Shown here in pieces: positions 1 to 64,000 of a stretch of DNA of 64,000 bases (positions are counted from its first letter, which is position 1; the number at the start of each line of letters is the position of its first letter). Origin of the DNA: an uncultured Chthonomonadaceae bacterium. GTDB lineage: Bacteria > Armatimonadota > Chthonomonadetes > Chthonomonadales > Chthonomonadaceae. A program made the position numbers and the translations under genes. The notes beneath the pieces were generated by a model. That model was not told where the DNA came from. It saw only the letters and a program-made list of their open reading frames with translations, and made no database searches. The stretch covers positions 672,001-736,000 of the forward strand of contig CAWIEK010000049.1 of assembly GCA_963835065.1 (NCBI GenBank). The letters run 5' to 3'.

Positions 1-110
1 GGCATTAGGCATTAGGAAGATACCCGACTACCTTTGTGCTTATAGAAGCATTCAAGATGAGGAGGCATTTTCCTAATGCCTAATGCCTGATGCCTGATGC
101 CTGATGCCTA
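1..110. repeat. Heptamer-arm inverted repeat (GCATTAG)n / (CTAATGC)n with 57-nt core; left arm cut by window edge
   Basis: Arms read directly; the map stop codon at 108-110 lies in the arm. Confidence 0.9.
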
Positions 111-870
111 TTCCTTCGTAAGAATTTGGACGCCACCATCCACGATGGCGACCGTGTGTTCGAAATGCGCGGACAGTTTGCCGTCCGCAGTCACGATGGT
201 CCAGCCATCGTCATGGTACTTGATATCCTGCTTGCCGACATTGAGCATTGGTTCGATAGCGAACGTCATGCCGCAGCGCAGCAGATCGCCCCGTCCTCGC
301 GCCCCATGATTGGGTACTTGCAGTTCTTCATGCAGTTCCGTGCCGACGCCATGCCCGGTCAGTTCGCGCACAACGGAAAACCCATGCGTTTCCGCGTACT
401 TTTGCACGGCATAACCAATATCACCCGTGCGATTGCCGTTTCGCGCTTTTTCGATACCCTTGTAAAGCGCTTCTTCGGTTACTCTCAGCAATTTCTCAGC
501 CTGCGGCGAGATTTTGCCGACGCCGAATGTCCACGCGCTGTCAGCCATCCAGCCTTCCAATTCAACGCCACAGTCAACCGTGACAATATCGCCTTCCTGC
601 AATACGCGCCGCCCAGGAACGCCATGCACCACTTCTTCATTGACCGAAATGCACGTCCATGCGGGAAACGGAGGATGCCCGCCCGGCGCGTAACCCAAAA
701 ACGGCGAGGTTCCGCCATGCTCGGAGATAATACGCGCCGCCATATCTTCCAGTTCGCCCGTTGTTATACCCGGAACAGCCGCTGCCCCCGTTGTCCTTCA
801 AAACGCGGTTTACAACCCGTCCGGCAGCGCGCATTTTGGCAATCTGTTTTGGCGACTTCAAAGTGATCAT
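108..870 (-). CDS. map: Type I methionine aminopeptidase, one frameshift near 795 (probably an assembly error)
   Basis: MITLKSPKQIAKMRAAGRVV in one frame joins CISVNEEVVHG, GHGVG..HE, FAIEPM, SAHFEHT in another; follows adk. Confidence 0.93.
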
Positions 871-942
871 AATACTCTATCCAACAATCTTAAATTGAAC
901 ACTGAACATTGTCAACTTCGTAAACCATCCCCAATTCTAAAG

Positions 943-993
943 CCTCCCCTCTCCTGGCGCGTTGCGCGGCAAGGAGAGGGGCCGGGGGTGAGG
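943..993. repeat. REP-like hairpin CCCCTCTCC...GGAGAGGGG-CCGGGGGTGAGG
   Basis: Inverted repeat between adk and map; a similar motif occurs near 33601-33642. Confidence 0.55.
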
Positions 994-1002
994 TCAAAAC
1001 CG

Positions 1003-1659
1003 CTATTTCCCCTGCTTGTTCAGAATAGCGACAACCGTACTGAACACGGTTTCCGGCGCGGCATCGGCGTCAATGGTGTACAGCATGTTGCGCTCACGAT
1101 AGTACGTTACTAAGGGCGCGGTCTTTTCCGCGTACACTTCCAGACGGCGCTGTACCACATCCGGGTCATCATCGGGCCTGCGTTCAAGGGGCGTACCGCA
1201 CAAATCGCACAATCCGGCAATTAGGGGCGGCTGCAATTCTACGTGATAGGTAGAGCCGTCGCGGGGACATACCCGCCGCCCGCTGAACCGTTTCACAATA
1301 TCTACAATGGGCGCTTCAAAATCCAACACGCAATTCAGCTTGCGCTCCTGCTCGGCCAGCATGGTTTCCAGAGATTCGGCCTGCGGAATGGTGCGCGGAA
1401 AGCCATCGAGCAAAAAGCCCTGCGCGCAATCCGGTTCCCCGGTTCGCGCCTTGACCGCCTGTATCACCACGTCGTCAGGGACATACTCGCCCTTCTCAAT
1501 CTTATACCGTTGAATCACGCGGCCTAGTTCCGTGCCACGCGCAACGGCGTCCCGAAACATGGCTCCCGTAGAAATGGTAGGCACACCGTAGTGGATCGAA
1601 ATTCGCCCACCCTGCGTCCCTTTGCCCACTCCCGGCGGTCCGAGCAGTATCACGATCAT
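1003..1659 (-). CDS. adk: Adenylate kinase
   Basis: LLGPPGVGKGTQ P-loop, GFLLDGFPRT, zinc-lid cysteines; position between secY and map. Confidence 0.97.
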   Translation of the reverse strand: MIVILLGPPGVGKGTQGGRISIHYGVPTISTGAMFRDAVARGTELGRVIQRYKIEKGEYVPDDVVIQAVKARTGEPDCAQGFLLDGFPRTIPQAESLETMLAEQERKLNCVLDFEAPIVDIVKRFSGRRVCPRDGSTYHVELQPPLIAGLCDLCGTPLERRPDDDPDVVQRRLEVYAEKTAPLVTYYRERNMLYTIDADAAPETVFSTVVAILNKQGK

Positions 1660-1683
1660 GCGCGTAAGCCCGCCGCTCGCAGA

Positions 1684-1807
1684 AGGAAAAAGGAAAAAGG
1701 AAAAAGGGAAAAGTCAGCCTGCATCAGACGTGTACCATTCTCGATGTGAACAAGGGCATAAGTTTGTTATCGCTCTTCATCCTTTTCCCTTTTCCCTTTT
1801 CCCTTTT
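1684..1807. repeat. Heptamer-arm inverted repeat (GGAAAAA)n / (TTTTCCC)n
   Basis: Between the secY stop and the adk start. Confidence 0.8.
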
Positions 1808-1811
1808 ACGA

Positions 1812-3122
1812 CTACTCCTCTGTCTTGGTCTTGATGAAGCCTTCGTAATTGCGCATCAGCAACTGCGCTTCGATGGCCTGCATGGTTTCAATCGCCACGC
1901 CCACGATAATCAGCAGCGACGTGCCGCCGACGAGGGTAACGCTTGTAAACTTGGTCGCGCTTGGAATAATGTACTGCGTCAGCGCGATCAGGGCGAGGAA
2001 CACCGCGCCCGCAAGCGTAATGCGCGAGATCACGCGATCCAGATATTCGTATGTCGGCGTTCCCGGACGGATGCCCGGAATGTAGTTGCCGTACTTCTTC
2101 AGGTTGTCCGCCATTTCCTGCACGTTCATCACAATGGCCGTGTAGAAATAGGTAAACACGATGACAAGCAGGGCGTACAGCGCCGTCGCGTACCAGGTCG
2201 CGCCCGGACTCAGGTTCTGCATCACCATTTTCAGCGAACCATAAAAGCCCGGCTCGCCCGCCTGCCCCGGCAGCAGATTGACCAGTGTGGCAGGGAACAG
2301 CATCAGCGAAATGGCAAAGATGATCGGGATAACGCCCGCCGAGTTCACTTTGATCGGCAGATACGACGTTCCCGCCTGTGTTTGCCGCATCCCGATAACC
2401 CGCTTGGTATGGTGAATGGGAATTCGCCGCGTACCCTGCGTCACGTAAACAACCGCCAGAACGGTCAAGAAGAACGCCGCGAACAGGAAGATCAGGTTGA
2501 ACCAGGGCACGGTATGGTTGGTAATCTGAGCAATCACCAGATTGGCCTGCCCGCGCAGACTGAGCAGAATACCCGCAAAAATCAGCAGCGAAATGCCGTT
2601 GCCGACACCCTTTTGCGTCACCTGCTCACCGAGCCACAGCAGGAAACTCGCGCCCGCTACCAGCGAAACCACGAGCATCAGCCGATCTCCCAGGGAGAAC
2701 GGGTGTCCCAAACGCGCAAACAGGAACGTCAGCCCGAACGCCTGCACGATTGCCAGGATCACGGTGATGTTGCGCGTGATTTTGGCGATTTGCTTGCGGC
2801 CCGACTCGCCTTCCTTTTGCATCGCGTCCAGCTGCGGAATAGCGATAGTCATCATCTGCATGATGATGGAACTGTTGATGTACGGCTGCAATCCCAAAGC
2901 GAAGACAGACATGCGCTTGAGCGCGCCGCCGGAAAAAACGTCAATCAATCCCAGCAGGTTGCCCGAGTTGGCTTGCAGCAGTTTCGCCAGTTTTTCCGGG
3001 TCGCGGATGCCGGGCGCGGGAATATGCGCTCCCAACGCGAACAGCGCCAACATTCCTAAAACGAACAGAATGCGCCGCTTCAGCTCCGGGATCGCCAGCG
3101 CCCGCTGCATTGCCTGTAACAT
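1812..3122 (-). CDS. secY: Preprotein translocase SecY
   Basis: SVFALGLQPYI, GVGNGISLLIFAGI, LPIKVNSAGVIPIIFA, IPGIRPG, GGTSLLIIVGV. Confidence 0.98.
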   Translation of the reverse strand: MLQAMQRALAIPELKRRILFVLGMLALFALGAHIPAPGIRDPEKLAKLLQANSGNLLGLIDVFSGGALKRMSVFALGLQPYINSSIIMQMMTIAIPQLDAMQKEGESGRKQIAKITRNITVILAIVQAFGLTFLFARLGHPFSLGDRLMLVVSLVAGASFLLWLGEQVTQKGVGNGISLLIFAGILLSLRGQANLVIAQITNHTVPWFNLIFLFAAFFLTVLAVVYVTQGTRRIPIHHTKRVIGMRQTQAGTSYLPIKVNSAGVIPIIFAISLMLFPATLVNLLPGQAGEPGFYGSLKMVMQNLSPGATWYATALYALLVIVFTYFYTAIVMNVQEMADNLKKYGNYIPGIRPGTPTYEYLDRVISRITLAGAVFLALIALTQYIIPSATKFTSVTLVGGTSLLIIVGVAIETMQAIEAQLLMRNYEGFIKTKTEE

Positions 3123-3126
3123 GGTC

Positions 3127-3591
3127 TTACTTTTTCCTCTCTGGTGCCAGCACGATTACTGTGCCGCCCGCCGCCGTCAGCTTTTCCTGCGCGGTTTCGC
3201 TGAACTTGTGCGCTCGCACGGTAAACTTCTTGGACACTTCGCCGTTGCCCAGGATTTTCAGGCCGTCGTGAATGTCGCGCAGAATGCCGCTTGCCAGCAA
3301 TGCTTCCGGCGTCACTTCCGCGCCCTCATCGAAGCGCTCCTGCAGGGTGTCAACGTTCACCAGCGCGTATATCTTTTTGTTGACGGGCTTGAACCCGCGC
3401 AACTGCGGCAAGCGGCGGTGCAGGGGTGTCTGCCCGCCTTCAAAGTTAGGGTTGATCTGTCCGCGCGCTTTGTTACCCTTGTGGCCGCGCGTGGAGGTTT
3501 TGCCGTGTCCCGATCCGATGCCGCGCCCGATGCGCTTGCGCCGGTGGGTGGAGCCGTCGGCAGGTTTCAGAGTATGCAATCCGATAGGCAT
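3127..3591 (-). CDS. rplO: 50S ribosomal protein L15
   Basis: RIGRGIGSGHGKTSTRGHKG, FEGGQTPLHRRLP. Confidence 0.98.
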   Translation of the reverse strand: MPIGLHTLKPADGSTHRRKRIGRGIGSGHGKTSTRGHKGNKARGQINPNFEGGQTPLHRRLPQLRGFKPVNKKIYALVNVDTLQERFDEGAEVTPEALLASGILRDIHDGLKILGNGEVSKKFTVRAHKFSETAQEKLTAAGGTVIVLAPERKK

Positions 3592-3708
3592 TGTAGGTTC
3601 CTATATAAAAACGAAGATGCCTGCGGATCGGCTTTAGGACGTATTATACCTAAAACGAAGCCAATCCGCAAACAGTTTCAGAAAATAGTGGCTGGTGGCT
3701 AGTAGCTA

Positions 3709-3900
3709 CTACCCACCAACAACCTGTTCCACTTCCACCAGATGCTGGATTTTGTGGACCATGCCGCGAATTACGGCGTTGTCGTCCTGCTCCACTGTCT
3801 GGTTGATTTTCTTCAGGCCCAGGCCTTTGGCCGTTGCGCCCTGCGATTTGTCGTAGCCGATGGGGCTGCGCTTCAGCGTGATTTTCAGTTTAGCCGACAT
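3709..3900 (-). CDS. rpmD: 50S ribosomal protein L30
   Basis: [33 protein letters not shown]. Confidence 0.97.
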
Positions 3901-4429
3901 GCGTGTTGCCCTCCACTCTGCTCATCCAGGGCATCAGCGCTTCTACCGTCGTGGAACGCAGCCGCGCCACGTCTTCCACGCGCTTCAGCTTCTTCAGCGC
4001 GGACATGGTAGCCCAGCAAATGTTGGTCGCGTTGGACGAGCCGAGGGATTTGCCCAGCACGTCATGGACGCCCGCCAATTCCAGAATGGTACGCATGGAA
4101 CTGCCCGCCACAATGCCGGTTCCCGCCGAGGCCGGCTTGAGCATCACTTCCGCCGCCCCTTCGGACTCGAAAATCTCGTGCGGCAGCGTCCCGGCAATCA
4201 TCGGGATTTCGATGATGTTCTTTTTCGCCGCTTCCACGCCCTTACGGATGGCATCGGGGATCGCCCGCGCTTTGCCAAGCCCCGCGCCGACGTGTCCGTT
4301 ACGGTCGCCCACGATCACCAGGGCGCTCCAGCTCATGTTACGGCCACCCTTGGTGGTCTTCTGGCATTTGTTGGTGCGCACCACGCGCTCTTCCAACTCG
4401 CCCAATTTGTCAGGATTGATTCTCGCCAA
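3890..4429 (-). CDS. rpsE: 30S ribosomal protein S5
   Basis: [35 protein letters not shown]. Confidence 0.98.
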
Positions 4430-4445
4430 TGGAAACTCCTTGAGG

Positions 4446-4568
4446 AGTAGTCAGTAGTCAGTAGTCAGTAGTCAGTAGAAAACCACTGTTCCTGCCCTGT
4501 GCTGTTATAATCAACAAAGGTAGCCAGTTGCATTTCTACTGACTACTGACTACTGACTACTGACTACT
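4446..4568. repeat. Heptamer-arm inverted repeat (AGTAGTC)n / (GACTACT)n with 57-nt core
   Basis: Core 4479-4535; abuts the rplR stop. Confidence 0.92.
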
Positions 4569-4933
4569 TAAAATTTCAGTCCGCCTTCGCGCGCGCTGTC
4601 GGCGAGCGCCTGGACGCGGCCATGATATTTGTAGCCGCCGCGATCAAAAACGACGGCGGTGACACCTTTTTCCTGCGCGCGCTCGGCGATCAGCTTGCCG
4701 ACGGCTTTAGCCGCTTCCACGTTGCCGCCGGTTTTCAGCGTACTGCGCAGGCCGGCATCCACCGTAGACGCGGTGGCAATGGTATGCCCCGCCACGTCGT
4801 CAATCAACTGCGCGTAGATATGCTGCAAACTGCGCGACACATTGAGGCGCGGACGTTCGGGAGTTCCGGTCACTTTATAGCGCAGGCGCTTGTGGCGCTT
4901 GCGCCGCAGCGCTTCCTTCTCATCAGGTTTCAT
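4568..4933 (-). CDS. rplR: 50S ribosomal protein L18
   Basis: [35 protein letters not shown]; start placed at ATG 4933. Confidence 0.97.
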
Positions 4934-4986
4934 AATGGTTGTGTTTTCCTCTGGCGCTGGATTTCCGACCCAACGCTCGGCAGAGT

Positions 4987-5101
4987 CATTAGGCATTAGG
5001 CATTAGGCATTAGGAAAAACGCCTGCCAATCACTATGCTTTCATAAGCATGTAGACAAGAACGGAAGTTCCTAATGCCTAATGCCTAATGCCTAATGCCT
5101 A
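4987..5101. repeat. Heptamer-arm inverted repeat (GCATTAG)n / (CTAATGC)n with 57-nt core
   Basis: Core 5014-5070; the rplF TAG stop is part of the arm. Confidence 0.92.
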
Positions 5102-5674
5102 CTTCTTACCCTTACCGCCCTTGCCGCTGGCCTTGCCTTGCTTGCGGCGCACGGCTTCGCCTTTGTAGCGGATGCCTTTGCCCTTGTAGGGTTCGGGCTT
5201 GCGCAGTTTGCGGATTTCGGCAGCCGTTTGGCCGACGCGCTCTTTGTCAATGCCCGTGATGGTGATGACCGGGTTACGGGATTGCGGGTCGTTGGCGACG
5301 GTGAACGCGATGCCTTCGCGGGGCAGCACTTCAATGGAATGGGAAAAGCCGACGTTGAGCGTCAGGGTTTGCCCGTTGACGGCGGCGCGGAAGCCGACGC
5401 CCTGCACTTCCAACTGGCGCGTATAGCCCGTCGTCACGCCTTCGATCATGTTGGCGACGAGGGTGCGGGTCAGGCCGTGCAGCGCGCGATGCTCTTTGCC
5501 GTCCGTAGGCCGCTCAACGTGCAGGGTGCTGTCTTCCTGCCGCAGCGTGATATCGGGACTGAACTGGCGCGTCAGCGTTCCCTTCGGACCTTTGATGGTC
5601 ACAGTCCCATCTTCGCTCGGCGTAATCGCCACGCCTGCCGGCACGGGAATGGGGCGTTTTCCAATACGAGACAT
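5099..5674 (-). CDS. rplF: 50S ribosomal protein L6
   Basis: MSRIGKRPI, KGPKGTL, RKPEPYKGKGIRY. Confidence 0.98.
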   Translation of the reverse strand: MSRIGKRPIPVPAGVAITPSEDGTVTIKGPKGTLTRQFSPDITLRQEDSTLHVERPTDGKEHRALHGLTRTLVANMIEGVTTGYTRQLEVQGVGFRAAVNGQTLTLNVGFSHSIEVLPREGIAFTVANDPQSRNPVITITGIDKERVGQTAAEIRKLRKPEPYKGKGIRYKGEAVRRKQGKASGKGGKGKK

Positions 5675-5686
5675 GGATGAACTCCA

Positions 5687-5808
5687 AGTAGTCAGTAGTC
5701 AGTAGTCAGTAGTCAGTAGAACACTGCTGTTCGCGCTTCCTGCCGTAAGTGACAGCAAAGACTTTCCGTTGCATTTCTACTGACTACTGACTACTGACTA
5801 CTGACTAC
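5687..5808. repeat. Heptamer-arm inverted repeat (AGTAGTC)n / (GACTACT)n with 57-nt core
   Basis: Core 5720-5776; between rpsH and rplF. Confidence 0.92.
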
Positions 5809-5811
5809 CTC

Positions 5812-6213
5812 CTAATACACATAGCAAAGAATTTCGCCGCCGACGCCGCGCTTGCGGGCTTCGCGGTCGGTCATCACGCCCTGCGACGTGGATAGGACGG
5901 CAATGCCCAGGCCGCGCAGAACGCGGGGCACGTTGTCCTTGTTGCAGTACACGCGCAGGCCGGGCTTGCTGATGCGCTTCAGTTGGGTAATCACCTTTTC
6001 GCGCTTGGAGCCGTACTTGAGCGTGATTTTAATCTTGTCCTGGGGAGCCTGCTTGATCACGTCGTAACCCTTGAGGAAGCCTTCGGCGACCAGGATTTTG
6101 ACGATTTCGATCTTCAAATTGGAAGAGGAAATTTCCAGCGAATCGTGGTTGGCGCGATTCGAGTTGCGGATACGGGTCAGCAAGTCGGCGACAGGATCGG
6201 TTGTATAAGCCAT
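5812..6213 (-). CDS. rpsH: 30S ribosomal protein S8
   Basis: TDPVADLLTRIRN, RISKPGLRVY, GLGIAVLSTSQG. Confidence 0.98.
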   Translation of the reverse strand: MAYTTDPVADLLTRIRNSNRANHDSLEISSSNLKIEIVKILVAEGFLKGYDVIKQAPQDKIKITLKYGSKREKVITQLKRISKPGLRVYCNKDNVPRVLRGLGIAVLSTSQGVMTDREARKRGVGGEILCYVY

Positions 6214-6233
6214 TTAGAGAACTCTCCTTTCCT

Positions 6234-6419
6234 TTACCAGCTCGACTTGGTGACGCCCGGAATCAGTCCTTTGTGCGACATTTCCCGGAAACAGATGCGG
6301 CACAATCCAAAGCGGCGGAACACGCCGCGCGAGCGTCCGCAGACGTTGCAGCGTGTATAAGCGCGCACCGCGAACTTGGGCTTGCGCTTGCACTTTTCAA
6401 TCAAGGCTTGTTTTGCCAA
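6234..6419 (-). CDS. rpsN: 30S ribosomal protein S14, short zinc-binding type
   Basis: 61 aa from TTG 6419 with GGAG SD; RCNVCGR...[17 protein letters not shown]. Confidence 0.97.
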
Positions 6420-6446
6420 TACGACACTCCTTCGATGTCTTGAAGG

Positions 6447-6569
6447 AGTAGTCAGTAGCCAGTAGTCAGTAGTCAGTAGAAAACCCATTCCTTCAAGCCA
6501 CTACTGCTATGCAAAGCGTCGAGCAGGCAGGCATTTCTACTGACTACTGACTACTGGCTACTGACTACT
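6447..6569. repeat. Heptamer-arm inverted repeat (AGTAGTC)n / (GACTACT)n with 57-nt core
   Basis: Core 6480-6536; upstream of rpsN. Confidence 0.92.
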
Positions 6570-6762
6570 TCCTCAGCCAAGAATTTGCAGGTCGAAAAAC
6601 GATCCTGCGCCGCGCTCCTTCTTGTGGTTCGCGACCGTGTTCGGTTTCTTTCAATCCTCATCCGGTCTTGCAGCCGGATGCAACGGGTTCAGGCCGTCTC
6701 ACGACGTTGCGCCACATTGCGGAGACGGCAAAAAGGGCACAGCCATTGTAAGAGGCCGATGA

Positions 6763-6773
6763 AGTATACCACA
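6763..6773 (-). promoter_or_regulatory. Putative extended -10 promoter for the rpsN-map operon
   Basis: TGTGGTATACT on the minus strand (TGnTATACT); no clear -35. Confidence 0.5.
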
Positions 6774-6923
6774 ATTCGTAGGTCTATGGATAGAGTAATC
6801 ATAATTTCCTCTCGCGTCATACTCCGCAGGTTCTTTCTATGGCGGGCGGCAAGCGCTAAATCAGGCAGGAAACAGGCGGCCTCATAAGGAAAACGGCGCA
6901 ACCTTACCCACGACAGGACGCCC

Positions 6924-7756
6924 ATGCCCAACGCTTTTTTGCTCACGCTCCGCCGCCTGAATGACGCGCCCCTGCCTGCCAACACAGGGGATGTGGTTCA
7001 CGCCGCCTTTTACGACCTGCTGGCGCGCTGCGATGCCGGCCTGACCGAACGCCTGCATGACGCCAACGTCCGCAAGCCGTTCCCGCCTGCCTATGCTGCC
7101 GACCCGCCACCCCACCCAAGCCCAACCCGAATTCCTCAATCCAAAATCGAAAATCGAAAATCGAAAATCCAGACTGTGCCCTGCGCATCACTCTGCTGGA
7201 CGAAGAATTGTTCGCGCCGTTTGTGGACGGCTTGCTGCGGCAGGCCGGGACTGCGCCGCTGCGCCTGGGAAGCGCGCGGTACGCGCTCGACACGCTGCTT
7301 ACCACGTCCGCCCTCCACCCCGCAGCCGGCAGCGCCTCCTTCGCCGATTTGTGGACAGAAACGCCGCCCGCCGACGCGCTTCCCCTGAGTTTTGTCACGC
7401 CCACCGCGTTCCGTTCCCATGACCGCGATGTTTGCTGGCCCGATTCGCGCCTGTTGTGGCAATCCTGGGCGCGCGCCTGGAACGCCCATGCTCCCCCTGC
7501 CGTTCCGCAGATTGCCGAAGACCTTTTGCTTGCAGCGGCAGATCGCATCCGCCTGGGCGCGTATCATCTCCAAACCCGCAAAGCGCGCCTGCAAGGCGTG
7601 GCGCAAACCGGATTTATCGGGGAGTGCCGATTTGAACTGGGCGATCTGACGGACGCGGAGCGTCACATTGCCCGTGTGCTGGCCGAGTTCGCCTTCTACG
7701 CCGGAACCGGCCGCAAAACGGGCATGGGGATGGGGCAAACGCGGGTGAGGGGTTAG
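6924..7756 (+). CDS. cas6: CRISPR-associated endoribonuclease Cas6, frameshifted around a heptamer insert
   Basis: HAAFYDLL..LHD..RKPF N-terminus; LRITLLDEELF, FVTPTAF, GFIG and the G-rich loop AEFAFYAGTGRKTGMGMGQ in a second frame. Confidence 0.9.
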
Positions 7757-7831
7757 GGTTCAGGTTTCAGGTTTCAGGTTTCAGGGGTGATGCTTGTTTG
7801 CTATGAACTTTGACAGGGAACGGGGAAAGGC

Positions 7832-8210
7832 ATGATTATTGTGAATTTTGCGCATCCGCTGACGGTGGAACAGCGCGCGGAGGTGGAACGGCAAAGCGGG
7901 CAGGCGGTGGAGCGCGTGATTGACGTGAAAACGCAGTTCGACGCGGCGCAGCCCTATGCAGAGCAGGCGCAAATGCTGCCGGAAGCGACCGGCCTGACAA
8001 CGGAGGAGTGGCAAACGCTGCCCCTGCTGGTCAGCCTGCCGAGTTTCAACGCGATTGCCGCGCTGCTGCTGGCGGAACTGCACGGGCGCTGTGGCTATTT
8101 CCCCGCCATCCTCCGGCGCGCCCGTTCCCAACGCGCTTCCGCCCCGCTTTGAAGTGGCGGAAATCATCAGCCTGCAAACCGTCCGTGACAAGTCTCGGGA
8201 ACAGCGATGA
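7832..8210 (+). CDS. csx15: CRISPR-associated Csx15-like protein (candidate ring nuclease), frameshift near 8115
   Basis: IVNFAHPLT, WQTLPLLVSLP, LLAELHGRCGYFPAILR; tail PPRFEVAEIISLQTVRD continues in another frame to TGA 8208-8210. Confidence 0.75.
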
Positions 8211-8323
8211 AAACCAATATACTACATTTTGTGAATATATGTTACAATAGGTTCACAAACAAACGAGGAATAGCCGAACAGGAAGGCAACAAGCCCAATC
8301 TTGAGTTCTTATAGGAGTAACAA

Positions 8324-9088
8324 ATGATACGCAAGACACAGTTATCCGCTGGTAGCAACGAACGTTTTCAGCCGAAGTGATTAGTACTTTATGTCGGCAG
8401 TCTGGCGCTGTCCATACTGGGCAATGCAATTTACGGACTGCTCACCAACTGGTTTGGCGCAAACAGTTTAGCTTTGTTTGGAATTGCGTTTGGCATGGCA
8501 CTGGTTCTAGGTTTCAGCGCTTGGACACTGACGCGCCTTCTGCGCCGTGGAAACCATTCCGCCGTAATCGGCAAACGTCCGCCACGAGCGCGCGTCGGGT
8601 TGATTGTACTGGTAAGTAACAACCTGGAGGCATTGCGGAAAGCTATCGAATGGCACGGCGAGGAACTGAAAAACTGCTGGCTGATTTGTTCTCCTCTTTC
8701 AGCTCCAAATGCGCGAATTCTGGAAGAGGAATTGGTTGCGCAAGGCAAGGATGCGTGTCTGGAGTTAGTAAATGACGTGTATGATCCTATCAAATTTCTG
8801 GAGAAGGTTACAGAAATCAGCAAGCGAGCGACTACAGCCAACATTAATCCTGATGACCTTATCCTGGATTTTACAGGCATGACCTCAATTGCATCCGTAG
8901 GTTGCGTGTTGGCATGTTTGCAAACACACCTTCCGCTGCAATATACACCCGCCGTATCCAATCCGAACATGAAGGCTTTAATACCGCTTGATCCTATGGA
9001 AATTACGCTGGACTACAGCATACAGCCTCTCCATTCGCAAGCAGTCGTCGCATCTAATCGGACGCCTCCTGCTATGACCCCCCATTAG
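8324..9088 (+). CDS. Two-TM plus CARF-domain protein (Cam1-like); in-frame TGA at 8378-8380
   Basis: AGGAG SD then ATG 8324; two hydrophobic helices; GLIVLVS...CWLICS...LILDFTGMTSIASVG resembles the CARF DxTGGxK motif. Confidence 0.7.
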
Positions 9089-9130
9089 CCGCGCCTGTGA
9101 AGCGTTTGATCTGTACAGGGAACGATTGTC

Positions 9131-9415
9131 ATGCTGACTTGGTTTCGGATAATCGCTTATGACATTGCCTGTGACCGCCGCCGCAGGCAAATGCAGCAAT
9201 TGGCGCAGTCCGTTGCCGAGCGAGTGCAGGACAGCGTATTCGAGGGCTGGCTTTCGGATCGGGAGGTCGCAGATCTCCTGCGCCGGGCGCGGCCCTTGAT
9301 TGAGCCTGCAACCGACTCGCTGCGCATCTACCTTCTGTGCGAGTCGTGCCGGGAACAAGCGCATTGTCTGGGCGCGCCCATAACGCCCCCGCCGCCCGAC
9401 GACATTCTGACGTGA
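9131..9415 (+). CDS. cas2: CRISPR-associated endonuclease Cas2
   Basis: IIAYDIACDRRR, RVQDSVFEG, DSLRIYLLC. Confidence 0.95.
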   Translation: MLTWFRIIAYDIACDRRRRQMQQLAQSVAERVQDSVFEGWLSDREVADLLRRARPLIEPATDSLRIYLLCESCREQAHCLGAPITPPPPDDILT

Positions 9416-9455
9416 AAAAGACAGGATTTTGTCTTCCCGATTCCGTATTCCTGCC

Positions 9456-10613
9456 ATGCCAACGCCCCTCTTTGCGCAATTGATGCAGCCGGAAACGCTG
9501 GCGATGGCCTGGGAACAGGTGCGCCGGGGCGGAAAAACACCCGGCGTGGATGACGTGACGCTGCCGCAGTTTGAACGCCATTTAGACCGGGAACTGCCGC
9601 GCCTGGCGAGAGAAGTACGCGAGGGCGCGTACCATCCCTGGCCGTCGCTTCGCCTCAACATCCCCAAACTAAAGGGCGGCACGCGGGCTATCGGCATCCA
9701 ATGCGTACGGGATCGCGTCGTCCAGCGCGCCCTGCTCAATCTCCTGCAGCCGCGCATTGAGCCGCAGTTGGAAGCCTGCTCGTATGCGTTTCGTCCGGGC
9801 CGCTCCGTGGCGCAGGCGCTGTCCACTCTGGATGCGCTGCATCAGGGCGGGCGAAGTTGGGCGGCGCGGGGCGATATTCGCCTGTGCTTCGATAGCCTGG
9901 CGCATGACCGGCTGCAAGCGGTTTTAAGCCGCGTCGTGCCGGAAAAGGATGTGCAGGAACTGCTCAGTCGCTGGCTGCGCGCGGGCGTGGTGGATGGCGA
10001 ACAGTGGCAGGAAACCGGGGCGGGCGTGGTGCAGGGTGACGCGCTTTCGCCCCTGCTCTGCAACCTGTACCTGGATGCGTTCGATGAAACCCTGCTGCGG
10101 GCGGGGTATGCGCTGATTCGCTATGCCGATGATTTCGTGCTGCTTGCCCACTCGGAACGGGAAGCGAGGCGCGGATTGCAGGCCGCCGATACCGCCCTGA
10201 GCGCGATTGCGCTGCACAGTAACCCGGAAAAAGCTTGGGTGGGCACGTTTATACAGGGTTTCGAGTACCTGGGCGCATCGCTGGTCGGCTCGCTGATTTT
10301 GCCGCTGCACAAAGTGGAGCGTCCGGGCAAACTTCCGCGCTACACGTTCGGCTACGGCGAACGCCCGCCCGTCCGCGCGCCCAACGAGCCGCCATGTGCG
10401 CCCGTCGTGACGCCGCTGACCGCCACCCACGCGCAATTGCGCGAGGAACTGCTGCGTTTGCGCCGCGCCCGGCAGCGGGGCCGGCAATTGCCCGCTGTGG
10501 GCGCGGCCATGCTGCAGGCGTGGGAGGAAGCCGGACGCCGCCGTCCCGCCCGACGCCGAACGGGAAGGCTGGCAAAGCGTGTATCTGATATAGGAGTAGG
10601 GGTTAGGGAGTGA
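9456..10613 (+). CDS. CRISPR-associated reverse transcriptase (group II intron-like, stand-alone)
   Basis: TPGVDDVT, IPKLKGGTRAIGI, DRVVQRA, SYAFRPGRS, GVVQGDALSPLLCNLYL, RYADDF; between cas2 and cas1. Confidence 0.95.
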   Translation: MPTPLFAQLMQPETLAMAWEQVRRGGKTPGVDDVTLPQFERHLDRELPRLAREVREGAYHPWPSLRLNIPKLKGGTRAIGIQCVRDRVVQRALLNLLQPRIEPQLEACSYAFRPGRSVAQALSTLDALHQGGRSWAARGDIRLCFDSLAHDRLQAVLSRVVPEKDVQELLSRWLRAGVVDGEQWQETGAGVVQGDALSPLLCNLYLDAFDETLLRAGYALIRYADDFVLLAHSEREARRGLQAADTALSAIALHSNPEKAWVGTFIQGFEYLGASLVGSLILPLHKVERPGKLPRYTFGYGERPPVRAPNEPPCAPVVTPLTATHAQLREELLRLRRARQRGRQLPAVGAAMLQAWEEAGRRRPARRRTGRLAKRVSDIGVGVRE

Positions 10614-10697
10614 TTAGGAATTAGGCGCAATCCCAATACTAACTGCCGCGCCCCAACACCTAATCCCTAATCCCTAATCCCTAATCCTTAATCCCTA
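10591..10697. repeat. Heptamer-arm inverted repeat (TTAGGGA-like) / (CCCTAAT)n between RT and cas1
   Basis: Contains the RT stop codon and ends at the cas1 ATG. Confidence 0.75.
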
Positions 10698-11817
10698 TGT
10701 CAAGCCTCGTCGTCACAACTCAAGGAGCGGTACTGCGCTGCGTGGGCGGGCAGATCGTGGCGGAATAGCAGAAGCAGGCCATGCAGAAGATTCCACAAAA
10801 CCAGGTGGAGCGCATTCTGCTGCTGGGCAGCGTCGGCCTGACAACAGGCGTTCTCAACTTCGCGCTGGAAAAGCGCATCCCCGTCACGTTTTTGACGCAG
10901 GAGGGGCAGTACAAAGGACGGCTGGAATCGGGCGGGCGGCGCGACATTGCGCTGCGGCTGGCGCAGTTTCGGGGTCTGGAAGATGTGGCCTGGCGGCTGT
11001 GCCTGTCGAAAACGATTGTAAGCGCAAAGATCGAAGCGCAGCGCGGCGTCTTGCGGCGGTGCGGGCGCAATCATCCGCAACCGCCCATCACAGCCGCCAT
11101 TGCGCAGTTGAACGATAGCCTGAACCGCATTGCCGACGCGCAAACCCTGCCCGAACTGATGGGGCAGGAAGGCAGCGCCGCCCGCGCCTACTTTCACGCC
11201 CTGCCCTCCGCCCTGCGCCGTTCCCTGCCGTTTAATGGGCGCAACCGCCGCCCGCCCAAAGACCCGGTGAACGCGCTGCTGAGTTTGGGCTACGGCCTGC
11301 TCACGGCGGAAATCATCGGCGCGCTGACGGGCGCAGGTTTGGACCCGCAGATCGGCCTCTTCCACAGTTCGCGGGGGCGCATGCCGGTGCTTGCTGAAGA
11401 CGTGTTGGAGATGTTTCGCGCTCCGGTTTCGGAAGTCCGCGCTGACACCTGAAAATTTGGGCGTGATGCGGGCGGAGCATTTCGAGAAACCTGAAACGGG
11501 GGAGCTGACAAACCCTGACCACGTACTTCAAGCACTACCGCCGGCGGATGCAGACGACGTTTCGGAACCGGCAGGGACAGCCGACCAGTTTCCGGCGCGA
11601 GTTGCAGGCACAGGCAACCCACTTGCGGCGCGTGATTTTACATCAGGAACCCTACGCGCCGTTTGAATTTCAGGTAGGCGGGCCGCATGACGATATTGCC
11701 CAACGCGACAAACCGGCGCAAACCTTGCTCAAGTCTAAAAGAAAAAGTGACATATGCCTCAGCAGCAAAGACAAGGGTAAGCCAGCGTCGGCGCTAACCT
11801 CCAAAACGCCAAAATAG
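10697..11817 (+). pseudogene. cas1: Cas1 with an in-frame TAG (10766-10768) and at least two C-terminal frameshifts
   Basis: LVVTTQGAVLR, ELMGQEGSAARAYF, RNRRPPKDPVNALLSLGY, GLDPQIGLFH, LAEDVLEMFRA; tail YAPFEF in a third frame. Confidence 0.88.
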
Positions 11818-11932
11818 GGAGGTTAGCGCCGGAAAAATAATCTCAACATGCTTGACAACACACGAAAAATACGCTATACTGGCTCTATGTTTCCGAGGTT
11901 AGCGCCGATGAGAAGGAAACATGAGATAGAGG
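11789..11932 (+). promoter_or_regulatory. CRISPR leader with a sigma70 promoter
   Basis: TTGACA 11852-11857, 17 bp, TATACT 11875-11880; three copies of a 13-bp motif. Confidence 0.85.
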
Positions 11933-13965
11933 GTTGCAACCCGACCTCTTCCCCGTAGGGGATTGAAACTGAGGATCCCAGCTCGGAGAGGCTGATGCCT
12001 TGATGCCGCTGTTGCAACCCGACCTCTTCCCCGTAGGGGATTGAAACAGAAGGTGACCGGGTTGAGGCTGTTAGCCACCAGAAACTCATTGAGTTGCAAC
12101 CCGACCTCTTCCCCGTAGGGGATTGAAACGGCGATCAGCCTTTGAAACTCTGCATGGTCTCCAGTGGTTGCAACCCGACCTCTTCCCCGTAGGGGATTGA
12201 AACGGGAGCGGTTTGGGGAGGAGGGGTTCTTCTGTGCCCTTGTTGCAACCCGACCTCTTCCCCGTAGGGGATTGAAACTCCTCAATCGAGTCGGCCTCAG
12301 CCCCGTCAATGCGGTTGCAACCCGACCTCTTCCCCGTAGGGGATTGAAACGGTAATGCGCTGCCCGGCCTCGTACTCCGGCGAAGCCTTGAGTTGCAACC
12401 CGACCTCTTCCCCGTAGGGGATTGAAACGTACTCGACCTGGACATTCGGTACGCCAAGACTCGTTGACTTCGTTGCAACCCGACCTCTTCCCCGTAGGGG
12501 ATTGAAACGATGACGTTGATCTGGTGCGGGCCGTTCAGGATGAACCGGTTGCAACCCGACCTCTTCCCCGTAGGGGATTGAAACAGGCTCCAGGGCGGTG
12601 GTGGCGATGGGTTGCATTGCCGTGGTTGCAACCCGACCTCTTCCCCGTAGGGGATTGAAACTCATGCCCCTTGGCGATGATGGGTCCGGTCGCGCACTCG
12701 TCGGTTGCAACCCGACCTCTTCCCCGTAGGGGATTGAAACAGCCTTCATACCCAGCTCACTATGTCGCATGGCACTCAGTTGCAACCCGACCTCTTCCCC
12801 GTAGGGGATTGAAACCGTTCCCAATGGTTTTGTAGAAGTAATAACGCGCCTTGTGTTGCAACCCGACCTCTTCCCCGTAGGGGATTGAAACGGCCCAGGA
12901 GAAAGGCGGTGGTAGCGGTGTCCAGGTCGAGTTGCAACCCGACCTCTTCCCCGTAGGGGATTGAAACCCGCTCGATCTCCGTGATCCTCCACATCTTGGA
13001 TATGGGGACGGTTGCAACCCGACCTCTTCCCCGTAGGGGATTGAAACAGGAGAACCACCAGCTTGTAGCTGCTACGCTCGTACTGTTGCAACCCGACCTC
13101 TTCCCCGTAGGGGATTGAAACACAGGTTCTTTCTTCACGGCTGACAGCAACGTGTCAAGTAGTTGTTGCAACCCGACCTCTTCCCCGTAGGGGATTGAAA
13201 CCCCAGCATTTCCTCCGGCACTGGAATCGATCTTTAGTGGGTTGCAACCCGACCTCTTCCCCGTAGGGGATTGAAACAATCTGCTTGTCTCTGGCTTTGG
13301 GGTCATGCTCGGGCATGAAAAGTTGCAACCCGACCTCTTCCCCGTAGGGGATTGAAACACGGCATACACCTTGGTGCGCAGTGAGGTGGGCTGAACCGAG
13401 TTGCAACCCGACCTCTTCCCCGTAGGGGATTGAAACGTTTCACGTCCTATAACAGTTAGTAGTCCGATTGTTAGGTTGCAACCCGACCTCTTCCCCGTAG
13501 GGGATTGAAACCGTAGCACCTCTTCGAAGGTGGAGCGGTCAGCCGCAGACGTGGTTGCAACCCGACCTCTTCCCCGTAGGGGATTGAAACAGGATGAACC
13601 ACCAGCTTGTAGCTGCTACGCTCGTACTGTTGCAACCCGACCTCTTCCCCGTAGGGGATTGAAACATGTTCGTTGTTGAGCGCGCTAGAGTGCCCGCAAA
13701 AGTTCAGTTTGTTGCAACCCGACCTCTTCCCCGTAGGGGATTGAAACCTTGCGTGCCTTGTGCGCTGGTGATTACTTTGAACATGGTGTTGCAACCCGAC
13801 CTCTTCCCCGTAGGGGATTGAAACCATGCTCCCAGTCTTCGGCAAGCGTCCTGTGCAGATTCGAGTTGCAACCCGACCTCTTCCCCGTAGGGGATTGAAA
13901 CTCGGACAACGAAGTTCGGTGGTGCTGGCTTTGAGGGCGCGGGAAGTTGCAACCCGACCTCTTCC
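11933..13965 (+). CRISPR. CRISPR array: 26 identical 37-nt repeats GTTGCAACCCGACCTCTTCCCCGTAGGGGATTGAAAC, one truncated terminal repeat, 26 spacers of 35-45 nt
   Basis: Counted by eye; orientation from the ATTGAAAC 3' handle, the left-hand promoter and the degenerate right-hand repeat at 13946. Confidence 0.99.
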
Positions 13966-14048
13966 TGCAACCGGCAAAGAATTTAGATGGTATGTGCCGG
14001 GGACTACAGGCAGGTCTACGCAACACAAACTCTGTAATTCTTAACAAC

Positions 14049-14096
14049 AAAAAGCAGCCTTTCGACACAAGCGCTTGTGTCGAAAGGCTGCTTTTT
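14049..14096. terminator. Perfect 48-bp palindrome, probable bidirectional terminator
   Basis: AAAAAGCAGCCTTTCGACACAAGC|GCTTGTGTCGAAAGGCTGCTTTTT between the array and the convergent PIN gene. Confidence 0.8.
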
Positions 14097-14169
14097 ATGG
14101 ATACTGAACGTCCTGCTAAAGCAGGATGGGTTAGGGTTCCTTGAGAATTGTTTGCTGCGTTTCCTCAGA

Positions 14170-14739
14170 TCAGATTTCAGTTCTGTAGGCTGCCAGTTGG
14201 TCCGCCGTAGTAACAAGCCGATTGTTCCGCAACGTTTCTATGAACTCGTCAAACGTTTTTGGTGGGTTTTGCAAAGCCGCAAGCGCTTCACGAATCACGC
14301 GCATAAACCCTATCGGTTCTGTGATTAAGAGCTGACTGATAAAGAGGTCTGGATGCTGCGCGTCGATTCTATAGGGCGCGAGCGCGGATGCTGGAAAGTC
14401 CGAAAGGTTGTACGTCACGATAATAGAAGCCTTCCCTACAATGGCAGCTGCCAGCACATGCCGGTCATCCACATCGGGCAGGACAAGGCTCTCAATTAGA
14501 CTTTCGTAACCTTCCACAAGACTACCCGCCGCATGAGTATTCATCAAGACTCGAGTACGCTCCAGTTTTGCGCGGCTAAGTTCCGGGCGATTTGCCAATA
14601 CGTTTTCCATCCACTCATCATGTATCTGTTCTGTCCAGCGAGGCGAATACAACCCCCTACCGGCAAGCCGCATAAGCAGATCGCGCAACGGAGCGGAGTA
14701 GAGAACGCACACATCTAATACTGCAACTGTTGGAATCAT
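14170..14739 (-). CDS. PIN-domain (VapC-like) toxin
   Basis: AVLDVCVLY, LRDLLMRLA, LPDVDDRHVLAAA, IVTYNLSDFP. Confidence 0.9.
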   Translation of the reverse strand: MIPTVAVLDVCVLYSAPLRDLLMRLAGRGLYSPRWTEQIHDEWMENVLANRPELSRAKLERTRVLMNTHAAGSLVEGYESLIESLVLPDVDDRHVLAAAIVGKASIIVTYNLSDFPASALAPYRIDAQHPDLFISQLLITEPIGFMRVIREALAALQNPPKTFDEFIETLRNNRLVTTADQLAAYRTEI

Positions 14740-15203
14740 TCGTATAGTCCAAGCCGCTGTGCCTCAGCAGTCATCTCATCCAGTACCGCTTTACGCGCTT
14801 CCTGTTCCGCTTCCATATAGGCAGCCAAGTCCGCATATCGAACACGGCGATGCGTTCCGACAAGGCGGAACGCGATTTTACCCTCATCCAGCAGTTTAAT
14901 CAGGTAGGGACGCGACACGCCCATAATCGCCGCCGCCTCAAATGTGGTCAGTTCTACCGGCAGCGGCAGAGCGGTTACAGCATTGCCGTTGCCCATTTCG
15001 GCCAGAATGGAGGCGAGCAGGGAGAGGGCGGGAGCCGGAACCTTAATCGCAACCCGCTTTTCTCCCTCGCAGGATAGTTCCAGACAGTAACACTTTTCGC
15101 CGTTCATAAAGTGTTCAATTTCTTTGCCGGCTTCGCGGGCGTCTTCGCGCTCCTGCTCGGAAAGCGTAAACGCCTTTACCGCTTCATTCATCGTGGCAGC
15201 CAT
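14736..15203 (-). CDS. Excisionase-family HTH DNA-binding protein, putative antitoxin
   Basis: ELTTFEAAAIMGVSRPYLIKLLDEG, VGTHRRV; overlaps the PIN gene by 4 nt. Confidence 0.88.
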   Translation of the reverse strand: MAATMNEAVKAFTLSEQEREDAREAGKEIEHFMNGEKCYCLELSCEGEKRVAIKVPAPALSLLASILAEMGNGNAVTALPLPVELTTFEAAAIMGVSRPYLIKLLDEGKIAFRLVGTHRRVRYADLAAYMEAEQEARKAVLDEMTAEAQRLGLYE

Positions 15204-15390
15204 CGTATCATCTCTCCATTCCTTTGTTTTGAACAGTGTACCATGCTAAGTGCAATATATGCAATGAACTTCTCGCATGTTCCCCCTTCCCATTCCTCGG
15301 ACAGCGCCTACAGCAATCATCCCACAACAACCCTCCGCAAAAACAATCCCACAAAAAGACAGAAAAAAAGCCAAACAACGTAAAACAAAC

Positions 15391-15664
15391 GAACCTTTTG
15401 CCCCACACAGCCGTCTAAACAGTAGAACACAGTCTACTATGCAGATGTTATACCCACAGGAAGGCGGAACGTTCGCAGTTCCTATCAACTATTAACTATC
15501 AACTATCAACTAAGAAGGGAGGTGCCAGTCCTATGTTTCACCCCTCCCGTTCGCCCTGACGCTTACGAGGTCACGACGCCTCTCTCCTACAACCTGACAC
15601 AACGAGACATCGGGCTGGAAGCGCTGCATTGCCAAGATTTCGACGATGACTCTACATATCCTTT
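15391..15664 (+). ncRNA. Candidate small RNA / minigene unit, copy A
   Basis: GAAC-N17-CGTCTAA promoter, (TATCAAC)n, AAGGGAGG SD, ORF MFHPSRSP* (15533-15559), conserved tail shared with copies B and C. Confidence 0.6.
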
Positions 15665-15750
15665 CATTTTAAGGACGTTTGTTGTTGACTGTACCCGTAA
15701 CGTATCCGGCGCGGGCTGCGTCTAAAGCCTAAATTTCTTTCGATGGAGAC

Positions 15751-17649
15751 ATGGCTATGCGCAAAGGTAATGCCCGGTTGCTTCCTTTACCGATTTCAAG
15801 CGGATTTTGGCTGACGCGCGCGTGTGGATTGTTCGCGTGTGGATTGCTGGCGCTGCCGGGGAATGTCGGGGCGCAATCGTCGCGCCCCGCCCCGCCTGCG
15901 GATGTGTTTGCTCAGGATACGCGGCTACGGCAGAATGTGAAGGTACACGCGCCCGGTTTGGCCGTAAAGGATTTGCTGGCGCGGCTGTCAGCGACAACAG
16001 GCGTGATGCTGACCGCCGACAAAATCACTGCCGAAGACAAAGTGATTGTTTTCAGCCCCGCGCGGCCTTTGCAGGCGACGCTTGCCGATGTTGCCGCCCT
16101 GTTCAACGATGTCTGGCGGCGGGAAACCACAAGCGACGGCAAGCCCCGCTACCTTCTCACCCGCAGCCTCCGCGCTTCCGCGCTCGAAGAAACGCTCCTC
16201 AACAAATCCCGCAATCGCCTGATGGCGCAGCTTGACGCGCAGGTAAACGCCTTAGCCGAAACGCCCGAACAACTGGCAAAGCGGCCCGCCAATGACCCCA
16301 TACGCCAGAGCCTTACGAAAGCGGAAAATCGAACCGCCACGCAGGTTTATGCCGCGCTTTCGCCCGAACAGCGCGACGTTTTGTTTTCCCGCCGCGTGAT
16401 GAACTTTGCCCCCAACACCATCAGCCCGCAGATGCGCGAACCCATCCGCAAACTCTATGAAGCCAGCATTGCCGCTATCGCCAGATTTCGGCCCCCGGAC
16501 GCCAACAACCCGCCGGAAACCCTTGCCGATTATGAGCGTCAGGGCATACAATTTGCCATTCATTCCTGCGGCGGACGGGTGACTCCTGCGATCTACGTTT
16601 ACGGCAAGGGTTCGATGCACGGCTCGCTGTTCGCGGAACTCGACGCGCGCAAGCAGTGGACATTGCCGCCACACGGCAACCCTTACGTTCAGCCCTCCCC
16701 TGCCCTGCTCCCTCCGATTGCCGAAGCCGAACAAACGCGCAAGGCCACGCAGGAAAAACAATGGCTTGACCAACTGCGCTCCCTTGCCGCGCTTACGGGA
16801 AAGCCCGTTGTGGCGGACTTCTACCGCAGCCAGCCTATCAACGCCGCTCCCATCGAGCAAAATCCTGATGCCGGCACCCCTGACAATCCTCCTGCCGCAC
16901 AAAGCCAATCCGGCAATGACGCTCCCGCCGCCAAAGCCAGCCCTGATGCGAAGGGAAGAATTAGCGCGAAGACAAAGGAGGCCGCAACAGAAAACATTGC
17001 CGCTTTAGATGATTTTTGTCGAAAAGCCGGGTATCTGTGGTGGATGCGGGCGGATGGCACACTGTTGTTCCGCAAGCGGGACTGGTACGAGCAGAAGTTG
17101 TACGAAGCGCCTGAAGATTGGCTGCATGAAACGGTGAAACATCTGGCCGCGCAAAACAACACGCCCACGCTTGCCGACTTTTTACGCGCCCGCCAACTGA
17201 CCACCCAGCAAATCCTCGGCCTGAACAGCATTTATCAGGGCGAGAACTACAGCTATTCGGAAGTGGAAGCCGTTGGCGCAACGGAACTGCTTGCGCTGCT
17301 GGACCGCCAGCTTGCCACAAGCGCCCTGTATCACCAGCCGATGAAGGTGGGCAGAACGCAATCCGCGATTTACTCTGTGGAGGGTGACAGCCTGACAGCG
17401 GCCCGCGACGCGCTGCTGGAGTTCCTGAACGCGCAGTTACAGCCGTTTGCCTTTGCAGACATAAAGTTCTTCCGCGTGGACGCCGTAAACTCGGACCGCT
17501 CTCCTGCCCCCGAAAGCGGTTTCAAGGACGCCGAACTCATGCTGATGTGCAACTGGAATCACGGCGCGGTGCGAAGCTATTACATTCGGTTGCCGCTCCG
17601 CCTGCCCGATGACCGCCAATCCGAAACCGTAATTGAACAAGCGCCGTAA
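15751..17649 (+). CDS. Hypothetical secreted protein
   Basis: 632-aa ORF, GGAG SD, signal-peptide-like N-terminus; AAC-N17-CGTCTAA upstream at 15699-15725. Confidence 0.75.
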   Translation: MAMRKGNARLLPLPISSGFWLTRACGLFACGLLALPGNVGAQSSRPAPPADVFAQDTRLRQNVKVHAPGLAVKDLLARLSATTGVMLTADKITAEDKVIVFSPARPLQATLADVAALFNDVWRRETTSDGKPRYLLTRSLRASALEETLLNKSRNRLMAQLDAQVNALAETPEQLAKRPANDPIRQSLTKAENRTATQVYAALSPEQRDVLFSRRVMNFAPNTISPQMREPIRKLYEASIAAIARFRPPDANNPPETLADYERQGIQFAIHSCGGRVTPAIYVYGKGSMHGSLFAELDARKQWTLPPHGNPYVQPSPALLPPIAEAEQTRKATQEKQWLDQLRSLAALTGKPVVADFYRSQPINAAPIEQNPDAGTPDNPPAAQSQSGNDAPAAKASPDAKGRISAKTKEAATENIAALDDFCRKAGYLWWMRADGTLLFRKRDWYEQKLYEAPEDWLHETVKHLAAQNNTPTLADFLRARQLTTQQILGLNSIYQGENYSYSEVEAVGATELLALLDRQLATSALYHQPMKVGRTQSAIYSVEGDSLTAARDALLEFLNAQLQPFAFADIKFFRVDAVNSDRSPAPESGFKDAELMLMCNWNHGAVRSYYIRLPLRLPDDRQSETVIEQAP

Positions 17650-17870
17650 AACCCGGTTTATTCCTTCTCTCTGCTACAGTGCGTTCACGTCTGCCGGGTG
17701 TTTTCAACGCTTGCTGTGAAATGGGAGGCCGGGTACCGACAAGAGCGTTCCGAGTGTTGAAAACACCCGGCAGGAAAAGGCAAGCGTCTTGCAGACGCAA
17801 CTTTCCGAAAGCAGGGGCGCGTCTGAAAGACGCTTGCTTTGTCCAGCCAGGGGTTTTCAACCCCTGGCAA
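17646..17870. repeat. Cluster of REP-like palindromes (CCGGGTGTTTTCAAC / GTTGAAAACACCCGG; CCAGGGGTTTTCAACCCCTGG)
   Basis: Between convergent genes; related hairpins near 53186 and 54583. Confidence 0.65.
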
Positions 17871-17909
17871 CAAACAGAAGAAGCCAATACGCTGTGGACA
17901 GGAACAATG

Positions 17910-19190
17910 TTATTGTTCGGCAGGCTTTGCTGATACAGAGGAAGTAGTCACAGCGGCTTGCGGCGTGGTGTTCAGAGCGAAAAAGTAAAGGCTGCGGCCT
18001 TTGCCGTCCGGCGTTTTGCTGGTCAAAATCAGCAGGCCGGGCGTTCCATCGCCGTGCGCGCTTTCCGTCACTACGTCGTAGATGTCGCCTTCCAGACGCG
18101 GCGTAAAGAACTGGTTTGCCATGCTCGGTTCGCGGGGATTGACGACGCCCACCTTCCAGCCCTGACTTACCAGTGTCAGTTTCGGCTTCGTCAGGCCGGT
18201 TGGATCGTTTTTCACGTCAATATCCTGATCCAAGTCCACATGGTAAAGCAATTGCTTGTTCAGTTTCGCCGCTGTCCATAAGCCGAGCAGCCCGCCCCGC
18301 GTCAGTTCCGCCGGCCAGCCGATTTTGTCGAAAAATTCGGGCGTGTCGCGCATGTCGAGTTGCGCCACCTGTCCGTCCGGCGTCGGGATAGGATCAATCA
18401 GCAAACTGGGATTGTTGAAATCAAGCCGGTACGCCTTCATATCGGTTGGCGAACTCGCCGCCAGTACGCGCTCCGTATTGTCCGTTTTCAGGCGGACGCT
18501 GCCCACAATGTTCAAAGACTGCGCGGCGTCCTTGCGAATATAGGTTTTGCCGTTCCATTGCCATGCGGAGCGTTCGGTCACGATCACGGTCTTGCCATCG
18601 GCTGTAAACTTGCCTGCCGCCAATTTTTCCGCGCTTCCGGGCGTATCCCCCGTGAACTCGGTGATGTACGCTTTGCCGTCCCATTTTTTCACGGTCAGGA
18701 CGCTGCTGTCTTTGGTGTCCGGCTTGACATTGAGCGTAATCAGGCGGGGAATGTGATCGCCTGCCACATCCGCAACGGCAATACGCCGCGCCGCGTCCGG
18801 CAGCATTTCCCGCGCCACGAACCGAAACAGGGCGGCGGGCGCATTGGGACGAACGCGGGGTTCCACGTAGCCGTCAAAGGAATGGTTGTGCGCCTGATAA
18901 TACGCGCCACGCTTATTGACATCCAGCGCCTCGCGCCTGCCCGTCTTGTCATCAATCGTGCCGGGACTGCCGCTGACATGGCAATACTGGCAGGCGCGGC
19001 CTTCCTTCTGCGCGTACTCCGCCGTCGCCTGTGCCGCTTGCCCGCTTCCCAATCCTAAAATCGCCAGCAGCATACAGGAAATTACAGGCAAAATACGGGA
19101 AGGTTCTGATTTTGCGTGGCTCAAAAATGCGAACATACAGCATGTCTCCAAAAGTGTCGGGCGTTCAACGTCGAATGTTTTTCTTCTCAA
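17910..19190 (-). CDS. Secreted protein with an N-terminal CxxCH motif (possible c-type cytochrome domain)
   Basis: Hydrophobic signal then AEYAQKEGRACQYCHVS; beta-rich remainder; start uncertain. Confidence 0.65.
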   Translation of the reverse strand: MRRKTFDVERPTLLETCCMFAFLSHAKSEPSRILPVISCMLLAILGLGSGQAAQATAEYAQKEGRACQYCHVSGSPGTIDDKTGRREALDVNKRGAYYQAHNHSFDGYVEPRVRPNAPAALFRFVAREMLPDAARRIAVADVAGDHIPRLITLNVKPDTKDSSVLTVKKWDGKAYITEFTGDTPGSAEKLAAGKFTADGKTVIVTERSAWQWNGKTYIRKDAAQSLNIVGSVRLKTDNTERVLAASSPTDMKAYRLDFNNPSLLIDPIPTPDGQVAQLDMRDTPEFFDKIGWPAELTRGGLLGLWTAAKLNKQLLYHVDLDQDIDVKNDPTGLTKPKLTLVSQGWKVGVVNPREPSMANQFFTPRLEGDIYDVVTESAHGDGTPGLLILTSKTPDGKGRSLYFFALNTTPQAAVTTSSVSAKPAEQ

Positions 19191-19228
19191 CGTTCAACGC
19201 TCATCGCTTGCCGCTCAACGCTTCGTTC

Positions 19229-19996
19229 TTACCGTTCATCTTCTTGACGTATTGACGGCGTGGATTCGGAGGTGCGACTGGCAAGGTAATCGTGGAAAAA
19301 TTGGGAGGAGGCAGAATCTTTTTTTTGCAGTTGCGAAGGCTTGCGCAGGTAATAAGCAAAGGCTTCGGCAAAACCTTCCTCGTCCGAATCGCCCGCGTAT
19401 TCCGTTACCAGCCGATGCGCCCGCTTTTGCGAACGCCAGATTTGCGTATAGCGGGCGCGTTCCCGGTTCGTCAGCATTTCACCCCACACGAAATGCCCGT
19501 ACTCATGCGTAAACACCAATCCCGCCTGTTCGCCGCGCAAACTGTCGCACAGGGTAATAATGGGCGTATCGTCGTCCTCATCCCCGCTCTGATAACAGCC
19601 GTCCACAACCGAATCATCGTTGCGGTCCGCTTCGTCGCCTTCCAATCGGGCAATCAAGCGCTCCATTTCGCGGGGGGGCAGTTCCCGCAGTTTGATGTCG
19701 CGGCGCGTCTTCCACACGTCCGGCAGTTCGTTGTACAGGCGAAACCACTGCTCCGCATGGGGCGCGTCTTCCCGCACCTTCAACGAGGCTTGCGAAGATG
19801 CCATGCAGACAACGCTCAGGATCAGCAGCAGGGACGTGAACAACGCAACGCGCGTTCTCATTTGCACGGGTTTTGGCGGCGTGGAAGCGGGAGGAAGCGG
19901 CAGCGTCAGGCGCGGCAGGATATTTCCGGCACAAAGCGTTTGCCATGCAGCAAAAAAGCGTTTTAGCATCAACACTTGATTCCTTACACAAGACAA
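19229..19996 (-). CDS. Putative zincin metallopeptidase
   Basis: HEYGH and EEGFAEAF motifs; TM/signal segment; start uncertain. Confidence 0.65.
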   Translation of the reverse strand: MSCVRNQVLMLKRFFAAWQTLCAGNILPRLTLPLPPASTPPKPVQMRTRVALFTSLLLILSVVCMASSQASLKVREDAPHAEQWFRLYNELPDVWKTRRDIKLRELPPREMERLIARLEGDEADRNDDSVVDGCYQSGDEDDDTPIITLCDSLRGEQAGLVFTHEYGHFVWGEMLTNRERARYTQIWRSQKRAHRLVTEYAGDSDEEGFAEAFAYYLRKPSQLQKKDSASSQFFHDYLASRTSESTPSIRQEDER

Positions 19997-20289
19997 GTAG
20001 GGAGGGTGACAGCGCGAGCGCGTATCTTTCTCTCAGATGACATGCAGCAGGGCTGCCATTGGCTGCAATAGAACTTGCCTGTTTGTAAACACAGGCATCC
20101 AGTCCTGATTGCATTATACACGGATTTCAGGCAATTTAGCGCGGCTTCCAAACGAAAATGCCTGCCATTTTTGATCCCGACGCTTCCGGCGCGCGGTGGT
20201 CAACAAAATGGCAGGCATGGGGCAACAGCGTCAGGACTGCCGCCGACAAACGCAAGCCTATTTCAACTCGGCTTTACTTCTCGCCGATG

Positions 20290-20586
20290 TTACTTCTTGT
20301 CGGATTCGAGGGCGAGTTTGCACTCCGCGAGAGCCTGCTGCGTCAGGTCCATCGCCTTTTCGCGATGCCCGGCGAAATCATGCGCGGCATTTTGCAGGTT
20401 GTTTTTGGCCTGCTCCAGATTCCGCATGGCTTTGCGAATTTCCGGGTGGCGTTCCCCGCCCTTGCGCGGAGCCGGAATGGGCGTCTGTGCCGAAGCCGGG
20501 GTGATTTGCGGGATGATGAACGCTCCACTCAGCATCAGCAGCCCCGCCGTGCCAAGCGTAATGGTTTTGGATGTTTTGTTCCACAT
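20290..20586 (-). CDS. Small secreted helical protein
   Basis: MWNKTSK signal-like start with GGAG SD; HPEIRKA...HDFAGHREKA. Confidence 0.7.
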   Translation of the reverse strand: MWNKTSKTITLGTAGLLMLSGAFIIPQITPASAQTPIPAPRKGGERHPEIRKAMRNLEQAKNNLQNAAHDFAGHREKAMDLTQQALAECKLALESDKK

Positions 20587-20988
20587 GGTTGTTTTTTCTC
20601 CACTTTGTTCGTTTTTACAATGCAGCAGCTCGATGAGCGATGTTGGTAAGAATTGCGCGTATTGCCCTACAACACCGTTCACAATCTTCGACGCAGGCCG
20701 AAAAGGAATGTTCAGTATTCCTAAAACAATTTTCATGCGCCCTGAACGTACTTGTCATAGAGAAGATATTTACGAGCAGACATTGGTGTTCCTGAGACTG
20801 TTGCCGTCAACTCTTTACGTCCGGCTGATTGACATGAAGCGGAATTCGGGCTATTATAGCAAAGCGAAATCGTTGATGCGGCGAAGGAACAGCAAACCTG
20901 CGCCTCGCCTGCAACGAACCTGCGCGAAGCCGACAACAAACACGCAGCAAGCCTGCGTTTAAGGCAGCAAGCCTGCATCTAATAAGGT

Positions 20989-22626
20989 ATGTTTATGAGT
21001 GAGCCGGAAAGAAAAGAAAAACCGACGGAAACCGACCCAATCAATTTAGAATCGCTGTTTGCGCCCGTGCCGAACGCGGAAACGCACTGGCAGCGTTTTG
21101 AAGAACTGGTGCAGAACGACGCGCAGCACTTTTTTGATGGCGTCGGCCCCATCGCCGGGGCGCGCGCTCCAGGACGTTTGGACGTGATGGGCGGCGTAGC
21201 CGATTATTCCGGCAGCCTGGTGCTGGAAATGCCGATTGCCCATGCCTGCTGCGCCGCGATCCAATGGCGCAGTGATCGCGTTTTGCGCGTCCGCAGTTTG
21301 GGCGCGACGGCGGAAGGCTTCGCGCAGGATGTTACGGTTCCTCTCACGGACTTGCTGAATGACGATGGCTTGCCCCGCGCCCCTGAAGACGTTCGCGCCC
21401 GACTGACCGGCGATCCACAAACGCGCTGGGCCAGTTACGTTGTCGGCTGTTTTTACGTCATGCTTGCCGCCTATGCCAAAGCGCCCACAACCGCCCGCGA
21501 GGACGCGCGTTTGGGCGAATCGGGCGCAAACATCTTAATATGGAGCGAAGTGCCGCTTGGCGCGGGCGTGTCATCATCCGCCGCTCTCGAAGTCGCCACC
21601 ATGCACGCCCTGAGCGAAGCCGCCGGTATCCATCCCAGCGACCTGACTCTCGCCTCATGGTGTCAGCGCGTGGAAAACACCATTGTCGGCGCTCCATGCG
21701 GCATCATGGATCAGGTCACGTCCGCGCTTGGCCGCCAAAACGCGCTCCTTGCTCTGCGCTGCCAGCCCCACGATTTACTCGGCAACCAACAGCTTCCGCC
21801 CGGCTGGCGGCTTGTCGGCATTGACAGCCGCGTGAAACATTCCGTCGGGGGCAGTCACTACACGCAGGCGCGGGTAGGCGCGTTTATGGGCTTGAAGGTA
21901 ATCCAACTGGAAAGCGGCGGCAAATTGCTGGAAAACTACCTGTGCAAAATGAAGCCGGATGAATTCGCAAAGTACCGCGACCTGATTCCTGAAACCATTA
22001 CGGGCGCGGAGTACCATGAACTGTATGGCCGCCTGCCCGATCTTGTCACCCGCGTTGACCCTGAAGCGACGTACCATCCCCGCGCCTGCGCCGAGCATCC
22101 CATACTGGAAAACGAGCGCGTCGGCACGTTCATCGCCTTAATGCACATCGCCAGCCTCCGCGCCGAAGAACAGCTTAACGAAGCGCCGCGCGGCGCGACA
22201 CAGGACAACAAGGAAGCCGCAACGGAAATGGCTCCTGCACCCGACGCGCAACTGCGCCCTGACGCCCTTCACGCGAACACCCTGCACGGCGATCCGCAAT
22301 TGCTGCGCCAGGCGGGACAGTTGATGTACGCCAGCCACGCCTCCTACGGTGAGCGGCTCCATCTCGGTTCGCCGGAAACCGACCTGCTGGTAGAATTGAT
22401 ACGCGAACGGGGCGAAGCGCGCGGTTTGTACGGCGCAAGAATCACGGGCGGCGGCGCGGGCGGCACGGTTGCCGTCCTGTGCGCGGACAATTCGCCCGAT
22501 GTGGACGCCGCGCTTGTGGAAATCTGCCGCGAGTACCACGCCCGCACCGACATCACGCCCCGCGCCTTTGTCGGCAGCTCGCCCGGCGCCATCCTCTTCG
22601 GCGCGCGGCAAATCATGCGAGGATAA
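20989..22626 (+). CDS. GHMP kinase, galactokinase/arabinokinase-like
   Basis: RAPGRLDVMGGVADYSG, VPLGAGVSSSAA, PCGIMDQ, GARITGGGAGG. Confidence 0.9.
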   Translation: MFMSEPERKEKPTETDPINLESLFAPVPNAETHWQRFEELVQNDAQHFFDGVGPIAGARAPGRLDVMGGVADYSGSLVLEMPIAHACCAAIQWRSDRVLRVRSLGATAEGFAQDVTVPLTDLLNDDGLPRAPEDVRARLTGDPQTRWASYVVGCFYVMLAAYAKAPTTAREDARLGESGANILIWSEVPLGAGVSSSAALEVATMHALSEAAGIHPSDLTLASWCQRVENTIVGAPCGIMDQVTSALGRQNALLALRCQPHDLLGNQQLPPGWRLVGIDSRVKHSVGGSHYTQARVGAFMGLKVIQLESGGKLLENYLCKMKPDEFAKYRDLIPETITGAEYHELYGRLPDLVTRVDPEATYHPRACAEHPILENERVGTFIALMHIASLRAEEQLNEAPRGATQDNKEAATEMAPAPDAQLRPDALHANTLHGDPQLLRQAGQLMYASHASYGERLHLGSPETDLLVELIRERGEARGLYGARITGGGAGGTVAVLCADNSPDVDAALVEICREYHARTDITPRAFVGSSPGAILFGARQIMRG

Positions 22627-22636
22627 AAAAAGAGTA

Positions 22637-22940
22637 AACCACGGGGAACACGGGGAACACGGGGAGGAGAGGGGGAGGAACAGGAAAGACAAACCGCGAA
22701 AGATACGAAATAAACGAAAAGAAACGTGTAAAGGAAATAGACAGGATTAAAAGGATTGTCAGGATTAAACAGGATTACAAACAGGAGGGGGTACGCTTCT
22801 GCTGTTCCTATCCCTGTTCATCCGTTTTATCCGTTTCATCCGTGGTTTGATCTTTTGGATTTTCCTTTTTTCGTTTTGGTTCGTGTATTTCGCGGTTCCT
22901 CCCTCCCCTTGCCTTTCTCCTCCCCGTGTTCCCCGTGGTT
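22637..22940. repeat. Triple-nested inverted repeat with three different 9-mer arm families
   Basis: Outer (CACGGGGAA)n/(TTCCCCGTG)n; middle AACCGCGAAA/TTTCGCGGTT; inner (ACAGGATTA)n/(ATCCGTTT..)n. Confidence 0.8.
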
Positions 22941-22960
22941 AATACGTATTGGAGGTTGAT

Positions 22961-23953
22961 GTGAACAAGATACGCAAAGCAGTGATTACGGCAGCGGGAC
23001 GGGGTACGCGGATGTATCCCGCCACCACGACCATACAAAAAGAGATGCTGCCCGTGATGGATCGGGACGGCATTTGCAAGCCGGCGATCCAGATTATCAT
23101 CGAAGAAGCGCTTGACAGCGGCATTGAGGAAGTGTGCCTCGTCGTCAATCCGCACAATCGCGCGCAGATCGAGCAGCATTTCGCGCCGCTTTCGCCCGAA
23201 GAACTGCGCTTGTTCAAAGGCAAGGATTGGGCGCTGCTGCAATCGGCGCGAATCCAGCAAATCGCGTCGCGCCTGCATTTCGTGGTGCAGGAAAGCCCGG
23301 AAGGTTACGGCCATGCGGTCTACCAATCGCAGAGTTTTGTGGGGGATGAGCCGTTTCTAGTGATGTTGGGCGACCATATTTTTACCGCAGGCGGCAGCAA
23401 GCGGTGCGCTCGGCAGATTTTAGACGTATATGAGTTATATCAGGCCAGCGTTTCCGCCGTACAGCAGACGCCCACGGAACTGCTGCACCTGTTCGGCACG
23501 GTATGCGGGCAGCGTCTGGAAGAAAGCGTGGAACACGGCCAGAACGTTTACGATGTGGAAGCGATTTACGAGAAGCCGACGCCACAGTACGCCGAGGAGC
23601 ATTTGCGGCAGGCGGGCCTATTGCACGGCATGTACCTGTGCTTCTTCGGGATGCACATTATGACGCCACAGATTTTCGACTGCTTGAAGTACGCGATGGA
23701 CAACGACCTGCGCGAAAAGGGCGAGTTTCAGTTTACGAGCGCGCAGGAGCGCTTGCGCGCGTCGGGCGAACGCTACCTTGCCTTTGAAGCCGTAGGCGAA
23801 CGCCACGACATCGGCATCCCGTTCGGCTACGCGCAAACGCAGGCCGCCCTCGCGCTCAACAGCATCTACAAGGAGCAGATGCTTTCCGCCCTGGTACGCG
23901 CCCTCGCCGTCCCGCAGCAGTCCATCCCCGAAGCCTTCCGCGATAATGCGTGA
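22961..23953 (+). CDS. galU: UTP-glucose-1-phosphate uridylyltransferase family protein
   Basis: KAVITAAGRGTRMYPAT..QKEMLP, QESPEGYGHAV, LGDH, YEKP. Confidence 0.85.
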   Translation: MNKIRKAVITAAGRGTRMYPATTTIQKEMLPVMDRDGICKPAIQIIIEEALDSGIEEVCLVVNPHNRAQIEQHFAPLSPEELRLFKGKDWALLQSARIQQIASRLHFVVQESPEGYGHAVYQSQSFVGDEPFLVMLGDHIFTAGGSKRCARQILDVYELYQASVSAVQQTPTELLHLFGTVCGQRLEESVEHGQNVYDVEAIYEKPTPQYAEEHLRQAGLLHGMYLCFFGMHIMTPQIFDCLKYAMDNDLREKGEFQFTSAQERLRASGERYLAFEAVGERHDIGIPFGYAQTQAALALNSIYKEQMLSALVRALAVPQQSIPEAFRDNA

Positions 23954-24041
23954 GGAAGGGGTAAGGATAGAAAAAAAGAAAAGAAGACAGAAGCCGAACA
24001 CCCGAATACCCGAATACCTGAACACCGAATATCCTACGACA

Positions 24042-24983
24042 ATGATGTCTCACCTACTATCCCTTGAAGGACGTGATGTGGAGTCACCTATCCATGATCA
24101 TTTCGATGCGCAGAAGCATCTGAATGTGCTGCGCGCTTTCCTGCCTGCCTCCGACGGCGCTGCGCTGGACAGAATTTTTGCTGTCGCTGTCCGCGCTCAT
24201 GCGGGGCAGTTCCGAACGGCGGAAACCGAAGCGGTTGCTACGCCCTACATCATGCACCCCTTGCGCGTGGCGCGTATTGTGGCGGAAGAGTGGCAGCGTC
24301 CCGATATGCAAACGATTGCCGCTTGCCTGCTTCACGACGTTCTGGAAGACTGCCCGCGAGACCGGCGCGGAACGTATGAGCAGGATATTATTCGGGAAGC
24401 CGGAAAAGAGGTTTACCACGCGGTCGAAACGCTGACCAAGCCAATGGCCGGCCCGCGCGAAGTGCAGGCCGCCCGCGAAGCGCGTTATTTCGCCGAACTT
24501 CGCAAGGCGGGCGCGTGGGTGCGGCTGGTGAAACTGGCGGATCGCGTGGACAACCTGCGGGATGCGCTGGCGTGGGGGAATGTGGAGTTTTGGACGCGCT
24601 ACAGCAACGAAACCATCGGCTGGCATCTATTTCTGGCGCGGCAAACGTCGCCCTTGGCGGAAGCCGCCTTGTTCCGCGCTCTCGTGGAGGGGGAACGCGC
24701 CCTGCGCGGACGCGCGCCCGTGTGGGCGGACGGTTTTTTGATTGACCCGCGCGCCGCTTCCCTGATCCCGGAACACATCGCCCGCGCCCACGAGATTATC
24801 GGCCTGGCGGTTCAGGGGGAAACGCTGATTGTCGGCGTCCGGGACAAGAACAATACGCTCGCCCTTCACGCCGCGCGCATGGCGGCAGGCCATGAAGTAA
24901 AAAACGTTCATCCTATCCAAATCAGCGCCGACGCGATGCAGGACGCGCTTCAAGCCGGGCTATTTGGCTCCGTAACCTGCTGA
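24042..24983 (+). CDS. HD-domain protein (RelA/SpoT hydrolase-like) with a C-terminal GspE/PilB N-terminal-like domain
   Basis: AHAGQFR, PYIMHPLRVA, LLHDVLED, VETLTK, VKLADRVDNLRD; IDPRAASLIPEHIAR...LIVGVRD. Confidence 0.8.
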   Translation: MMSHLLSLEGRDVESPIHDHFDAQKHLNVLRAFLPASDGAALDRIFAVAVRAHAGQFRTAETEAVATPYIMHPLRVARIVAEEWQRPDMQTIAACLLHDVLEDCPRDRRGTYEQDIIREAGKEVYHAVETLTKPMAGPREVQAAREARYFAELRKAGAWVRLVKLADRVDNLRDALAWGNVEFWTRYSNETIGWHLFLARQTSPLAEAALFRALVEGERALRGRAPVWADGFLIDPRAASLIPEHIARAHEIIGLAVQGETLIVGVRDKNNTLALHAARMAAGHEVKNVHPIQISADAMQDALQAGLFGSVTC

Positions 24984-25052
24984 ACAAACGCGTTAATAAA
25001 ATCGCCCGCTTATATTTGTTCTAAACACATTGGCAAGGAAACCCAAATACTC

Positions 25053-25997
25053 GTGAATGAACACGTTCCCGCTCGCTTGCTTGGCGCGCACATGCCTACA
25101 ACCGGCGGATTACACAACAGTCTGCTTGGCGGGCATAAAATCGGCTGTAATGTGGTGCAGTTGTTCACTGCCAACCCAAAACAATGGCAGCATCCGCCGT
25201 TGAGCAATGAAATCATTGCCGCCTTCCGCAACGCGCAGGAACAAACCGGGATTGCGTCTACGGTTTCGCACAACTCGTATCTCATCAATTTAGCCGCGCC
25301 CACTCTGGAAACGCTCGTTAAATCCCGCGCGGCATTTCGGGCGGAACTGGATCGCGCGCATCTTTTGGGCATTCCCTGGGTCGTGACGCACATGGGGGCG
25401 CATCTGGATCAGGGCGAAGACGAAGCCATGACGCGGCTTGTGGACAGCCTGAAGCAGGTTCTGGAAGATACGGAAAAAGCGGGCTATACGGTGGGCATCG
25501 CGCTGGAAACAACGGCGGGACAGGGTACGGGATTGGGCTGGCAGTTTGAGCAGTTAGGGCGTATTTTGCGCGAAGTCGGGCCGAACCCGCGCCTGGGCGT
25601 TTGTTTGGATACATGCCATATCTTTGCCGCCGGTTACGACCTGCGCGATCAAGCCGCTTACGCGCAAACAATGGCGGCTTTTGACCGCTTGATCGGGCTG
25701 GAAAATCTCAAGGTGATCCACGCCAACGACTGCCAGAAACCACTCGGCTGCCGCGTGGATCGCCACTCCCATATCGGCGAGGGGCAGATCGGCATGGAAG
25801 CGTTTGGAAGTCTGGTGACGGACGCGCGTTTGCGGCATGTTCCCGTTCTCGTGGAAACGCCCGAATCGGAAACCATGCATGCCGTCAACCTTTCCCGCTT
25901 GCAGCAATTGGCGCGCGGCGAAACGCCTATAATTGCCGACAACAGCGCCAACGCCATTACAGCCGCCGCTTCGGAACCAACGGAGGCCAGCGCATGA
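25053..25997 (+). CDS. nfo: Endonuclease IV
   Basis: LGAHM, HNSYLINLA, LETTAGQG, CLDTCHIFAAGYD, DRHSHIG. Confidence 0.96.
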   Translation: MNEHVPARLLGAHMPTTGGLHNSLLGGHKIGCNVVQLFTANPKQWQHPPLSNEIIAAFRNAQEQTGIASTVSHNSYLINLAAPTLETLVKSRAAFRAELDRAHLLGIPWVVTHMGAHLDQGEDEAMTRLVDSLKQVLEDTEKAGYTVGIALETTAGQGTGLGWQFEQLGRILREVGPNPRLGVCLDTCHIFAAGYDLRDQAAYAQTMAAFDRLIGLENLKVIHANDCQKPLGCRVDRHSHIGEGQIGMEAFGSLVTDARLRHVPVLVETPESETMHAVNLSRLQQLARGETPIIADNSANAITAAASEPTEASA

Positions 25998-26239
25998 CCA
26001 TTAATGTCCTTTTTTTCGGCCATTACAGCGACTATTCCAACGACGAACCCTTTGCAATCACGCTTGCCGACAGTGCAACAGTGCGCGACCTGGCGCAAGC
26101 CCTTGCCGAACGCGATACGCGCCTGTCCAACCTCGCGTCCCATTGCCGCTTCGCCGTGAATGAGGAATATGCCTCCTTAGACCAACTCTTGCAGGAAGGA
26201 AGCACGGTTGCGGTTCTTCCTCCGATGAGCGGTGGCTAA
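25994..26239 (+). CDS. moaD: MoaD/ThiS sulfur carrier
   Basis: FAVNEEY, C-terminal LPPMSGG; upstream of moaE. Confidence 0.92.
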   Translation: MTINVLFFGHYSDYSNDEPFAITLADSATVRDLAQALAERDTRLSNLASHCRFAVNEEYASLDQLLQEGSTVAVLPPMSGG

Positions 26240-26348
26240 TGTTGGTGGCTGGTAAGGGTTCGTAAAAGAACAAGTTCCCGAATATAGGTAGTGGCGTTGC
26301 TTGCTGCGCCCAAGATGGTGGGAAGTTATAGTTTAACGAACCCTAAGC

Positions 26349-26804
26349 ATGGGCGCAATTTGCAGGAGTTTCTCATTGGCTGAAGCAAGAATTGAAGCAG
26401 CAGTTATTGATACCGCCGCCTTGGAAGCGCAAGTGGCCGATGCCGCCAATGGCGCGGTCTGTACCTTCATTGGGCAGGTGCGCCGCAACTCGCGCGGACG
26501 CGAAGTAGCCTACCTCGAATACAACGCTTACGTGCCGCTGGCGCAAAAGCAGATGCAGCGCCTTGCCGAAGAAGCCGAAACGCGCTGGAATTGTCAGGTC
26601 GTGATGCAGCACCGCATCGGACGCCTTGAATTAGGCGAGGCCAGCATCGTGATTTGCGTTGGCTCCCCCCATCGCGCGGCAGCCTTCGAAGCCTGCCGCT
26701 GGTGCATTGACACGCTGAAAGAAACCGTGCCGATCTGGAAACGAGAAGTGTGTCCCGATGGCGCGTTTTGGATTGAGGGGGAGAACGCGATTCAACAAGG
26801 ATGA
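26349..26804 (+). CDS. moaE: Molybdopterin synthase catalytic subunit
   Basis: GAVCTFIGQVR, HRIGRL, SPHRAAAFEAC, LKETVPIWKRE. Confidence 0.95.
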   Translation: MGAICRSFSLAEARIEAAVIDTAALEAQVADAANGAVCTFIGQVRRNSRGREVAYLEYNAYVPLAQKQMQRLAEEAETRWNCQVVMQHRIGRLELGEASIVICVGSPHRAAAFEACRWCIDTLKETVPIWKREVCPDGAFWIEGENAIQQG

Positions 26805-26916
26805 AGGATGAAGGATGAAATTTACTTTTCCTTGCAACATCGCTTCGGATAAATAGAAAGCGGGCTGCCAAAAACCATAGTCAAGGATGATTAGTTCTTC
26901 ATCCTTCATCCTTGTT
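26794..26916. repeat. Heptamer-arm inverted repeat (GATGAAG)n / (CTTCATC)n
   Basis: The moaE TGA stop lies in the left arm. Confidence 0.85.
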
Positions 26917-26928
26917 CTGGAGTCGCTC

Positions 26929-27525
26929 ATGGGACGCATGCTCATGCTGATTGTAGTCGCCGGAAGCACCTGCGCCCTGGTGCTGTGGCTGATTGCGCCC
27001 CGCTTGTTTCCATCAAGCAACTCTCCTGCCCCAACCGCGCCTGTTCAGGGAACAGGGAACAGGGAACAGGGAACAGAAGAGAAGACAGAAGACAGAAGAC
27101 AGAAGGCAGAAGACGCTCAATCCACAATCGGCAATCGGCAATCGGCAGTTGAAAATCCCTCTACCCGCGCCCTTCCTAACCTCGCGCCTGTACAAACGCC
27201 CGAACAAAAAGCGGTCAACGATTATGAAGCGCAGCGCGCGCCGTTTTATACCCTGCTGCGGCAGCAATGCGGCGATATTGTCATCGAAGGCCGGCCCGCG
27301 CTGGAAGACCGCTCCATACTGGTATTGTATGCAACGCGGCGTGACAATACCATCATTACCGACCTGCTTACCCGCGTCGTCAATCCCTATGCGTATGCCT
27401 ACGGGTTTCGCCACGTCCGCTTCTACCTGCCCAACCCGCGCGGCAGCATCGAACATTATCAGCTTGCTGCGGAAGCCAACTCGGACGGCAACGGGCACTG
27501 GCAGGCGTTTCAGCACGGCTCCTGA
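26929..27525 (+). CDS. Hypothetical membrane-anchored protein with in-frame heptamer tracts
   Basis: N-terminal [30 protein letters not shown] encoded by 27046-27150. Confidence 0.7.
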   Translation: MGRMLMLIVVAGSTCALVLWLIAPRLFPSSNSPAPTAPVQGTGNREQGTEEKTEDRRQKAEDAQSTIGNRQSAVENPSTRALPNLAPVQTPEQKAVNDYEAQRAPFYTLLRQQCGDIVIEGRPALEDRSILVLYATRRDNTIITDLLTRVVNPYAYAYGFRHVRFYLPNPRGSIEHYQLAAEANSDGNGHWQAFQHGS

Positions 27526-27584
27526 CAGGATTTTACATTGAGCATATTCATGTTGCTGTAGTGCGATTTACCGGGAGAAACATC

Positions 27585-28229
27585 ATGGCAAACCTTTTAC
27601 TGGAATGTGAAACCGAACAAAATGTGGAAGCCCGCATTGTCCACGTTGGCGAACGGCCTATTCCCTTTGACCACTTTTTGTGCATGGCGGAAGGCCATTT
27701 CGTCGAATTGGTGAAGGGCGTCATTGTGGAGAAACCGATGATACAACTGGATCATGAACGCTGTTCGCGTTGGCTTTACAGCGTCGTATGGCCTTATGTG
27801 AATAAACTCGGATTAGGAGAGATGCTGAGTTCGCGGATCATGGTCAAGACAGACACGTTCGGCGGCAGAATGCCTGATTTGCTTTTTGTGCGGCAGGAAC
27901 GCATGGAAATCGTACAGCAGCAAGCCGTTCGTGGCGCTCCTGATCTGGTGATTGAAATTGCTTCGCCCAATGACCGCCCCTCGCATTTACGGGAACTGGA
28001 AGCCGAGTATTACTTGCTCGGCGTCCCGGAACTGGTTTTCATCCATTTGCGCAAACAGGAAATCCGCCTGTTGCGGCGTGGCGAAGAAGGCTACGCGGAA
28101 ACGATTATTACTGATGGGCCAGTCACGTTCGCCGCGCTGCCCGGCCTGACTTTGCAAGCCGAATGGATACTGCAAGAACCCCGTCCCGATGTTTATGATA
28201 CTCTGACGATGCTGCTGACGCAGTTCTAA
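27585..28229 (+). CDS. Uma2-family endonuclease
   Basis: VELVKG, MPDLLFV, GAPDLVIEIASP. Confidence 0.9.
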   Translation: MANLLLECETEQNVEARIVHVGERPIPFDHFLCMAEGHFVELVKGVIVEKPMIQLDHERCSRWLYSVVWPYVNKLGLGEMLSSRIMVKTDTFGGRMPDLLFVRQERMEIVQQQAVRGAPDLVIEIASPNDRPSHLRELEAEYYLLGVPELVFIHLRKQEIRLLRRGEEGYAETIITDGPVTFAALPGLTLQAEWILQEPRPDVYDTLTMLLTQF

Positions 28230-28329
28230 CTTCTTAAATGCACAAAGAGCGTGGAAGTCTATTTTCGAGTGCAACAGGTCACACGACTATTTTCTACAGG
28301 CGCGTTGCCAACAAGACAGGAGCAAGACC

Positions 28330-28917
28330 ATGACTGCTGTGACGACAGCCTTTTCGCCGTCCCAAATCTTGACGTATGAGTCCTACATGGCGGAAGAAAC
28401 CGACATGCGGCGTTATGACATTCTTGACGGAAAGAAAGTTTGTATGCCCGGAGTAACCGACGACCATCAGGATTATCAAGGCAATCTGTTTGCCTTATTA
28501 CGTACTTTCGAGCAACAGTACAGGCTAGGCAAGGCGCGAATGGCTCCGCGCGACGTTCTGATAACCCGTGTTCCGTTGCGGACACGCCAGCCGGATGTGT
28601 TTTTCATCAGCAATGAACGCCGCGCCCTTAATCCTGCATCCAACGACCCGGCTCCAATGACTGCCGCGCCGGAACTCGTAGTCGAAGTCATCTCCGACAG
28701 TGAAACGCAGTCCCGCTTCACCGCGAAGATAACCGATTATTGCGATGTAAACGTAAGGGAATGTTGGAAAGTCATGCCCGACACGCAAACGGTGGAAGTG
28801 CTGCGCCTGTCTTGCAATGGGGCAGAGTCGGTTCGAGTTTACGGCAGGGGCGAATCCGTTCAATCTATCATTTTTCCCAGCTTGAATGTCACCGTCGAAG
28901 CCATCTTCGCCAATTAA
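28330..28917 (+). CDS. Uma2-family endonuclease
   Basis: YDILDG, RQPDVFFIS, APELVVEVIS. Confidence 0.9.
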   Translation: MTAVTTAFSPSQILTYESYMAEETDMRRYDILDGKKVCMPGVTDDHQDYQGNLFALLRTFEQQYRLGKARMAPRDVLITRVPLRTRQPDVFFISNERRALNPASNDPAPMTAAPELVVEVISDSETQSRFTAKITDYCDVNVRECWKVMPDTQTVEVLRLSCNGAESVRVYGRGESVQSIIFPSLNVTVEAIFAN

Positions 28918-28931
28918 CGCGCCGATTGCTG

Positions 28932-28961
28932 TTGACAATGCCGTACAGTGTGTGCTAAACT
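28932..28961 (+). promoter_or_regulatory. sigma70 promoter of the pyr operon
   Basis: TTGACA-N18-TAAACT with TG extension. Confidence 0.6.
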
Positions 28962-28991
28962 CATCGTAAGATTAAAGATTTTGAAACACGT

Positions 28992-29024
28992 CCTTTTAAG
29001 TTGGTCCGGTGAGGCTGGCAAAGG
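28992..29024 (+). promoter_or_regulatory. PyrR-binding RNA element
   Basis: CCTTTTAAGTTGGTCCGGTGAGGCTGGCAAAGG matches CUUUAA...RUCCNGNGAGGYU; upstream of pyrR. Confidence 0.85.
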
Positions 29025-29191
29025 GCAGTAACAGGGAATTTAGCAGTAGCAGGTCGCGCTTTCCGCACGTTTGCCTGCTGTCACATTCCTGATGTACGCC
29101 TCCGCCAGTCGGCACACATGTGCTGTGGGGAGGCGTTTTTGGCATATACGGTCTATTCGTTTTCAGGCTCGTGGGCCGCAGGAGTACGCGC

Positions 29192-29770
29192 ATGACTCAG
29201 TCAGGAACAGAAGCAGCCCCTTCCACATGGCAAAGCGTCAGCGTGATGGAGTCGGAAGACATACGCCGCGCCCTGACGCGCATCGCGCATGAGATTGTGG
29301 AAAAAAATCAGGGTGCGCAGAATCTGGCGCTGGTCGGCATCCTGACACGCGGCGTTCCGCTGGCCCTTCGCTTATCCGCGCTGTTGCGCCAGATTGAAAA
29401 TGTAGAAGTTCCTGTCGGAAAGCTGGACATAGGCATGTACCGCGACGATTACGGCAGCCGCGCTGCCGGACACGCGCCGCTTACGCCCACCGCCATTCCT
29501 TTTGATGTGACGGATAAGCGCATCGTGCTTGTGGACGATGTGCTGTTTACAGGGCGCAGCGTCCGCGCCGCCATTTCCGCGCTGCTGGATTTGGGCCGTC
29601 CCGCCAACATACAGCTTGCCGTCCTGCTGGACAGGGGCCACCGCGAACTGCCCATTCGCCCTGATTTCGTCGGCAAAAACGTTCCCACTGCCCTCCAAGA
29701 ACACGTGCAGGTAAAAGTGCGCGAAACAGACGGCGACGACGGCGTTCTGATACGCAAACCCGGTAATTGA
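29192..29770 (+). CDS. pyrR: PyrR pyrimidine regulatory protein / uracil phosphoribosyltransferase
   Basis: [48 protein letters not shown]. Confidence 0.97.
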
Positions 29771-29876
29771 CGATTTTCGATTTTCGATTGCCGATTGAAG
29801 TTTCCGCTTGTTCAACACGTACAAAGCAGGAACTATCAATCCCCAATCGAAAATCGAAAATCGAAAATCGAAAATC
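29768..29876. repeat. Heptamer-arm inverted repeat (CGATTTT)n / (AAAATCG)n
   Basis: Fills the gap from the pyrR stop to the pyrB ATG. Confidence 0.85.
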
Positions 29877-29878
29877 CT

Positions 29879-30817
29879 ATGAGACATTTGCTCACGCTGC
29901 GCGAAACTTCCTCTGCCGATATACGCTACCTGCTGAATCAGGCGATTGCCTTTCAGGAGATACTGGCGCGTCCGGTCAAAAAAGTGCCTACTCTGCGCGG
30001 GCGGGCTATGATTACGCTGTTCTACGAGAACAGCACCCGTACGCGCACGAGTTTTGAAATGGCCGCCAAAATCATGTCGGCGGAAGCCATCAATATCGCG
30101 GTGGCGCAGTCCTCAGTTGCCAAGGGAGAAAGTCTCAAGGATACGCTGCTCACGCTTCAAGCGCTGAAAGCCGACTGCATTGTGATGCGCCATCCGGTTT
30201 CGGGAACGCCGCAGTTCGCCGCCGAGCATCTCAATATCCCGGTTATCAACGCGGGCGACGGGCGGCACGAACACCCCACGCAAGGCTTGCTCGACATGCT
30301 CACCATGCAGCAGCACAAGGGCGAGTTGGGCGGCCTGAACGTGGCAATTGTCGGCGACATTACGCACAGCCGGGTTGCCCGCTCCAATATCTGGGGACTA
30401 ACCAAAATGGGCGCGAACGTCCGCCTTGTCGGGCCGCGAACCCTCCTCCCGCCGGACGCCGAAAAACTGCCCGTACAGGTCTTTGACGATCTACGCGCCG
30501 GACTGGAAGGCGTGGACGTGGTAAATGTATTGCGCCTGCAAACCGAGCGGCAGGAGCGCGGATTGTTGCCAAGCCTGCGCGAATATAGCCGCTTGTTCGG
30601 TGTCACCACAAGCAGCCTGAAAGCCGCCAAGTCCGATGTCTTAGTTCTGCATCCCGGCCCCATGAACCGGGGCGTGGAAATATCCGCCGATGTTGCCGAC
30701 GGCGCGGGAGGCATCCGCAGCGCAATCGAAGAACAGGTGACAAACGGCGTCGCAGTCCGTATGGCAGTTCTGTACACGCTCATGGGCACACAAGGCACAA
30801 CGGGAGCGGATTCCTAA
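29879..30817 (+). CDS. pyrB: Aspartate carbamoyltransferase catalytic subunit
   Basis: FYENSTRTRTSFE, NAGDGRHEHPTQ, LHPGPMNRGVEI. Confidence 0.97.
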   Translation: MRHLLTLRETSSADIRYLLNQAIAFQEILARPVKKVPTLRGRAMITLFYENSTRTRTSFEMAAKIMSAEAINIAVAQSSVAKGESLKDTLLTLQALKADCIVMRHPVSGTPQFAAEHLNIPVINAGDGRHEHPTQGLLDMLTMQQHKGELGGLNVAIVGDITHSRVARSNIWGLTKMGANVRLVGPRTLLPPDAEKLPVQVFDDLRAGLEGVDVVNVLRLQTERQERGLLPSLREYSRLFGVTTSSLKAAKSDVLVLHPGPMNRGVEISADVADGAGGIRSAIEEQVTNGVAVRMAVLYTLMGTQGTTGADS

Positions 30818-30833
30818 TCAAGAGGAGAGTAGG

Positions 30834-31040
30834 ATGCAACTCAACATTGAAACCGAACAGGAAGAAGATGGACGCTGGATTGCAGCCGTTTTGGAACTAC
30901 CCGGCACGCAGGTGTACGGCTCCACTCGTGAACTCGCCATACGGAAGGTACAAGCGCTTGCCTTGCGCGTAATCGCAGAGCGTTTGGAGCATGGCGAACC
31001 GATCCCTGCGATGGTCGATGTATTTCAGGTAGCCGCATGA
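30834..31040 (+). CDS. HicB-family antitoxin
   Basis: EQEEDGRWIA..ELPG..YGSTRE. Confidence 0.85.
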   Translation: MQLNIETEQEEDGRWIAAVLELPGTQVYGSTRELAIRKVQALALRVIAERLEHGEPIPAMVDVFQVAA

Positions 31041-31252
31041 GTCAATGGCCTTCTCGAAAAGCAAGTAAAGTATTGGCGGCGTTGAAGAAGATCGGCTGGA
31101 AAGTCAAGCGCGGAACAAGCGGTTCACACCGAACTTTAGAGCGCAAGGGATGGCCTGATTACGTTTTTGCCTTCCATGACGGTGATGAAATCGGCCCGCG
31201 CATGTTGGCGCGTATCGGAAAAGATACCGGGTTGACGCCCGCCGACCTATGA
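31037..31252 (+). CDS. HicA-family toxin
   Basis: LKKIGW...GSHR, FAFHDGDEIGPRML. Confidence 0.88.
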   Translation: MSQWPSRKASKVLAALKKIGWKVKRGTSGSHRTLERKGWPDYVFAFHDGDEIGPRMLARIGKDTGLTPADL

Positions 31253-31292
31253 CCATAAGCGTTCATAAATCAACCGGCTCTACACAAAGGGA

Positions 31293-32588
31293 ATGTGCGT
31301 GAAAACAATAATTTCAGGTGGGCGCGTAATTGACCCGGCGCAGCAGATTGACCGCGTTGCCGATGTGCTGATTGACGGCGTGACTATTGCGGGCATTGTT
31401 GAGCCGGGGGCGGCGGGTTCGGAATACGATGATGCGGAACGGCTGGATGCGCGGGGCATGGTGGTCACGCCCGGCCTGATAGATATTCACGTCCATTTGC
31501 GCGAGCCGGGGCAGGAGTACAAGGAAGACATTGAAAGCGGGACGCGGGCGGCGGCGGCAGGCGGCTTTACCCGCGTGTGCTGTATGCCCAACACCAACCC
31601 GGCCATTGACACCGCTGCGGTTGTAAGGCAGATATTAGAGCGAACGGAGCAGGTTGGCAGCGCGAGAGTGCATCCCATCGGAGCCGCGACCCGCGCCATG
31701 CAGGGCGATCAGCTCACCGAAATGGCTGAACTGAAGGCGGCGGGAGCATGCGCTATTTCCGACGACGCTTTTCCCCTGCAAAACGCCGAAACCATGCGCC
31801 GCGCGATGGAATACTGCCGAATGCTTGGCCTGTGCCTGATGACGCACAACGAGGACAAGCAGCTTACCGAAAAAGGCGCGATGAACGAGGGCTATACGGC
31901 TACCGTTTTGGGCATCCCCGGAATGCCGCGCATTGCCGAAGACATTGCTGTTGCCCGTAACATCCTGCTGGCGCAGCTTACGGGCTGCCACCTGCACCTG
32001 CTGCATATTTCTACAGCCGGAACCGTCGCCTTGCTGCGCCGCGCCAAAGCGGACGGCATCAACGTTACCGGGGAAGCCTGCCCACACCATTGGACGCTGA
32101 CGGACGAGGACGTGATGGGTTATAAAACCGACGCCAAAATGAACCCACCCCTGCGTACACCGGAAGACTGCGAGGCCGTGAAGCAGGGACTGGCGGACGG
32201 AACCATTGACTGCATCGTCACCGATCACGCGCCTCACGCCGAATACGAAAAGGAAGTGGAATTCGACGCCGCGCCCTTCGGCATCTTGGGACTGGAAACC
32301 TCCTTCCCGCTCGTTTATACGACACTGGTAAAACCGGGCATCCTGTCGCTGTCGGACGCCATCGCCAAAATGACCCATGTTCCCGCCCGCGTCCTGAAAA
32401 TGCCCGCCGGTGTCGGCACACTGCAAACGGGCGCTCCTGCCGACATTGCCGTGTTCGATCTGGAAAAAGAATGGACGATAGACCGCAACAAGGTGCAGTC
32501 GAAATCCAAAAACACGCCCTTTCACGGCAGGCAGGTGCAGGGCAAAGCCGCGTTTACGCTTGTCGGCGGGCGCATGATACGATTATAA
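31293..32588 (+). CDS. pyrC: Dihydroorotase
   Basis: PGLIDIHVHLREPG, CMPNTNP, KMNPPLR, TDHAPH, SKSKNTPF. Confidence 0.97.
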   Translation: MCVKTIISGGRVIDPAQQIDRVADVLIDGVTIAGIVEPGAAGSEYDDAERLDARGMVVTPGLIDIHVHLREPGQEYKEDIESGTRAAAAGGFTRVCCMPNTNPAIDTAAVVRQILERTEQVGSARVHPIGAATRAMQGDQLTEMAELKAAGACAISDDAFPLQNAETMRRAMEYCRMLGLCLMTHNEDKQLTEKGAMNEGYTATVLGIPGMPRIAEDIAVARNILLAQLTGCHLHLLHISTAGTVALLRRAKADGINVTGEACPHHWTLTDEDVMGYKTDAKMNPPLRTPEDCEAVKQGLADGTIDCIVTDHAPHAEYEKEVEFDAAPFGILGLETSFPLVYTTLVKPGILSLSDAIAKMTHVPARVLKMPAGVGTLQTGAPADIAVFDLEKEWTIDRNKVQSKSKNTPFHGRQVQGKAAFTLVGGRMIRL

Positions 32589-33756
32589 ACCGCGAAACAC
32601 GCGAAGCACACGAAAAAGAATTCAAATAGAGTTGAACCACGGAGGGCACGGAGACGAACACAGGAGATATAACCACAGGGAACACGAGGAACACGGGGAT
32701 ATGGGGGGAGGATGAACAGGGATACGCGGGTAAAAGTGGCGCAGGAGACTTTGCAGATACTGGAGGCGGGGCAGTATACGGCTCCGTCCGAGCGCGTTGT
32801 TGCTGTTGCCGATGCGCTTGCGAACGCTGTTGCGGGTACGCGCTTGTATCAACTCTCGGATTTTCCTGAGAACTTGACCGCAGATGTTCACCGAAATGCA
32901 GAGGCAACTCGTATTTCGGTAACTGCGGAAAGCACTTTGGAAGCGGCGTGGCGATTGACGCGGGAAAACTCTGATGACGTTCCCTGTTGCTTGAATTTCG
33001 CGTCGGCTAAAAATCCCGGCGGCGGATTTTTGGGCGGCAGTCAGGCGCAGGAAGAAGCCCTTGCGCGTTCGAGTGGTTTGTATCCCTGCCTGACACAAAT
33101 GCAGGCATTTTACGACTTTCATCGCGGTCAACATTCGTGCCTGTACTCTGACTGCATGATTTACGCGCCCGGTGTGCCCGTATTTCGGGATGATGCGGGC
33201 AATCTGCTGGAAGAGTTTTATCTGGCCTCGTTCCTCTGTCTCTCCCGCTCCCAATGCCGGAGCGGTACGGCAGAACGAACCGGAAAACAGTGGCAAAATT
33301 GAGCCGACTTTGCGCGAACGTATGCGAAAACTGCTGTGGGTGGCTCACGCGCAGCGAAACAAGCGGCTCGTACTCGGCGCATGGGGCTGCGGCGTATTTC
33401 AGAATGACCCGCAAATGGTAGCGCGATTGTTTGCCGAAGTGCTTTGTCCCGGCGGCGAATTCGCAAATGCGTTTGCAGAAGTGGTTTTCGCCATCTACGA
33501 CCTCAGCGCCGAACAGTCCACGCTGAAAGCGTTTGAACAGCATCTATCAACAGATTCGTAATACTGATAACTGTTCAGCCTCATCTCAAAAGATACAGGT
33601 CTCCCCTCTCCCATGCTTTTTGGAGAGGGGCAGGGGTGAAGGCATGAATTATTTTTGCCTTTGTATAGACTTGATAAGAGAAGCCGTGAAACAACGCAAC
33701 CAAATCTCCATTTTATTTTTGTCTTTTTTCGTGTGGTTCGCGTGTTTCGCGGTTTA
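32586..33756. mobile_element. Gene-carrying cassette bounded by 32-bp inverted repeats
   Basis: TAAACCGCGAAACACGCGAAGCACACGAAAAA (32586) and its reverse complement ending at 33756, one mismatch. Confidence 0.6.
32712..33561 (+). CDS. TIGR02452 / bacterial PARG-like macrodomain protein, frameshift near 33235
   Basis: LNFASAKNPGGGFLGGSQAQEEALARSS; SPAPNAG, LVLGAWGCGVFQN in a second frame. Confidence 0.88.
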
Positions 33757-33783
33757 TCATCGAAGTTCTTTCCGAGGTTTCTT

Positions 33784-35433
33784 ATGGCACAAGCGGCGAC
33801 AATCCTTTATAACGGCAATGTGCTGACCATGACGGGCGCAGAGGCCGCTTCGCAGGCGGTTGCGATTGGCCGTGACGGGCGTATTGTGGCGGTGGGAAGC
33901 AACGACGACATACGGCATCTGGCAGGCGCGGGTACGCGGCAGATTGACTTGCGCGGGCGCACGCTTTTGCCCGGATTTTTCGATTGCCACCTACATATAT
34001 TGTGGCTTGGCATCAATTTAGGCCATGTCAATCTCGCGTCGCCGCCCGTGAAGGACAAGCAGGACATTATTCGGCTGTTGCGGGAACGTCTGGACGCGCA
34101 GCCGGAATTGACCTGCGTACAGGGCAACCGCTACGACCAGAACAAACTCTCGCCGCCCGAACATCTGACGCGGCATGATCTGGATTTGGTGTCCACGACC
34201 CTGCCCGTTCGCATCGTGCATACGTCGGGCCATGCGGCAGTCGTCAACAGCCGCGCTTTGCAAATGCTCGGTATTATGCCTGACACGCCCGACCCTGTTG
34301 GCGGCGAAATCGTCCGGGACGCGCAGGGTGAGCCAACCGGCGTTCTGCTGGAAACCGCAAGTTGGAACGATCTGGAGCGTATTCTGCCCCACGTGACGCC
34401 CGAAGAACAGATTGCCGCGCTTGGACGCGCCAACCGGTATCTTTTGGAACGGGGCATCACCAGCGCGACAGACGCCAATCTCGCGCAAAACGACATTGCC
34501 ATGTTTGCCCGCGCCGTTGCGGATAAGGCGCTGCAAGTGCGGGCGAACGGCATGGTAGGCTGGGCGGAGATTATGAAGCATGTCGGCGAGGGCGCAATCC
34601 CCACGCCGGACGATTTGCAGTCGCGCTGGCAGGGCGTGACATGGCATCAGTTCCACGTCGGGCAGGCGAAACTGTTCAGCGACGGCGCGATTACCACCCG
34701 CACCTGCTGGCTGACCAGTCCGTTCGAGGGCATGGCCGGTCAGCCCAACGATTGCGGCATCCCCCTGCACCCGCCGGACGAACTGCGCGAGTACATCCGC
34801 AAAGCGCACAACGCAGGCTGGCAAATCGCTACCCATGCCATCGGCGACCGAGCGATTGATCTGGTTTTGTCCGCGTATGCCGACGCGCAGCGCGAAAACA
34901 CCCGCTTCCGTCCCGGCCATCGTATCGAACACTGTATGTTGCTCAATCCCGACTTGATTGCCCGCTTGCGTCGCCAGAACGTATGGAGCATCGGGCAGCC
35001 GGAGTTTCTATCGCAATTGGGCGATGCGTATGTCATGGCGTTGGGCGAAGAACGCGCCAACCGCCTGTCGCCCTACGCCACCTTAGACCGTCACAATGTC
35101 GCGCAGGCGTTCAGTTCCGATTGCCCTGTCGTGCCGGGCGCGCCTTTGGACGGCCTGCGGGCGGCTATCGAACGGAAAACGCCGTCCGGCCATGTTCTCG
35201 ATGCCCGCGAAATTCTTGCGCCCGACATTGCCCTGTACAACTACACCGCCGCGCCCGCGTACGCCACGCACACGGATCGGGACCGGGGCAGTCTGGAAAC
35301 CGGCAAATGGGCGGACTTCGTTCTTCTTTCCGCCGATCCCACGCAAACTCCCCTTGCTGAATGGGAACATGTAAAAGTAGAAGCCACATGGGTTGGCGGC
35401 GAATGTCTGTACGGCGAGGACGTTTTGGCGTAA
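33784..35433 (+). CDS. YtcJ-like amidohydrolase
   Basis: PGFFDCHLH, KLFSDG, HAIGDRA, HRIEH, FSSDCPV, GKWADFVLL. Confidence 0.92.
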   Translation: MAQAATILYNGNVLTMTGAEAASQAVAIGRDGRIVAVGSNDDIRHLAGAGTRQIDLRGRTLLPGFFDCHLHILWLGINLGHVNLASPPVKDKQDIIRLLRERLDAQPELTCVQGNRYDQNKLSPPEHLTRHDLDLVSTTLPVRIVHTSGHAAVVNSRALQMLGIMPDTPDPVGGEIVRDAQGEPTGVLLETASWNDLERILPHVTPEEQIAALGRANRYLLERGITSATDANLAQNDIAMFARAVADKALQVRANGMVGWAEIMKHVGEGAIPTPDDLQSRWQGVTWHQFHVGQAKLFSDGAITTRTCWLTSPFEGMAGQPNDCGIPLHPPDELREYIRKAHNAGWQIATHAIGDRAIDLVLSAYADAQRENTRFRPGHRIEHCMLLNPDLIARLRRQNVWSIGQPEFLSQLGDAYVMALGEERANRLSPYATLDRHNVAQAFSSDCPVVPGAPLDGLRAAIERKTPSGHVLDAREILAPDIALYNYTAAPAYATHTDRDRGSLETGKWADFVLLSADPTQTPLAEWEHVKVEATWVGGECLYGEDVLA

Positions 35434-35478
35434 TAAGCAGTTGATAGTTCTCTTAGTTCCAATTCGTTCAAACAAGAC

Positions 35479-35586
35479 CGTAGGGACACAACATGTTGTG
35501 TCCTCCCGCGTCGTTTAAAAGCAATGGCAATGGAGAGCGCGGACACGGTACCGAAGCGCGGACACAACATATTGTGTCCCTACGGC
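35479..35586. repeat. GTAG-type REP doublet (REPIN-like)
   Basis: GTAGGGACACAACATGTTGTGTCC ... GGACACAACATATTGTGTCCCTAC, inverted. Confidence 0.75.
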
Positions 35587-35674
35587 CTTGTTTTTGTGGT
35601 GAAAGACGCTTTAAATAGAGCGGCATTGCCCTTAGTTCATGAATTGGCGTCAACAGGACGCTTGACCGCAGGCC

Positions 35675-36919
35675 ATGAAACCGGCTTTTTATAAGCCGAC
35701 ACAAGCAGGAGCCGAATTGAAAGCATTCCTTGTACTGGAAGACGGAACCGTGTTTGAAGGCGAGTCGCTCGGCGCGTCCGGGAGGACGACCGGCGAAGTG
35801 GTCTTCAATACCGGCATGACCGGCTATCAGGAAATTTTAACCGATCCCTCCTATGCGGGGCAGATCGTCACCCTGACCTATCCGCTGATTGGCAACTACG
35901 GCATCAATCCCGATGATTTCGAGTCGCGCCGCATACAGGTGGAGGGGTTTGTCGTCCGCGAGTGCGAAGACGTGCCGAGCAACTGGCGTTCCGCGCAGAA
36001 CCTGGACGCTTATTTGAAGTCCAAAAACATTGTCGCCATCAAAAACGTGGATACCCGCGCCCTCACGCGCGCCCTGCGCGTCAGGGGCGTGATGATGGGC
36101 ACGATTACAACCGAGGAAAACGTGGAACAAGCGCGGGCGCGTTTGCAGTCTGCTCAACGGTATGCGAGCGTTGACCTCAACCGGCAGGTGACGACGGAAC
36201 AGCCGTACCGCTGGCTTGCGCACGGATTACAGCCCATTCCTCTCCAAACAACCGCGCAATCCGCCGATGATATTGCCGGAACCCAGCCGTCGGAACCCCG
36301 TTTTCGGATCGCCCTGCTGGACTGCGGCGTGAAGTATAACATTGTGCGCAGCCTGGCTAACCTGGGATGTGAGACAACCGTATACCCATGTACAGCGACT
36401 TCGACGGAACTCCTGCGTGAAAACCCCGACGGGATTATGTTGTCTCCTGGTCCAGGCGATCCTGCGCAATTAGGCTATGTGGTCGAAACCGTACGCGAAC
36501 TGGTCGGCAAAAAGCCCATCATGGGCGTTTGTCTGGGCAACCAGATTTTGGGACACGTCTTCGGCAGTCGGACTTTCAAGCTGAAGTTTGGACACCGGGG
36601 CAGCAATCATCCGGTGAAAGACCTGCGCACCGGCAAAGTGTACATCACGTCCCAAAATCATGGCTACGCTGTTGACCCGGATAAATTGCAAAACGGAATG
36701 GAAGTGGCGCACGTCAATCTTAATGACGGCACGGTCGAAGGACTGCGGCACAGGGAATTGCCCATTTTCTCCATTCAGTACCACCCGGAAGCGTCACCCG
36801 GCCCAACCGATAGCGCGTATTTCTTTCGCGAGTTTGTCGACGTCCTGACAAAGATCAGGGGAGCGGACAATGAGAGCGGTGCGAGTACCACACAACACAA
36901 CAGAAAGGATACGCCTTAG
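35675..36919 (+). CDS. carA: Carbamoyl-phosphate synthase small subunit
   Basis: GEVVFNTGMTGYQE, LSPGPGDP, GVCLGNQ, SQNHGY, QYHPEASPGP. Confidence 0.97.
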   Translation: MKPAFYKPTQAGAELKAFLVLEDGTVFEGESLGASGRTTGEVVFNTGMTGYQEILTDPSYAGQIVTLTYPLIGNYGINPDDFESRRIQVEGFVVRECEDVPSNWRSAQNLDAYLKSKNIVAIKNVDTRALTRALRVRGVMMGTITTEENVEQARARLQSAQRYASVDLNRQVTTEQPYRWLAHGLQPIPLQTTAQSADDIAGTQPSEPRFRIALLDCGVKYNIVRSLANLGCETTVYPCTATSTELLRENPDGIMLSPGPGDPAQLGYVVETVRELVGKKPIMGVCLGNQILGHVFGSRTFKLKFGHRGSNHPVKDLRTGKVYITSQNHGYAVDPDKLQNGMEVAHVNLNDGTVEGLRHRELPIFSIQYHPEASPGPTDSAYFFREFVDVLTKIRGADNESGASTTQHNRKDTP

Positions 36920-37646
36920 AACGCATCCTGACAATAACATAATCCATTCGCGGAGCCAGCAAATTCGGCAGGCATTCTTACTGCTGCTGCTGACGATTAC
37001 CGTGTTCTTTGCCGCCGCGTTTACGCACAATTTCATTCCATCGCAGTCTATGGAACCCAATTTGCGTCCCGGCGACCATATTCTTACAATGCGCGAGTGG
37101 CTGGCCTATCCCTTCGGGGCCATGCCGTCACGAGGCGACATCATTGTTTTCCGCATGCCGAACTCGCCTCATGCCAATGACTCGGCGCTTCCGCCCAACA
37201 GCGTGGTAGATGCCGCCACGCGCAGAAACACCATGAAATCGTCAGGCGCGGAGGACGAAGCCGATGAATCGGATGAATCGGATCAGACGCCTGCCGTAAA
37301 CAGCAAACCGGAGATTCTCATCAAGCGGGTTGTCGGACTGCCTGGCGACCTGGTTCAACTGAAAGACAACGCGCTGTATGTAAACGGGCAGTTGGTTCAG
37401 GAAAACTACCGTATTGTTCCGATTGACGCCAGCGAGGGATACGAATTTCCCTACGCGGTTTATAAACCCCTGCGCGTTCCGCCCGGTCAATTGTTTGTCT
37501 TGGGCGACAACCGCAGCAACAGCGATGACGGGCGTTTTTGGGGTACGCTGCCGCGCCAGAATGTCATGGGCAAGATGGTGCGCGTGTTGTACCATGAAAG
37601 CAAGTACGACGTGACGGAATCGGTTTATCCGACACGGCGAAAATAA
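36870..37646 (+). CDS. lepB: Signal peptidase I
   Basis: IPSQSMEPNL, LIKRVVGLPGD, FVLGDNRSNSDDGR; start uncertain. Confidence 0.9.
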   Translation: MRAVRVPHNTTERIRLRTHPDNNIIHSRSQQIRQAFLLLLLTITVFFAAAFTHNFIPSQSMEPNLRPGDHILTMREWLAYPFGAMPSRGDIIVFRMPNSPHANDSALPPNSVVDAATRRNTMKSSGAEDEADESDESDQTPAVNSKPEILIKRVVGLPGDLVQLKDNALYVNGQLVQENYRIVPIDASEGYEFPYAVYKPLRVPPGQLFVLGDNRSNSDDGRFWGTLPRQNVMGKMVRVLYHESKYDVTESVYPTRRK

Positions 37647-37662
37647 TCTGTGAGAATAATCT

Positions 37663-39636
37663 ATGTCTGTTTCACAACGCCGGCGGCTAACCAGTATCGT
37701 TTGTATTGTTGTACTGGTCGGTTTGCTGGCGTTGCTGCGCGTCCTCTGGCTTGACAGCGATGCGTATACCGGCCTGACGTGGAACAGTGAACTGGTGACG
37801 GACGAAGCCTTTTATTGCCACGACGCGCGTAATCTCCTGTTGACGGGCAGTGTCCATGTGACCGGCGATAATTTTCACAATTCGTTGATTACGCCCCTGC
37901 TGCACCTGATACAAGTCGGCGTGTTCCGCGTTTTCGGTTTCAGCCTTGTCACATCCCGCTGGATTTCGGTATGTTTCAGTTTTGCGACACTGGCGCTGTT
38001 CTACGCTTCATGCCGCCGCGCATTCGGTAGTCGGGTGGCGATTATCGCGCTGCTGCTGCTAGGCTTCGACCATATCAACCTGCTGTACAATCGCATGGCG
38101 CTGATGGACACGCCCGCGCAGTTCTTCCTTGTTGCCTGCTTTTACACATTCGTTCGCGCCTTTCCCGCCGCGCCCAATGTTAATGAGACAGTCAGCGCAG
38201 CAGATGATGCCTCTTATCGTGCTAACCGCACAGGTTGGATGATTTTATGTGGATTGCTGCTAATGGCGGCGTATGCCATTCGCGGCCTGAGCGCATTGGT
38301 TCTGCCGCCGCTGTTATTCCTGTGCTGGCCGAAGCGACAGGGCGCAATTACGGGCGAGGGCGCGATAGATGGCTCGGCAGAGGGCGCAATAAATTGCGCC
38401 CCTACGAACGTTTATTTGAAGTGGTTGCCACTTGCCGGGCTGATGTTGGGGCTTGGTATCGGGCTGGTTGTGTACATCTGTACGTGGTATCTGCCCAATT
38501 ATGCCGCCCTGAAAACCGTGAACCACTTTTATGTCGGGCAGCAGTTGATGCCCCACAGCCTGACCGAAATTCGCCATAACATCGGGCACTCGTTGTTCGG
38601 CAATGAACGGGGTTTTTCCGCGTATCTGTTTCGCCATTCTCCCGCGCAATGGACGCTTGCTCTGGCCTGGCTGCTGGCGTGGCCGGAATTGCGCCTGCGC
38701 CTGAAAGCCTCAAACGATCCATCCGCAGGAAATCACGCGCAGGCGATTCGCTTTTTGATGCTGTGGGTGGGTATTATGCTAACAACATTTGCCCTGGTGC
38801 GCTATTCGCCGCCCCGTTATTACGTGCTGTTTTACCCGGCTATGGCGGCAATCGCGGCGTTGGCGTTTACGCATGTCGGGGAGGCAGCGGCAATCCTCGC
38901 AGCGTCACGTATACGGCGTACCCTGTTGGGAACGTTTGTAGTTTACCATCTGGCAGAAGCCGTTTTGCGGCATCGTAATATCGGCGCGGAGGCGCTGCTG
39001 TATGGCCTGACAATTGCAGCCGGTTTCATGTTATGGCGCAATCATGCCAATCCATTCGCAAGCCTGCCGACACAGCCGATTGAAGAGCCATTACCACAGC
39101 AGCCGATAACCGGCAGCCTAAATATACAGACAGTTCTCCCATCTACGAGACAATTGGCCGCAGGCGTAACTAACAGGCCAAGAGATTTAGATGGTATATG
39201 CCGGATATTACAAGCCAAAAACGTGAGTCTTCCCAGCTTCCCTTAGCGATTATTCTGATGTGGGCGGCAGTCAACGGGGGCTGGCTGCTGGATTGGGCAG
39301 GGCATATTCGGCATACGCAGCGCGACTGCGACCAATGGCTGCAACAGCACCTGCCCGCAAACGCTGTACTGATTGGGGATGCCGCGCCTGGCCTGACCCT
39401 GCGCAGCCATATCACAGCCGTTCCCGTTATACCCGGCCTGTGTAACGACAACAAGCCTTTGGAAGCCTTTGACAAATCGTCCGTGTTACATCATTGTGTT
39501 TGAAAGTCCCTACCCGCTGGGCTGGTGGTCAAAACGCTACCCGCAATGGATAACGCCGCAGCATTGCCTGCATCATTTCGTTCTGTTCGGCAAATTTCGC
39601 CTTGCGCTGTACGAGGCGCAGCCGCCGCAGCGATAA
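37663..39636 (+). CDS. GT-C (ArnT/PMT-like) membrane glycosyltransferase, two frameshifts near the C-terminus
   Basis: TDEAFY..DARN, multiple TMs, NRMALMDT, PPRYY; continues in 39198-39503 and a third frame to TAA 39634-39636. Confidence 0.75.
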
Positions 39637-39654
39637 GGAGTTTGTTTCGAGTCT

Positions 39655-41394
39655 ATGCCACGAGATACGACAATAAAGAAAGTCATGGTAATCGGCTCCG
39701 GCCCCATCATCATCGGGCAGGCGGCGGAGTTCGATTACGCGGGAACGCAGGCGTGCCGCGCCCTGCGCGAAGAGGGCGTGTCCGTCGTCCTTATCAATTC
39801 CAACCCCGCCACCATTATGACGGATGTTGAGATTGCCGACCGGGTGTACATCGAGCCGCTCAATGTCGAGTTCGCCACCCGCGTCATTGAGCGCGAACGT
39901 CCCGACGGCTTATTGCCCACGCTTGGCGGGCAAACCGGCCTGAACCTCGCTACCCTGCTCGCCGAAGCGGGCGCGTTGGAAAAGTACAACGTGCGGCTGT
40001 TGGGAACGCCCCTCGCTTCCATTCGCAAAGCCGAAGACCGCGAGGAGTTCCGCGACCTGATGCGCGAACTGGGCGAACCCGTTCCTGAATCGTGGATTGT
40101 CACCGACGAGTCGCACTTGGAAGCGCCCCTGCAATCCGGCATCTGGCCTTTGATCGTCCGTCCCGCGTACACTTTGGGCGGCACGGGCGGCGGCATTGCG
40201 CACAACGAAGCCCAACTGCGCGAAATTACCCGGCGCGGACTCGCCCTGTCCATGCGGCATCAGGTGATGGTGGAGCGCTACCTTGCCGGCTGGAAAGAAG
40301 TTGAGTACGAGGTCATGCGCGACGCCAACGATACCGCCATTACCGTGTGCAACATGGAAAACTTTGACCCGATGGGCGTCCATACGGGCGACAGTATTGT
40401 TGTCGCGCCCTCGCAAACGCTTTCGGATAAAGAATACCAGATGCTGCGAACGGCGTCCCTGAAAATCATTCGCGCCCTGGGCATCGAAGGCGGCTGCAAC
40501 GTGCAGTTATCCCTCGATCCCCATTCCTTCCGCTATTACATCATTGAAGTAAACCCCCGCGTATCGCGCTCGTCCGCGCTGGCTTCCAAAGCGACCGGGT
40601 ATCCTATTGCCCGCGTTGCCGCCAAAATCGCCGTCGGCCTGCGTCTGGACGAAATCGAAAACGCCGTCACCAAGAAAACGCTGGCCTGCTTTGAACCCGC
40701 GCTGGATTACTGCGTCGTGAAAATCCCGCGTTGGCCGTTCGACAAATTTACGTTTGCGGATCGGCAAATCAACACGCAGATGAAGGCGACAGGCGAAGTA
40801 ATGGCGATTGACCGCGCGTTCGAGCCTGCCCTGATGAAAGCCATACGTTCGCTGGAAATCGGCATTTACGGCCTGTCCAACAAAACCGCGCATCAGTTTA
40901 GCGACATGCAGTTGGAAGAAGCGATCCGCGTTCCCAACGACGAACGGCTGTGGGCGATCACGGAAGCCCTGCGCCGGGGCATGATGATCGAAGAAATTCA
41001 CGCTCTGAGCAACATAGACCCCTGGTTCCTCCGAAAATTAAATGGCCTCGTGCGCCTGGAACAACGTCTAAAAGAACAGTGCAAAGCGTTGGCCGCGCTT
41101 GTTGAGGAAGCAGGACAGGGAACAGGGAACAGGGAACAGGGAACAGGTGGAGAGGAATCTTCAACTATCAACTATCAACTATCAACTATCAACTTACTCC
41201 GCGAAGCGAAACGCGCCGGCTTTGCCGACCGTATCCTTGCCGAGATCGCTGATGTCCCGGAAATGAAACTGCGCGCGGCGCGGAAGCGTCTTGGCATTGT
41301 GCCGACGTATAAGATGGTAGATACCTGCGCGGCGGAATTCGAGGCCGCCACGCCCTACTTCTACTCATGTTACGACACGGAAGACGAACATTGA
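39655..41394 (+). CDS. carB: Carbamoyl-phosphate synthase large subunit, N-terminal half
   Basis: [36 protein letters not shown]; ends [23 protein letters not shown]. Confidence 0.95.
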
Positions 41395-41398
41395 TTTT

Positions 41399-41666
41399 AC
41401 CACAGAGGCACAGAGACACAGAGGGGTCACAGAGAAGAACAGGAGAGGAGGAGAGGGAACCGCGAAATACACGAAATAAACGAAACAGAACCAAAAGTAA
41501 AAGAGTAAAGCCGTGAGAGAACCTTGTGAAGATTGGCTCTTCTTTGCCCCCTTTGCCTCTTTGCGGTTATTTTCGCTTTCTTTTTTCGTTTTGGTTTGTA
41601 TATTTCGCGGTTCTTCCCCCTGGAATTTTTCTGTAATTCCTCTGTGTCTCTGTGCGTCTGTGGTGA
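41399..41666. repeat. Nested inverted repeat (ACCACAGAG.CACAGAG outer arms; AACCGCGAAATA middle arms)
   Basis: Starts 5 nt after the stop of the carB N-half. Confidence 0.8.
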
Positions 41667-41685
41667 GAAATTCCAAAGGTTATAC

Positions 41686-42762
41686 ATGCGTATTGCTCTT
41701 GACGAAATAGACCCGCATATCGCCGCGTTGTATGCGGACAAGGCTCCCGCGCAGCCCGCGAACGCGACGCCGCGACGCCCTCAGCGCCCGCGTTTGTCAC
41801 GCCGCAGGCACATGGCGCTCGTTGCGTCCCTCGTCGCGCCACCTATACTCGGCGCGCAATTTGCTACCTTTGTAGAAAGACAACTTTCCTATAGTATACA
41901 TGGGTTGTTCTGGATTGTATGGTTTGGAACCTGGGCAATAGGTACAAGCCTGGGATGCCGCGTGACGCTGAAGGGGCGGCTTGCTTCGCGTCGTTCTGCC
42001 GCTTTAACGTATATCAACGCGCTTGTTGCGCCCACACTGGGTTTTGCTGCTGCCATAACCTTTGCCGGAGCCGTTACCGGCTTCTCCTTTTTCGCTTTCT
42101 GTATGGTATGGCTGGCAGTTTCCTTGCCTGCCGCACTAGTGGGAAACCACATCGCTTTGAACACCGCGCCTCAAAGAGAAAGCATTACCACCTTGCAAGC
42201 GGAAAACCTGCGGGACGTTTTCGGTTCTTTATCCCTGACACGAACGGAGCGCGTGTACTGCGACGTACTACAGTTCCTTTCTCGCGCACAGCCCAATGTC
42301 GAAACCGAACAGACAATGCGCGAAACGCTGCGCCAACTCAATGACTTGATGCAAAGCAGCCGACAATTGGAAGAGCAGCGTCTGAGTCTGCTGCCCCTGC
42401 TCGGAGCCAATGTCGTACCCGAATTGCGAGCCGAATACGACCGTCTAAAACAACGGTTGGACGCGGCCAACGACCAGATTACCCGCGCCTCCCTGGAGCA
42501 AAGCCGCCGCATGGTGCTGTCGCGCATTGACGACGCGCACAGCCTGCAAACCGGCCTGGAACGCCTGAACACGCAGCAGGAAGCAATTGCGCAAACCCTG
42601 TCGTCTACGCTGTCCGCGCTTGGACGTATGCAGTTGACTGCCGACGCGCGCCCCGAATTTGCCATGAACGACATCGCGGAAACCGTAACACAGATGAACC
42701 AGCAGACTATTGCCGTAGAAAGCGCCGTAGAAGAAGTTTTAACCTTGCGAGCCTTTAATTAA
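41686..42762 (+). CDS. Hypothetical membrane protein with a C-terminal coiled coil
   Basis: MRIALDEIDPHIAA, four TM segments, heptad-rich tail. Confidence 0.8.
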   Translation: MRIALDEIDPHIAALYADKAPAQPANATPRRPQRPRLSRRRHMALVASLVAPPILGAQFATFVERQLSYSIHGLFWIVWFGTWAIGTSLGCRVTLKGRLASRRSAALTYINALVAPTLGFAAAITFAGAVTGFSFFAFCMVWLAVSLPAALVGNHIALNTAPQRESITTLQAENLRDVFGSLSLTRTERVYCDVLQFLSRAQPNVETEQTMRETLRQLNDLMQSSRQLEEQRLSLLPLLGANVVPELRAEYDRLKQRLDAANDQITRASLEQSRRMVLSRIDDAHSLQTGLERLNTQQEAIAQTLSSTLSALGRMQLTADARPEFAMNDIAETVTQMNQQTIAVESAVEEVLTLRAFN

Positions 42763-42915
42763 AACGAGGTTCAAGCGTGATTAAGCCATAATTAGGTGGT
42801 GGCTTTTGCCGTAAACTGCCCCTCGATTCGCGTATGGAATGTAAACAGCGACACTGTACCGCTCAATCAATAAAGTTTACTGTCCCTGGATAACGTTTAC
42901 CGGAAGGCAACCCTG

Positions 42916-43866
42916 ATGCAGATAGGCTTAGATGATCTTGATCCGCAAATCGCCGCGAAGATGGAGGAGCGCCTGGCCGCGCCCCTGCACCACTATCTAC
43001 AGGACGATATTTTCTTCGGCATGTCCACGCGCTACAACATTCCCGGCTTTGTGCGCGGCATGAACGAGCGCGACGCGACAGAAGAAGAGCGCCGCGCCTT
43101 CGAGCATCGCCTGGAACGAGACAATGTGCAGGGCAATGTCGCCCGCGCCCGCTTCCTCGCGTTCTTTCTGGCCGCGATTGCCGGTTCGCTTGTCGCCTCC
43201 GTCACGCCCATCATCGGCATCATGTTCGCCCTGTTTACCTGGCTGCTGATTTTGCAGTCCACGTCGCACCAGATCGCGTATCGCCGTCCCGCCAACGTTT
43301 TGCGCCGGACGGTCAATGTGGAAGAACTCAACGCCGTGGTGCCCCTGCTGAAACTGTCCTCATTCGAGCGCACGTATGCCAACACGCTGCTGTGGCTCGT
43401 CAATCGGGAACACTACGCGGACGAAAATTCTCTCCGCGCCACCCTGCATGATTTGAATAAACTGCTGACGAACGCGCGACAGATGGAGCGGCAGAAGCAG
43501 CAGATCGAGGAAGCCATCCAGAACGACAGCGTGACCAATCTGGAAGCGCAACAGCACAGCATTGCGGAACAACTGGCGCAGGCGGAAGACTCGGTTGTCC
43601 GCCACGCCCTGTCTCAAAGCCTGACGCTGTGCGAAACGCGCCTGAACAATGCCCGTTCGCTCGAAACCAGCCTGAAACGCCTGGACGCGCAGCGCGAAGT
43701 GATACAGCAGACGTTTGCCCTCGTGCAATCGTCCCTGACGCACAGCCACGTTTCGCAGGTGCAGGCTACGGTTCCGCACGTCACGCATATTCAGCAATCC
43801 GTGTCGGAAATGGCATCCTCGGTAGAAAAATCCGTGCAGGAGATGCTGACGCTGCATGGGGAGTGA
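42916..43866 (+). CDS. Paralogous hypothetical membrane protein with a coiled coil
   Basis: MQIGLDDLDPQIAA, LSSFERTY, VEKSVQEMLTL align with the previous gene. Confidence 0.8.
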   Translation: MQIGLDDLDPQIAAKMEERLAAPLHHYLQDDIFFGMSTRYNIPGFVRGMNERDATEEERRAFEHRLERDNVQGNVARARFLAFFLAAIAGSLVASVTPIIGIMFALFTWLLILQSTSHQIAYRRPANVLRRTVNVEELNAVVPLLKLSSFERTYANTLLWLVNREHYADENSLRATLHDLNKLLTNARQMERQKQQIEEAIQNDSVTNLEAQQHSIAEQLAQAEDSVVRHALSQSLTLCETRLNNARSLETSLKRLDAQREVIQQTFALVQSSLTHSHVSQVQATVPHVTHIQQSVSEMASSVEKSVQEMLTLHGE

Positions 43867-43872
43867 GGAGGA

Positions 43873-43947
43873 GAAGTGATGAATGATGAATGATGAGTGA
43901 TGAACAGAATACCCATTCATCACTCATCATTCATCATTCATCACTTC
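43873..43947. repeat. Heptamer-arm inverted repeat (GATGAAT)n / (ATTCATC)n with a short core
   Basis: Directly upstream of the carB C-half. Confidence 0.85.
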
Positions 43948-43968
43948 CTGATTTGAAGGGAGTTCTTT

Positions 43969-45555
43969 TTGAACGGGGATGGACAGCGCGGGAAAATTGT
44001 GGTGATTGGGTCGGGGCCGATACGGATTGGGCAGGGGATTGAGTTTGACTACTGCTCCGTGCATTGCGTTTGGGCGTTGCGGGAAGCGGGCTATGCCGCG
44101 CTGATTATCAACAACAACCCGGAAACCGTGTCTACGGATTTTGATACGTCCGACCGCTTGTTTTTTGAGCCGCTTACGACTGAAGATGTGCTGAACATTC
44201 TGGATCGGGAGCAGCCGGAAGGCGTGATCGTGCAGTTCGGCGGGCAAACGGCTATCAACTTAGCCAAACCGCTGCATGACGCGGGTATCAAGATTTTCGG
44301 CTCGTCTCATGACAGCATTGATCTGGCCGAAGACCGAGATCGCTTTGAAAAAGTGCTGAACGAACTGGAAATCCCCAAGCCTGCCGGTCGCGCCATTACC
44401 CATGTGGAAGCCGCGCTTGTGGTGGCGGAAGAAATCGGCTACCCGGTTCTCGTCCGTCCCTCCTATGTGCTTGGCGGGCGGGCAATGGAAATCGTGTACA
44501 ACGCCGATGATTTACGCCGCTACATGCAGTACGCCGTAGACGTTTCGCCCAAAGCCCCTATCCTCGTAGACAAGTACATTTTGGGCAAGGAAGTGGAAGT
44601 GGACGTTATCAGCGACGGCGTGGATTGCCTTCTGCCCGGCATCATGGAACACATTGAGCGCGCGGGAGTTCATTCCGGCGACAGCATGGCCGTGTATCCG
44701 CCTCAATCCCTTTCTGAAGACATTATCGCGCAGATTGTTCGCAGCGCAACCCGTATCGCGCAGCGTTTGGAAGTGCGTGGCCTGATGAACATTCAGTTTG
44801 TCGTGGATCACGCGACGGAAACCGCGCAGGTATTGGAAGTAAACCCCCGCGCCTCCCGTACTGTTCCCTATTTAAGCAAGATTACCGGCGTCCCGATGGT
44901 TAAAGTCGCCACAAAGGTGATGCTTGGCGAGTCGCTCCAATCGCAGGGCTATCAATCCGGCCTGTACCCCAATCAGGGCAGTATCGCCGTAAAAGCGCCC
45001 GTGTTTTCGTTCCAGAAACTCGCCAAAGTAGACATCAGCCTGGGACCGGAAATGAAAAGCACGGGCGAAATTATGGGAATGGACGCGCAGTACCCGCTCG
45101 CCCTGTACAAAGCAATGGTGGCGTCAGGTATCGGCGTTCCCAACGGCGGCAGCATGATCGTCACGGTTGCGGATGCCGACAAAGCGGAAGCCGTGCCGAT
45201 TGTGCGCGATTTCGCCCGCCTGGGCTTCCGCGTGTTCGCAACGGGCGGCACGGCGCGTTACCTACAGGAACACGATATACCCGCAGAAACCGTAAAAAAA
45301 CTGCATGACGGCGAAGGCAACATCGTGGATTTAATTCGCAGTGGTGAAATAAACCTGCTCATCAACACGCTTTCTAACGACAAGCGCATCGAGCGGGAAG
45401 GCGCGCGCATCCGCCGCGCATCCGTTGAAGCGGGCGTTCCCTGCCTGACCAGCCTCGACACCGCCCGCGCCCTTGCCATCGCCCTCGAAGCCCGACAGCG
45501 CGGCGACGAGTTCGCCCTGGCAACAGTGGATGAATACATGAAGAGACAAGGATGA
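43969..45555 (+). CDS. carB: Carbamoyl-phosphate synthase large subunit, C-terminal half with MGS domain
   Basis: [45 protein letters not shown] start with GAAGGGGAG SD. Confidence 0.95.
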
Positions 45556-45732
45556 AGGACGGAAGATAAGGATGAAAGATGAAGGATGAAGGATGAACTT
45601 GGTTTCTTCCTTGCCTTACTTCAATTTATAATATACCAAAGAACAACCCCTCTCCAGCATTGGAAAGGGGTTGTTTTAAAATGAAGGTGAGGCAGCAGGA
45701 ATGTTTTCATCCTTCATCCTTCATCCTTGTCT
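45544..45732. repeat. (GATGAAG)n / (CTTCATC)n inverted repeat enclosing a terminator-like hairpin
   Basis: Spans two convergent stop codons; inner AACAACCCC..GGGGTTGTT hairpin. Confidence 0.8.
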
Positions 45733-46529
45733 TACAGTGTGCCGCCCGCCGCGCCTGCGCCTGCGCCCGCGCCGGGTCCGTTGTTGCGGCGTCCACCGCC
45801 GAAGCCGCCGAAGGCCGGCTGCGGATGGTCACGGGTGTACTTTTCCACCATCGCGCGTTGCGTGGGCGTCAGGAGCGCAGAAACTTTGTCCTGGTTGTCT
45901 TTCTGCATCGCCATCATATCTTCGCGGGACATGCGCTGACCGGACTGTTGCGCCGCCTGCCGCTTGTCGCGCATTTCCTGCTGGCTCTGGGTCGCCTGCG
46001 CCAGAATCTTTTTCTTCTGGTCGGCGGTGAGCTTCAGGTCGCCAAGAACGCCGGAAGGAATGCCCGCCTGCTGCATCGCGGTCAATTCTTGCAGGAAGGC
46101 CGGCAGTTTCGCTTTCTGGTCATCCGTCAGGACCGCCTGAATGTCCGTATCGGCTTTGGTGTTGATTTCGCGGCGCTTCTGGAAGGCTTCCTGCATCGCC
46201 TGCGGATCGGCGGGCGGCTGGCCCGGCGTGAACGCGGGCGGGGCAGGCAAGGCTTTGGTATCGGCATCCTTCTTGTCCAGAATCGTCTTGATTTTCGACT
46301 TCTGATCCGCCGTGAGCGTCAGGCCGGTGTCAATCGTACCGACAGACAGGCTCGCCAGCGTCACGCCGCCGAACTGTCCGAAACCGCCTTGTCCGCGTCC
46401 CTGGCGACCCCCGCCAGCGGCAGGCGCTTGTCCGCCAGCAGCCGGAGCCCCCTGTGCCCATGCGCCTATGCCTGTGCAGGTCAATGCCAATGCGGTGAGA
46501 CTCAGCAGCCCTAATGTGTTGCGTTTCAT
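45732..46529 (-). CDS. Secreted Spy/CpxP-like (LTXXQ) protein
   Basis: Signal peptide; LTADQK, VLTDDQK, LLTPTQR motifs. Confidence 0.75.
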   Translation of the reverse strand: MKRNTLGLLSLTALALTCTGIGAWAQGAPAAGGQAPAAGGGRQGRGQGGFGQFGGVTLASLSVGTIDTGLTLTADQKSKIKTILDKKDADTKALPAPPAFTPGQPPADPQAMQEAFQKRREINTKADTDIQAVLTDDQKAKLPAFLQELTAMQQAGIPSGVLGDLKLTADQKKKILAQATQSQQEMRDKRQAAQQSGQRMSREDMMAMQKDNQDKVSALLTPTQRAMVEKYTRDHPQPAFGGFGGGRRNNGPGAGAGAGAAGGTL

Positions 46530-46769
46530 TCGTTACATCCTCCCCTTGAAATAGGTGAATAGTGAGTGCGCGTGAATAGAGGGTGCATCCTCCCTACTCA
46601 TGTTTTCTGTGCCGACTGATAGACGCCTACGGTTCCGAAAAGTTATGTTCTTGATTCGATTTTTGTGAAAAATAATTCGTAACGCTGGCAACCCCTGCAC
46701 TTCGAAAACGCGCAGGAAGCGTATTTACAGGAGCGTAGAGGTTGATTTACAGTTATGGAGAACTTAATT

Positions 46770-47453
46770 CTAAGGTTGGGCGTTATGAGAAGCGCGATGC
46801 TGCCGATGCAGATGGTAGCGTTTCGGCTCCACTTGTTGACTCTGGCTCATGCGCTGATCGGAACTTTCCCCATTGCCGGGTTTGGTTTGCAAGGCTAAGG
46901 CGCGGTTATATTCCTGCGTCATCAGGCTTGCAATTTGATTCCTCTGTTCGGAGTTCAGCGTCATGGCGATGTCACGCGAAGTTCGGCGCGATACTTCGGC
47001 GCGTTGTTGTTGCATGGCAAGCACGGCATCCGGTTCGCCCTGTTTGTCCGGTGACATCACAAGCGCTTGCATCTGCGTCTTCTGCCGGTTCAAAATCGCC
47101 TGTATCTGTTCGCGCTGCATCGCGCTCAATTTCATCTTCGTATCTATCACGTCTACGGACATATCGGACAAGTGCTTGCTCGTATCGAGCGTTTGCGGCT
47201 GATCCACATTCTTTCGCGCCCCTGCCAACTCCTGAACCGACGGTTCTGCGCCCGTCTCATTCTCATTGGTTTGCGCCCGTGTATTGGAGTTTGCCGGTCT
47301 GTTCGTTCCGGCCTGTTTGCCTACATCGGGATTGGCGTTTTGAGCCGAAGCCATTCCCGCCGAGCAGATCAGCGCGAGTGCCACTGATCCAAATATTTTG
47401 CCGTTGTTGTGTCGCATCATGGCTATTTGTTCTCCAATTGACGTCAGGATCAA
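46770..47453 (-). CDS. Secreted helical protein, LTXXQ-like
   Basis: Signal peptide ending ASA-Q; LSAMQR, LNSEQR; likely start near 47420. Confidence 0.6.
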   Translation of the reverse strand: MILTSIGEQIAMMRHNNGKIFGSVALALICSAGMASAQNANPDVGKQAGTNRPANSNTRAQTNENETGAEPSVQELAGARKNVDQPQTLDTSKHLSDMSVDVIDTKMKLSAMQREQIQAILNRQKTQMQALVMSPDKQGEPDAVLAMQQQRAEVSRRTSRDIAMTLNSEQRNQIASLMTQEYNRALALQTKPGNGESSDQRMSQSQQVEPKRYHLHRQHRASHNAQP

Positions 47454-47529
47454 TTGTACAGCCTGCCCCGAAATGGCAGGTAACTGCCGAAAAGACGCGC
47501 CACTTTCAACGAATGTTCAAATTTTTTCG

Positions 47530-49869
47530 TCAGCGAACGCGCGAACCGGAGGGAACATCGGTATCGGGCGCGAGCAGGATGGCGCGGCCTTCCACGTCGG
47601 CAGCCAATAACATGCCCTGCGACTCGATGCCGCGCATTTTGCGGGGCTGTAAGTTGGCGACCACAACCACTTTGCGCCCGACCAGCGCATCCGGCTGATA
47701 ATACTCGGCGATACCCGCCAAAATCGTGCGCGTATCGTCCTCGCCAAGCTGCACGGTCAACCGCAGCAGTTTTGTCGCGTTGGGAACCGGCTCTGCCGCC
47801 AGCACCTCTCCCACCCGCAGTTCCACCTTCATAAAATCATCAATCGTAATCGGCGCGCTTTCCGGCGCGGCAGCCGGGGCCGCAACCGGCGTACCGGGCG
47901 GAACGGTGGTTGGTGGCTGGTGGTTGGTGGCTGGTGGCTGGCTCAAATTTGTTGTATCGCTCACAGCGTTCGTAGTCTCCTGTTGTTGGATTTTTGATTT
48001 TCGATTTTCGATTGACGATTGGGCTTCTTCTGTTCCCTGTTTCCTGTTCCCTGTTCCCTGTCCTGCTGTCTTCTCCCTCTCTCCTCTTCTCCCCGTCTCC
48101 CCGTCTGCCCCCCTCTGCGCCGGGAAGCTTCCCAAACGCGCGTGGGCGGTGGCGTCAACAGTAAGGTCTTGCAGGCGGGGGAAAATGGGTTGGGGAGAAG
48201 CGACGCGGGTACCTGCCGGCAGTCCGCCCCATTTCAGGTCGTCCCAATTCGCGGCGCGTTCCGACAAATTCAGCCCCAGTTGCGCATAAATGGCATCAGC
48301 GGCAAACGGCATGAACGGCGACACGAGCAGGGCAGTAATGCGCGTGGCTTCCAGACAGGTATACAGCACAAGGGCAAGCTGTTCTTTTGCCGCCTCGTCG
48401 CCACCATTGGCCGCTTTCGCCAGCGCCCAGGGCGCTTTTTCGTCAATGTATTTGTTCATGCGCGCGACAAGCCGCCACACGGCTTCGAGCGCAAGATTCA
48501 GGCGGAACTCGGCCAACGCTTTGGTATAATCTTCCTGCACCTGCAAGGCAAGGGCGGCGATTTCATGGTCATGGTCTGTCGTTTCGGGAACCACGCCCTC
48601 GTAATACTTCACCATCATGTTGATGGTGCGATTGAGCAGGTTGCCCAGATCATTGGCAAGATCGGTGTTGAAGCGGCGCAGGCAGTTTTCTACCGTAAAT
48701 TCGGTATCCATGCCGAAATTCATTTCGCGGCACAGTAAATACCGTTGCGCGTCTGCGCCTAAATCAAATGTCGTGCCCGCGCGCTCGGCCAGAAACTCGG
48801 AAAAGCGCGTCGGGTGCGGCAGCCCGCCCGTGCTTTTGCCCGCCTTCTCTCCCGGCGGCAGTTTCCATTCGGACGGCAGCGTCCACCAGCCATGCGCGAA
48901 CACCTGTTTGGGTAACGGCAAGTCCAGCGCCATCAGCATCGCCGGCCACAGTGTGGCATGGAAGCGCACGAATATCTCCTTGCCCATCAAGTGTACGTCG
49001 GCAGGCCAGAGGGCAAAGGATGAAGGATGAAGGATGAAGGATGAATCAGGAGTTGATTGTTGGTAGTTGATAGTTGATAGCGTATTCGCTTCTGTCTTCT
49101 CTTCATCCTTCATCCTTCCGCCTTCATCCTTATCTGCGTCCGGCCAGCCCGTCGCCGTCAGGTAATTGATCAGGGCGTCGAACCAGACGTAGATAACTTT
49201 GCTGTCGTCGCCGGGGAACGGGATGCCCCACCCTTTGTTGGCGCGGGTGATGCACATATCACGCAGGCCGTCCCTGACAAAAGCAACCACTTCGTTGCGG
49301 CGAAATTCCGGGAGCAGGAAACCTGGATTGGCTTCGATGTGGGCGAGCAGGCGGTCGCCGAACGCGGACAATCGAAAAAAATAGTTTTCCTCTTTCACGC
49401 GCTGCACGGGCTTGCCGGTTTCCCGCGCCGTTCCCCGCTCCTCATCCTGAATAATCACGTCGCTGTCACGGAAAAACGTTTCGTCGCTGACGCTGTACCA
49501 GCCCTCATAAATATCTTTGTAAACGTACCCGCGCTCCAGCAGGCGGGCAAAAAACGTCTGTACGGTTTCAACGTGGCGCGGGTCCGTCGTCCGCATAAAC
49601 ACATCGTAAGCGACGTGCAATTGATCCCAACATTCGCGGAACGCGCCGGCAAGTTCGTCCACGAACTCTTGGGGGGGTACGCCCGCCGCTTCGGCCGCTT
49701 CCTGCACTTTGGTGGCATTCTCATCCGTTCCGGTCAGCAGAAAGGCTTGCCGCCCCCGCAGCCGTTGGTAACGCGCCAATACGTCGCAGGCAACCGTCGT
49801 CAACGCCGCGCCGACATGCGGCAGGCCGTTGACATAATAGATGGGCGTGGTGATGTAGTAGGGTTTCAT
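47530..49869 (-). CDS. metG: Methionine-tRNA ligase with C-terminal tRNA-binding domain
   Basis: YITTPIYYVNGLPHVG, YVWFDALINY, DLANDLGNL, VANLQPRKMRGIESQGM. Confidence 0.97.
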   Translation of the reverse strand: MKPYYITTPIYYVNGLPHVGAALTTVACDVLARYQRLRGRQAFLLTGTDENATKVQEAAEAAGVPPQEFVDELAGAFRECWDQLHVAYDVFMRTTDPRHVETVQTFFARLLERGYVYKDIYEGWYSVSDETFFRDSDVIIQDEERGTARETGKPVQRVKEENYFFRLSAFGDRLLAHIEANPGFLLPEFRRNEVVAFVRDGLRDMCITRANKGWGIPFPGDDSKVIYVWFDALINYLTATGWPDADKDEGGRMKDEEKTEANTLSTINYQQSTPDSSFILHPSSFALWPADVHLMGKEIFVRFHATLWPAMLMALDLPLPKQVFAHGWWTLPSEWKLPPGEKAGKSTGGLPHPTRFSEFLAERAGTTFDLGADAQRYLLCREMNFGMDTEFTVENCLRRFNTDLANDLGNLLNRTINMMVKYYEGVVPETTDHDHEIAALALQVQEDYTKALAEFRLNLALEAVWRLVARMNKYIDEKAPWALAKAANGGDEAAKEQLALVLYTCLEATRITALLVSPFMPFAADAIYAQLGLNLSERAANWDDLKWGGLPAGTRVASPQPIFPRLQDLTVDATAHARLGSFPAQRGADGETGRRGEREKTAGQGTGNRKQGTEEAQSSIENRKSKIQQQETTNAVSDTTNLSQPPATNHQPPTTVPPGTPVAAPAAAPESAPITIDDFMKVELRVGEVLAAEPVPNATKLLRLTVQLGEDDTRTILAGIAEYYQPDALVGRKVVVVANLQPRKMRGIESQGMLLAADVEGRAILLAPDTDVPSGSRVR

Positions 49870-49876
49870 GGCAAGG

Positions 49877-49989
49877 GTAGTCAGTAGTCAGTAGTCAGTA
49901 GTTTTGCAAGCACAGTTTTGCGCGTTGAAAAGCGGAATGTACTCATCCTCCATAACAACGCGCTCCTCTACTGACTACTGACTACTGTC
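49877..49989. repeat. Heptamer-arm inverted repeat (AGTAGTC)n / (GACTACT)n, 66-nt core
   Basis: Upstream of metG. Confidence 0.85.
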
Positions 49990-49996
49990 TACTTCT

Positions 49997-50383
49997 CTAG
50001 GCATTTCTCACTTCCGCTTCGGCCTGTGCCAATGTCATGGGATCGGAGGCGGCTTCGGCGGCGAGTTCTTCTTCCGACAGGGCGGGCGCGTTGAGCAGGG
50101 CGCGGGCGGCTTCCACATTGGACGGCGCGACGTAAATGCCCAGGTTGTGCGTATCGCGTGTTACGGAGTCTACCGCGCCCATTACCGTCGTCACGCTGGC
50201 GCTTTGCAGCATCGCCGGGATGCCGGAAGCCGACAGAGTGGCGCGAACAATGTCGGCTTCTTCGTTGTCCATCGCGGTAAAGATCAGGACAGGTTCATTC
50301 CCCGCCAAAGTTGCGCCCGTATTGACCGTACCGTAAGAACGGGCGGCTTCAACATCCGGGTTGCCCTCAGTTAAATCAGACAA
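49997..50383 (-). CDS. DUF2007-like protein
   Basis: EADIVRATLSASGIPA, IYVAPSNVEAARALL. Confidence 0.7.
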   Translation of the reverse strand: MSDLTEGNPDVEAARSYGTVNTGATLAGNEPVLIFTAMDNEEADIVRATLSASGIPAMLQSASVTTVMGAVDSVTRDTHNLGIYVAPSNVEAARALLNAPALSEEELAAEAASDPMTLAQAEAEVRNA

Positions 50384-50476
50384 TGGTACTCTCCCATTCG
50401 CAAATTTCGTTCATAAAGCGTCTATGCAAGTAAGCGCGAGGCCCTCAACTAACCACCACCCCCCAACCACCCGCCA

Positions 50477-50710
50477 CTAATTGATGCCGCAGCCGCCCAT
50501 GCCCATGCAGCAGCCACCGGGTCTGCCGCAGTCCTGCATGTCCGCCATTGCTGCGCTGCCGTCGGCAGAGGTTCGGGCGGTCACGGAAAGCAGGCGCGAC
50601 ACTTTGGCCGCGCCGCATGTCGGGCATGTTACCTGTTCCAGTTGGTCGGCGCGTTTGAGTGTTTTGAACTCGTTGCGGCAATCTTTGCACATAAATTCAT
50701 AGATGGGCAT
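50477..50710 (-). CDS. FmdB-family zinc-ribbon protein
   Basis: MPIYEFMCKDC..F..CPTCG..RLLS. Confidence 0.9.
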   Translation of the reverse strand: MPIYEFMCKDCRNEFKTLKRADQLEQVTCPTCGAAKVSRLLSVTARTSADGSAAMADMQDCGRPGGCCMGMGGCGIN

Positions 50711-51710
50711 GGTCGTCCTCTCCTTCCGCAAAATCGTCTTCGGGCAAATTACGCGCCAGCGCCAGCAGTTCCGCCGCCAGGTCGGAGGCCCGCTCGGAAG
50801 CCACGTTTAGCGCTTCCCGGCGCGTATCGGCATTGACCGTCACGGCTTCTTCGGCGTCTTCCTGCAACTGCTCCACGCTGCACCCCCGGCAGTCGTGGCA
50901 TTTTTCCGTCTTTTCGATACGCAGTTCCGTTGCGGGAAATTCCAGTTCGGCCTTGCCATCAAGCAACTGTACGAGCGCGATATTAGTTTTGAGGTTCAGG
51001 TCGAGAACCTTGCCCTGCCCGCTTGACGACATCACGATTTCACCGATTTGCGGCAAGCGTATCTTCGGCTCACTGTCCGGGTCGTGTTCGTAGCGCAGGC
51101 AGCACATCAGTTTGCCGCACACGCCGGAAAATTTCACGGGATTGAGAAAAAGGCTTTGATCCTTCGCCATCTTCATGGAAATTGGCGCAAAGTCGGACAG
51201 GAAGGTAGCGCAGCATAGCGTCAGGCCGCACGGCCCGATGCCGCCGATCATTTTGGCCTGATCCCGCGCCCCGACCTGATGCAGTTGTACCTTGCAGCGC
51301 AACTGCCCCGCCACATCCCGGACGAGTTCACGGAAATCCACCCGCGCTTCCGCCGCAAAGTAAATCGTCACCTGACTGCCATCGAAGTTGTACTCCGCCT
51401 GCAGCAGCTTCATGGGCATCTCATGGGATTTCACGCGCTCCTGACATAGGGCAAGCGCCTGCCGCGCCTTAATGCGGTTTTGGCGCTCCTGCTCCAGGTC
51501 GCGGTCTTCGGCTAATCGCATCACGCGCTTCAGGGGCGATTGTATCTCGTCCATGCCGACTTCGCGCAAGCCGATTTTCACAACTCCGAGTTCCGCGCCC
51601 CGCGTGGTTTCCACAATCACGCGGTCACTTTCCTCTAAATTCAGCCCATCCGGGTCGAACCAATACGATTTGGCAACGCGCTTGAACGCGACGCCGACAC
51701 AAACCGGCAT
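50697..51710 (-). CDS. PSP1-domain protein (YaaT/RicT family)
   Basis: RVDFRELVRD, GGIGPCG..CC, SMKMAKDQ, SGVCGKLMCCLRYE. Confidence 0.93.
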   Translation of the reverse strand: MPVCVGVAFKRVAKSYWFDPDGLNLEESDRVIVETTRGAELGVVKIGLREVGMDEIQSPLKRVMRLAEDRDLEQERQNRIKARQALALCQERVKSHEMPMKLLQAEYNFDGSQVTIYFAAEARVDFRELVRDVAGQLRCKVQLHQVGARDQAKMIGGIGPCGLTLCCATFLSDFAPISMKMAKDQSLFLNPVKFSGVCGKLMCCLRYEHDPDSEPKIRLPQIGEIVMSSSGQGKVLDLNLKTNIALVQLLDGKAELEFPATELRIEKTEKCHDCRGCSVEQLQEDAEEAVTVNADTRREALNVASERASDLAAELLALARNLPEDDFAEGEDDHAHL

Positions 51711-51822
51711 AATAGTTACTTCCTTGCTTGTAATGTCCAGCCAGCCTGTTCCTCTTACAGAAGAAATGCTCTGAATATGTTAGGCAGCGTCCAGTGAATG
51801 ACAGTAAATTACCGCGCAGGCG

Positions 51823-52617
51823 TTATTCTTTGGATTGCAGTCTTGCCAGTTCCGCCTTCAACCGCGCGATTTCCGCTTCCGCGCTTTCCGCCCGCTGCGC
51901 TTCCTGCTCGGCCCGATTTGTTTCTTGTTCCGCGCGTTGCGCTTCCTGTTCAGCCCGTAAGGACTCCTGCTCGGCGCGTTGGGACTGCGCTTCCAGCGCG
52001 ACTTCCAATTCGTTATAATCCGGCAGGTACACACCCCGCTGCGCGTCGAAGAACTTCAAGCGGTTGCCCTGTACCGTCAGTTCCAGCCCCAATTGTTCGC
52101 TGTGCAGGCGGCCATCGGCGTCCGGCTCAATGGGCGCGTAGCCGTTTTCACCCAAACGGTAGCCGCGCAGCCGCGTGGAAATGTAGTCCGCTGTCGGGTC
52201 GAACAAAAAGTATTCCGCAACACGCAGCACGTCCTGATACTTTCGGTACTTGCTTTGCGTGTCTTCGTTGCGGGTGCTTTTGGACGTGATTTCGATTACC
52301 ACACTGGGGAAATGATCGCCATTCTCCCACGACTTGTACGAGTCGCGCATCCGCATTTCCACGCCGAAAATCACATAGCAGTCCGGCGAAACAACCGAAC
52401 TTGGCTTACCCTGCTCGTAATAGAGAAAGTTATCGCTGGCAACATACACGTTGGGCTGGGGAGCAAACCACGAGCGCAGGGCCTTGCAGCAGTACGCCGT
52501 CACATCCCAATGTAAGTCGGTCTCGGCCATCGGCTCTCCATCGCTGGTCGGGTAGAAAGGTTCTTTGATTTTGGAAGCGGTTTTTGCCGCAACGGTTGCC
52601 GTCATAGTGCCCTCCAC
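51823..52617 (-). CDS. Uma2-family endonuclease with a repetitive coiled-coil tail
   Basis: YPTSDGEPMAET, VSPDCYV, VIEITSKST, EYFLFDP, (RAEQE)n. Confidence 0.92.
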   Translation of the reverse strand: MEGTMTATVAAKTASKIKEPFYPTSDGEPMAETDLHWDVTAYCCKALRSWFAPQPNVYVASDNFLYYEQGKPSSVVSPDCYVIFGVEMRMRDSYKSWENGDHFPSVVIEITSKSTRNEDTQSKYRKYQDVLRVAEYFLFDPTADYISTRLRGYRLGENGYAPIEPDADGRLHSEQLGLELTVQGNRLKFFDAQRGVYLPDYNELEVALEAQSQRAEQESLRAEQEAQRAEQETNRAEQEAQRAESAEAEIARLKAELARLQSKE

Positions 52618-52731
52618 ATTTCAGGTGTCCCTTCCATGACCACCTGCCTAACTAGTATACTCTTTTTTCGGCGTTCCTTGAAAAGCAAAGCCTTCTCAGT
52701 TCAGGACCGGCGCATATAAACGAGAAAAGAA

Positions 52732-53013
52732 AAAGGATATGTAGAGACAGCGTCGAAATCTTGGCAATGCAGCGCTTCCAGCCCGGTGTCTCGTTGTGTC
52801 AAGTTGTGAATAGAGAGGCGTCGTGGCCTCGTGAGCGTCAGGGCGAACGGGGAGAGTATACAGGCATCTTCTTGCACCTCCCTTCCGGGTTAGTTGAGAG
52901 TTGAGAGTTGAGAGGAACTATGAACTCTCAGCATCCCGCCACCTGGCTAGTTCGCAGCCTAATTAGTAGACTTGATGTATAGTTTTAGACGATGATGGAG
53001 GCAGAGAAGGTTC
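52732..53013 (-). ncRNA. Candidate small RNA / minigene unit, copy B
   Basis: GAAC-N18-CGTCTAA promoter, (CTCTCAA)n, AAGGGAGG SD, ORF MPVYSPRSP* (52867-52838), conserved tail. Confidence 0.6.
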
Positions 53014-53286
53014 GTTATTTCTGCTGTTTAATCCGATATTTTTCTACTTTTTTGTGTTCTTTTTGGCTTGGGCAACCTGGAGGAGGGACGCAGGCGCAAC
53101 AGTGGGGGCGAATGTACCTACGATGGGATACGTGTTGAGCATTTTAAATACGCCGGCCTTGCTCCTCAGTTCGAGACACCTTGTTCCGGGCGTTGAAAGC
53201 CCCTGTCGAACGGAAGAACGGACTAATGCCTGTCATAGCGTCGCAGCAACGCTTTCATTGCGGGCGTTTTCGCCTTCTTCATGGCG

Positions 53287-54556
53287 TCAATAAGCGGTTG
53301 GTCTGGCAGTGTCTCCGTAATCCGGGTAGCCGATCATCCTGATTTTCGCTCCCCGTGACAGCAGCAGGCGAACAGTATGCAAATGATTATTCCTCAACAG
53401 CAAGCGTCAACGCCGTTTTACATTCCCTGTCGTAATGGTTTATATCCGCGCCGTAGTGCAGCAGGAGTTTGACGGTTTCTGCCTCGCCGGCAGAAGCCGC
53501 CGACAAAAGCGCCGTCCAATCGCCTTTCACCGGGTCATTTACTTTCGCGCCTTTTGCCAGCAGCAGTTTCAGAATGGGCAAACGCTTGCTTTCAGGAATT
53601 TCCGCTCCTTCGGCTTGTGTCAGCACCGAACCGCCATAGCCATTACGATTGACATCGGCTCCCGCCGCCACAAGCGTTTTCACCACATCCAGATGCCCGT
53701 TATAAGCCGCAAAGCACAGGGGCGTTCCCAATTTTGCTCCAGGTCTACCTTTGTACCATGCGCCAAGTAGCAGTTTGATGATGGCGTTGTCGCCGTTTCC
53801 CGCAGCCACCGTCATGACCGTAGCAAGTGAGGCTTCATAGATAAAATTGGTTCTGGCATGATGTTCCAACAGCAGGGTTGCTATCGCAACATTTCGGTTT
53901 TGAACGGCATGTACTATGGGAGGAAGCTTGTCAGGATAGTTGCCTTCATCCCACTTTGCACCGCCATCCGCATTAGTTCCATTCTCCAGCAAGTAGTGAA
54001 CCAGTTCCATATTGTCCGCGTAGGCTGCCGCGCATAACAGGTGTTCTCTGTCTACCAGCGATTGCGCCGCGCCCCGCTTCAAAAACATCCACACTAAATC
54101 AGGATGCTTGTACGCGGCAACCACAACGACAAGCGGGCGCGGGTCTTCAATCGGATAATTCTCTTCAGGTTTGGCAAGCGCGTTGATGTCGCTCGCGCCC
54201 CGTTCCAGCAGGTCTTTGATAACGGTTGTATCATCTTTTTCCACTGCCAGTTGCAGCACGGAAGCGCCGTAATCTTGATTCGCTGTTTTCTGCGGACTGC
54301 GCCAATGATTCCAGAGCCGCCTTAACGCCTGCATCGGCGTGGTATCCGGGTAGAGAGGTTCGCGCGTATTTGGGTCCGCGCCCTCGCGCAGCAAAGCCAG
54401 AGCCTGCTTCGTGTTGCCGTGTCGAATAGCGTCACACAACGCGCTGCCCTGCCGCTGCCGATGCAGTTGCCACCCGACGCCAAGCAGCAATACCAATGCA
54501 AGCAATGCCGTGATAATCAGGAACGCGCGAAATTTCATAGTTTTTCTTTGGCTCAA
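53287..54556 (-). CDS. Ankyrin-repeat membrane-anchored protein, frameshift near 53390
   Basis: N-terminal TM; GTPLCFAAYNGHLDVVKTLVAAGADVN and similar repeats; last repeat continues in another frame. Confidence 0.88.
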
Positions 54557-54631
54557 AGCGTCAGAAGCGTATCCTGTCTGTTGCCGGGGATTTTCAATCC
54601 CCGGCCAGTAGTTGATTTGTACATTACGATG

Positions 54632-57600
54632 TTATTGCATGGCTTGTTCAATCGCTTCTTCCAGCGTCAGCGCGCGTCCCTGTTCCCACACTTGCGTAAA
54701 CTCTTCTTCTCCCAAAGCGGCGCGGGCGGCGAGCAGGCGGGGTGTTTCCGCGACATTTTCCGGCGGCATGGGCATCAGGAGGGATTCGCGCAGGGTTTGC
54801 GCGACGGCGAACAACAGCACGGCGCGACGCTCCTGCCCCTGTACCGCGAACATGGCGGCAACGGCATCCAGCGTGTAAAACAGGCCCGGCTTATCCCCCG
54901 ATTGGACGCTGATTGTCAGCCGTTCCTCAAAGCAGCGCCGCGCATAACTGTAATCCTGCTGCGCGGAAGCGGTTTTCCCCAGGCTGTACAGCACGGCGGA
55001 CAATAAATCCCGATACGACAATTCTCTGGCAAGCGTCAGGCTTTCTTCAAACAAAATGCGGGCCGCGTTGTAGTTGCGCAGTTCATGCTCTACGCAGCCC
55101 AATCGGTGCAGCGTTTTGGCGGTCAATTCGCGGTCATGCAGGCTGCGCGCAAGCGCCAGTTCTTCGGCGTACAGGCGGCGCGCGTCCGAAAAGTTTTTGC
55201 GGTAAAAAGCCCGGTGCGCCAGACCATGCAGCGCTCCGGCAATCAAACTCTTATCCCCAAGTTCCGTGCCGATTGCCAGCCCTTCCTCGAAGTGACGCTG
55301 CGCCGCTTCATGGTCACCTTCGTCACTGGCAACCACGCCCAAATAATTCAGCGTGACGGCAACCTGAGTCGCCCCCGCGTGTTCCCGATGGATGGCAAGC
55401 GCCTGCGCGAAATATACCCTTGCCTGCGCATAGTCGTGGCGGTTCCAGGCCATTTGTCCCAGGCTGTGCAGCGCATTAGCGCGTATCGCGGGATCATCGC
55501 GCTCGTTTCCCACGCTGAGACTCTCCTCAAAATAAGCCTGGGCAGTCGCATGGTCGCCCTGAAAGCAGGCCAACATTCCCACGCCGTTCAAAGCTTCCGC
55601 CCGCGTCGGCGTGTTTCCCAAAGGCCGGGTTCGTTCCAAAACGTTGGCGAGAATTTGCCGTCCCAAACTCAAATAGCCGCGCTTGTGCCAGAACCGCCAC
55701 AAGGCGGAAGCCATTTGCAGGCCGCGCTCTGCCGTTTCGGGCTGCGCCAAACTCCATTCCAGCGCTGCACGCAGGTTGTCATGCTCCCTTTCCAGCCAAT
55801 TCAGCCACCATGCCTGCTGCTTCCCCTGCAAGTTCGGATGGGCTTCCTCCGCCAGCCGCAAATAATAGTCCAGATGCCGTTCCCGCGCTTCCTGCGCCCC
55901 TGCCTCATTTTCAAGTTCCTGCCGGCTGTACTGCCGAACCGTTTCCAAAAGCCGATACCGCGCTTCCCCACCCTCCTGTTCATAAATCACCAGGGACCGA
56001 TCCACCAGGCGGGAGAGGCCATCTATTGTCAATTGACGATTGCCGATTGCCGATTGGGTTCCTCCTGTTCCCTGTTCCCTATTGCCTAATTCCTGTTCTT
56101 CTGTCTTCTCTTCTTCTCTTCTTCTCTTCTTCTCTTCTGTTCCCTGTTCCCTGTTCCCTGTTCCCTGCCAGGTCGCTTCCGCCGCTTCCAGCGTCCAGCC
56201 GCCGACGAAGAGAGATAAAATGTGCAGCATGGCGCGATCTTCACTTGAAAGCAGGTCGAAACTCCACTTCATCGCCGCTTCCAGCGTCCGTTGACGGGAC
56301 AAGGCGGTGCGAGGGCCGTTTGTCAGCAGTTGAAAGCGGTCATTGAGGCGGGCGGCGATCTGTTCTACCGGCAATGCTTTCACGCGGGCGGCGGCCAGTT
56401 CCAGAGCGAGGGGGATGCCGTCCAATTGCCGACAGATTTGGATGACGGCAGGCGCGTTTTGAGGGGTCAAAACAAAATCGGCTTGCGCCTGTGTCGCGCG
56501 CTCGACGAAGAGTTGAATGGCCGCGTAGGAATGGAGGAAGTCCGCGAGGGAAGCCCTGTCAATGGGTGTTAAATTCGCGTCCGGCAGCGTAAGGGAAGCG
56601 ACGCGCCACACGCTTTCGCCCTGCACATCCAGGGGCTGCCTGCTTGTCGCCAGAATACGCAGGGCGCGGCACTGTTGGAGCAAAGATTCGGCTAAATCCG
56701 CGCATGTTTCAATGAGATGTTCGCAGTTGTCGAGTATCAGCAGCAGCTGTTTGTCGTTCAGGAATTCCTGCAGGGTTTGCAGCAGTGGGCGATCTGGCGC
56801 TTCGCTTACGCCCAGCATTGCCGCCATCATTTGCGCGATTTGCGCTCCATCCGTCAGGGCCGACAAATCTACGAAACACGCGCCGTCCGAAAAGTTACCG
56901 CTCAGTTCCTCGGCCAGTTGTATTGCCAGCCGGGTTTTGCCAATGCCCCCCGCCCCGGCGAGCGTCAGCAAACGCGCCTGACTCAGCCGCGCTAGAATCG
57001 CTTCCATTTCCTTTTCACGCCCGATAAGGGCCGTCAGGGGAACAGGCAATCGGCGCAGGCGCGGAGAGTTTGGGAACTCCAATGCAGAGGTTTTCGTTGT
57101 TGCCGTATCTGATGAAGCAATTATCAATGCAGCGGTTTCTATTACGGCAGTATCTGGTGACGCAGGTGTTAAGGACGCTGGTTCCAAAGAAGCCGGTTCT
57201 GCTTCCGCTTCCCTTGTCCCGCTTGTTTCCACCGGAGTTTCGTTTTTTGTTTCCGATACTGGGCGCGGCTTATCACGCAATTTTGTCCGAAGCTGCTGAT
57301 ACAGGGTTGTGATTTCCTGTCCGGGAAGCGCGTTCCGCTCACGGTGCAGTTTGAGGCTGAATTCCTGATACGTTTGTAAAGCCGCGTACACATTGCCACT
57401 TTGCGCCAGGGCTTCCATCAGGCCGCGCAGCGCCGACTCGCGCAGGGGATCCACTTCCATGACACGCCGCAGGCAGCGTACCGCTGTTTCCCATTCGTTC
57501 GCCGCCATCGCCATCGCGCTTCGCGCCTGCAAAACCTGCAGATATTGCTGTTCCCGCGCTTCCCGTTCGGCTAACGCCCACGACTCGGTACACTCCTTCA

Positions 57601-58018
57601 GCAACGGCCCCGTATAACAGGCCAGCGCAAGTTCCAATGACGCGGCATCACTCCGCGCGCACAACGCATCCCATTCCGCAACGTCTACAGAAGCGTTTTC
57701 AATAGCAAGGCACAGGGAGTCCGGCGTGGGAGAATGAAGGCGAAAACTCTGCGTTCCCAATGCCTTGCGCAGATTGGTCAACCCGCGGCGCAGGTTGTAC
57801 GCCGCCTGATCTACCGCATGGTCAGGAAACGGCCATAGTTCCTGCGCCAGCCACGCCCGCTTGACTGGTTTCCCTCCCCGCAAGGCAAGCAAAGCCAGCA
57901 GCCACAACTCCTTACGCGAGCGCAGTTTGGGCAGGGACAAGCCATTCACCCGCGCGTCCATTGCGCCGAACAATTTTATTGTCAGGGGAGGAGTTTCGCC
58001 GTCGCTGTCGCGTTCCAT
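54632..58018 (-). CDS. AfsR/SARP-type regulator: wHTH-BTAD, NTPase, TPR repeats
   Basis: IKLFG, DPLRESA, LIGREKE, LAGAGGIGKTRLA, LDNCEHL, LDGIPLALELAAAR. Confidence 0.92.
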   Translation of the reverse strand: MERDSDGETPPLTIKLFGAMDARVNGLSLPKLRSRKELWLLALLALRGGKPVKRAWLAQELWPFPDHAVDQAAYNLRRGLTNLRKALGTQSFRLHSPTPDSLCLAIENASVDVAEWDALCARSDAASLELALACYTGPLLKECTESWALAEREAREQQYLQVLQARSAMAMAANEWETAVRCLRRVMEVDPLRESALRGLMEALAQSGNVYAALQTYQEFSLKLHRERNALPGQEITTLYQQLRTKLRDKPRPVSETKNETPVETSGTREAEAEPASLEPASLTPASPDTAVIETAALIIASSDTATTKTSALEFPNSPRLRRLPVPLTALIGREKEMEAILARLSQARLLTLAGAGGIGKTRLAIQLAEELSGNFSDGACFVDLSALTDGAQIAQMMAAMLGVSEAPDRPLLQTLQEFLNDKQLLLILDNCEHLIETCADLAESLLQQCRALRILATSRQPLDVQGESVWRVASLTLPDANLTPIDRASLADFLHSYAAIQLFVERATQAQADFVLTPQNAPAVIQICRQLDGIPLALELAAARVKALPVEQIAARLNDRFQLLTNGPRTALSRQRTLEAAMKWSFDLLSSEDRAMLHILSLFVGGWTLEAAEATWQGTGNREQGTEEKKRRREEEKTEEQELGNREQGTGGTQSAIGNRQLTIDGLSRLVDRSLVIYEQEGGEARYRLLETVRQYSRQELENEAGAQEARERHLDYYLRLAEEAHPNLQGKQQAWWLNWLEREHDNLRAALEWSLAQPETAERGLQMASALWRFWHKRGYLSLGRQILANVLERTRPLGNTPTRAEALNGVGMLACFQGDHATAQAYFEESLSVGNERDDPAIRANALHSLGQMAWNRHDYAQARVYFAQALAIHREHAGATQVAVTLNYLGVVASDEGDHEAAQRHFEEGLAIGTELGDKSLIAGALHGLAHRAFYRKNFSDARRLYAEELALARSLHDRELTAKTLHRLGCVEHELRNYNAARILFEESLTLARELSYRDLLSAVLYSLGKTASAQQDYSYARRCFEERLTISVQSGDKPGLFYTLDAVAAMFAVQGQERRAVLLFAVAQTLRESLLMPMPPENVAETPRLLAARAALGEEEFTQVWEQGRALTLEEAIEQAMQ

Positions 58019-58260
58019 GCCTTCGTGCTGCCTGCGCTTTCTTTCCGCTACGAAACGTCATAGTCTTCCGTGTTCAGCGGCTCAGACGCCTTTTATGGTA
58101 TCAATTCTGATCCGGCTCCTTCCACAGCAGAGGGGCGGGAGTGGACGGGGCGGGCAGATGTGGGAAACCAGTGAAATCCGCAGCGGCAGGGAAGGCAGAG
58201 GAATATACATCTTCTGCTTCCGTTACCTGTTCTGTCTTCCAGGGAACAGGGGTGTCTTCT

Positions 58261-58773
58261 TCAGAGATGATAGTAGACCAAGCCGCACGAGGTGAGCGCG
58301 TACCCAATCAGGGCGCGTTCGCCCAATCCCGGCGACATTAAAAACAGAATAGGAACCGCAACCATGCTGCCGCTGAGGATGATAAGAAACGTGTTGAAGT
58401 TGTCAAAGGCCATCACGCCGAACCATCCCCACACCAGCAGGCAGACGAGTACAAACAGTTCCAAATGCAGACTGCTCGCAGGCGGCGTCATTCCCACTGC
58501 CAGCAGTCCAGGCACAAGCAAAAGCAGCAAAACCGAACGGACGATATAGCCTTTCGCAAACAACTTGCGAACCAGGATACCGATTACGCCGCATAGCGAC
58601 GCAATCAGCCCCCAGGCCATCGGGTTGCCTTCCGCCAATTCAAAACTGACGGCGCGATGCAGGCTATGCGCTCCCGCGATATGCAGCGTCATGGTCAGCG
58701 CCCCGGCAAGCAGCAATAACGTTCCCATCAATTTAGACTGCATCCCGCTATCCTGTACAAACTTGAGGGACAT
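58261..58773 (-). CDS. Hypothetical integral membrane protein
   Basis: Hydrophobic 170-aa ORF immediately after the binding-protein gene. Confidence 0.65.
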   Translation of the reverse strand: MSLKFVQDSGMQSKLMGTLLLLAGALTMTLHIAGAHSLHRAVSFELAEGNPMAWGLIASLCGVIGILVRKLFAKGYIVRSVLLLLLVPGLLAVGMTPPASSLHLELFVLVCLLVWGWFGVMAFDNFNTFLIILSGSMVAVPILFLMSPGLGERALIGYALTSCGLVYYHL

Positions 58774-58779
58774 GCCGTG

Positions 58780-59829
58780 TTAGGAACCCGGTTTGAGAAG
58801 TTTCTGCACGTCGGGCGTGTTGAGGTTGTCTTTGGTGACGACCATCACGCCGCTGTCTTGCAGCTTTTTGTCAATTGTTTCCTTCTTGATGGCTTTGAGG
58901 ACGGTTTCCACGCCCTGATAGCCCATCTGATACGGGTTTTGCACGATCAGCGCCTGAATGGTTCCCTCCTGCAAGCCCTTGATTTCATCTTCGGAACTGT
59001 CGAAGGCGACCAGTTTCACTTTGCCTTCCAATTTCTTCTGCTTCAGCACCTGCGCCGCGCCCTCGCCATTGGGCTGATTGGCCGCGAAAATGCCCGCAAG
59101 GTCTTTGTTGGCGGTCAGCATGTCGTTGGTGCGGTCTACCGCTTTGGTCGGGTCGCCGCCTTCCAGATTGGAAACCACGTGGATGTCGGGATACTTCTTC
59201 ATCGCTTCCAGAAAGCCGCTTTCCCGCTCATCGTTGGAAGCCGAACCTTTTTTGAAAATCAGAATCCCGACATTGCCCTTTTTGCCGATGGCTTCGGCCA
59301 GTTTGTCCGCCGCGAGCTGCCCGCCCTTGACGTTATCGGTAGCGATATAGCAGACGGAATCATCCTTGCCTTTCAGCAGCCCGGAGTCAACCGTCACCGT
59401 GGGAATGCCCGCTGTTTTCGCCGCCGTGACCGGCTGCGCGAGGGCTTCCGAGTCCACTGCCGCTAAGACGATGCCGTCTACCTTGTTGCTGATCTGCGTG
59501 GATACCACGTCTACCTGCTGCGTGACATCGTTCTCCGTTGCAGGACCCTGCCAAATAATTTCGACATTGCCCAGTTTCTTTGCCGCATCGTCCGCGCCCG
59601 CCTTGACTCCAAGCCAAAACGAATTCGCCGTGCCTTTGGGAATCACGGCAATCCGCAAACTCTTGCCCTCACCCCCACTCCCGCCCATATTTCCCCCGGC
59701 TGTCGAATGCGTGGAAGTTCCTCCCGAGGCTGCGCCCCCGCTGCCACTATTCTCCTTCGGACACCCCCACAGCATCACGCCGCACAACCCACTCAACGCC
59801 AACACGCCCATTTTTTGCACTGCTCGCAT
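58780..59829 (-). CDS. Sugar ABC transporter substrate-binding lipoprotein (RbsB-like)
   Basis: Lipobox LWGC, IAVIPKG, IATDNVKGG, VQNPYQMGY. Confidence 0.93.
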   Translation of the reverse strand: MRAVQKMGVLALSGLCGVMLWGCPKENSGSGGAASGGTSTHSTAGGNMGGSGGEGKSLRIAVIPKGTANSFWLGVKAGADDAAKKLGNVEIIWQGPATENDVTQQVDVVSTQISNKVDGIVLAAVDSEALAQPVTAAKTAGIPTVTVDSGLLKGKDDSVCYIATDNVKGGQLAADKLAEAIGKKGNVGILIFKKGSASNDERESGFLEAMKKYPDIHVVSNLEGGDPTKAVDRTNDMLTANKDLAGIFAANQPNGEGAAQVLKQKKLEGKVKLVAFDSSEDEIKGLQEGTIQALIVQNPYQMGYQGVETVLKAIKKETIDKKLQDSGVMVVTKDNLNTPDVQKLLKPGS

Positions 59830-59844
59830 GGTTTCTCCTTGGAA

Positions 59845-59952
59845 AGTAGTCAGTAGTCAGTAGTCAGTAGTCAGTATCTGTCCTACTCATTCCCTTTGCC
59901 AACGCACAAGGCTTTGAGTAGATAAGCATTTCTACTGACTACTCCCTACTGC
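59845..59952. repeat. Heptamer-arm inverted repeat (AGTAGTC)n / (GACTACT)n
   Basis: Between the permease stop and the SBP start; core ends GCATTT like the spc copies. Confidence 0.8.
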
Positions 59953-60990
59953 CTACCCCCTACTCCCCCGTTTTCTCCCCGGCCCGAACCGGTCGTACAG
60001 CACGGCCAGAATTACGATGGCGCCGACGATAGCGCGCTGTAAATCCGGGCTGACATTGTTCAGGGCGCAGCCGTTGCGGATGGTGAACATCAGCAGCGCG
60101 CCAATGATGGTTCCCGGTATGCCGCCCTGCCCGCCAAACAGGGAGGTGCCGCCGATAACAGTGGCGGCAATGGCATACAATTCATAACTGTTGCCCGCAT
60201 CATACGGAGCGCTGCCGGTGCGCGAAATGCTGACGACAGCAGCGATCCCCGCGAGCAGGCCCGACAAAGCGAAAACCGAAATCACGGCTTTGTTCAGCGA
60301 AATGCCGGACAGCCGCGTCGCTTCCCGATTGCCGCCCAGCGCGTACATCGTCCGGCCCCAGCGCGTTCGCGTCAGCAGAATGCTCATCGCTACGGCGACA
60401 CTCACCATAATCAGCACGGCATAAGGAATACCGTCTCTGGCCGGACCACCGAACAATTCGCCATTCCCGAACGTCTCAAACCCCCGCGCAAGCCCGCCGA
60501 TGTTTTTCGATCCCGACAGCAGGCCGCTTGCGCCGTATACCACGCCCATCATGCCCAATGTCACAATGAAGGACGGGATTTTGCCGAACGCAGTAATCAG
60601 ACCGGTCAGCGTTCCTGCCGCCAGGCCGGATACAATCGCCAGCAGCACGGCGGGCCACACGCCCACGCCATGATGCGCCATCGCTTCCGCGGCGGCAACA
60701 CCGGCAAACGCCATCACCGCGCCTACCGACAGGTCTATATTGCCGGAAATAATCACTGCCGTCTGCCCACACGCCAATATCGCAATTACAGCGGACTGAA
60801 CGGCGATATTCTTGAGATTGCCGCGTTCCGCGAAATGCGGGACGCGCAACGCCAGCACAATCCCAAGTAACAGCAGAAACGAGAGCGGAGCCAGCGTGCT
60901 GGACAAGCGCTGCACCCACGTCGCCTGCGCCGGAGATGGCGACAGGGGAGACAATTGCGGATCACTTTGCGGAAGGGACGCCGTCCCCAT
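59953..60990 (-). CDS. Sugar ABC transporter permease (RbsC-like)
   Basis: GNIDLSVG, IPSFIVTLG, GGNREATRLSGI, IAATVIGGTSLFGG. Confidence 0.94.
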   Translation of the reverse strand: MGTASLPQSDPQLSPLSPSPAQATWVQRLSSTLAPLSFLLLLGIVLALRVPHFAERGNLKNIAVQSAVIAILACGQTAVIISGNIDLSVGAVMAFAGVAAAEAMAHHGVGVWPAVLLAIVSGLAAGTLTGLITAFGKIPSFIVTLGMMGVVYGASGLLSGSKNIGGLARGFETFGNGELFGGPARDGIPYAVLIMVSVAVAMSILLTRTRWGRTMYALGGNREATRLSGISLNKAVISVFALSGLLAGIAAVVSISRTGSAPYDAGNSYELYAIAATVIGGTSLFGGQGGIPGTIIGALLMFTIRNGCALNNVSPDLQRAIVGAIVILAVLYDRFGPGRKRGSRG

Positions 60991-61491
60991 AACTCGTGCC
61001 CTTTCCTCTAACAGCAGCCACTCTGCTGACTATGTTTCTGCTTTTCAACAGCAGCGTGTTCACCTGCCTTGCTGCGCAGGCCGTTCGATGCGCCAACAAA
61101 GCAAAATTTGCGCTGCCTTGAAAACGTAAACACAATCATAGCAGACTGAACGCGGCCTGTCAATTCGTTTTTTGATTCCGTCCCTGTACTCAGAACGCGG
61201 GAGACATGCAAACTTATATTTTTCGCTTCGCGCCAACTGAACATTTCGCTTTTCACTGCGTCCATAAGCGCAGGAACCCCATGCGTCCTGCATACTTTGG
61301 ATACTTTCCTTGCGAAAACCTGAACATTTGCGTACGCTCGGCTATTTTAGCAGGATTTTATCATGTCATGCTCTAATGATTAGATTAGTGGTATTCTTAA
61401 CATGAGAATTTTTAATTTTTCTGACGAAGAGTTCATTTGCTGACATCAATGCTATTGAAGATTTGAGACATGTTCGCGAACCCGGATACAC

Positions 61492-62889
61492 ATGCGCCAT
61501 TCTTTGCCACCAACCGTATCTATCTACTTGGACACGCTGCGGCGTCCACGTCTTTTGTTTGCTTCCATTTTGGACGGCTCTGCGCTGGCTTCGGCCTTGA
61601 TGTGGGTTGTCATGCTGGGCATTCTGGCGGGCGTTACAGGCGTTTACGCCGCCCTGCAAGGCAAAACCGGCTTGGGGCAGGACTGGTGGCGCGATTTCCC
61701 CATGAAGCGCGCCGTGTTTTTCTCCGTTTGGTTCTGCCTGACCGATGTGCTGTGGGCAACCTTGCTCACCTGGGCGCTGGCGCGACTGGCGCGTGAAACC
61801 CTGCGCTTCGACTCCCTGCTCACCGTCCTTTGCCTTGCTTCCGCGCCGTGCCTGCTCACCACGCTAACGTTTCCAATGCGCGATTTGAGTTGGACGGCCC
61901 TGCATGTATGGCAGGGGCTGAATATCTTCGTCATTGTGTGGGTATCTATTCTCATTTGTATGGGCGTTCAGGCTTGCCTGAATACTTCGCTCGGCAAAGC
62001 CGCGCAGTGCAGTCTTCCCGCCCTGCTGATTCTATGGGCCATCGGTGTCAGGGCGCATAAAGCCCCGCCCACAAATTTTCGCGCGGCCTGTCGGTGGGAG
62101 CAATGGGAAGGCAGGCATGTTCGCCTGTTCATGCTGCCGGGAAAAAGCCCGAAAGAAGTTTCTTTGCTGGCGCAGGGACTGGACGAGCTGACCGAAAAAG
62201 ACGACGCCGCGCTTGGAGAATCGTCCCTGCCTTTCAAAATAGACTTTTTCTGCTTTGACGACGATTTGCAGCAGCGGCATTTCGCCGGCTCTGCGGAAGA
62301 ACCCACCGACACCGCCCATACCTTCTTCGACTGCGTGACTTTTTCCTACGACACCTGGGAGAACCTTCGCCCGCAAATGGCGCATGAGATTTGCCATGTG
62401 ATTCTGGCGAACCGCCTGACCGACAAGGTGCATGGCCTGCTGGATGAAGGATTGTGCGAGTATGTCGCGCATACGGTAACAGCAGACCCTGACGCGCTTT
62501 CCCCCACGCCCGCCACAGCCCTGCCCCTGCGCGTCCTTGCCCGCCCGGAAGTGTTTTTCGACTGGGATTTATTGCACGAAAAAGGCGTGGAGGACGAAGA
62601 AGCCGATTGGAAGCACTACCGCGCCGCCGAATCGCTGACCGCCTATCTGATTAAACGCTCCGGCATGGCAAAGTTCAAAAATCTGTATTGCCGCTACGCC
62701 CTGCATGGCCGCGACAATGACCCGGACAATGACGAGGGCAAGCAGCTTGCCCATGCGGTTCAGGATGTCTATGGGATTTCGCTTGCCGAACTGGAACATC
62801 AATGGCGCGCGGACGCGGTTTCTGCAATCCTTCCTGACCCGCTGCCTGCGCCGTCCGATTTGCAGCCATCTCATTCTTCGGGTTCGTAA
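61492..62889 (+). CDS. Yip1-like membrane domain fused to a gluzincin-type peptidase domain
   Basis: About five TMs then AHEICH...LDEGLCEY. Confidence 0.7.
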   Translation: MRHSLPPTVSIYLDTLRRPRLLFASILDGSALASALMWVVMLGILAGVTGVYAALQGKTGLGQDWWRDFPMKRAVFFSVWFCLTDVLWATLLTWALARLARETLRFDSLLTVLCLASAPCLLTTLTFPMRDLSWTALHVWQGLNIFVIVWVSILICMGVQACLNTSLGKAAQCSLPALLILWAIGVRAHKAPPTNFRAACRWEQWEGRHVRLFMLPGKSPKEVSLLAQGLDELTEKDDAALGESSLPFKIDFFCFDDDLQQRHFAGSAEEPTDTAHTFFDCVTFSYDTWENLRPQMAHEICHVILANRLTDKVHGLLDEGLCEYVAHTVTADPDALSPTPATALPLRVLARPEVFFDWDLLHEKGVEDEEADWKHYRAAESLTAYLIKRSGMAKFKNLYCRYALHGRDNDPDNDEGKQLAHAVQDVYGISLAELEHQWRADAVSAILPDPLPAPSDLQPSHSSGS

Positions 62890-62904
62890 ATCAATAATAT
62901 CCCG

Positions 62905-63156
62905 AAAGGATATGTAGAGGCATCGTCGAAATCTTGGCAATGCAGCGCTTCCAGCCCGGTGTCTCGTTGTGTCAAATTGTAGGAGAGAGGCGTCGTGACC
63001 TCAGCAGCGTCAAGGCGGATGGCAGTGTTCAGGCATCTTCTTGCGCCTCCCTTCCTGAGTAAGTAGTTGATAGTTGATACGAACTCGAACGTTCAACTTT
63101 CTTGTCTAAATAGTAGACACTTGTACTTTTAGACGGGTATGTTGTGCAAAAGGTTC
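62905..63156 (-). ncRNA. Candidate small RNA / minigene unit, copy C
   Basis: GAAC-N17-CGTCTAA promoter, (TATCAAC)n, AAGGGAGG SD, ORF MPEHCHPP* (63036-63010), conserved tail. Confidence 0.6.
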
Positions 63157-63268
63157 GCTTTTTCCGCGTTATTCTGCTGTTTTTTGGCTTTTTTTCTGTG
63201 TCTTTTTTGTGGAATGGCTGCTGTTTGCTGTTGGCGTCGTGTGAGGAACGGGGTTGAGTAACACTTTT

Positions 63269-64000
63269 ATGCCTGGCTGGAAAAACCGCCTGCGTCACCT
63301 GCTCATCGCCCCGGAACCCGCTCTGCCTGCTTCCATTCTGACGGGGCATTTAGAGCGGTTTCGCGGCCTGCCTGCCAACGCTGCCGTGTGCATCAAAGTG
63401 TCGTGCGCGTATGATCTGCCCTACCCTTTTGCGGTTTCGCGCGGGTTTGTCGCGCAGGTTGTGCAGGAGATATATCAGGCGAATTCAGGCGTGAATATCG
63501 CGCTGACGGAAGGGGGAGTCGGAGGACAATCTATCTGCGGCATGGCGTCCCGGCACGGGCTGGACACCCTTGCCAATGCGCGGTTTGAGGATGCTGAAGC
63601 GGTGGAACCAATTTATGCGCCGAACCCGAACCCCCAGCCGTTCCGCGAGGCAGGGTTTTATCTGCCGGCCTGTTGGGTTGAGGCCGACATGCGGATACTG
63701 CTGACAACGTGCAAACTGCGCAGCCATCATTTTCAGCGCTGGTACAGCGGGGGAACGCGCAATCTCATTGGTCTGCTGCCGCGCAGTCGCTATAAACTTT
63801 CCGCAAGCAAGCGCGAGATGCGCAGCGTCATGCACCAGCGGGGCATAGACGCGATGGTTGCCGACCTTTACGCCACCACCGGCCAGAACACGCTGACTAT
63901 TCTCGACGCCCGTCTTGTCGCCCGTCAGGACGAGCATTTCCCCGTCCGCTTTACGCGCAAATTGAACCAGATTGTTGTCGCCGAGGATCCCGCCGAAGCG
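63269..64000 (+). CDS. DUF362-like protein, truncated by the window end
   Basis: Open frame I translated from ATG 63269: VCIKVS, IALTEGG, GGTRNLIGLLP, MHQRGIDAMVADL; absent from the ORF track because no stop is reached. Confidence 0.6.
   Translation, partial: MPGWKNRLRHLLIAPEPALPASILTGHLERFRGLPANAAVCIKVSCAYDLPYPFAVSRGFVAQVVQEIYQANSGVNIALTEGGVGGQSICGMASRHGLDTLANARFEDAEAVEPIYAPNPNPQPFREAGFYLPACWVEADMRILLTTCKLRSHHFQRWYSGGTRNLIGLLPRSRYKLSASKREMRSVMHQRGIDAMVADLYATTGQNTLTILDARLVARQDEHFPVRFTRKLNQIVVAEDPAEA

Follow-up and report, generated by a model that had tools for sequence, protein, structure and literature searches.

Three copies of a promoter-minigene unit

What is a compact unit made of a promoter, a minigene and a conserved tail doing at three separate places in one stretch of bacterial DNA? 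We analyzed 64,000 nucleotides (hereafter the window) from an uncultured Chthonomonadaceae bacterium, G000. A preliminary description had reported three units, and the coordinates, peptides, CCY-TGA-CGCT stop context and tail that it gave were all found in the sequence. The parts of each copy are as follows.

Copy A
15340..15390 (+), A-tract region 5' of the -35 box, putatively UP-element-like; 152 copies show an A-rich profile here
15391..15418 (+), ECF-type promoter boxes GAACCTT (15391-15397) and CGTCTAA (15412-15418)
15432..15439 (+), conserved GTCTACTA, predicted transcript 5' end
15488..15508 (+), heptamer tract, optional, from a separate repeat family
15514..15522 (+), Shine-Dalgarno (SD) sequence GAAGGGAGG; the 16S 3' end of this genome is GATCACCTCCTTTC
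15533..15559 (+), minigene MFHPSRSP-TGA
15567..15582 (+), hairpin P1, 7 nt 3' of the stop; present in 157/162 copies
15604..15652 (+), long irregular hairpin P2/P3, invariant apex AGCGCTGYATTGCCA at 15620-15634
15653..15668 (+), conserved TACATA, then a T-rich run; probable 3' end, no canonical intrinsic terminator

Copy B
53143..53171 (-), left shell end: target duplication at 53162-53171, ISAs1-type terminal inverted repeat at 53143-53161
52985..53013 (-), ECF-type promoter boxes
52964..52971 (-), GTCTACTA
52877..52885 (-), SD
52838..52867 (-), minigene MPVYSPRSP-TGA
52732..52830 (-), tail: P1 52815-52830, P2/P3 52744-52792, end 52732-52743
52692..52720 (-), right shell end: terminal inverted repeat at 52702-52720, target duplication at 52692-52701 (9/10 identical to the left one)

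Copy C
63129..63156 (-), ECF-type promoter boxes
63111..63118 (-), GTCTACTA
63046..63054 (-), SD
63010..63036 (-), minigene MPEHCHPP-TGA
62905..63002 (-), tail: P1 62987-63002, P2/P3 62917-62965, end 62905-62916
62880..62898 (-), MITE end remnant (second family); it overlaps the stop codon of ORF 61492-62889, which converges on the copy

As reported earlier, copy C converges on a neighboring gene, the ORF at 61492-62889 (+). The heptamer tract had been counted among the shared parts. It is present in A, B and C but proved to be optional in the family (60 of the 152 copies with a locatable promoter); it belongs to a separate genome-wide repeat, 98 of whose 119 loci lie away from units.

Family size and distribution

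The three copies are real but form part of a family of 162 in G000 (nhmmer, 80 to 131 bits), nearly all of them intact. Comparison with relatives yielded further copies in two congeners, 13 in G001 and 47 in G002. Covariance models found 0 copies in 65 further genomes from the order and no match in 39 other genomes of the family or 150 of the phylum, in each case under strict filters and with only the top candidates scored. Outside the genus, promoter and minigene patterns matched at control level only. Plasmid and phage collections held no match to the unit, and pattern scans of metagenomic and viral sequences returned 4 and 11 matches, respectively. The unit layout was absent from all of them, and 11 of these matches, when scored with the model, reached at most 14 bits. 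The Rfam covariance search gave no match at the gathering threshold and a single chance match at E 0.38, in agreement with the earlier remark that the unit was not recognized as a known family. The family is also undescribed in the literature searched, a coverage that excludes most subscription journals. On these sequence searches, the unit family appears to be restricted to the genus.

Units show no orientation bias relative to the replication strand (75/162). DNA contigs over the unit reach 80 to 400 times the depth of the flanks, a summed depth that does not equal copy number, and no junction spanning an empty unit site was found among these contigs. Among the sequencing runs listed for the unit, none was of RNA, a result that is uninformative about expression.

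A likely alternative-sigma promoter

ECF-sigma promoters follow the consensus AAC / GTC(T/A)A, and such boxes, spaced by 16 to 18 nt, were found in 148 of the 162 copies. Strict matches to the promoter fall in unit copies in 127 of 155 cases, and 34 of the 41 other promoter PWM matches are intergenic. In part of the congener copies, the promoter appears to be of a different class. There are 57 sigma region-2 matches in G000. The unit would probably be transcribed by an ECF-type alternative sigma factor.

Selection on the minigene

Judged from the alignment, the minigene is under coding-type selection, which supports the earlier claim that it is translated. A Pro codon precedes the stop in 216 of 218 aligned copies, with CCC, CCT, CCG and CCA all in use; on the tree, positions 1 and 2 of this codon changed once per site and position 3 changed 34 times. 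Four Arg codons are likewise in use. The stop had been described as a fixed TGA, which does not hold: TGA (182 copies) is joined by TAA (35) and TAG (1) among the 218, and all changes are from stop to stop. The distance from ATG to stop is 27 or 30 nt in 154/162 copies and off-frame in 5; peptides typically have 8 or 9 residues, and minigenes across the family have 8 to 16 codons.

A recoding cassette would need a fixed TGA and a conserved frame downstream of it. Stop swaps and tail indels in all frames led us to reject selenocysteine readthrough, a +1 frameshift at CCC-TGA and a coding tail. Occlusion of the SD by the ORF is possible in MFHP-type copies but is weak when compared with synonymously recoded sequences (median z, -0.69), and the LPP type lacks it.

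Residues -3 to -1 are under selection, and the N-terminal part varies freely, giving more than 60 peptides. The released Pro/Arg-rich peptides could themselves be the active product, as a signal or as a binder of the ribosome tunnel. The selected residues would agree with this, as would a possible likeness to proline-rich tunnel-binding peptides; however, the free N-terminal part, the absence of an export signal or modifying enzyme nearby, and a tail left unexplained render the peptide reading highly improbable.

PP-stop is a known termination staller (PMC3985003, 10.1101/751305). Endings of the PP* type occur in 13/13 copies of G001, 7/42 of G002 and 38/162 of G000, a trend towards fewer PP* endings as copy number rises, and host proteins avoid PP* (6 vs 28.9 expected; LPP*, 0 vs 4.3). 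Against the reading that we favor below, RSP* is the majority ending (119/162 in G000 and 27/42 in G002), and host proteins show no avoidance of SP* (29 vs 20.2 expected; for RSP*, 0 vs 1.1 is uninformative). A stalled ribosome shields 12 to 15 nt beyond the P site (PMC8012679). P1 starts 13 nt beyond the point where the Pro codon begins, a position that we count in favor of ribosome holding at the Pro-stop.

The conserved tail

The spacer between stop and P1 is fixed at 7 nt. Covariation support for the tail is moderate. P2/P3 contains 22 double-sided compensatory cells, compared with 6.3 in shuffles; pair-type counts are not above shuffles. The predicted folding of individual tails does not surpass that of shuffled sequences (z, -1.5 to +1.5), and this result and the pair-type counts weigh against the reading favored below. 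About 85 columns are invariant in sequence, more than a plain ribosome sponge needs, an observation that runs against our favored reading.

Conceivably, the active part is the tail, acting as a small RNA (sRNA) by pairing or by binding a protein, with the minigene as its sensor: dwell at the Pro-stop would set tail folding or half-life and report release-factor or EF-P status. The invariant apex and linker, the fixed spacer and the compensatory changes would suit this role, as would a weak promoter-like site 5' of efp; no RF3 was found in the three genomes, which also fits. Conversely, complementarity of the core to 16S and 23S rRNA is at shuffle level, no tRNA is prominent in a scan run without shuffle control, no neighboring gene is conserved, and both the spacing of the units and the need for 162 copies are left unexplained. 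We regard an effector tail as unlikely.

Genomic context

The arrangement of uORF, hairpin and U-run is attenuator-like, and the gene 3' of the unit lies on the same strand in 61/161 copies. In 100/161, however, that gene is on the opposite strand and the unit faces its 3' end (P = 0.003), and the neighboring genes have no common function. A cis-acting leader, or attenuator, of the genes downstream is barely credible on these counts, as the preliminary description had held. A TnaC-like arrest-peptide attenuator was rejected in the same way, for lack of a fixed codirectional downstream gene.

Carriage by MITEs and selection after insertion

Target duplications of ISAs1 are 10 bp long. Copy B sits within a MITE that has such a duplication and terminal inverted repeats, its shell ends being 19-bp CAG-ended repeats. 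The 19-mer is identical to the ends of PF13808 (ISAs1) elements in G002; no intact ISAs1 element with it was found in G000 or G001. About 30 other copies carry MITE ends, which lie outside the unit. Both shell ends were located in 14 to 17 of the 162 copies, depending on the mismatches allowed, and of 17 copies in which both were present, 10 have target duplications identical at 7 to 10 of 10 positions. A second shell type also occurs, and most copies have no ISAs1-type shell. General bounding repeats did not exceed shuffled pairs, so the units are not all bounded by one inverted-repeat pair.

These ends raise the possibility that the unit is selfish or neutral MITE cargo, conserved only through recent copying. 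A MITE or REP end lies near 85/162 copies, compared with 140/2095 control intergenic regions; just 6 of 27 informative congener sites are shared; and the genus restriction of the family and the shell repeat shared with G002 elements point the same way. The pattern of change does not. Private changes number 13 to 20 per site in the spacers, 0.7 in the core and 0 in the stop and Pro codons. Synonymous and stop-to-stop changes also occur. G001 copies have no paired shell ends. In 10 copies, target duplications are mismatched at 9/100 positions since insertion, compared with 4/850 in the core; because the core is about 10-fold more conserved than the duplications, the cargo was evidently selected after insertion. 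The cargo reading is largely refuted, and we hold it to be very unlikely. A MITE match explaining the tail had been named as one finding that would undo the original proposal. Such ends exist on copy B and about 30 others, but the tail is kept by selection; MITE carriage would account for the spread of the unit, not for its tail.

Spacing between copies

Unit copies rarely lie within 10 to 15 kb of one another. Gaps below 10 kb number 4, against 22.1 expected, and four other repeat families are random or clumped. Median gaps are 21 kb for convergent, 36 kb for tandem and 48 kb for divergent neighbors, which fits an additive model with 10.6 kb downstream and 23.8 kb upstream of each unit (permutation P = 0.0002). 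The exclusion also acts between copies that have the ISAs1-type shell and copies that lack it (1 vs 7.2), and the sole pair less than 5 kb apart consists of two copies without promoter or ATG. Local hopping was rejected as the cause, as neighbors are no more alike than random copies. G002 has 0 gaps below 13 kb, against 3.3 expected (P = 0.027); its polarity is not significant (P = 0.09). Promoter score is weakly related to spacing (rho 0.24 with P = 0.014; P = 0.16 when two groups are compared). In Escherichia coli, negative supercoil domains reach 23 kb (PMC9071471). The downstream half-distance of 10.6 kb is shorter than the 25-kb positive domain of E. coli, which counts against our favored reading, as do the weak link with promoter score and the nonsignificant polarity in G002.

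A purely trans-acting sibling sRNA, as first proposed, does not explain polar self-exclusion over 10 to 25 kb; from that interpretation, the stand-alone multicopy unit and the translated minigene remain. Alternatively, the unit could act on the chromosome in cis. A stalled ribosome would drag RNA polymerase and leave about 24 kb upstream of each unit negatively supercoiled, and some 160 units would tile the chromosome and so set its topology under stress. Such a device would account for selection on every copy, and an exclusion that is specific to units, independent of shell, polar and additive, and seen again in G002 speaks for it. Yet the 13 copies of G001 and the gaps of up to 500 kb in G002 are too sparse for tiling, a 217-kb gap exists in G000, avoidance of tRNA loci extends over no more than 5 kb (4 vs 9.1), and the spacing may be costly instead of beneficial. 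We find this rather improbable.

Comparison with known systems

The bar minigenes of phage lambda reportedly combine an SD, a mini-ORF and a stem-loop, act through translation and depend on rare codons. RAPP-type arrest peptides carry C-terminal R-x-P or P-P, as the unit does. The closest known system is CreT of Pseudomonas aeruginosa, which likewise has its own promoter, a strong SD, a Pro-stop mini-ORF with free synonymous codons and a hairpin 3' of it; SD, mini-ORF, PP-stop and hairpin suffice for bacteriostatic toxicity (10.64898/2026.06.02.729485). In CreT2, both prolines are required, nonsynonymous substitutions (Ser and Leu in the legend) abolish toxicity, and only the structure of the hairpin mattered (10.64898/2026.06.02.729485); with mostly RSP* endings and invariant columns in the unit, these findings weigh against our favored reading. 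An SD, a mini-ORF and a downstream hairpin are all present in the unit, as in CreTA, but the unit does not belong to CreTA. In the published description, a cas locus has a single CreT module, which is under CreA-Cascade repression and has a 15-nt ORF with strict PP (10.64898/2026.06.02.729485), whereas the unit has 13 to 162 dispersed copies per genome, no cas link that was found, longer ORFs ending mostly in RSP*, a sequence-invariant tail of about 100 nt, an ECF-type promoter and polar spacing. No cas1 was found in the two congeners with units (97% and 80% complete) and no Cas5d family member in the three genomes. A search for a CreA guide to the promoter, covering 99 repeat-spacer pieces, gave only chance-length matches of 10 to 14 nt.

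Haloarchaeal tRNA-sequestering CreT (PMC8501985) also works with SD, mini-ORF and stem-loop via translation but depends on particular rare codons, unlike the unit with its four Pro and four Arg codons. TnaC and other Pro-stop stallers end in R-x-P or P-P, as here; such termination-arrest leaders (PMC3985003, PMC8012679) occur in single copy and act in cis on one set downstream gene, which the unit does not. ISAs1-derived MITEs have the repeats and duplication of the copy B subset, and MITEs that carry promoters or sRNAs are reported (PMC5896051, PMC10969869); in the unit, by contrast, cargo is kept under selection while the shell decays, and most copies lack the ISAs1-type shell.

Discussion

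We favor, at a probability of about 0.45, a sigma-gated, dose-amplified RNA that holds ribosomes, with spacing arising from transcriptional supercoiling. Each stand-alone copy would be transcribed from its likely alternative-sigma promoter into an RNA of 170 to 300 nt. The strong SD would load a ribosome, which would likely be held at the conserved Pro-stop, and the predicted hairpin P1, which follows the stop by 7 nt, may protect the RNA at the mRNA entry channel. Joint induction of all 162 copies would tie up ribosomes and thereby slow translation, in the manner of the CreT toxin. The putative growth-slowing role would be controlled through sigma/anti-sigma, not CRISPR; no antitoxin or repressor was found, which counts against the reading. 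The spacing would be the cost of overlapping supercoil domains among strongly co-induced promoters. A wider version, possible but doubtful, would make the unit a new class of chromosomal element. Switched on by stress and anchored by its ribosome, such a transcription unit would have been seeded by MITEs and retained by selection about every 35 kb; it would both park ribosomes and set local supercoiling, so that one sigma alters translation and topology together.

If the favored reading is true, minigene RNA toxins would extend beyond CRISPR guards and could be tamed into a brake on translation that is amplified by dose. With its 218 natural variants, the family forms a test set for x-Pro-stop stalling contexts and for the effect of a hairpin at the entry channel. 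Finally, whatever its function, this 162-copy promoter family with its polar, additive exclusion distances (upstream about 24 kb, downstream about 10 kb) may provide a natural readout of how twin-domain supercoiling acts on genome layout, which is difficult to examine in native genomes.

Family size and range

Each unit consists of a promoter, an SD, a minigene ending in a proline codon and stop, and a conserved tail. Inspection of the sequence bore out the three units reported in the window:

15391-15664, plus strand, copy A
52732-53013, minus strand, copy B
62905-63156, minus strand, copy C

The family is indeed multicopy. A profile of the three tails recovered 162 copies in the 8.0-Mb source genome (G000), the weakest still scoring at least 80 bits. 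Covariance models gave 47 matches (one a 3′ fragment) in the congener G002 and 13 in the congener G001. They detected no unit when applied to 39 additional family members, 65 additional members of the order, and 150 genomes sampled from the phylum. An Rfam search with the unit, as suggested in the preliminary description, returned no match, and the literature that we searched held no description of the family. Three copies were truncated:

L153 (G002), 3′ half only
L154 (G002), SD and promoter lost
L180 (G000:C54:109077), promoter and leader without minigene or tail

A full minigene and tail (MLCLLPLPP-stop, 111 bits) was also found at L089:359-501 (minus strand), on a contig titled Solirubrobacteraceae. 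This copy begins right at the ATG, without SD or promoter, and represents either a transfer or an assembly chimera.

Minigene and coding selection

The proline codon and stop at the anchor were kept in all 162 G000 copies. One parser linked an in-frame ATG to the SD in 153/162; the ATG-to-stop distance was 27 or 30 nt in 154/162, five copies had 26 or 28 nt, and no such distance was found for the remaining 3. The alignment comprised 218 sequences: all 162 G000 copies, 42 of the 47 G002 matches, the 13 G001 copies, and a single stray. The final codon was proline in 216, with all four proline codons used, and the stops were TGA (182), TAA (35), and TAG (1). On the tree, the proline codon had changed 34 times at position 3 and once at each of positions 1 and 2. 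Judged by this pattern of change, the minigene appears to be translated. Stop readthrough and frameshifting were rejected because tail indels occurred in all frames.

The G000 peptides ended in RSP (119 copies), RPP (27), HPP (6), RAP (5), or LPP (5); RSP accounted for 27/42 endings in G002, and PP for 13/13 in G001. Across these three genomes only, the share of PP endings drops with rising copy number from 13/13 to 38/162, which may reflect dose compensation. Among 5996 host proteins predicted by a simple gene caller, terminal PP was rarer than expected (6 versus 28.9) and LPP was absent (0 versus 4.3), SP was not depleted (29 versus 20.2), and RSP was too scarce for depletion to be judged. 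No RF3 C-terminal domain was found in G000, G001, or G002, and two further members of the family likewise gave none scoring over the cut-off.

Promoter and orientation

AAC and GTC(T/A)A boxes 16 to 18 nt apart, plus a second GTCTAC, were present in 148/162 copies, and 127 of the 155 strict matches in the genome lay within copies. Outside them, 34/41 position weight matrix hits were intergenic, which agrees with the expectation for real promoters. We presume the promoter to be of the ECF type from its resemblance to the ECF consensus. About ten G002 and five G001 copies carried CTTCTAAA...ATAT in place of the boxes; the promoter therefore seems to be exchangeable. The downstream gene lay on the opposite strand in 100/161 cases, so the unit is not a cis-leader, as had been argued from copy C. 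Weaker promoter matches were seen upstream of efp (L172, G000:C49:86169) and upstream of a sigma-70 group 2/3-type gene (L171, G000:C63:47650); a third (L170, G000:C24:106553) is located where an ECF sigma gene ends, ahead of a zinc-finger anti-sigma-like gene.

MITE carriage and selection after insertion

Depending on the mismatches allowed, 14 to 17 copies lay between 19-bp CAG-ended inverted repeats; in 10 of 17, a 10-bp target duplication was at least 7/10 identical. The identical 19-mer terminates ISAs1-family transposase elements in G002; no intact element of this kind was found in G000. The ends of a second MITE flanked nine other copies on both sides. Of 27 informative congener sites (37 examined), 6 held a copy in G000.

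In the target duplications of 10 inserted copies, 9/100 paired positions differed, a rate at which about 38 of the 850 core positions would be expected to have changed neutrally. Only 4/850 had changed, three by the same change; selection on the core therefore continues after insertion. MITE ends, which the preliminary description had raised as a possible explanation of the tail, thus do flank some copies, B included, but they do not account for the conserved core. The family is real and under selection.

Other repeats were also noted. A remnant at L177:2626-2826 (minus strand; G000:C48:46625-46825) adjoins a CAG-type inverted repeat; its peptide motif is one that we take to be ISAs1-like, and a Pfam search gave no match. 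The genome also contains three or more additional families of MITE or REP type (about 69, 124, and 26 loci; e.g., G000:C1:163958-163989), which are nested in each other, and heptamer tracts occur at 119 loci genome-wide.

Tail structure

Hairpin P1 begins 7 nt past the stop in 157/162 copies, 13 nt beyond the first base of the proline codon. This is near the 12 to 15 nt protected by a stalled ribosome (PMC8012679). The invariant apex sits on a long irregular hairpin (P2/P3). In 31 sequences, a 21-pair model had 92.8% of cells paired (41 to 59% when slid), with 22 double-sided changes versus 6.3 in shuffles and 4 covarying pairs, not above shuffles; kinship of the sequences inflates both counts. 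Single tails folded no better than shuffles, and copy B and two divergent G001 copies formed P2/P3 unaided. Because the counts are mixed and inflated and single folds stay at shuffle level, the modeled structure has moderate support.

About 85 tail columns are conserved as sequence, which suggests a partner; a search for one among rRNA, tRNA, and neighboring genes found none. That the tail is an effector gated by the ribosome is, in our judgment, a serious rival reading, though well below even odds.

Spacing of copies

Copies avoid one another. Compared with placement in intergenic slots, the 105 adjacent pairs on contigs showed a deficit of short gaps: 1 versus 10.9 expected below 5 kb, 4 versus 22.1 below 10 kb, 9 versus 32.0 below 15 kb, and 19 versus 41.2 below 20 kb. 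The sole pair less than 5 kb apart comprised two dead copies. Four other repeat families were spaced randomly or clumped. Copies inside an ISAs1-type shell of MITE ends and copies lacking this shell likewise excluded each other, and adjacent copies were not kin. In G002, no gap was below 13 kb (3.3 expected; p 0.027).

Gap size depended on orientation (permutation p 0.0002), with medians of 21.2 kb for convergent (27), 36.3 kb for tandem (58), and 47.5 kb for divergent pairs (20), which are additive as about 23.8 kb upstream plus 10.6 kb downstream. The G002 medians followed the same order (52, 71, and 116 kb; polarity not significant, p 0.09). Promoter score correlated weakly with gap size. 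In Escherichia coli, the negative twin domain extends up to 23 kb and the positive one up to 25 kb (PMC9071471); our upstream value agrees with this, whereas the downstream value does not. A cis-acting supercoiling device is a serious rival reading of the unit, though well below even odds. At least 18 tRNA genes (G000:C49:430274-447719) directly adjoin a divergent copy at C49:429511.

Relation to CreT and proposed action

The neighbors of copy A in the window are as follows:

9429-10613, plus strand, reverse transcriptase adjoining cas1
10781-11452, plus strand, cas1 with an internal stop, beside the reverse transcriptase
from 11933, CRISPR array of 26 repeats
14170-15203, minus strand, toxin-antitoxin-like HTH_17 and PIN_3 gene pair, divergent from copy A

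The RT-Cas1 adaptation module (9429-13900) lies about 1.5 kb from copy A, and the ORFs listed at 12306-14028 fall inside the array.

The nearest experimental system is the Pseudomonas aeruginosa CreT proline-codon toxin, whose SD, mini-ORF ending in PP-stop, and hairpin are each required for bacteriostatic arrest (10.64898/2026.06.02.729485); termination stalling at PP-stop is established (PMC3985003, 10.1101/751305). Nevertheless, the unit is not a CreTA member: no cas1 was found in the two congeners (97% and 80% complete), a search of 99 repeat-spacer pieces for a CreA-type guide gave nothing beyond chance-length matches of 10 to 14 nt, the tail is invariant in sequence, and most copies end in RSP, whereas both prolines were required in CreT2 (10.64898/2026.06.02.729485).

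By analogy, we favor, at a probability of roughly 0.45, a model in which the SD, the mini-ORF ending in Pro-stop, and the hairpin would cause translational arrest as in CreT. An alternative sigma factor would gate the unit, copy number would amplify its effect, and the spacing would reflect a topological cost. The unit belongs to no family tested and, most plausibly, would resemble a minigene RNA toxin in its action.
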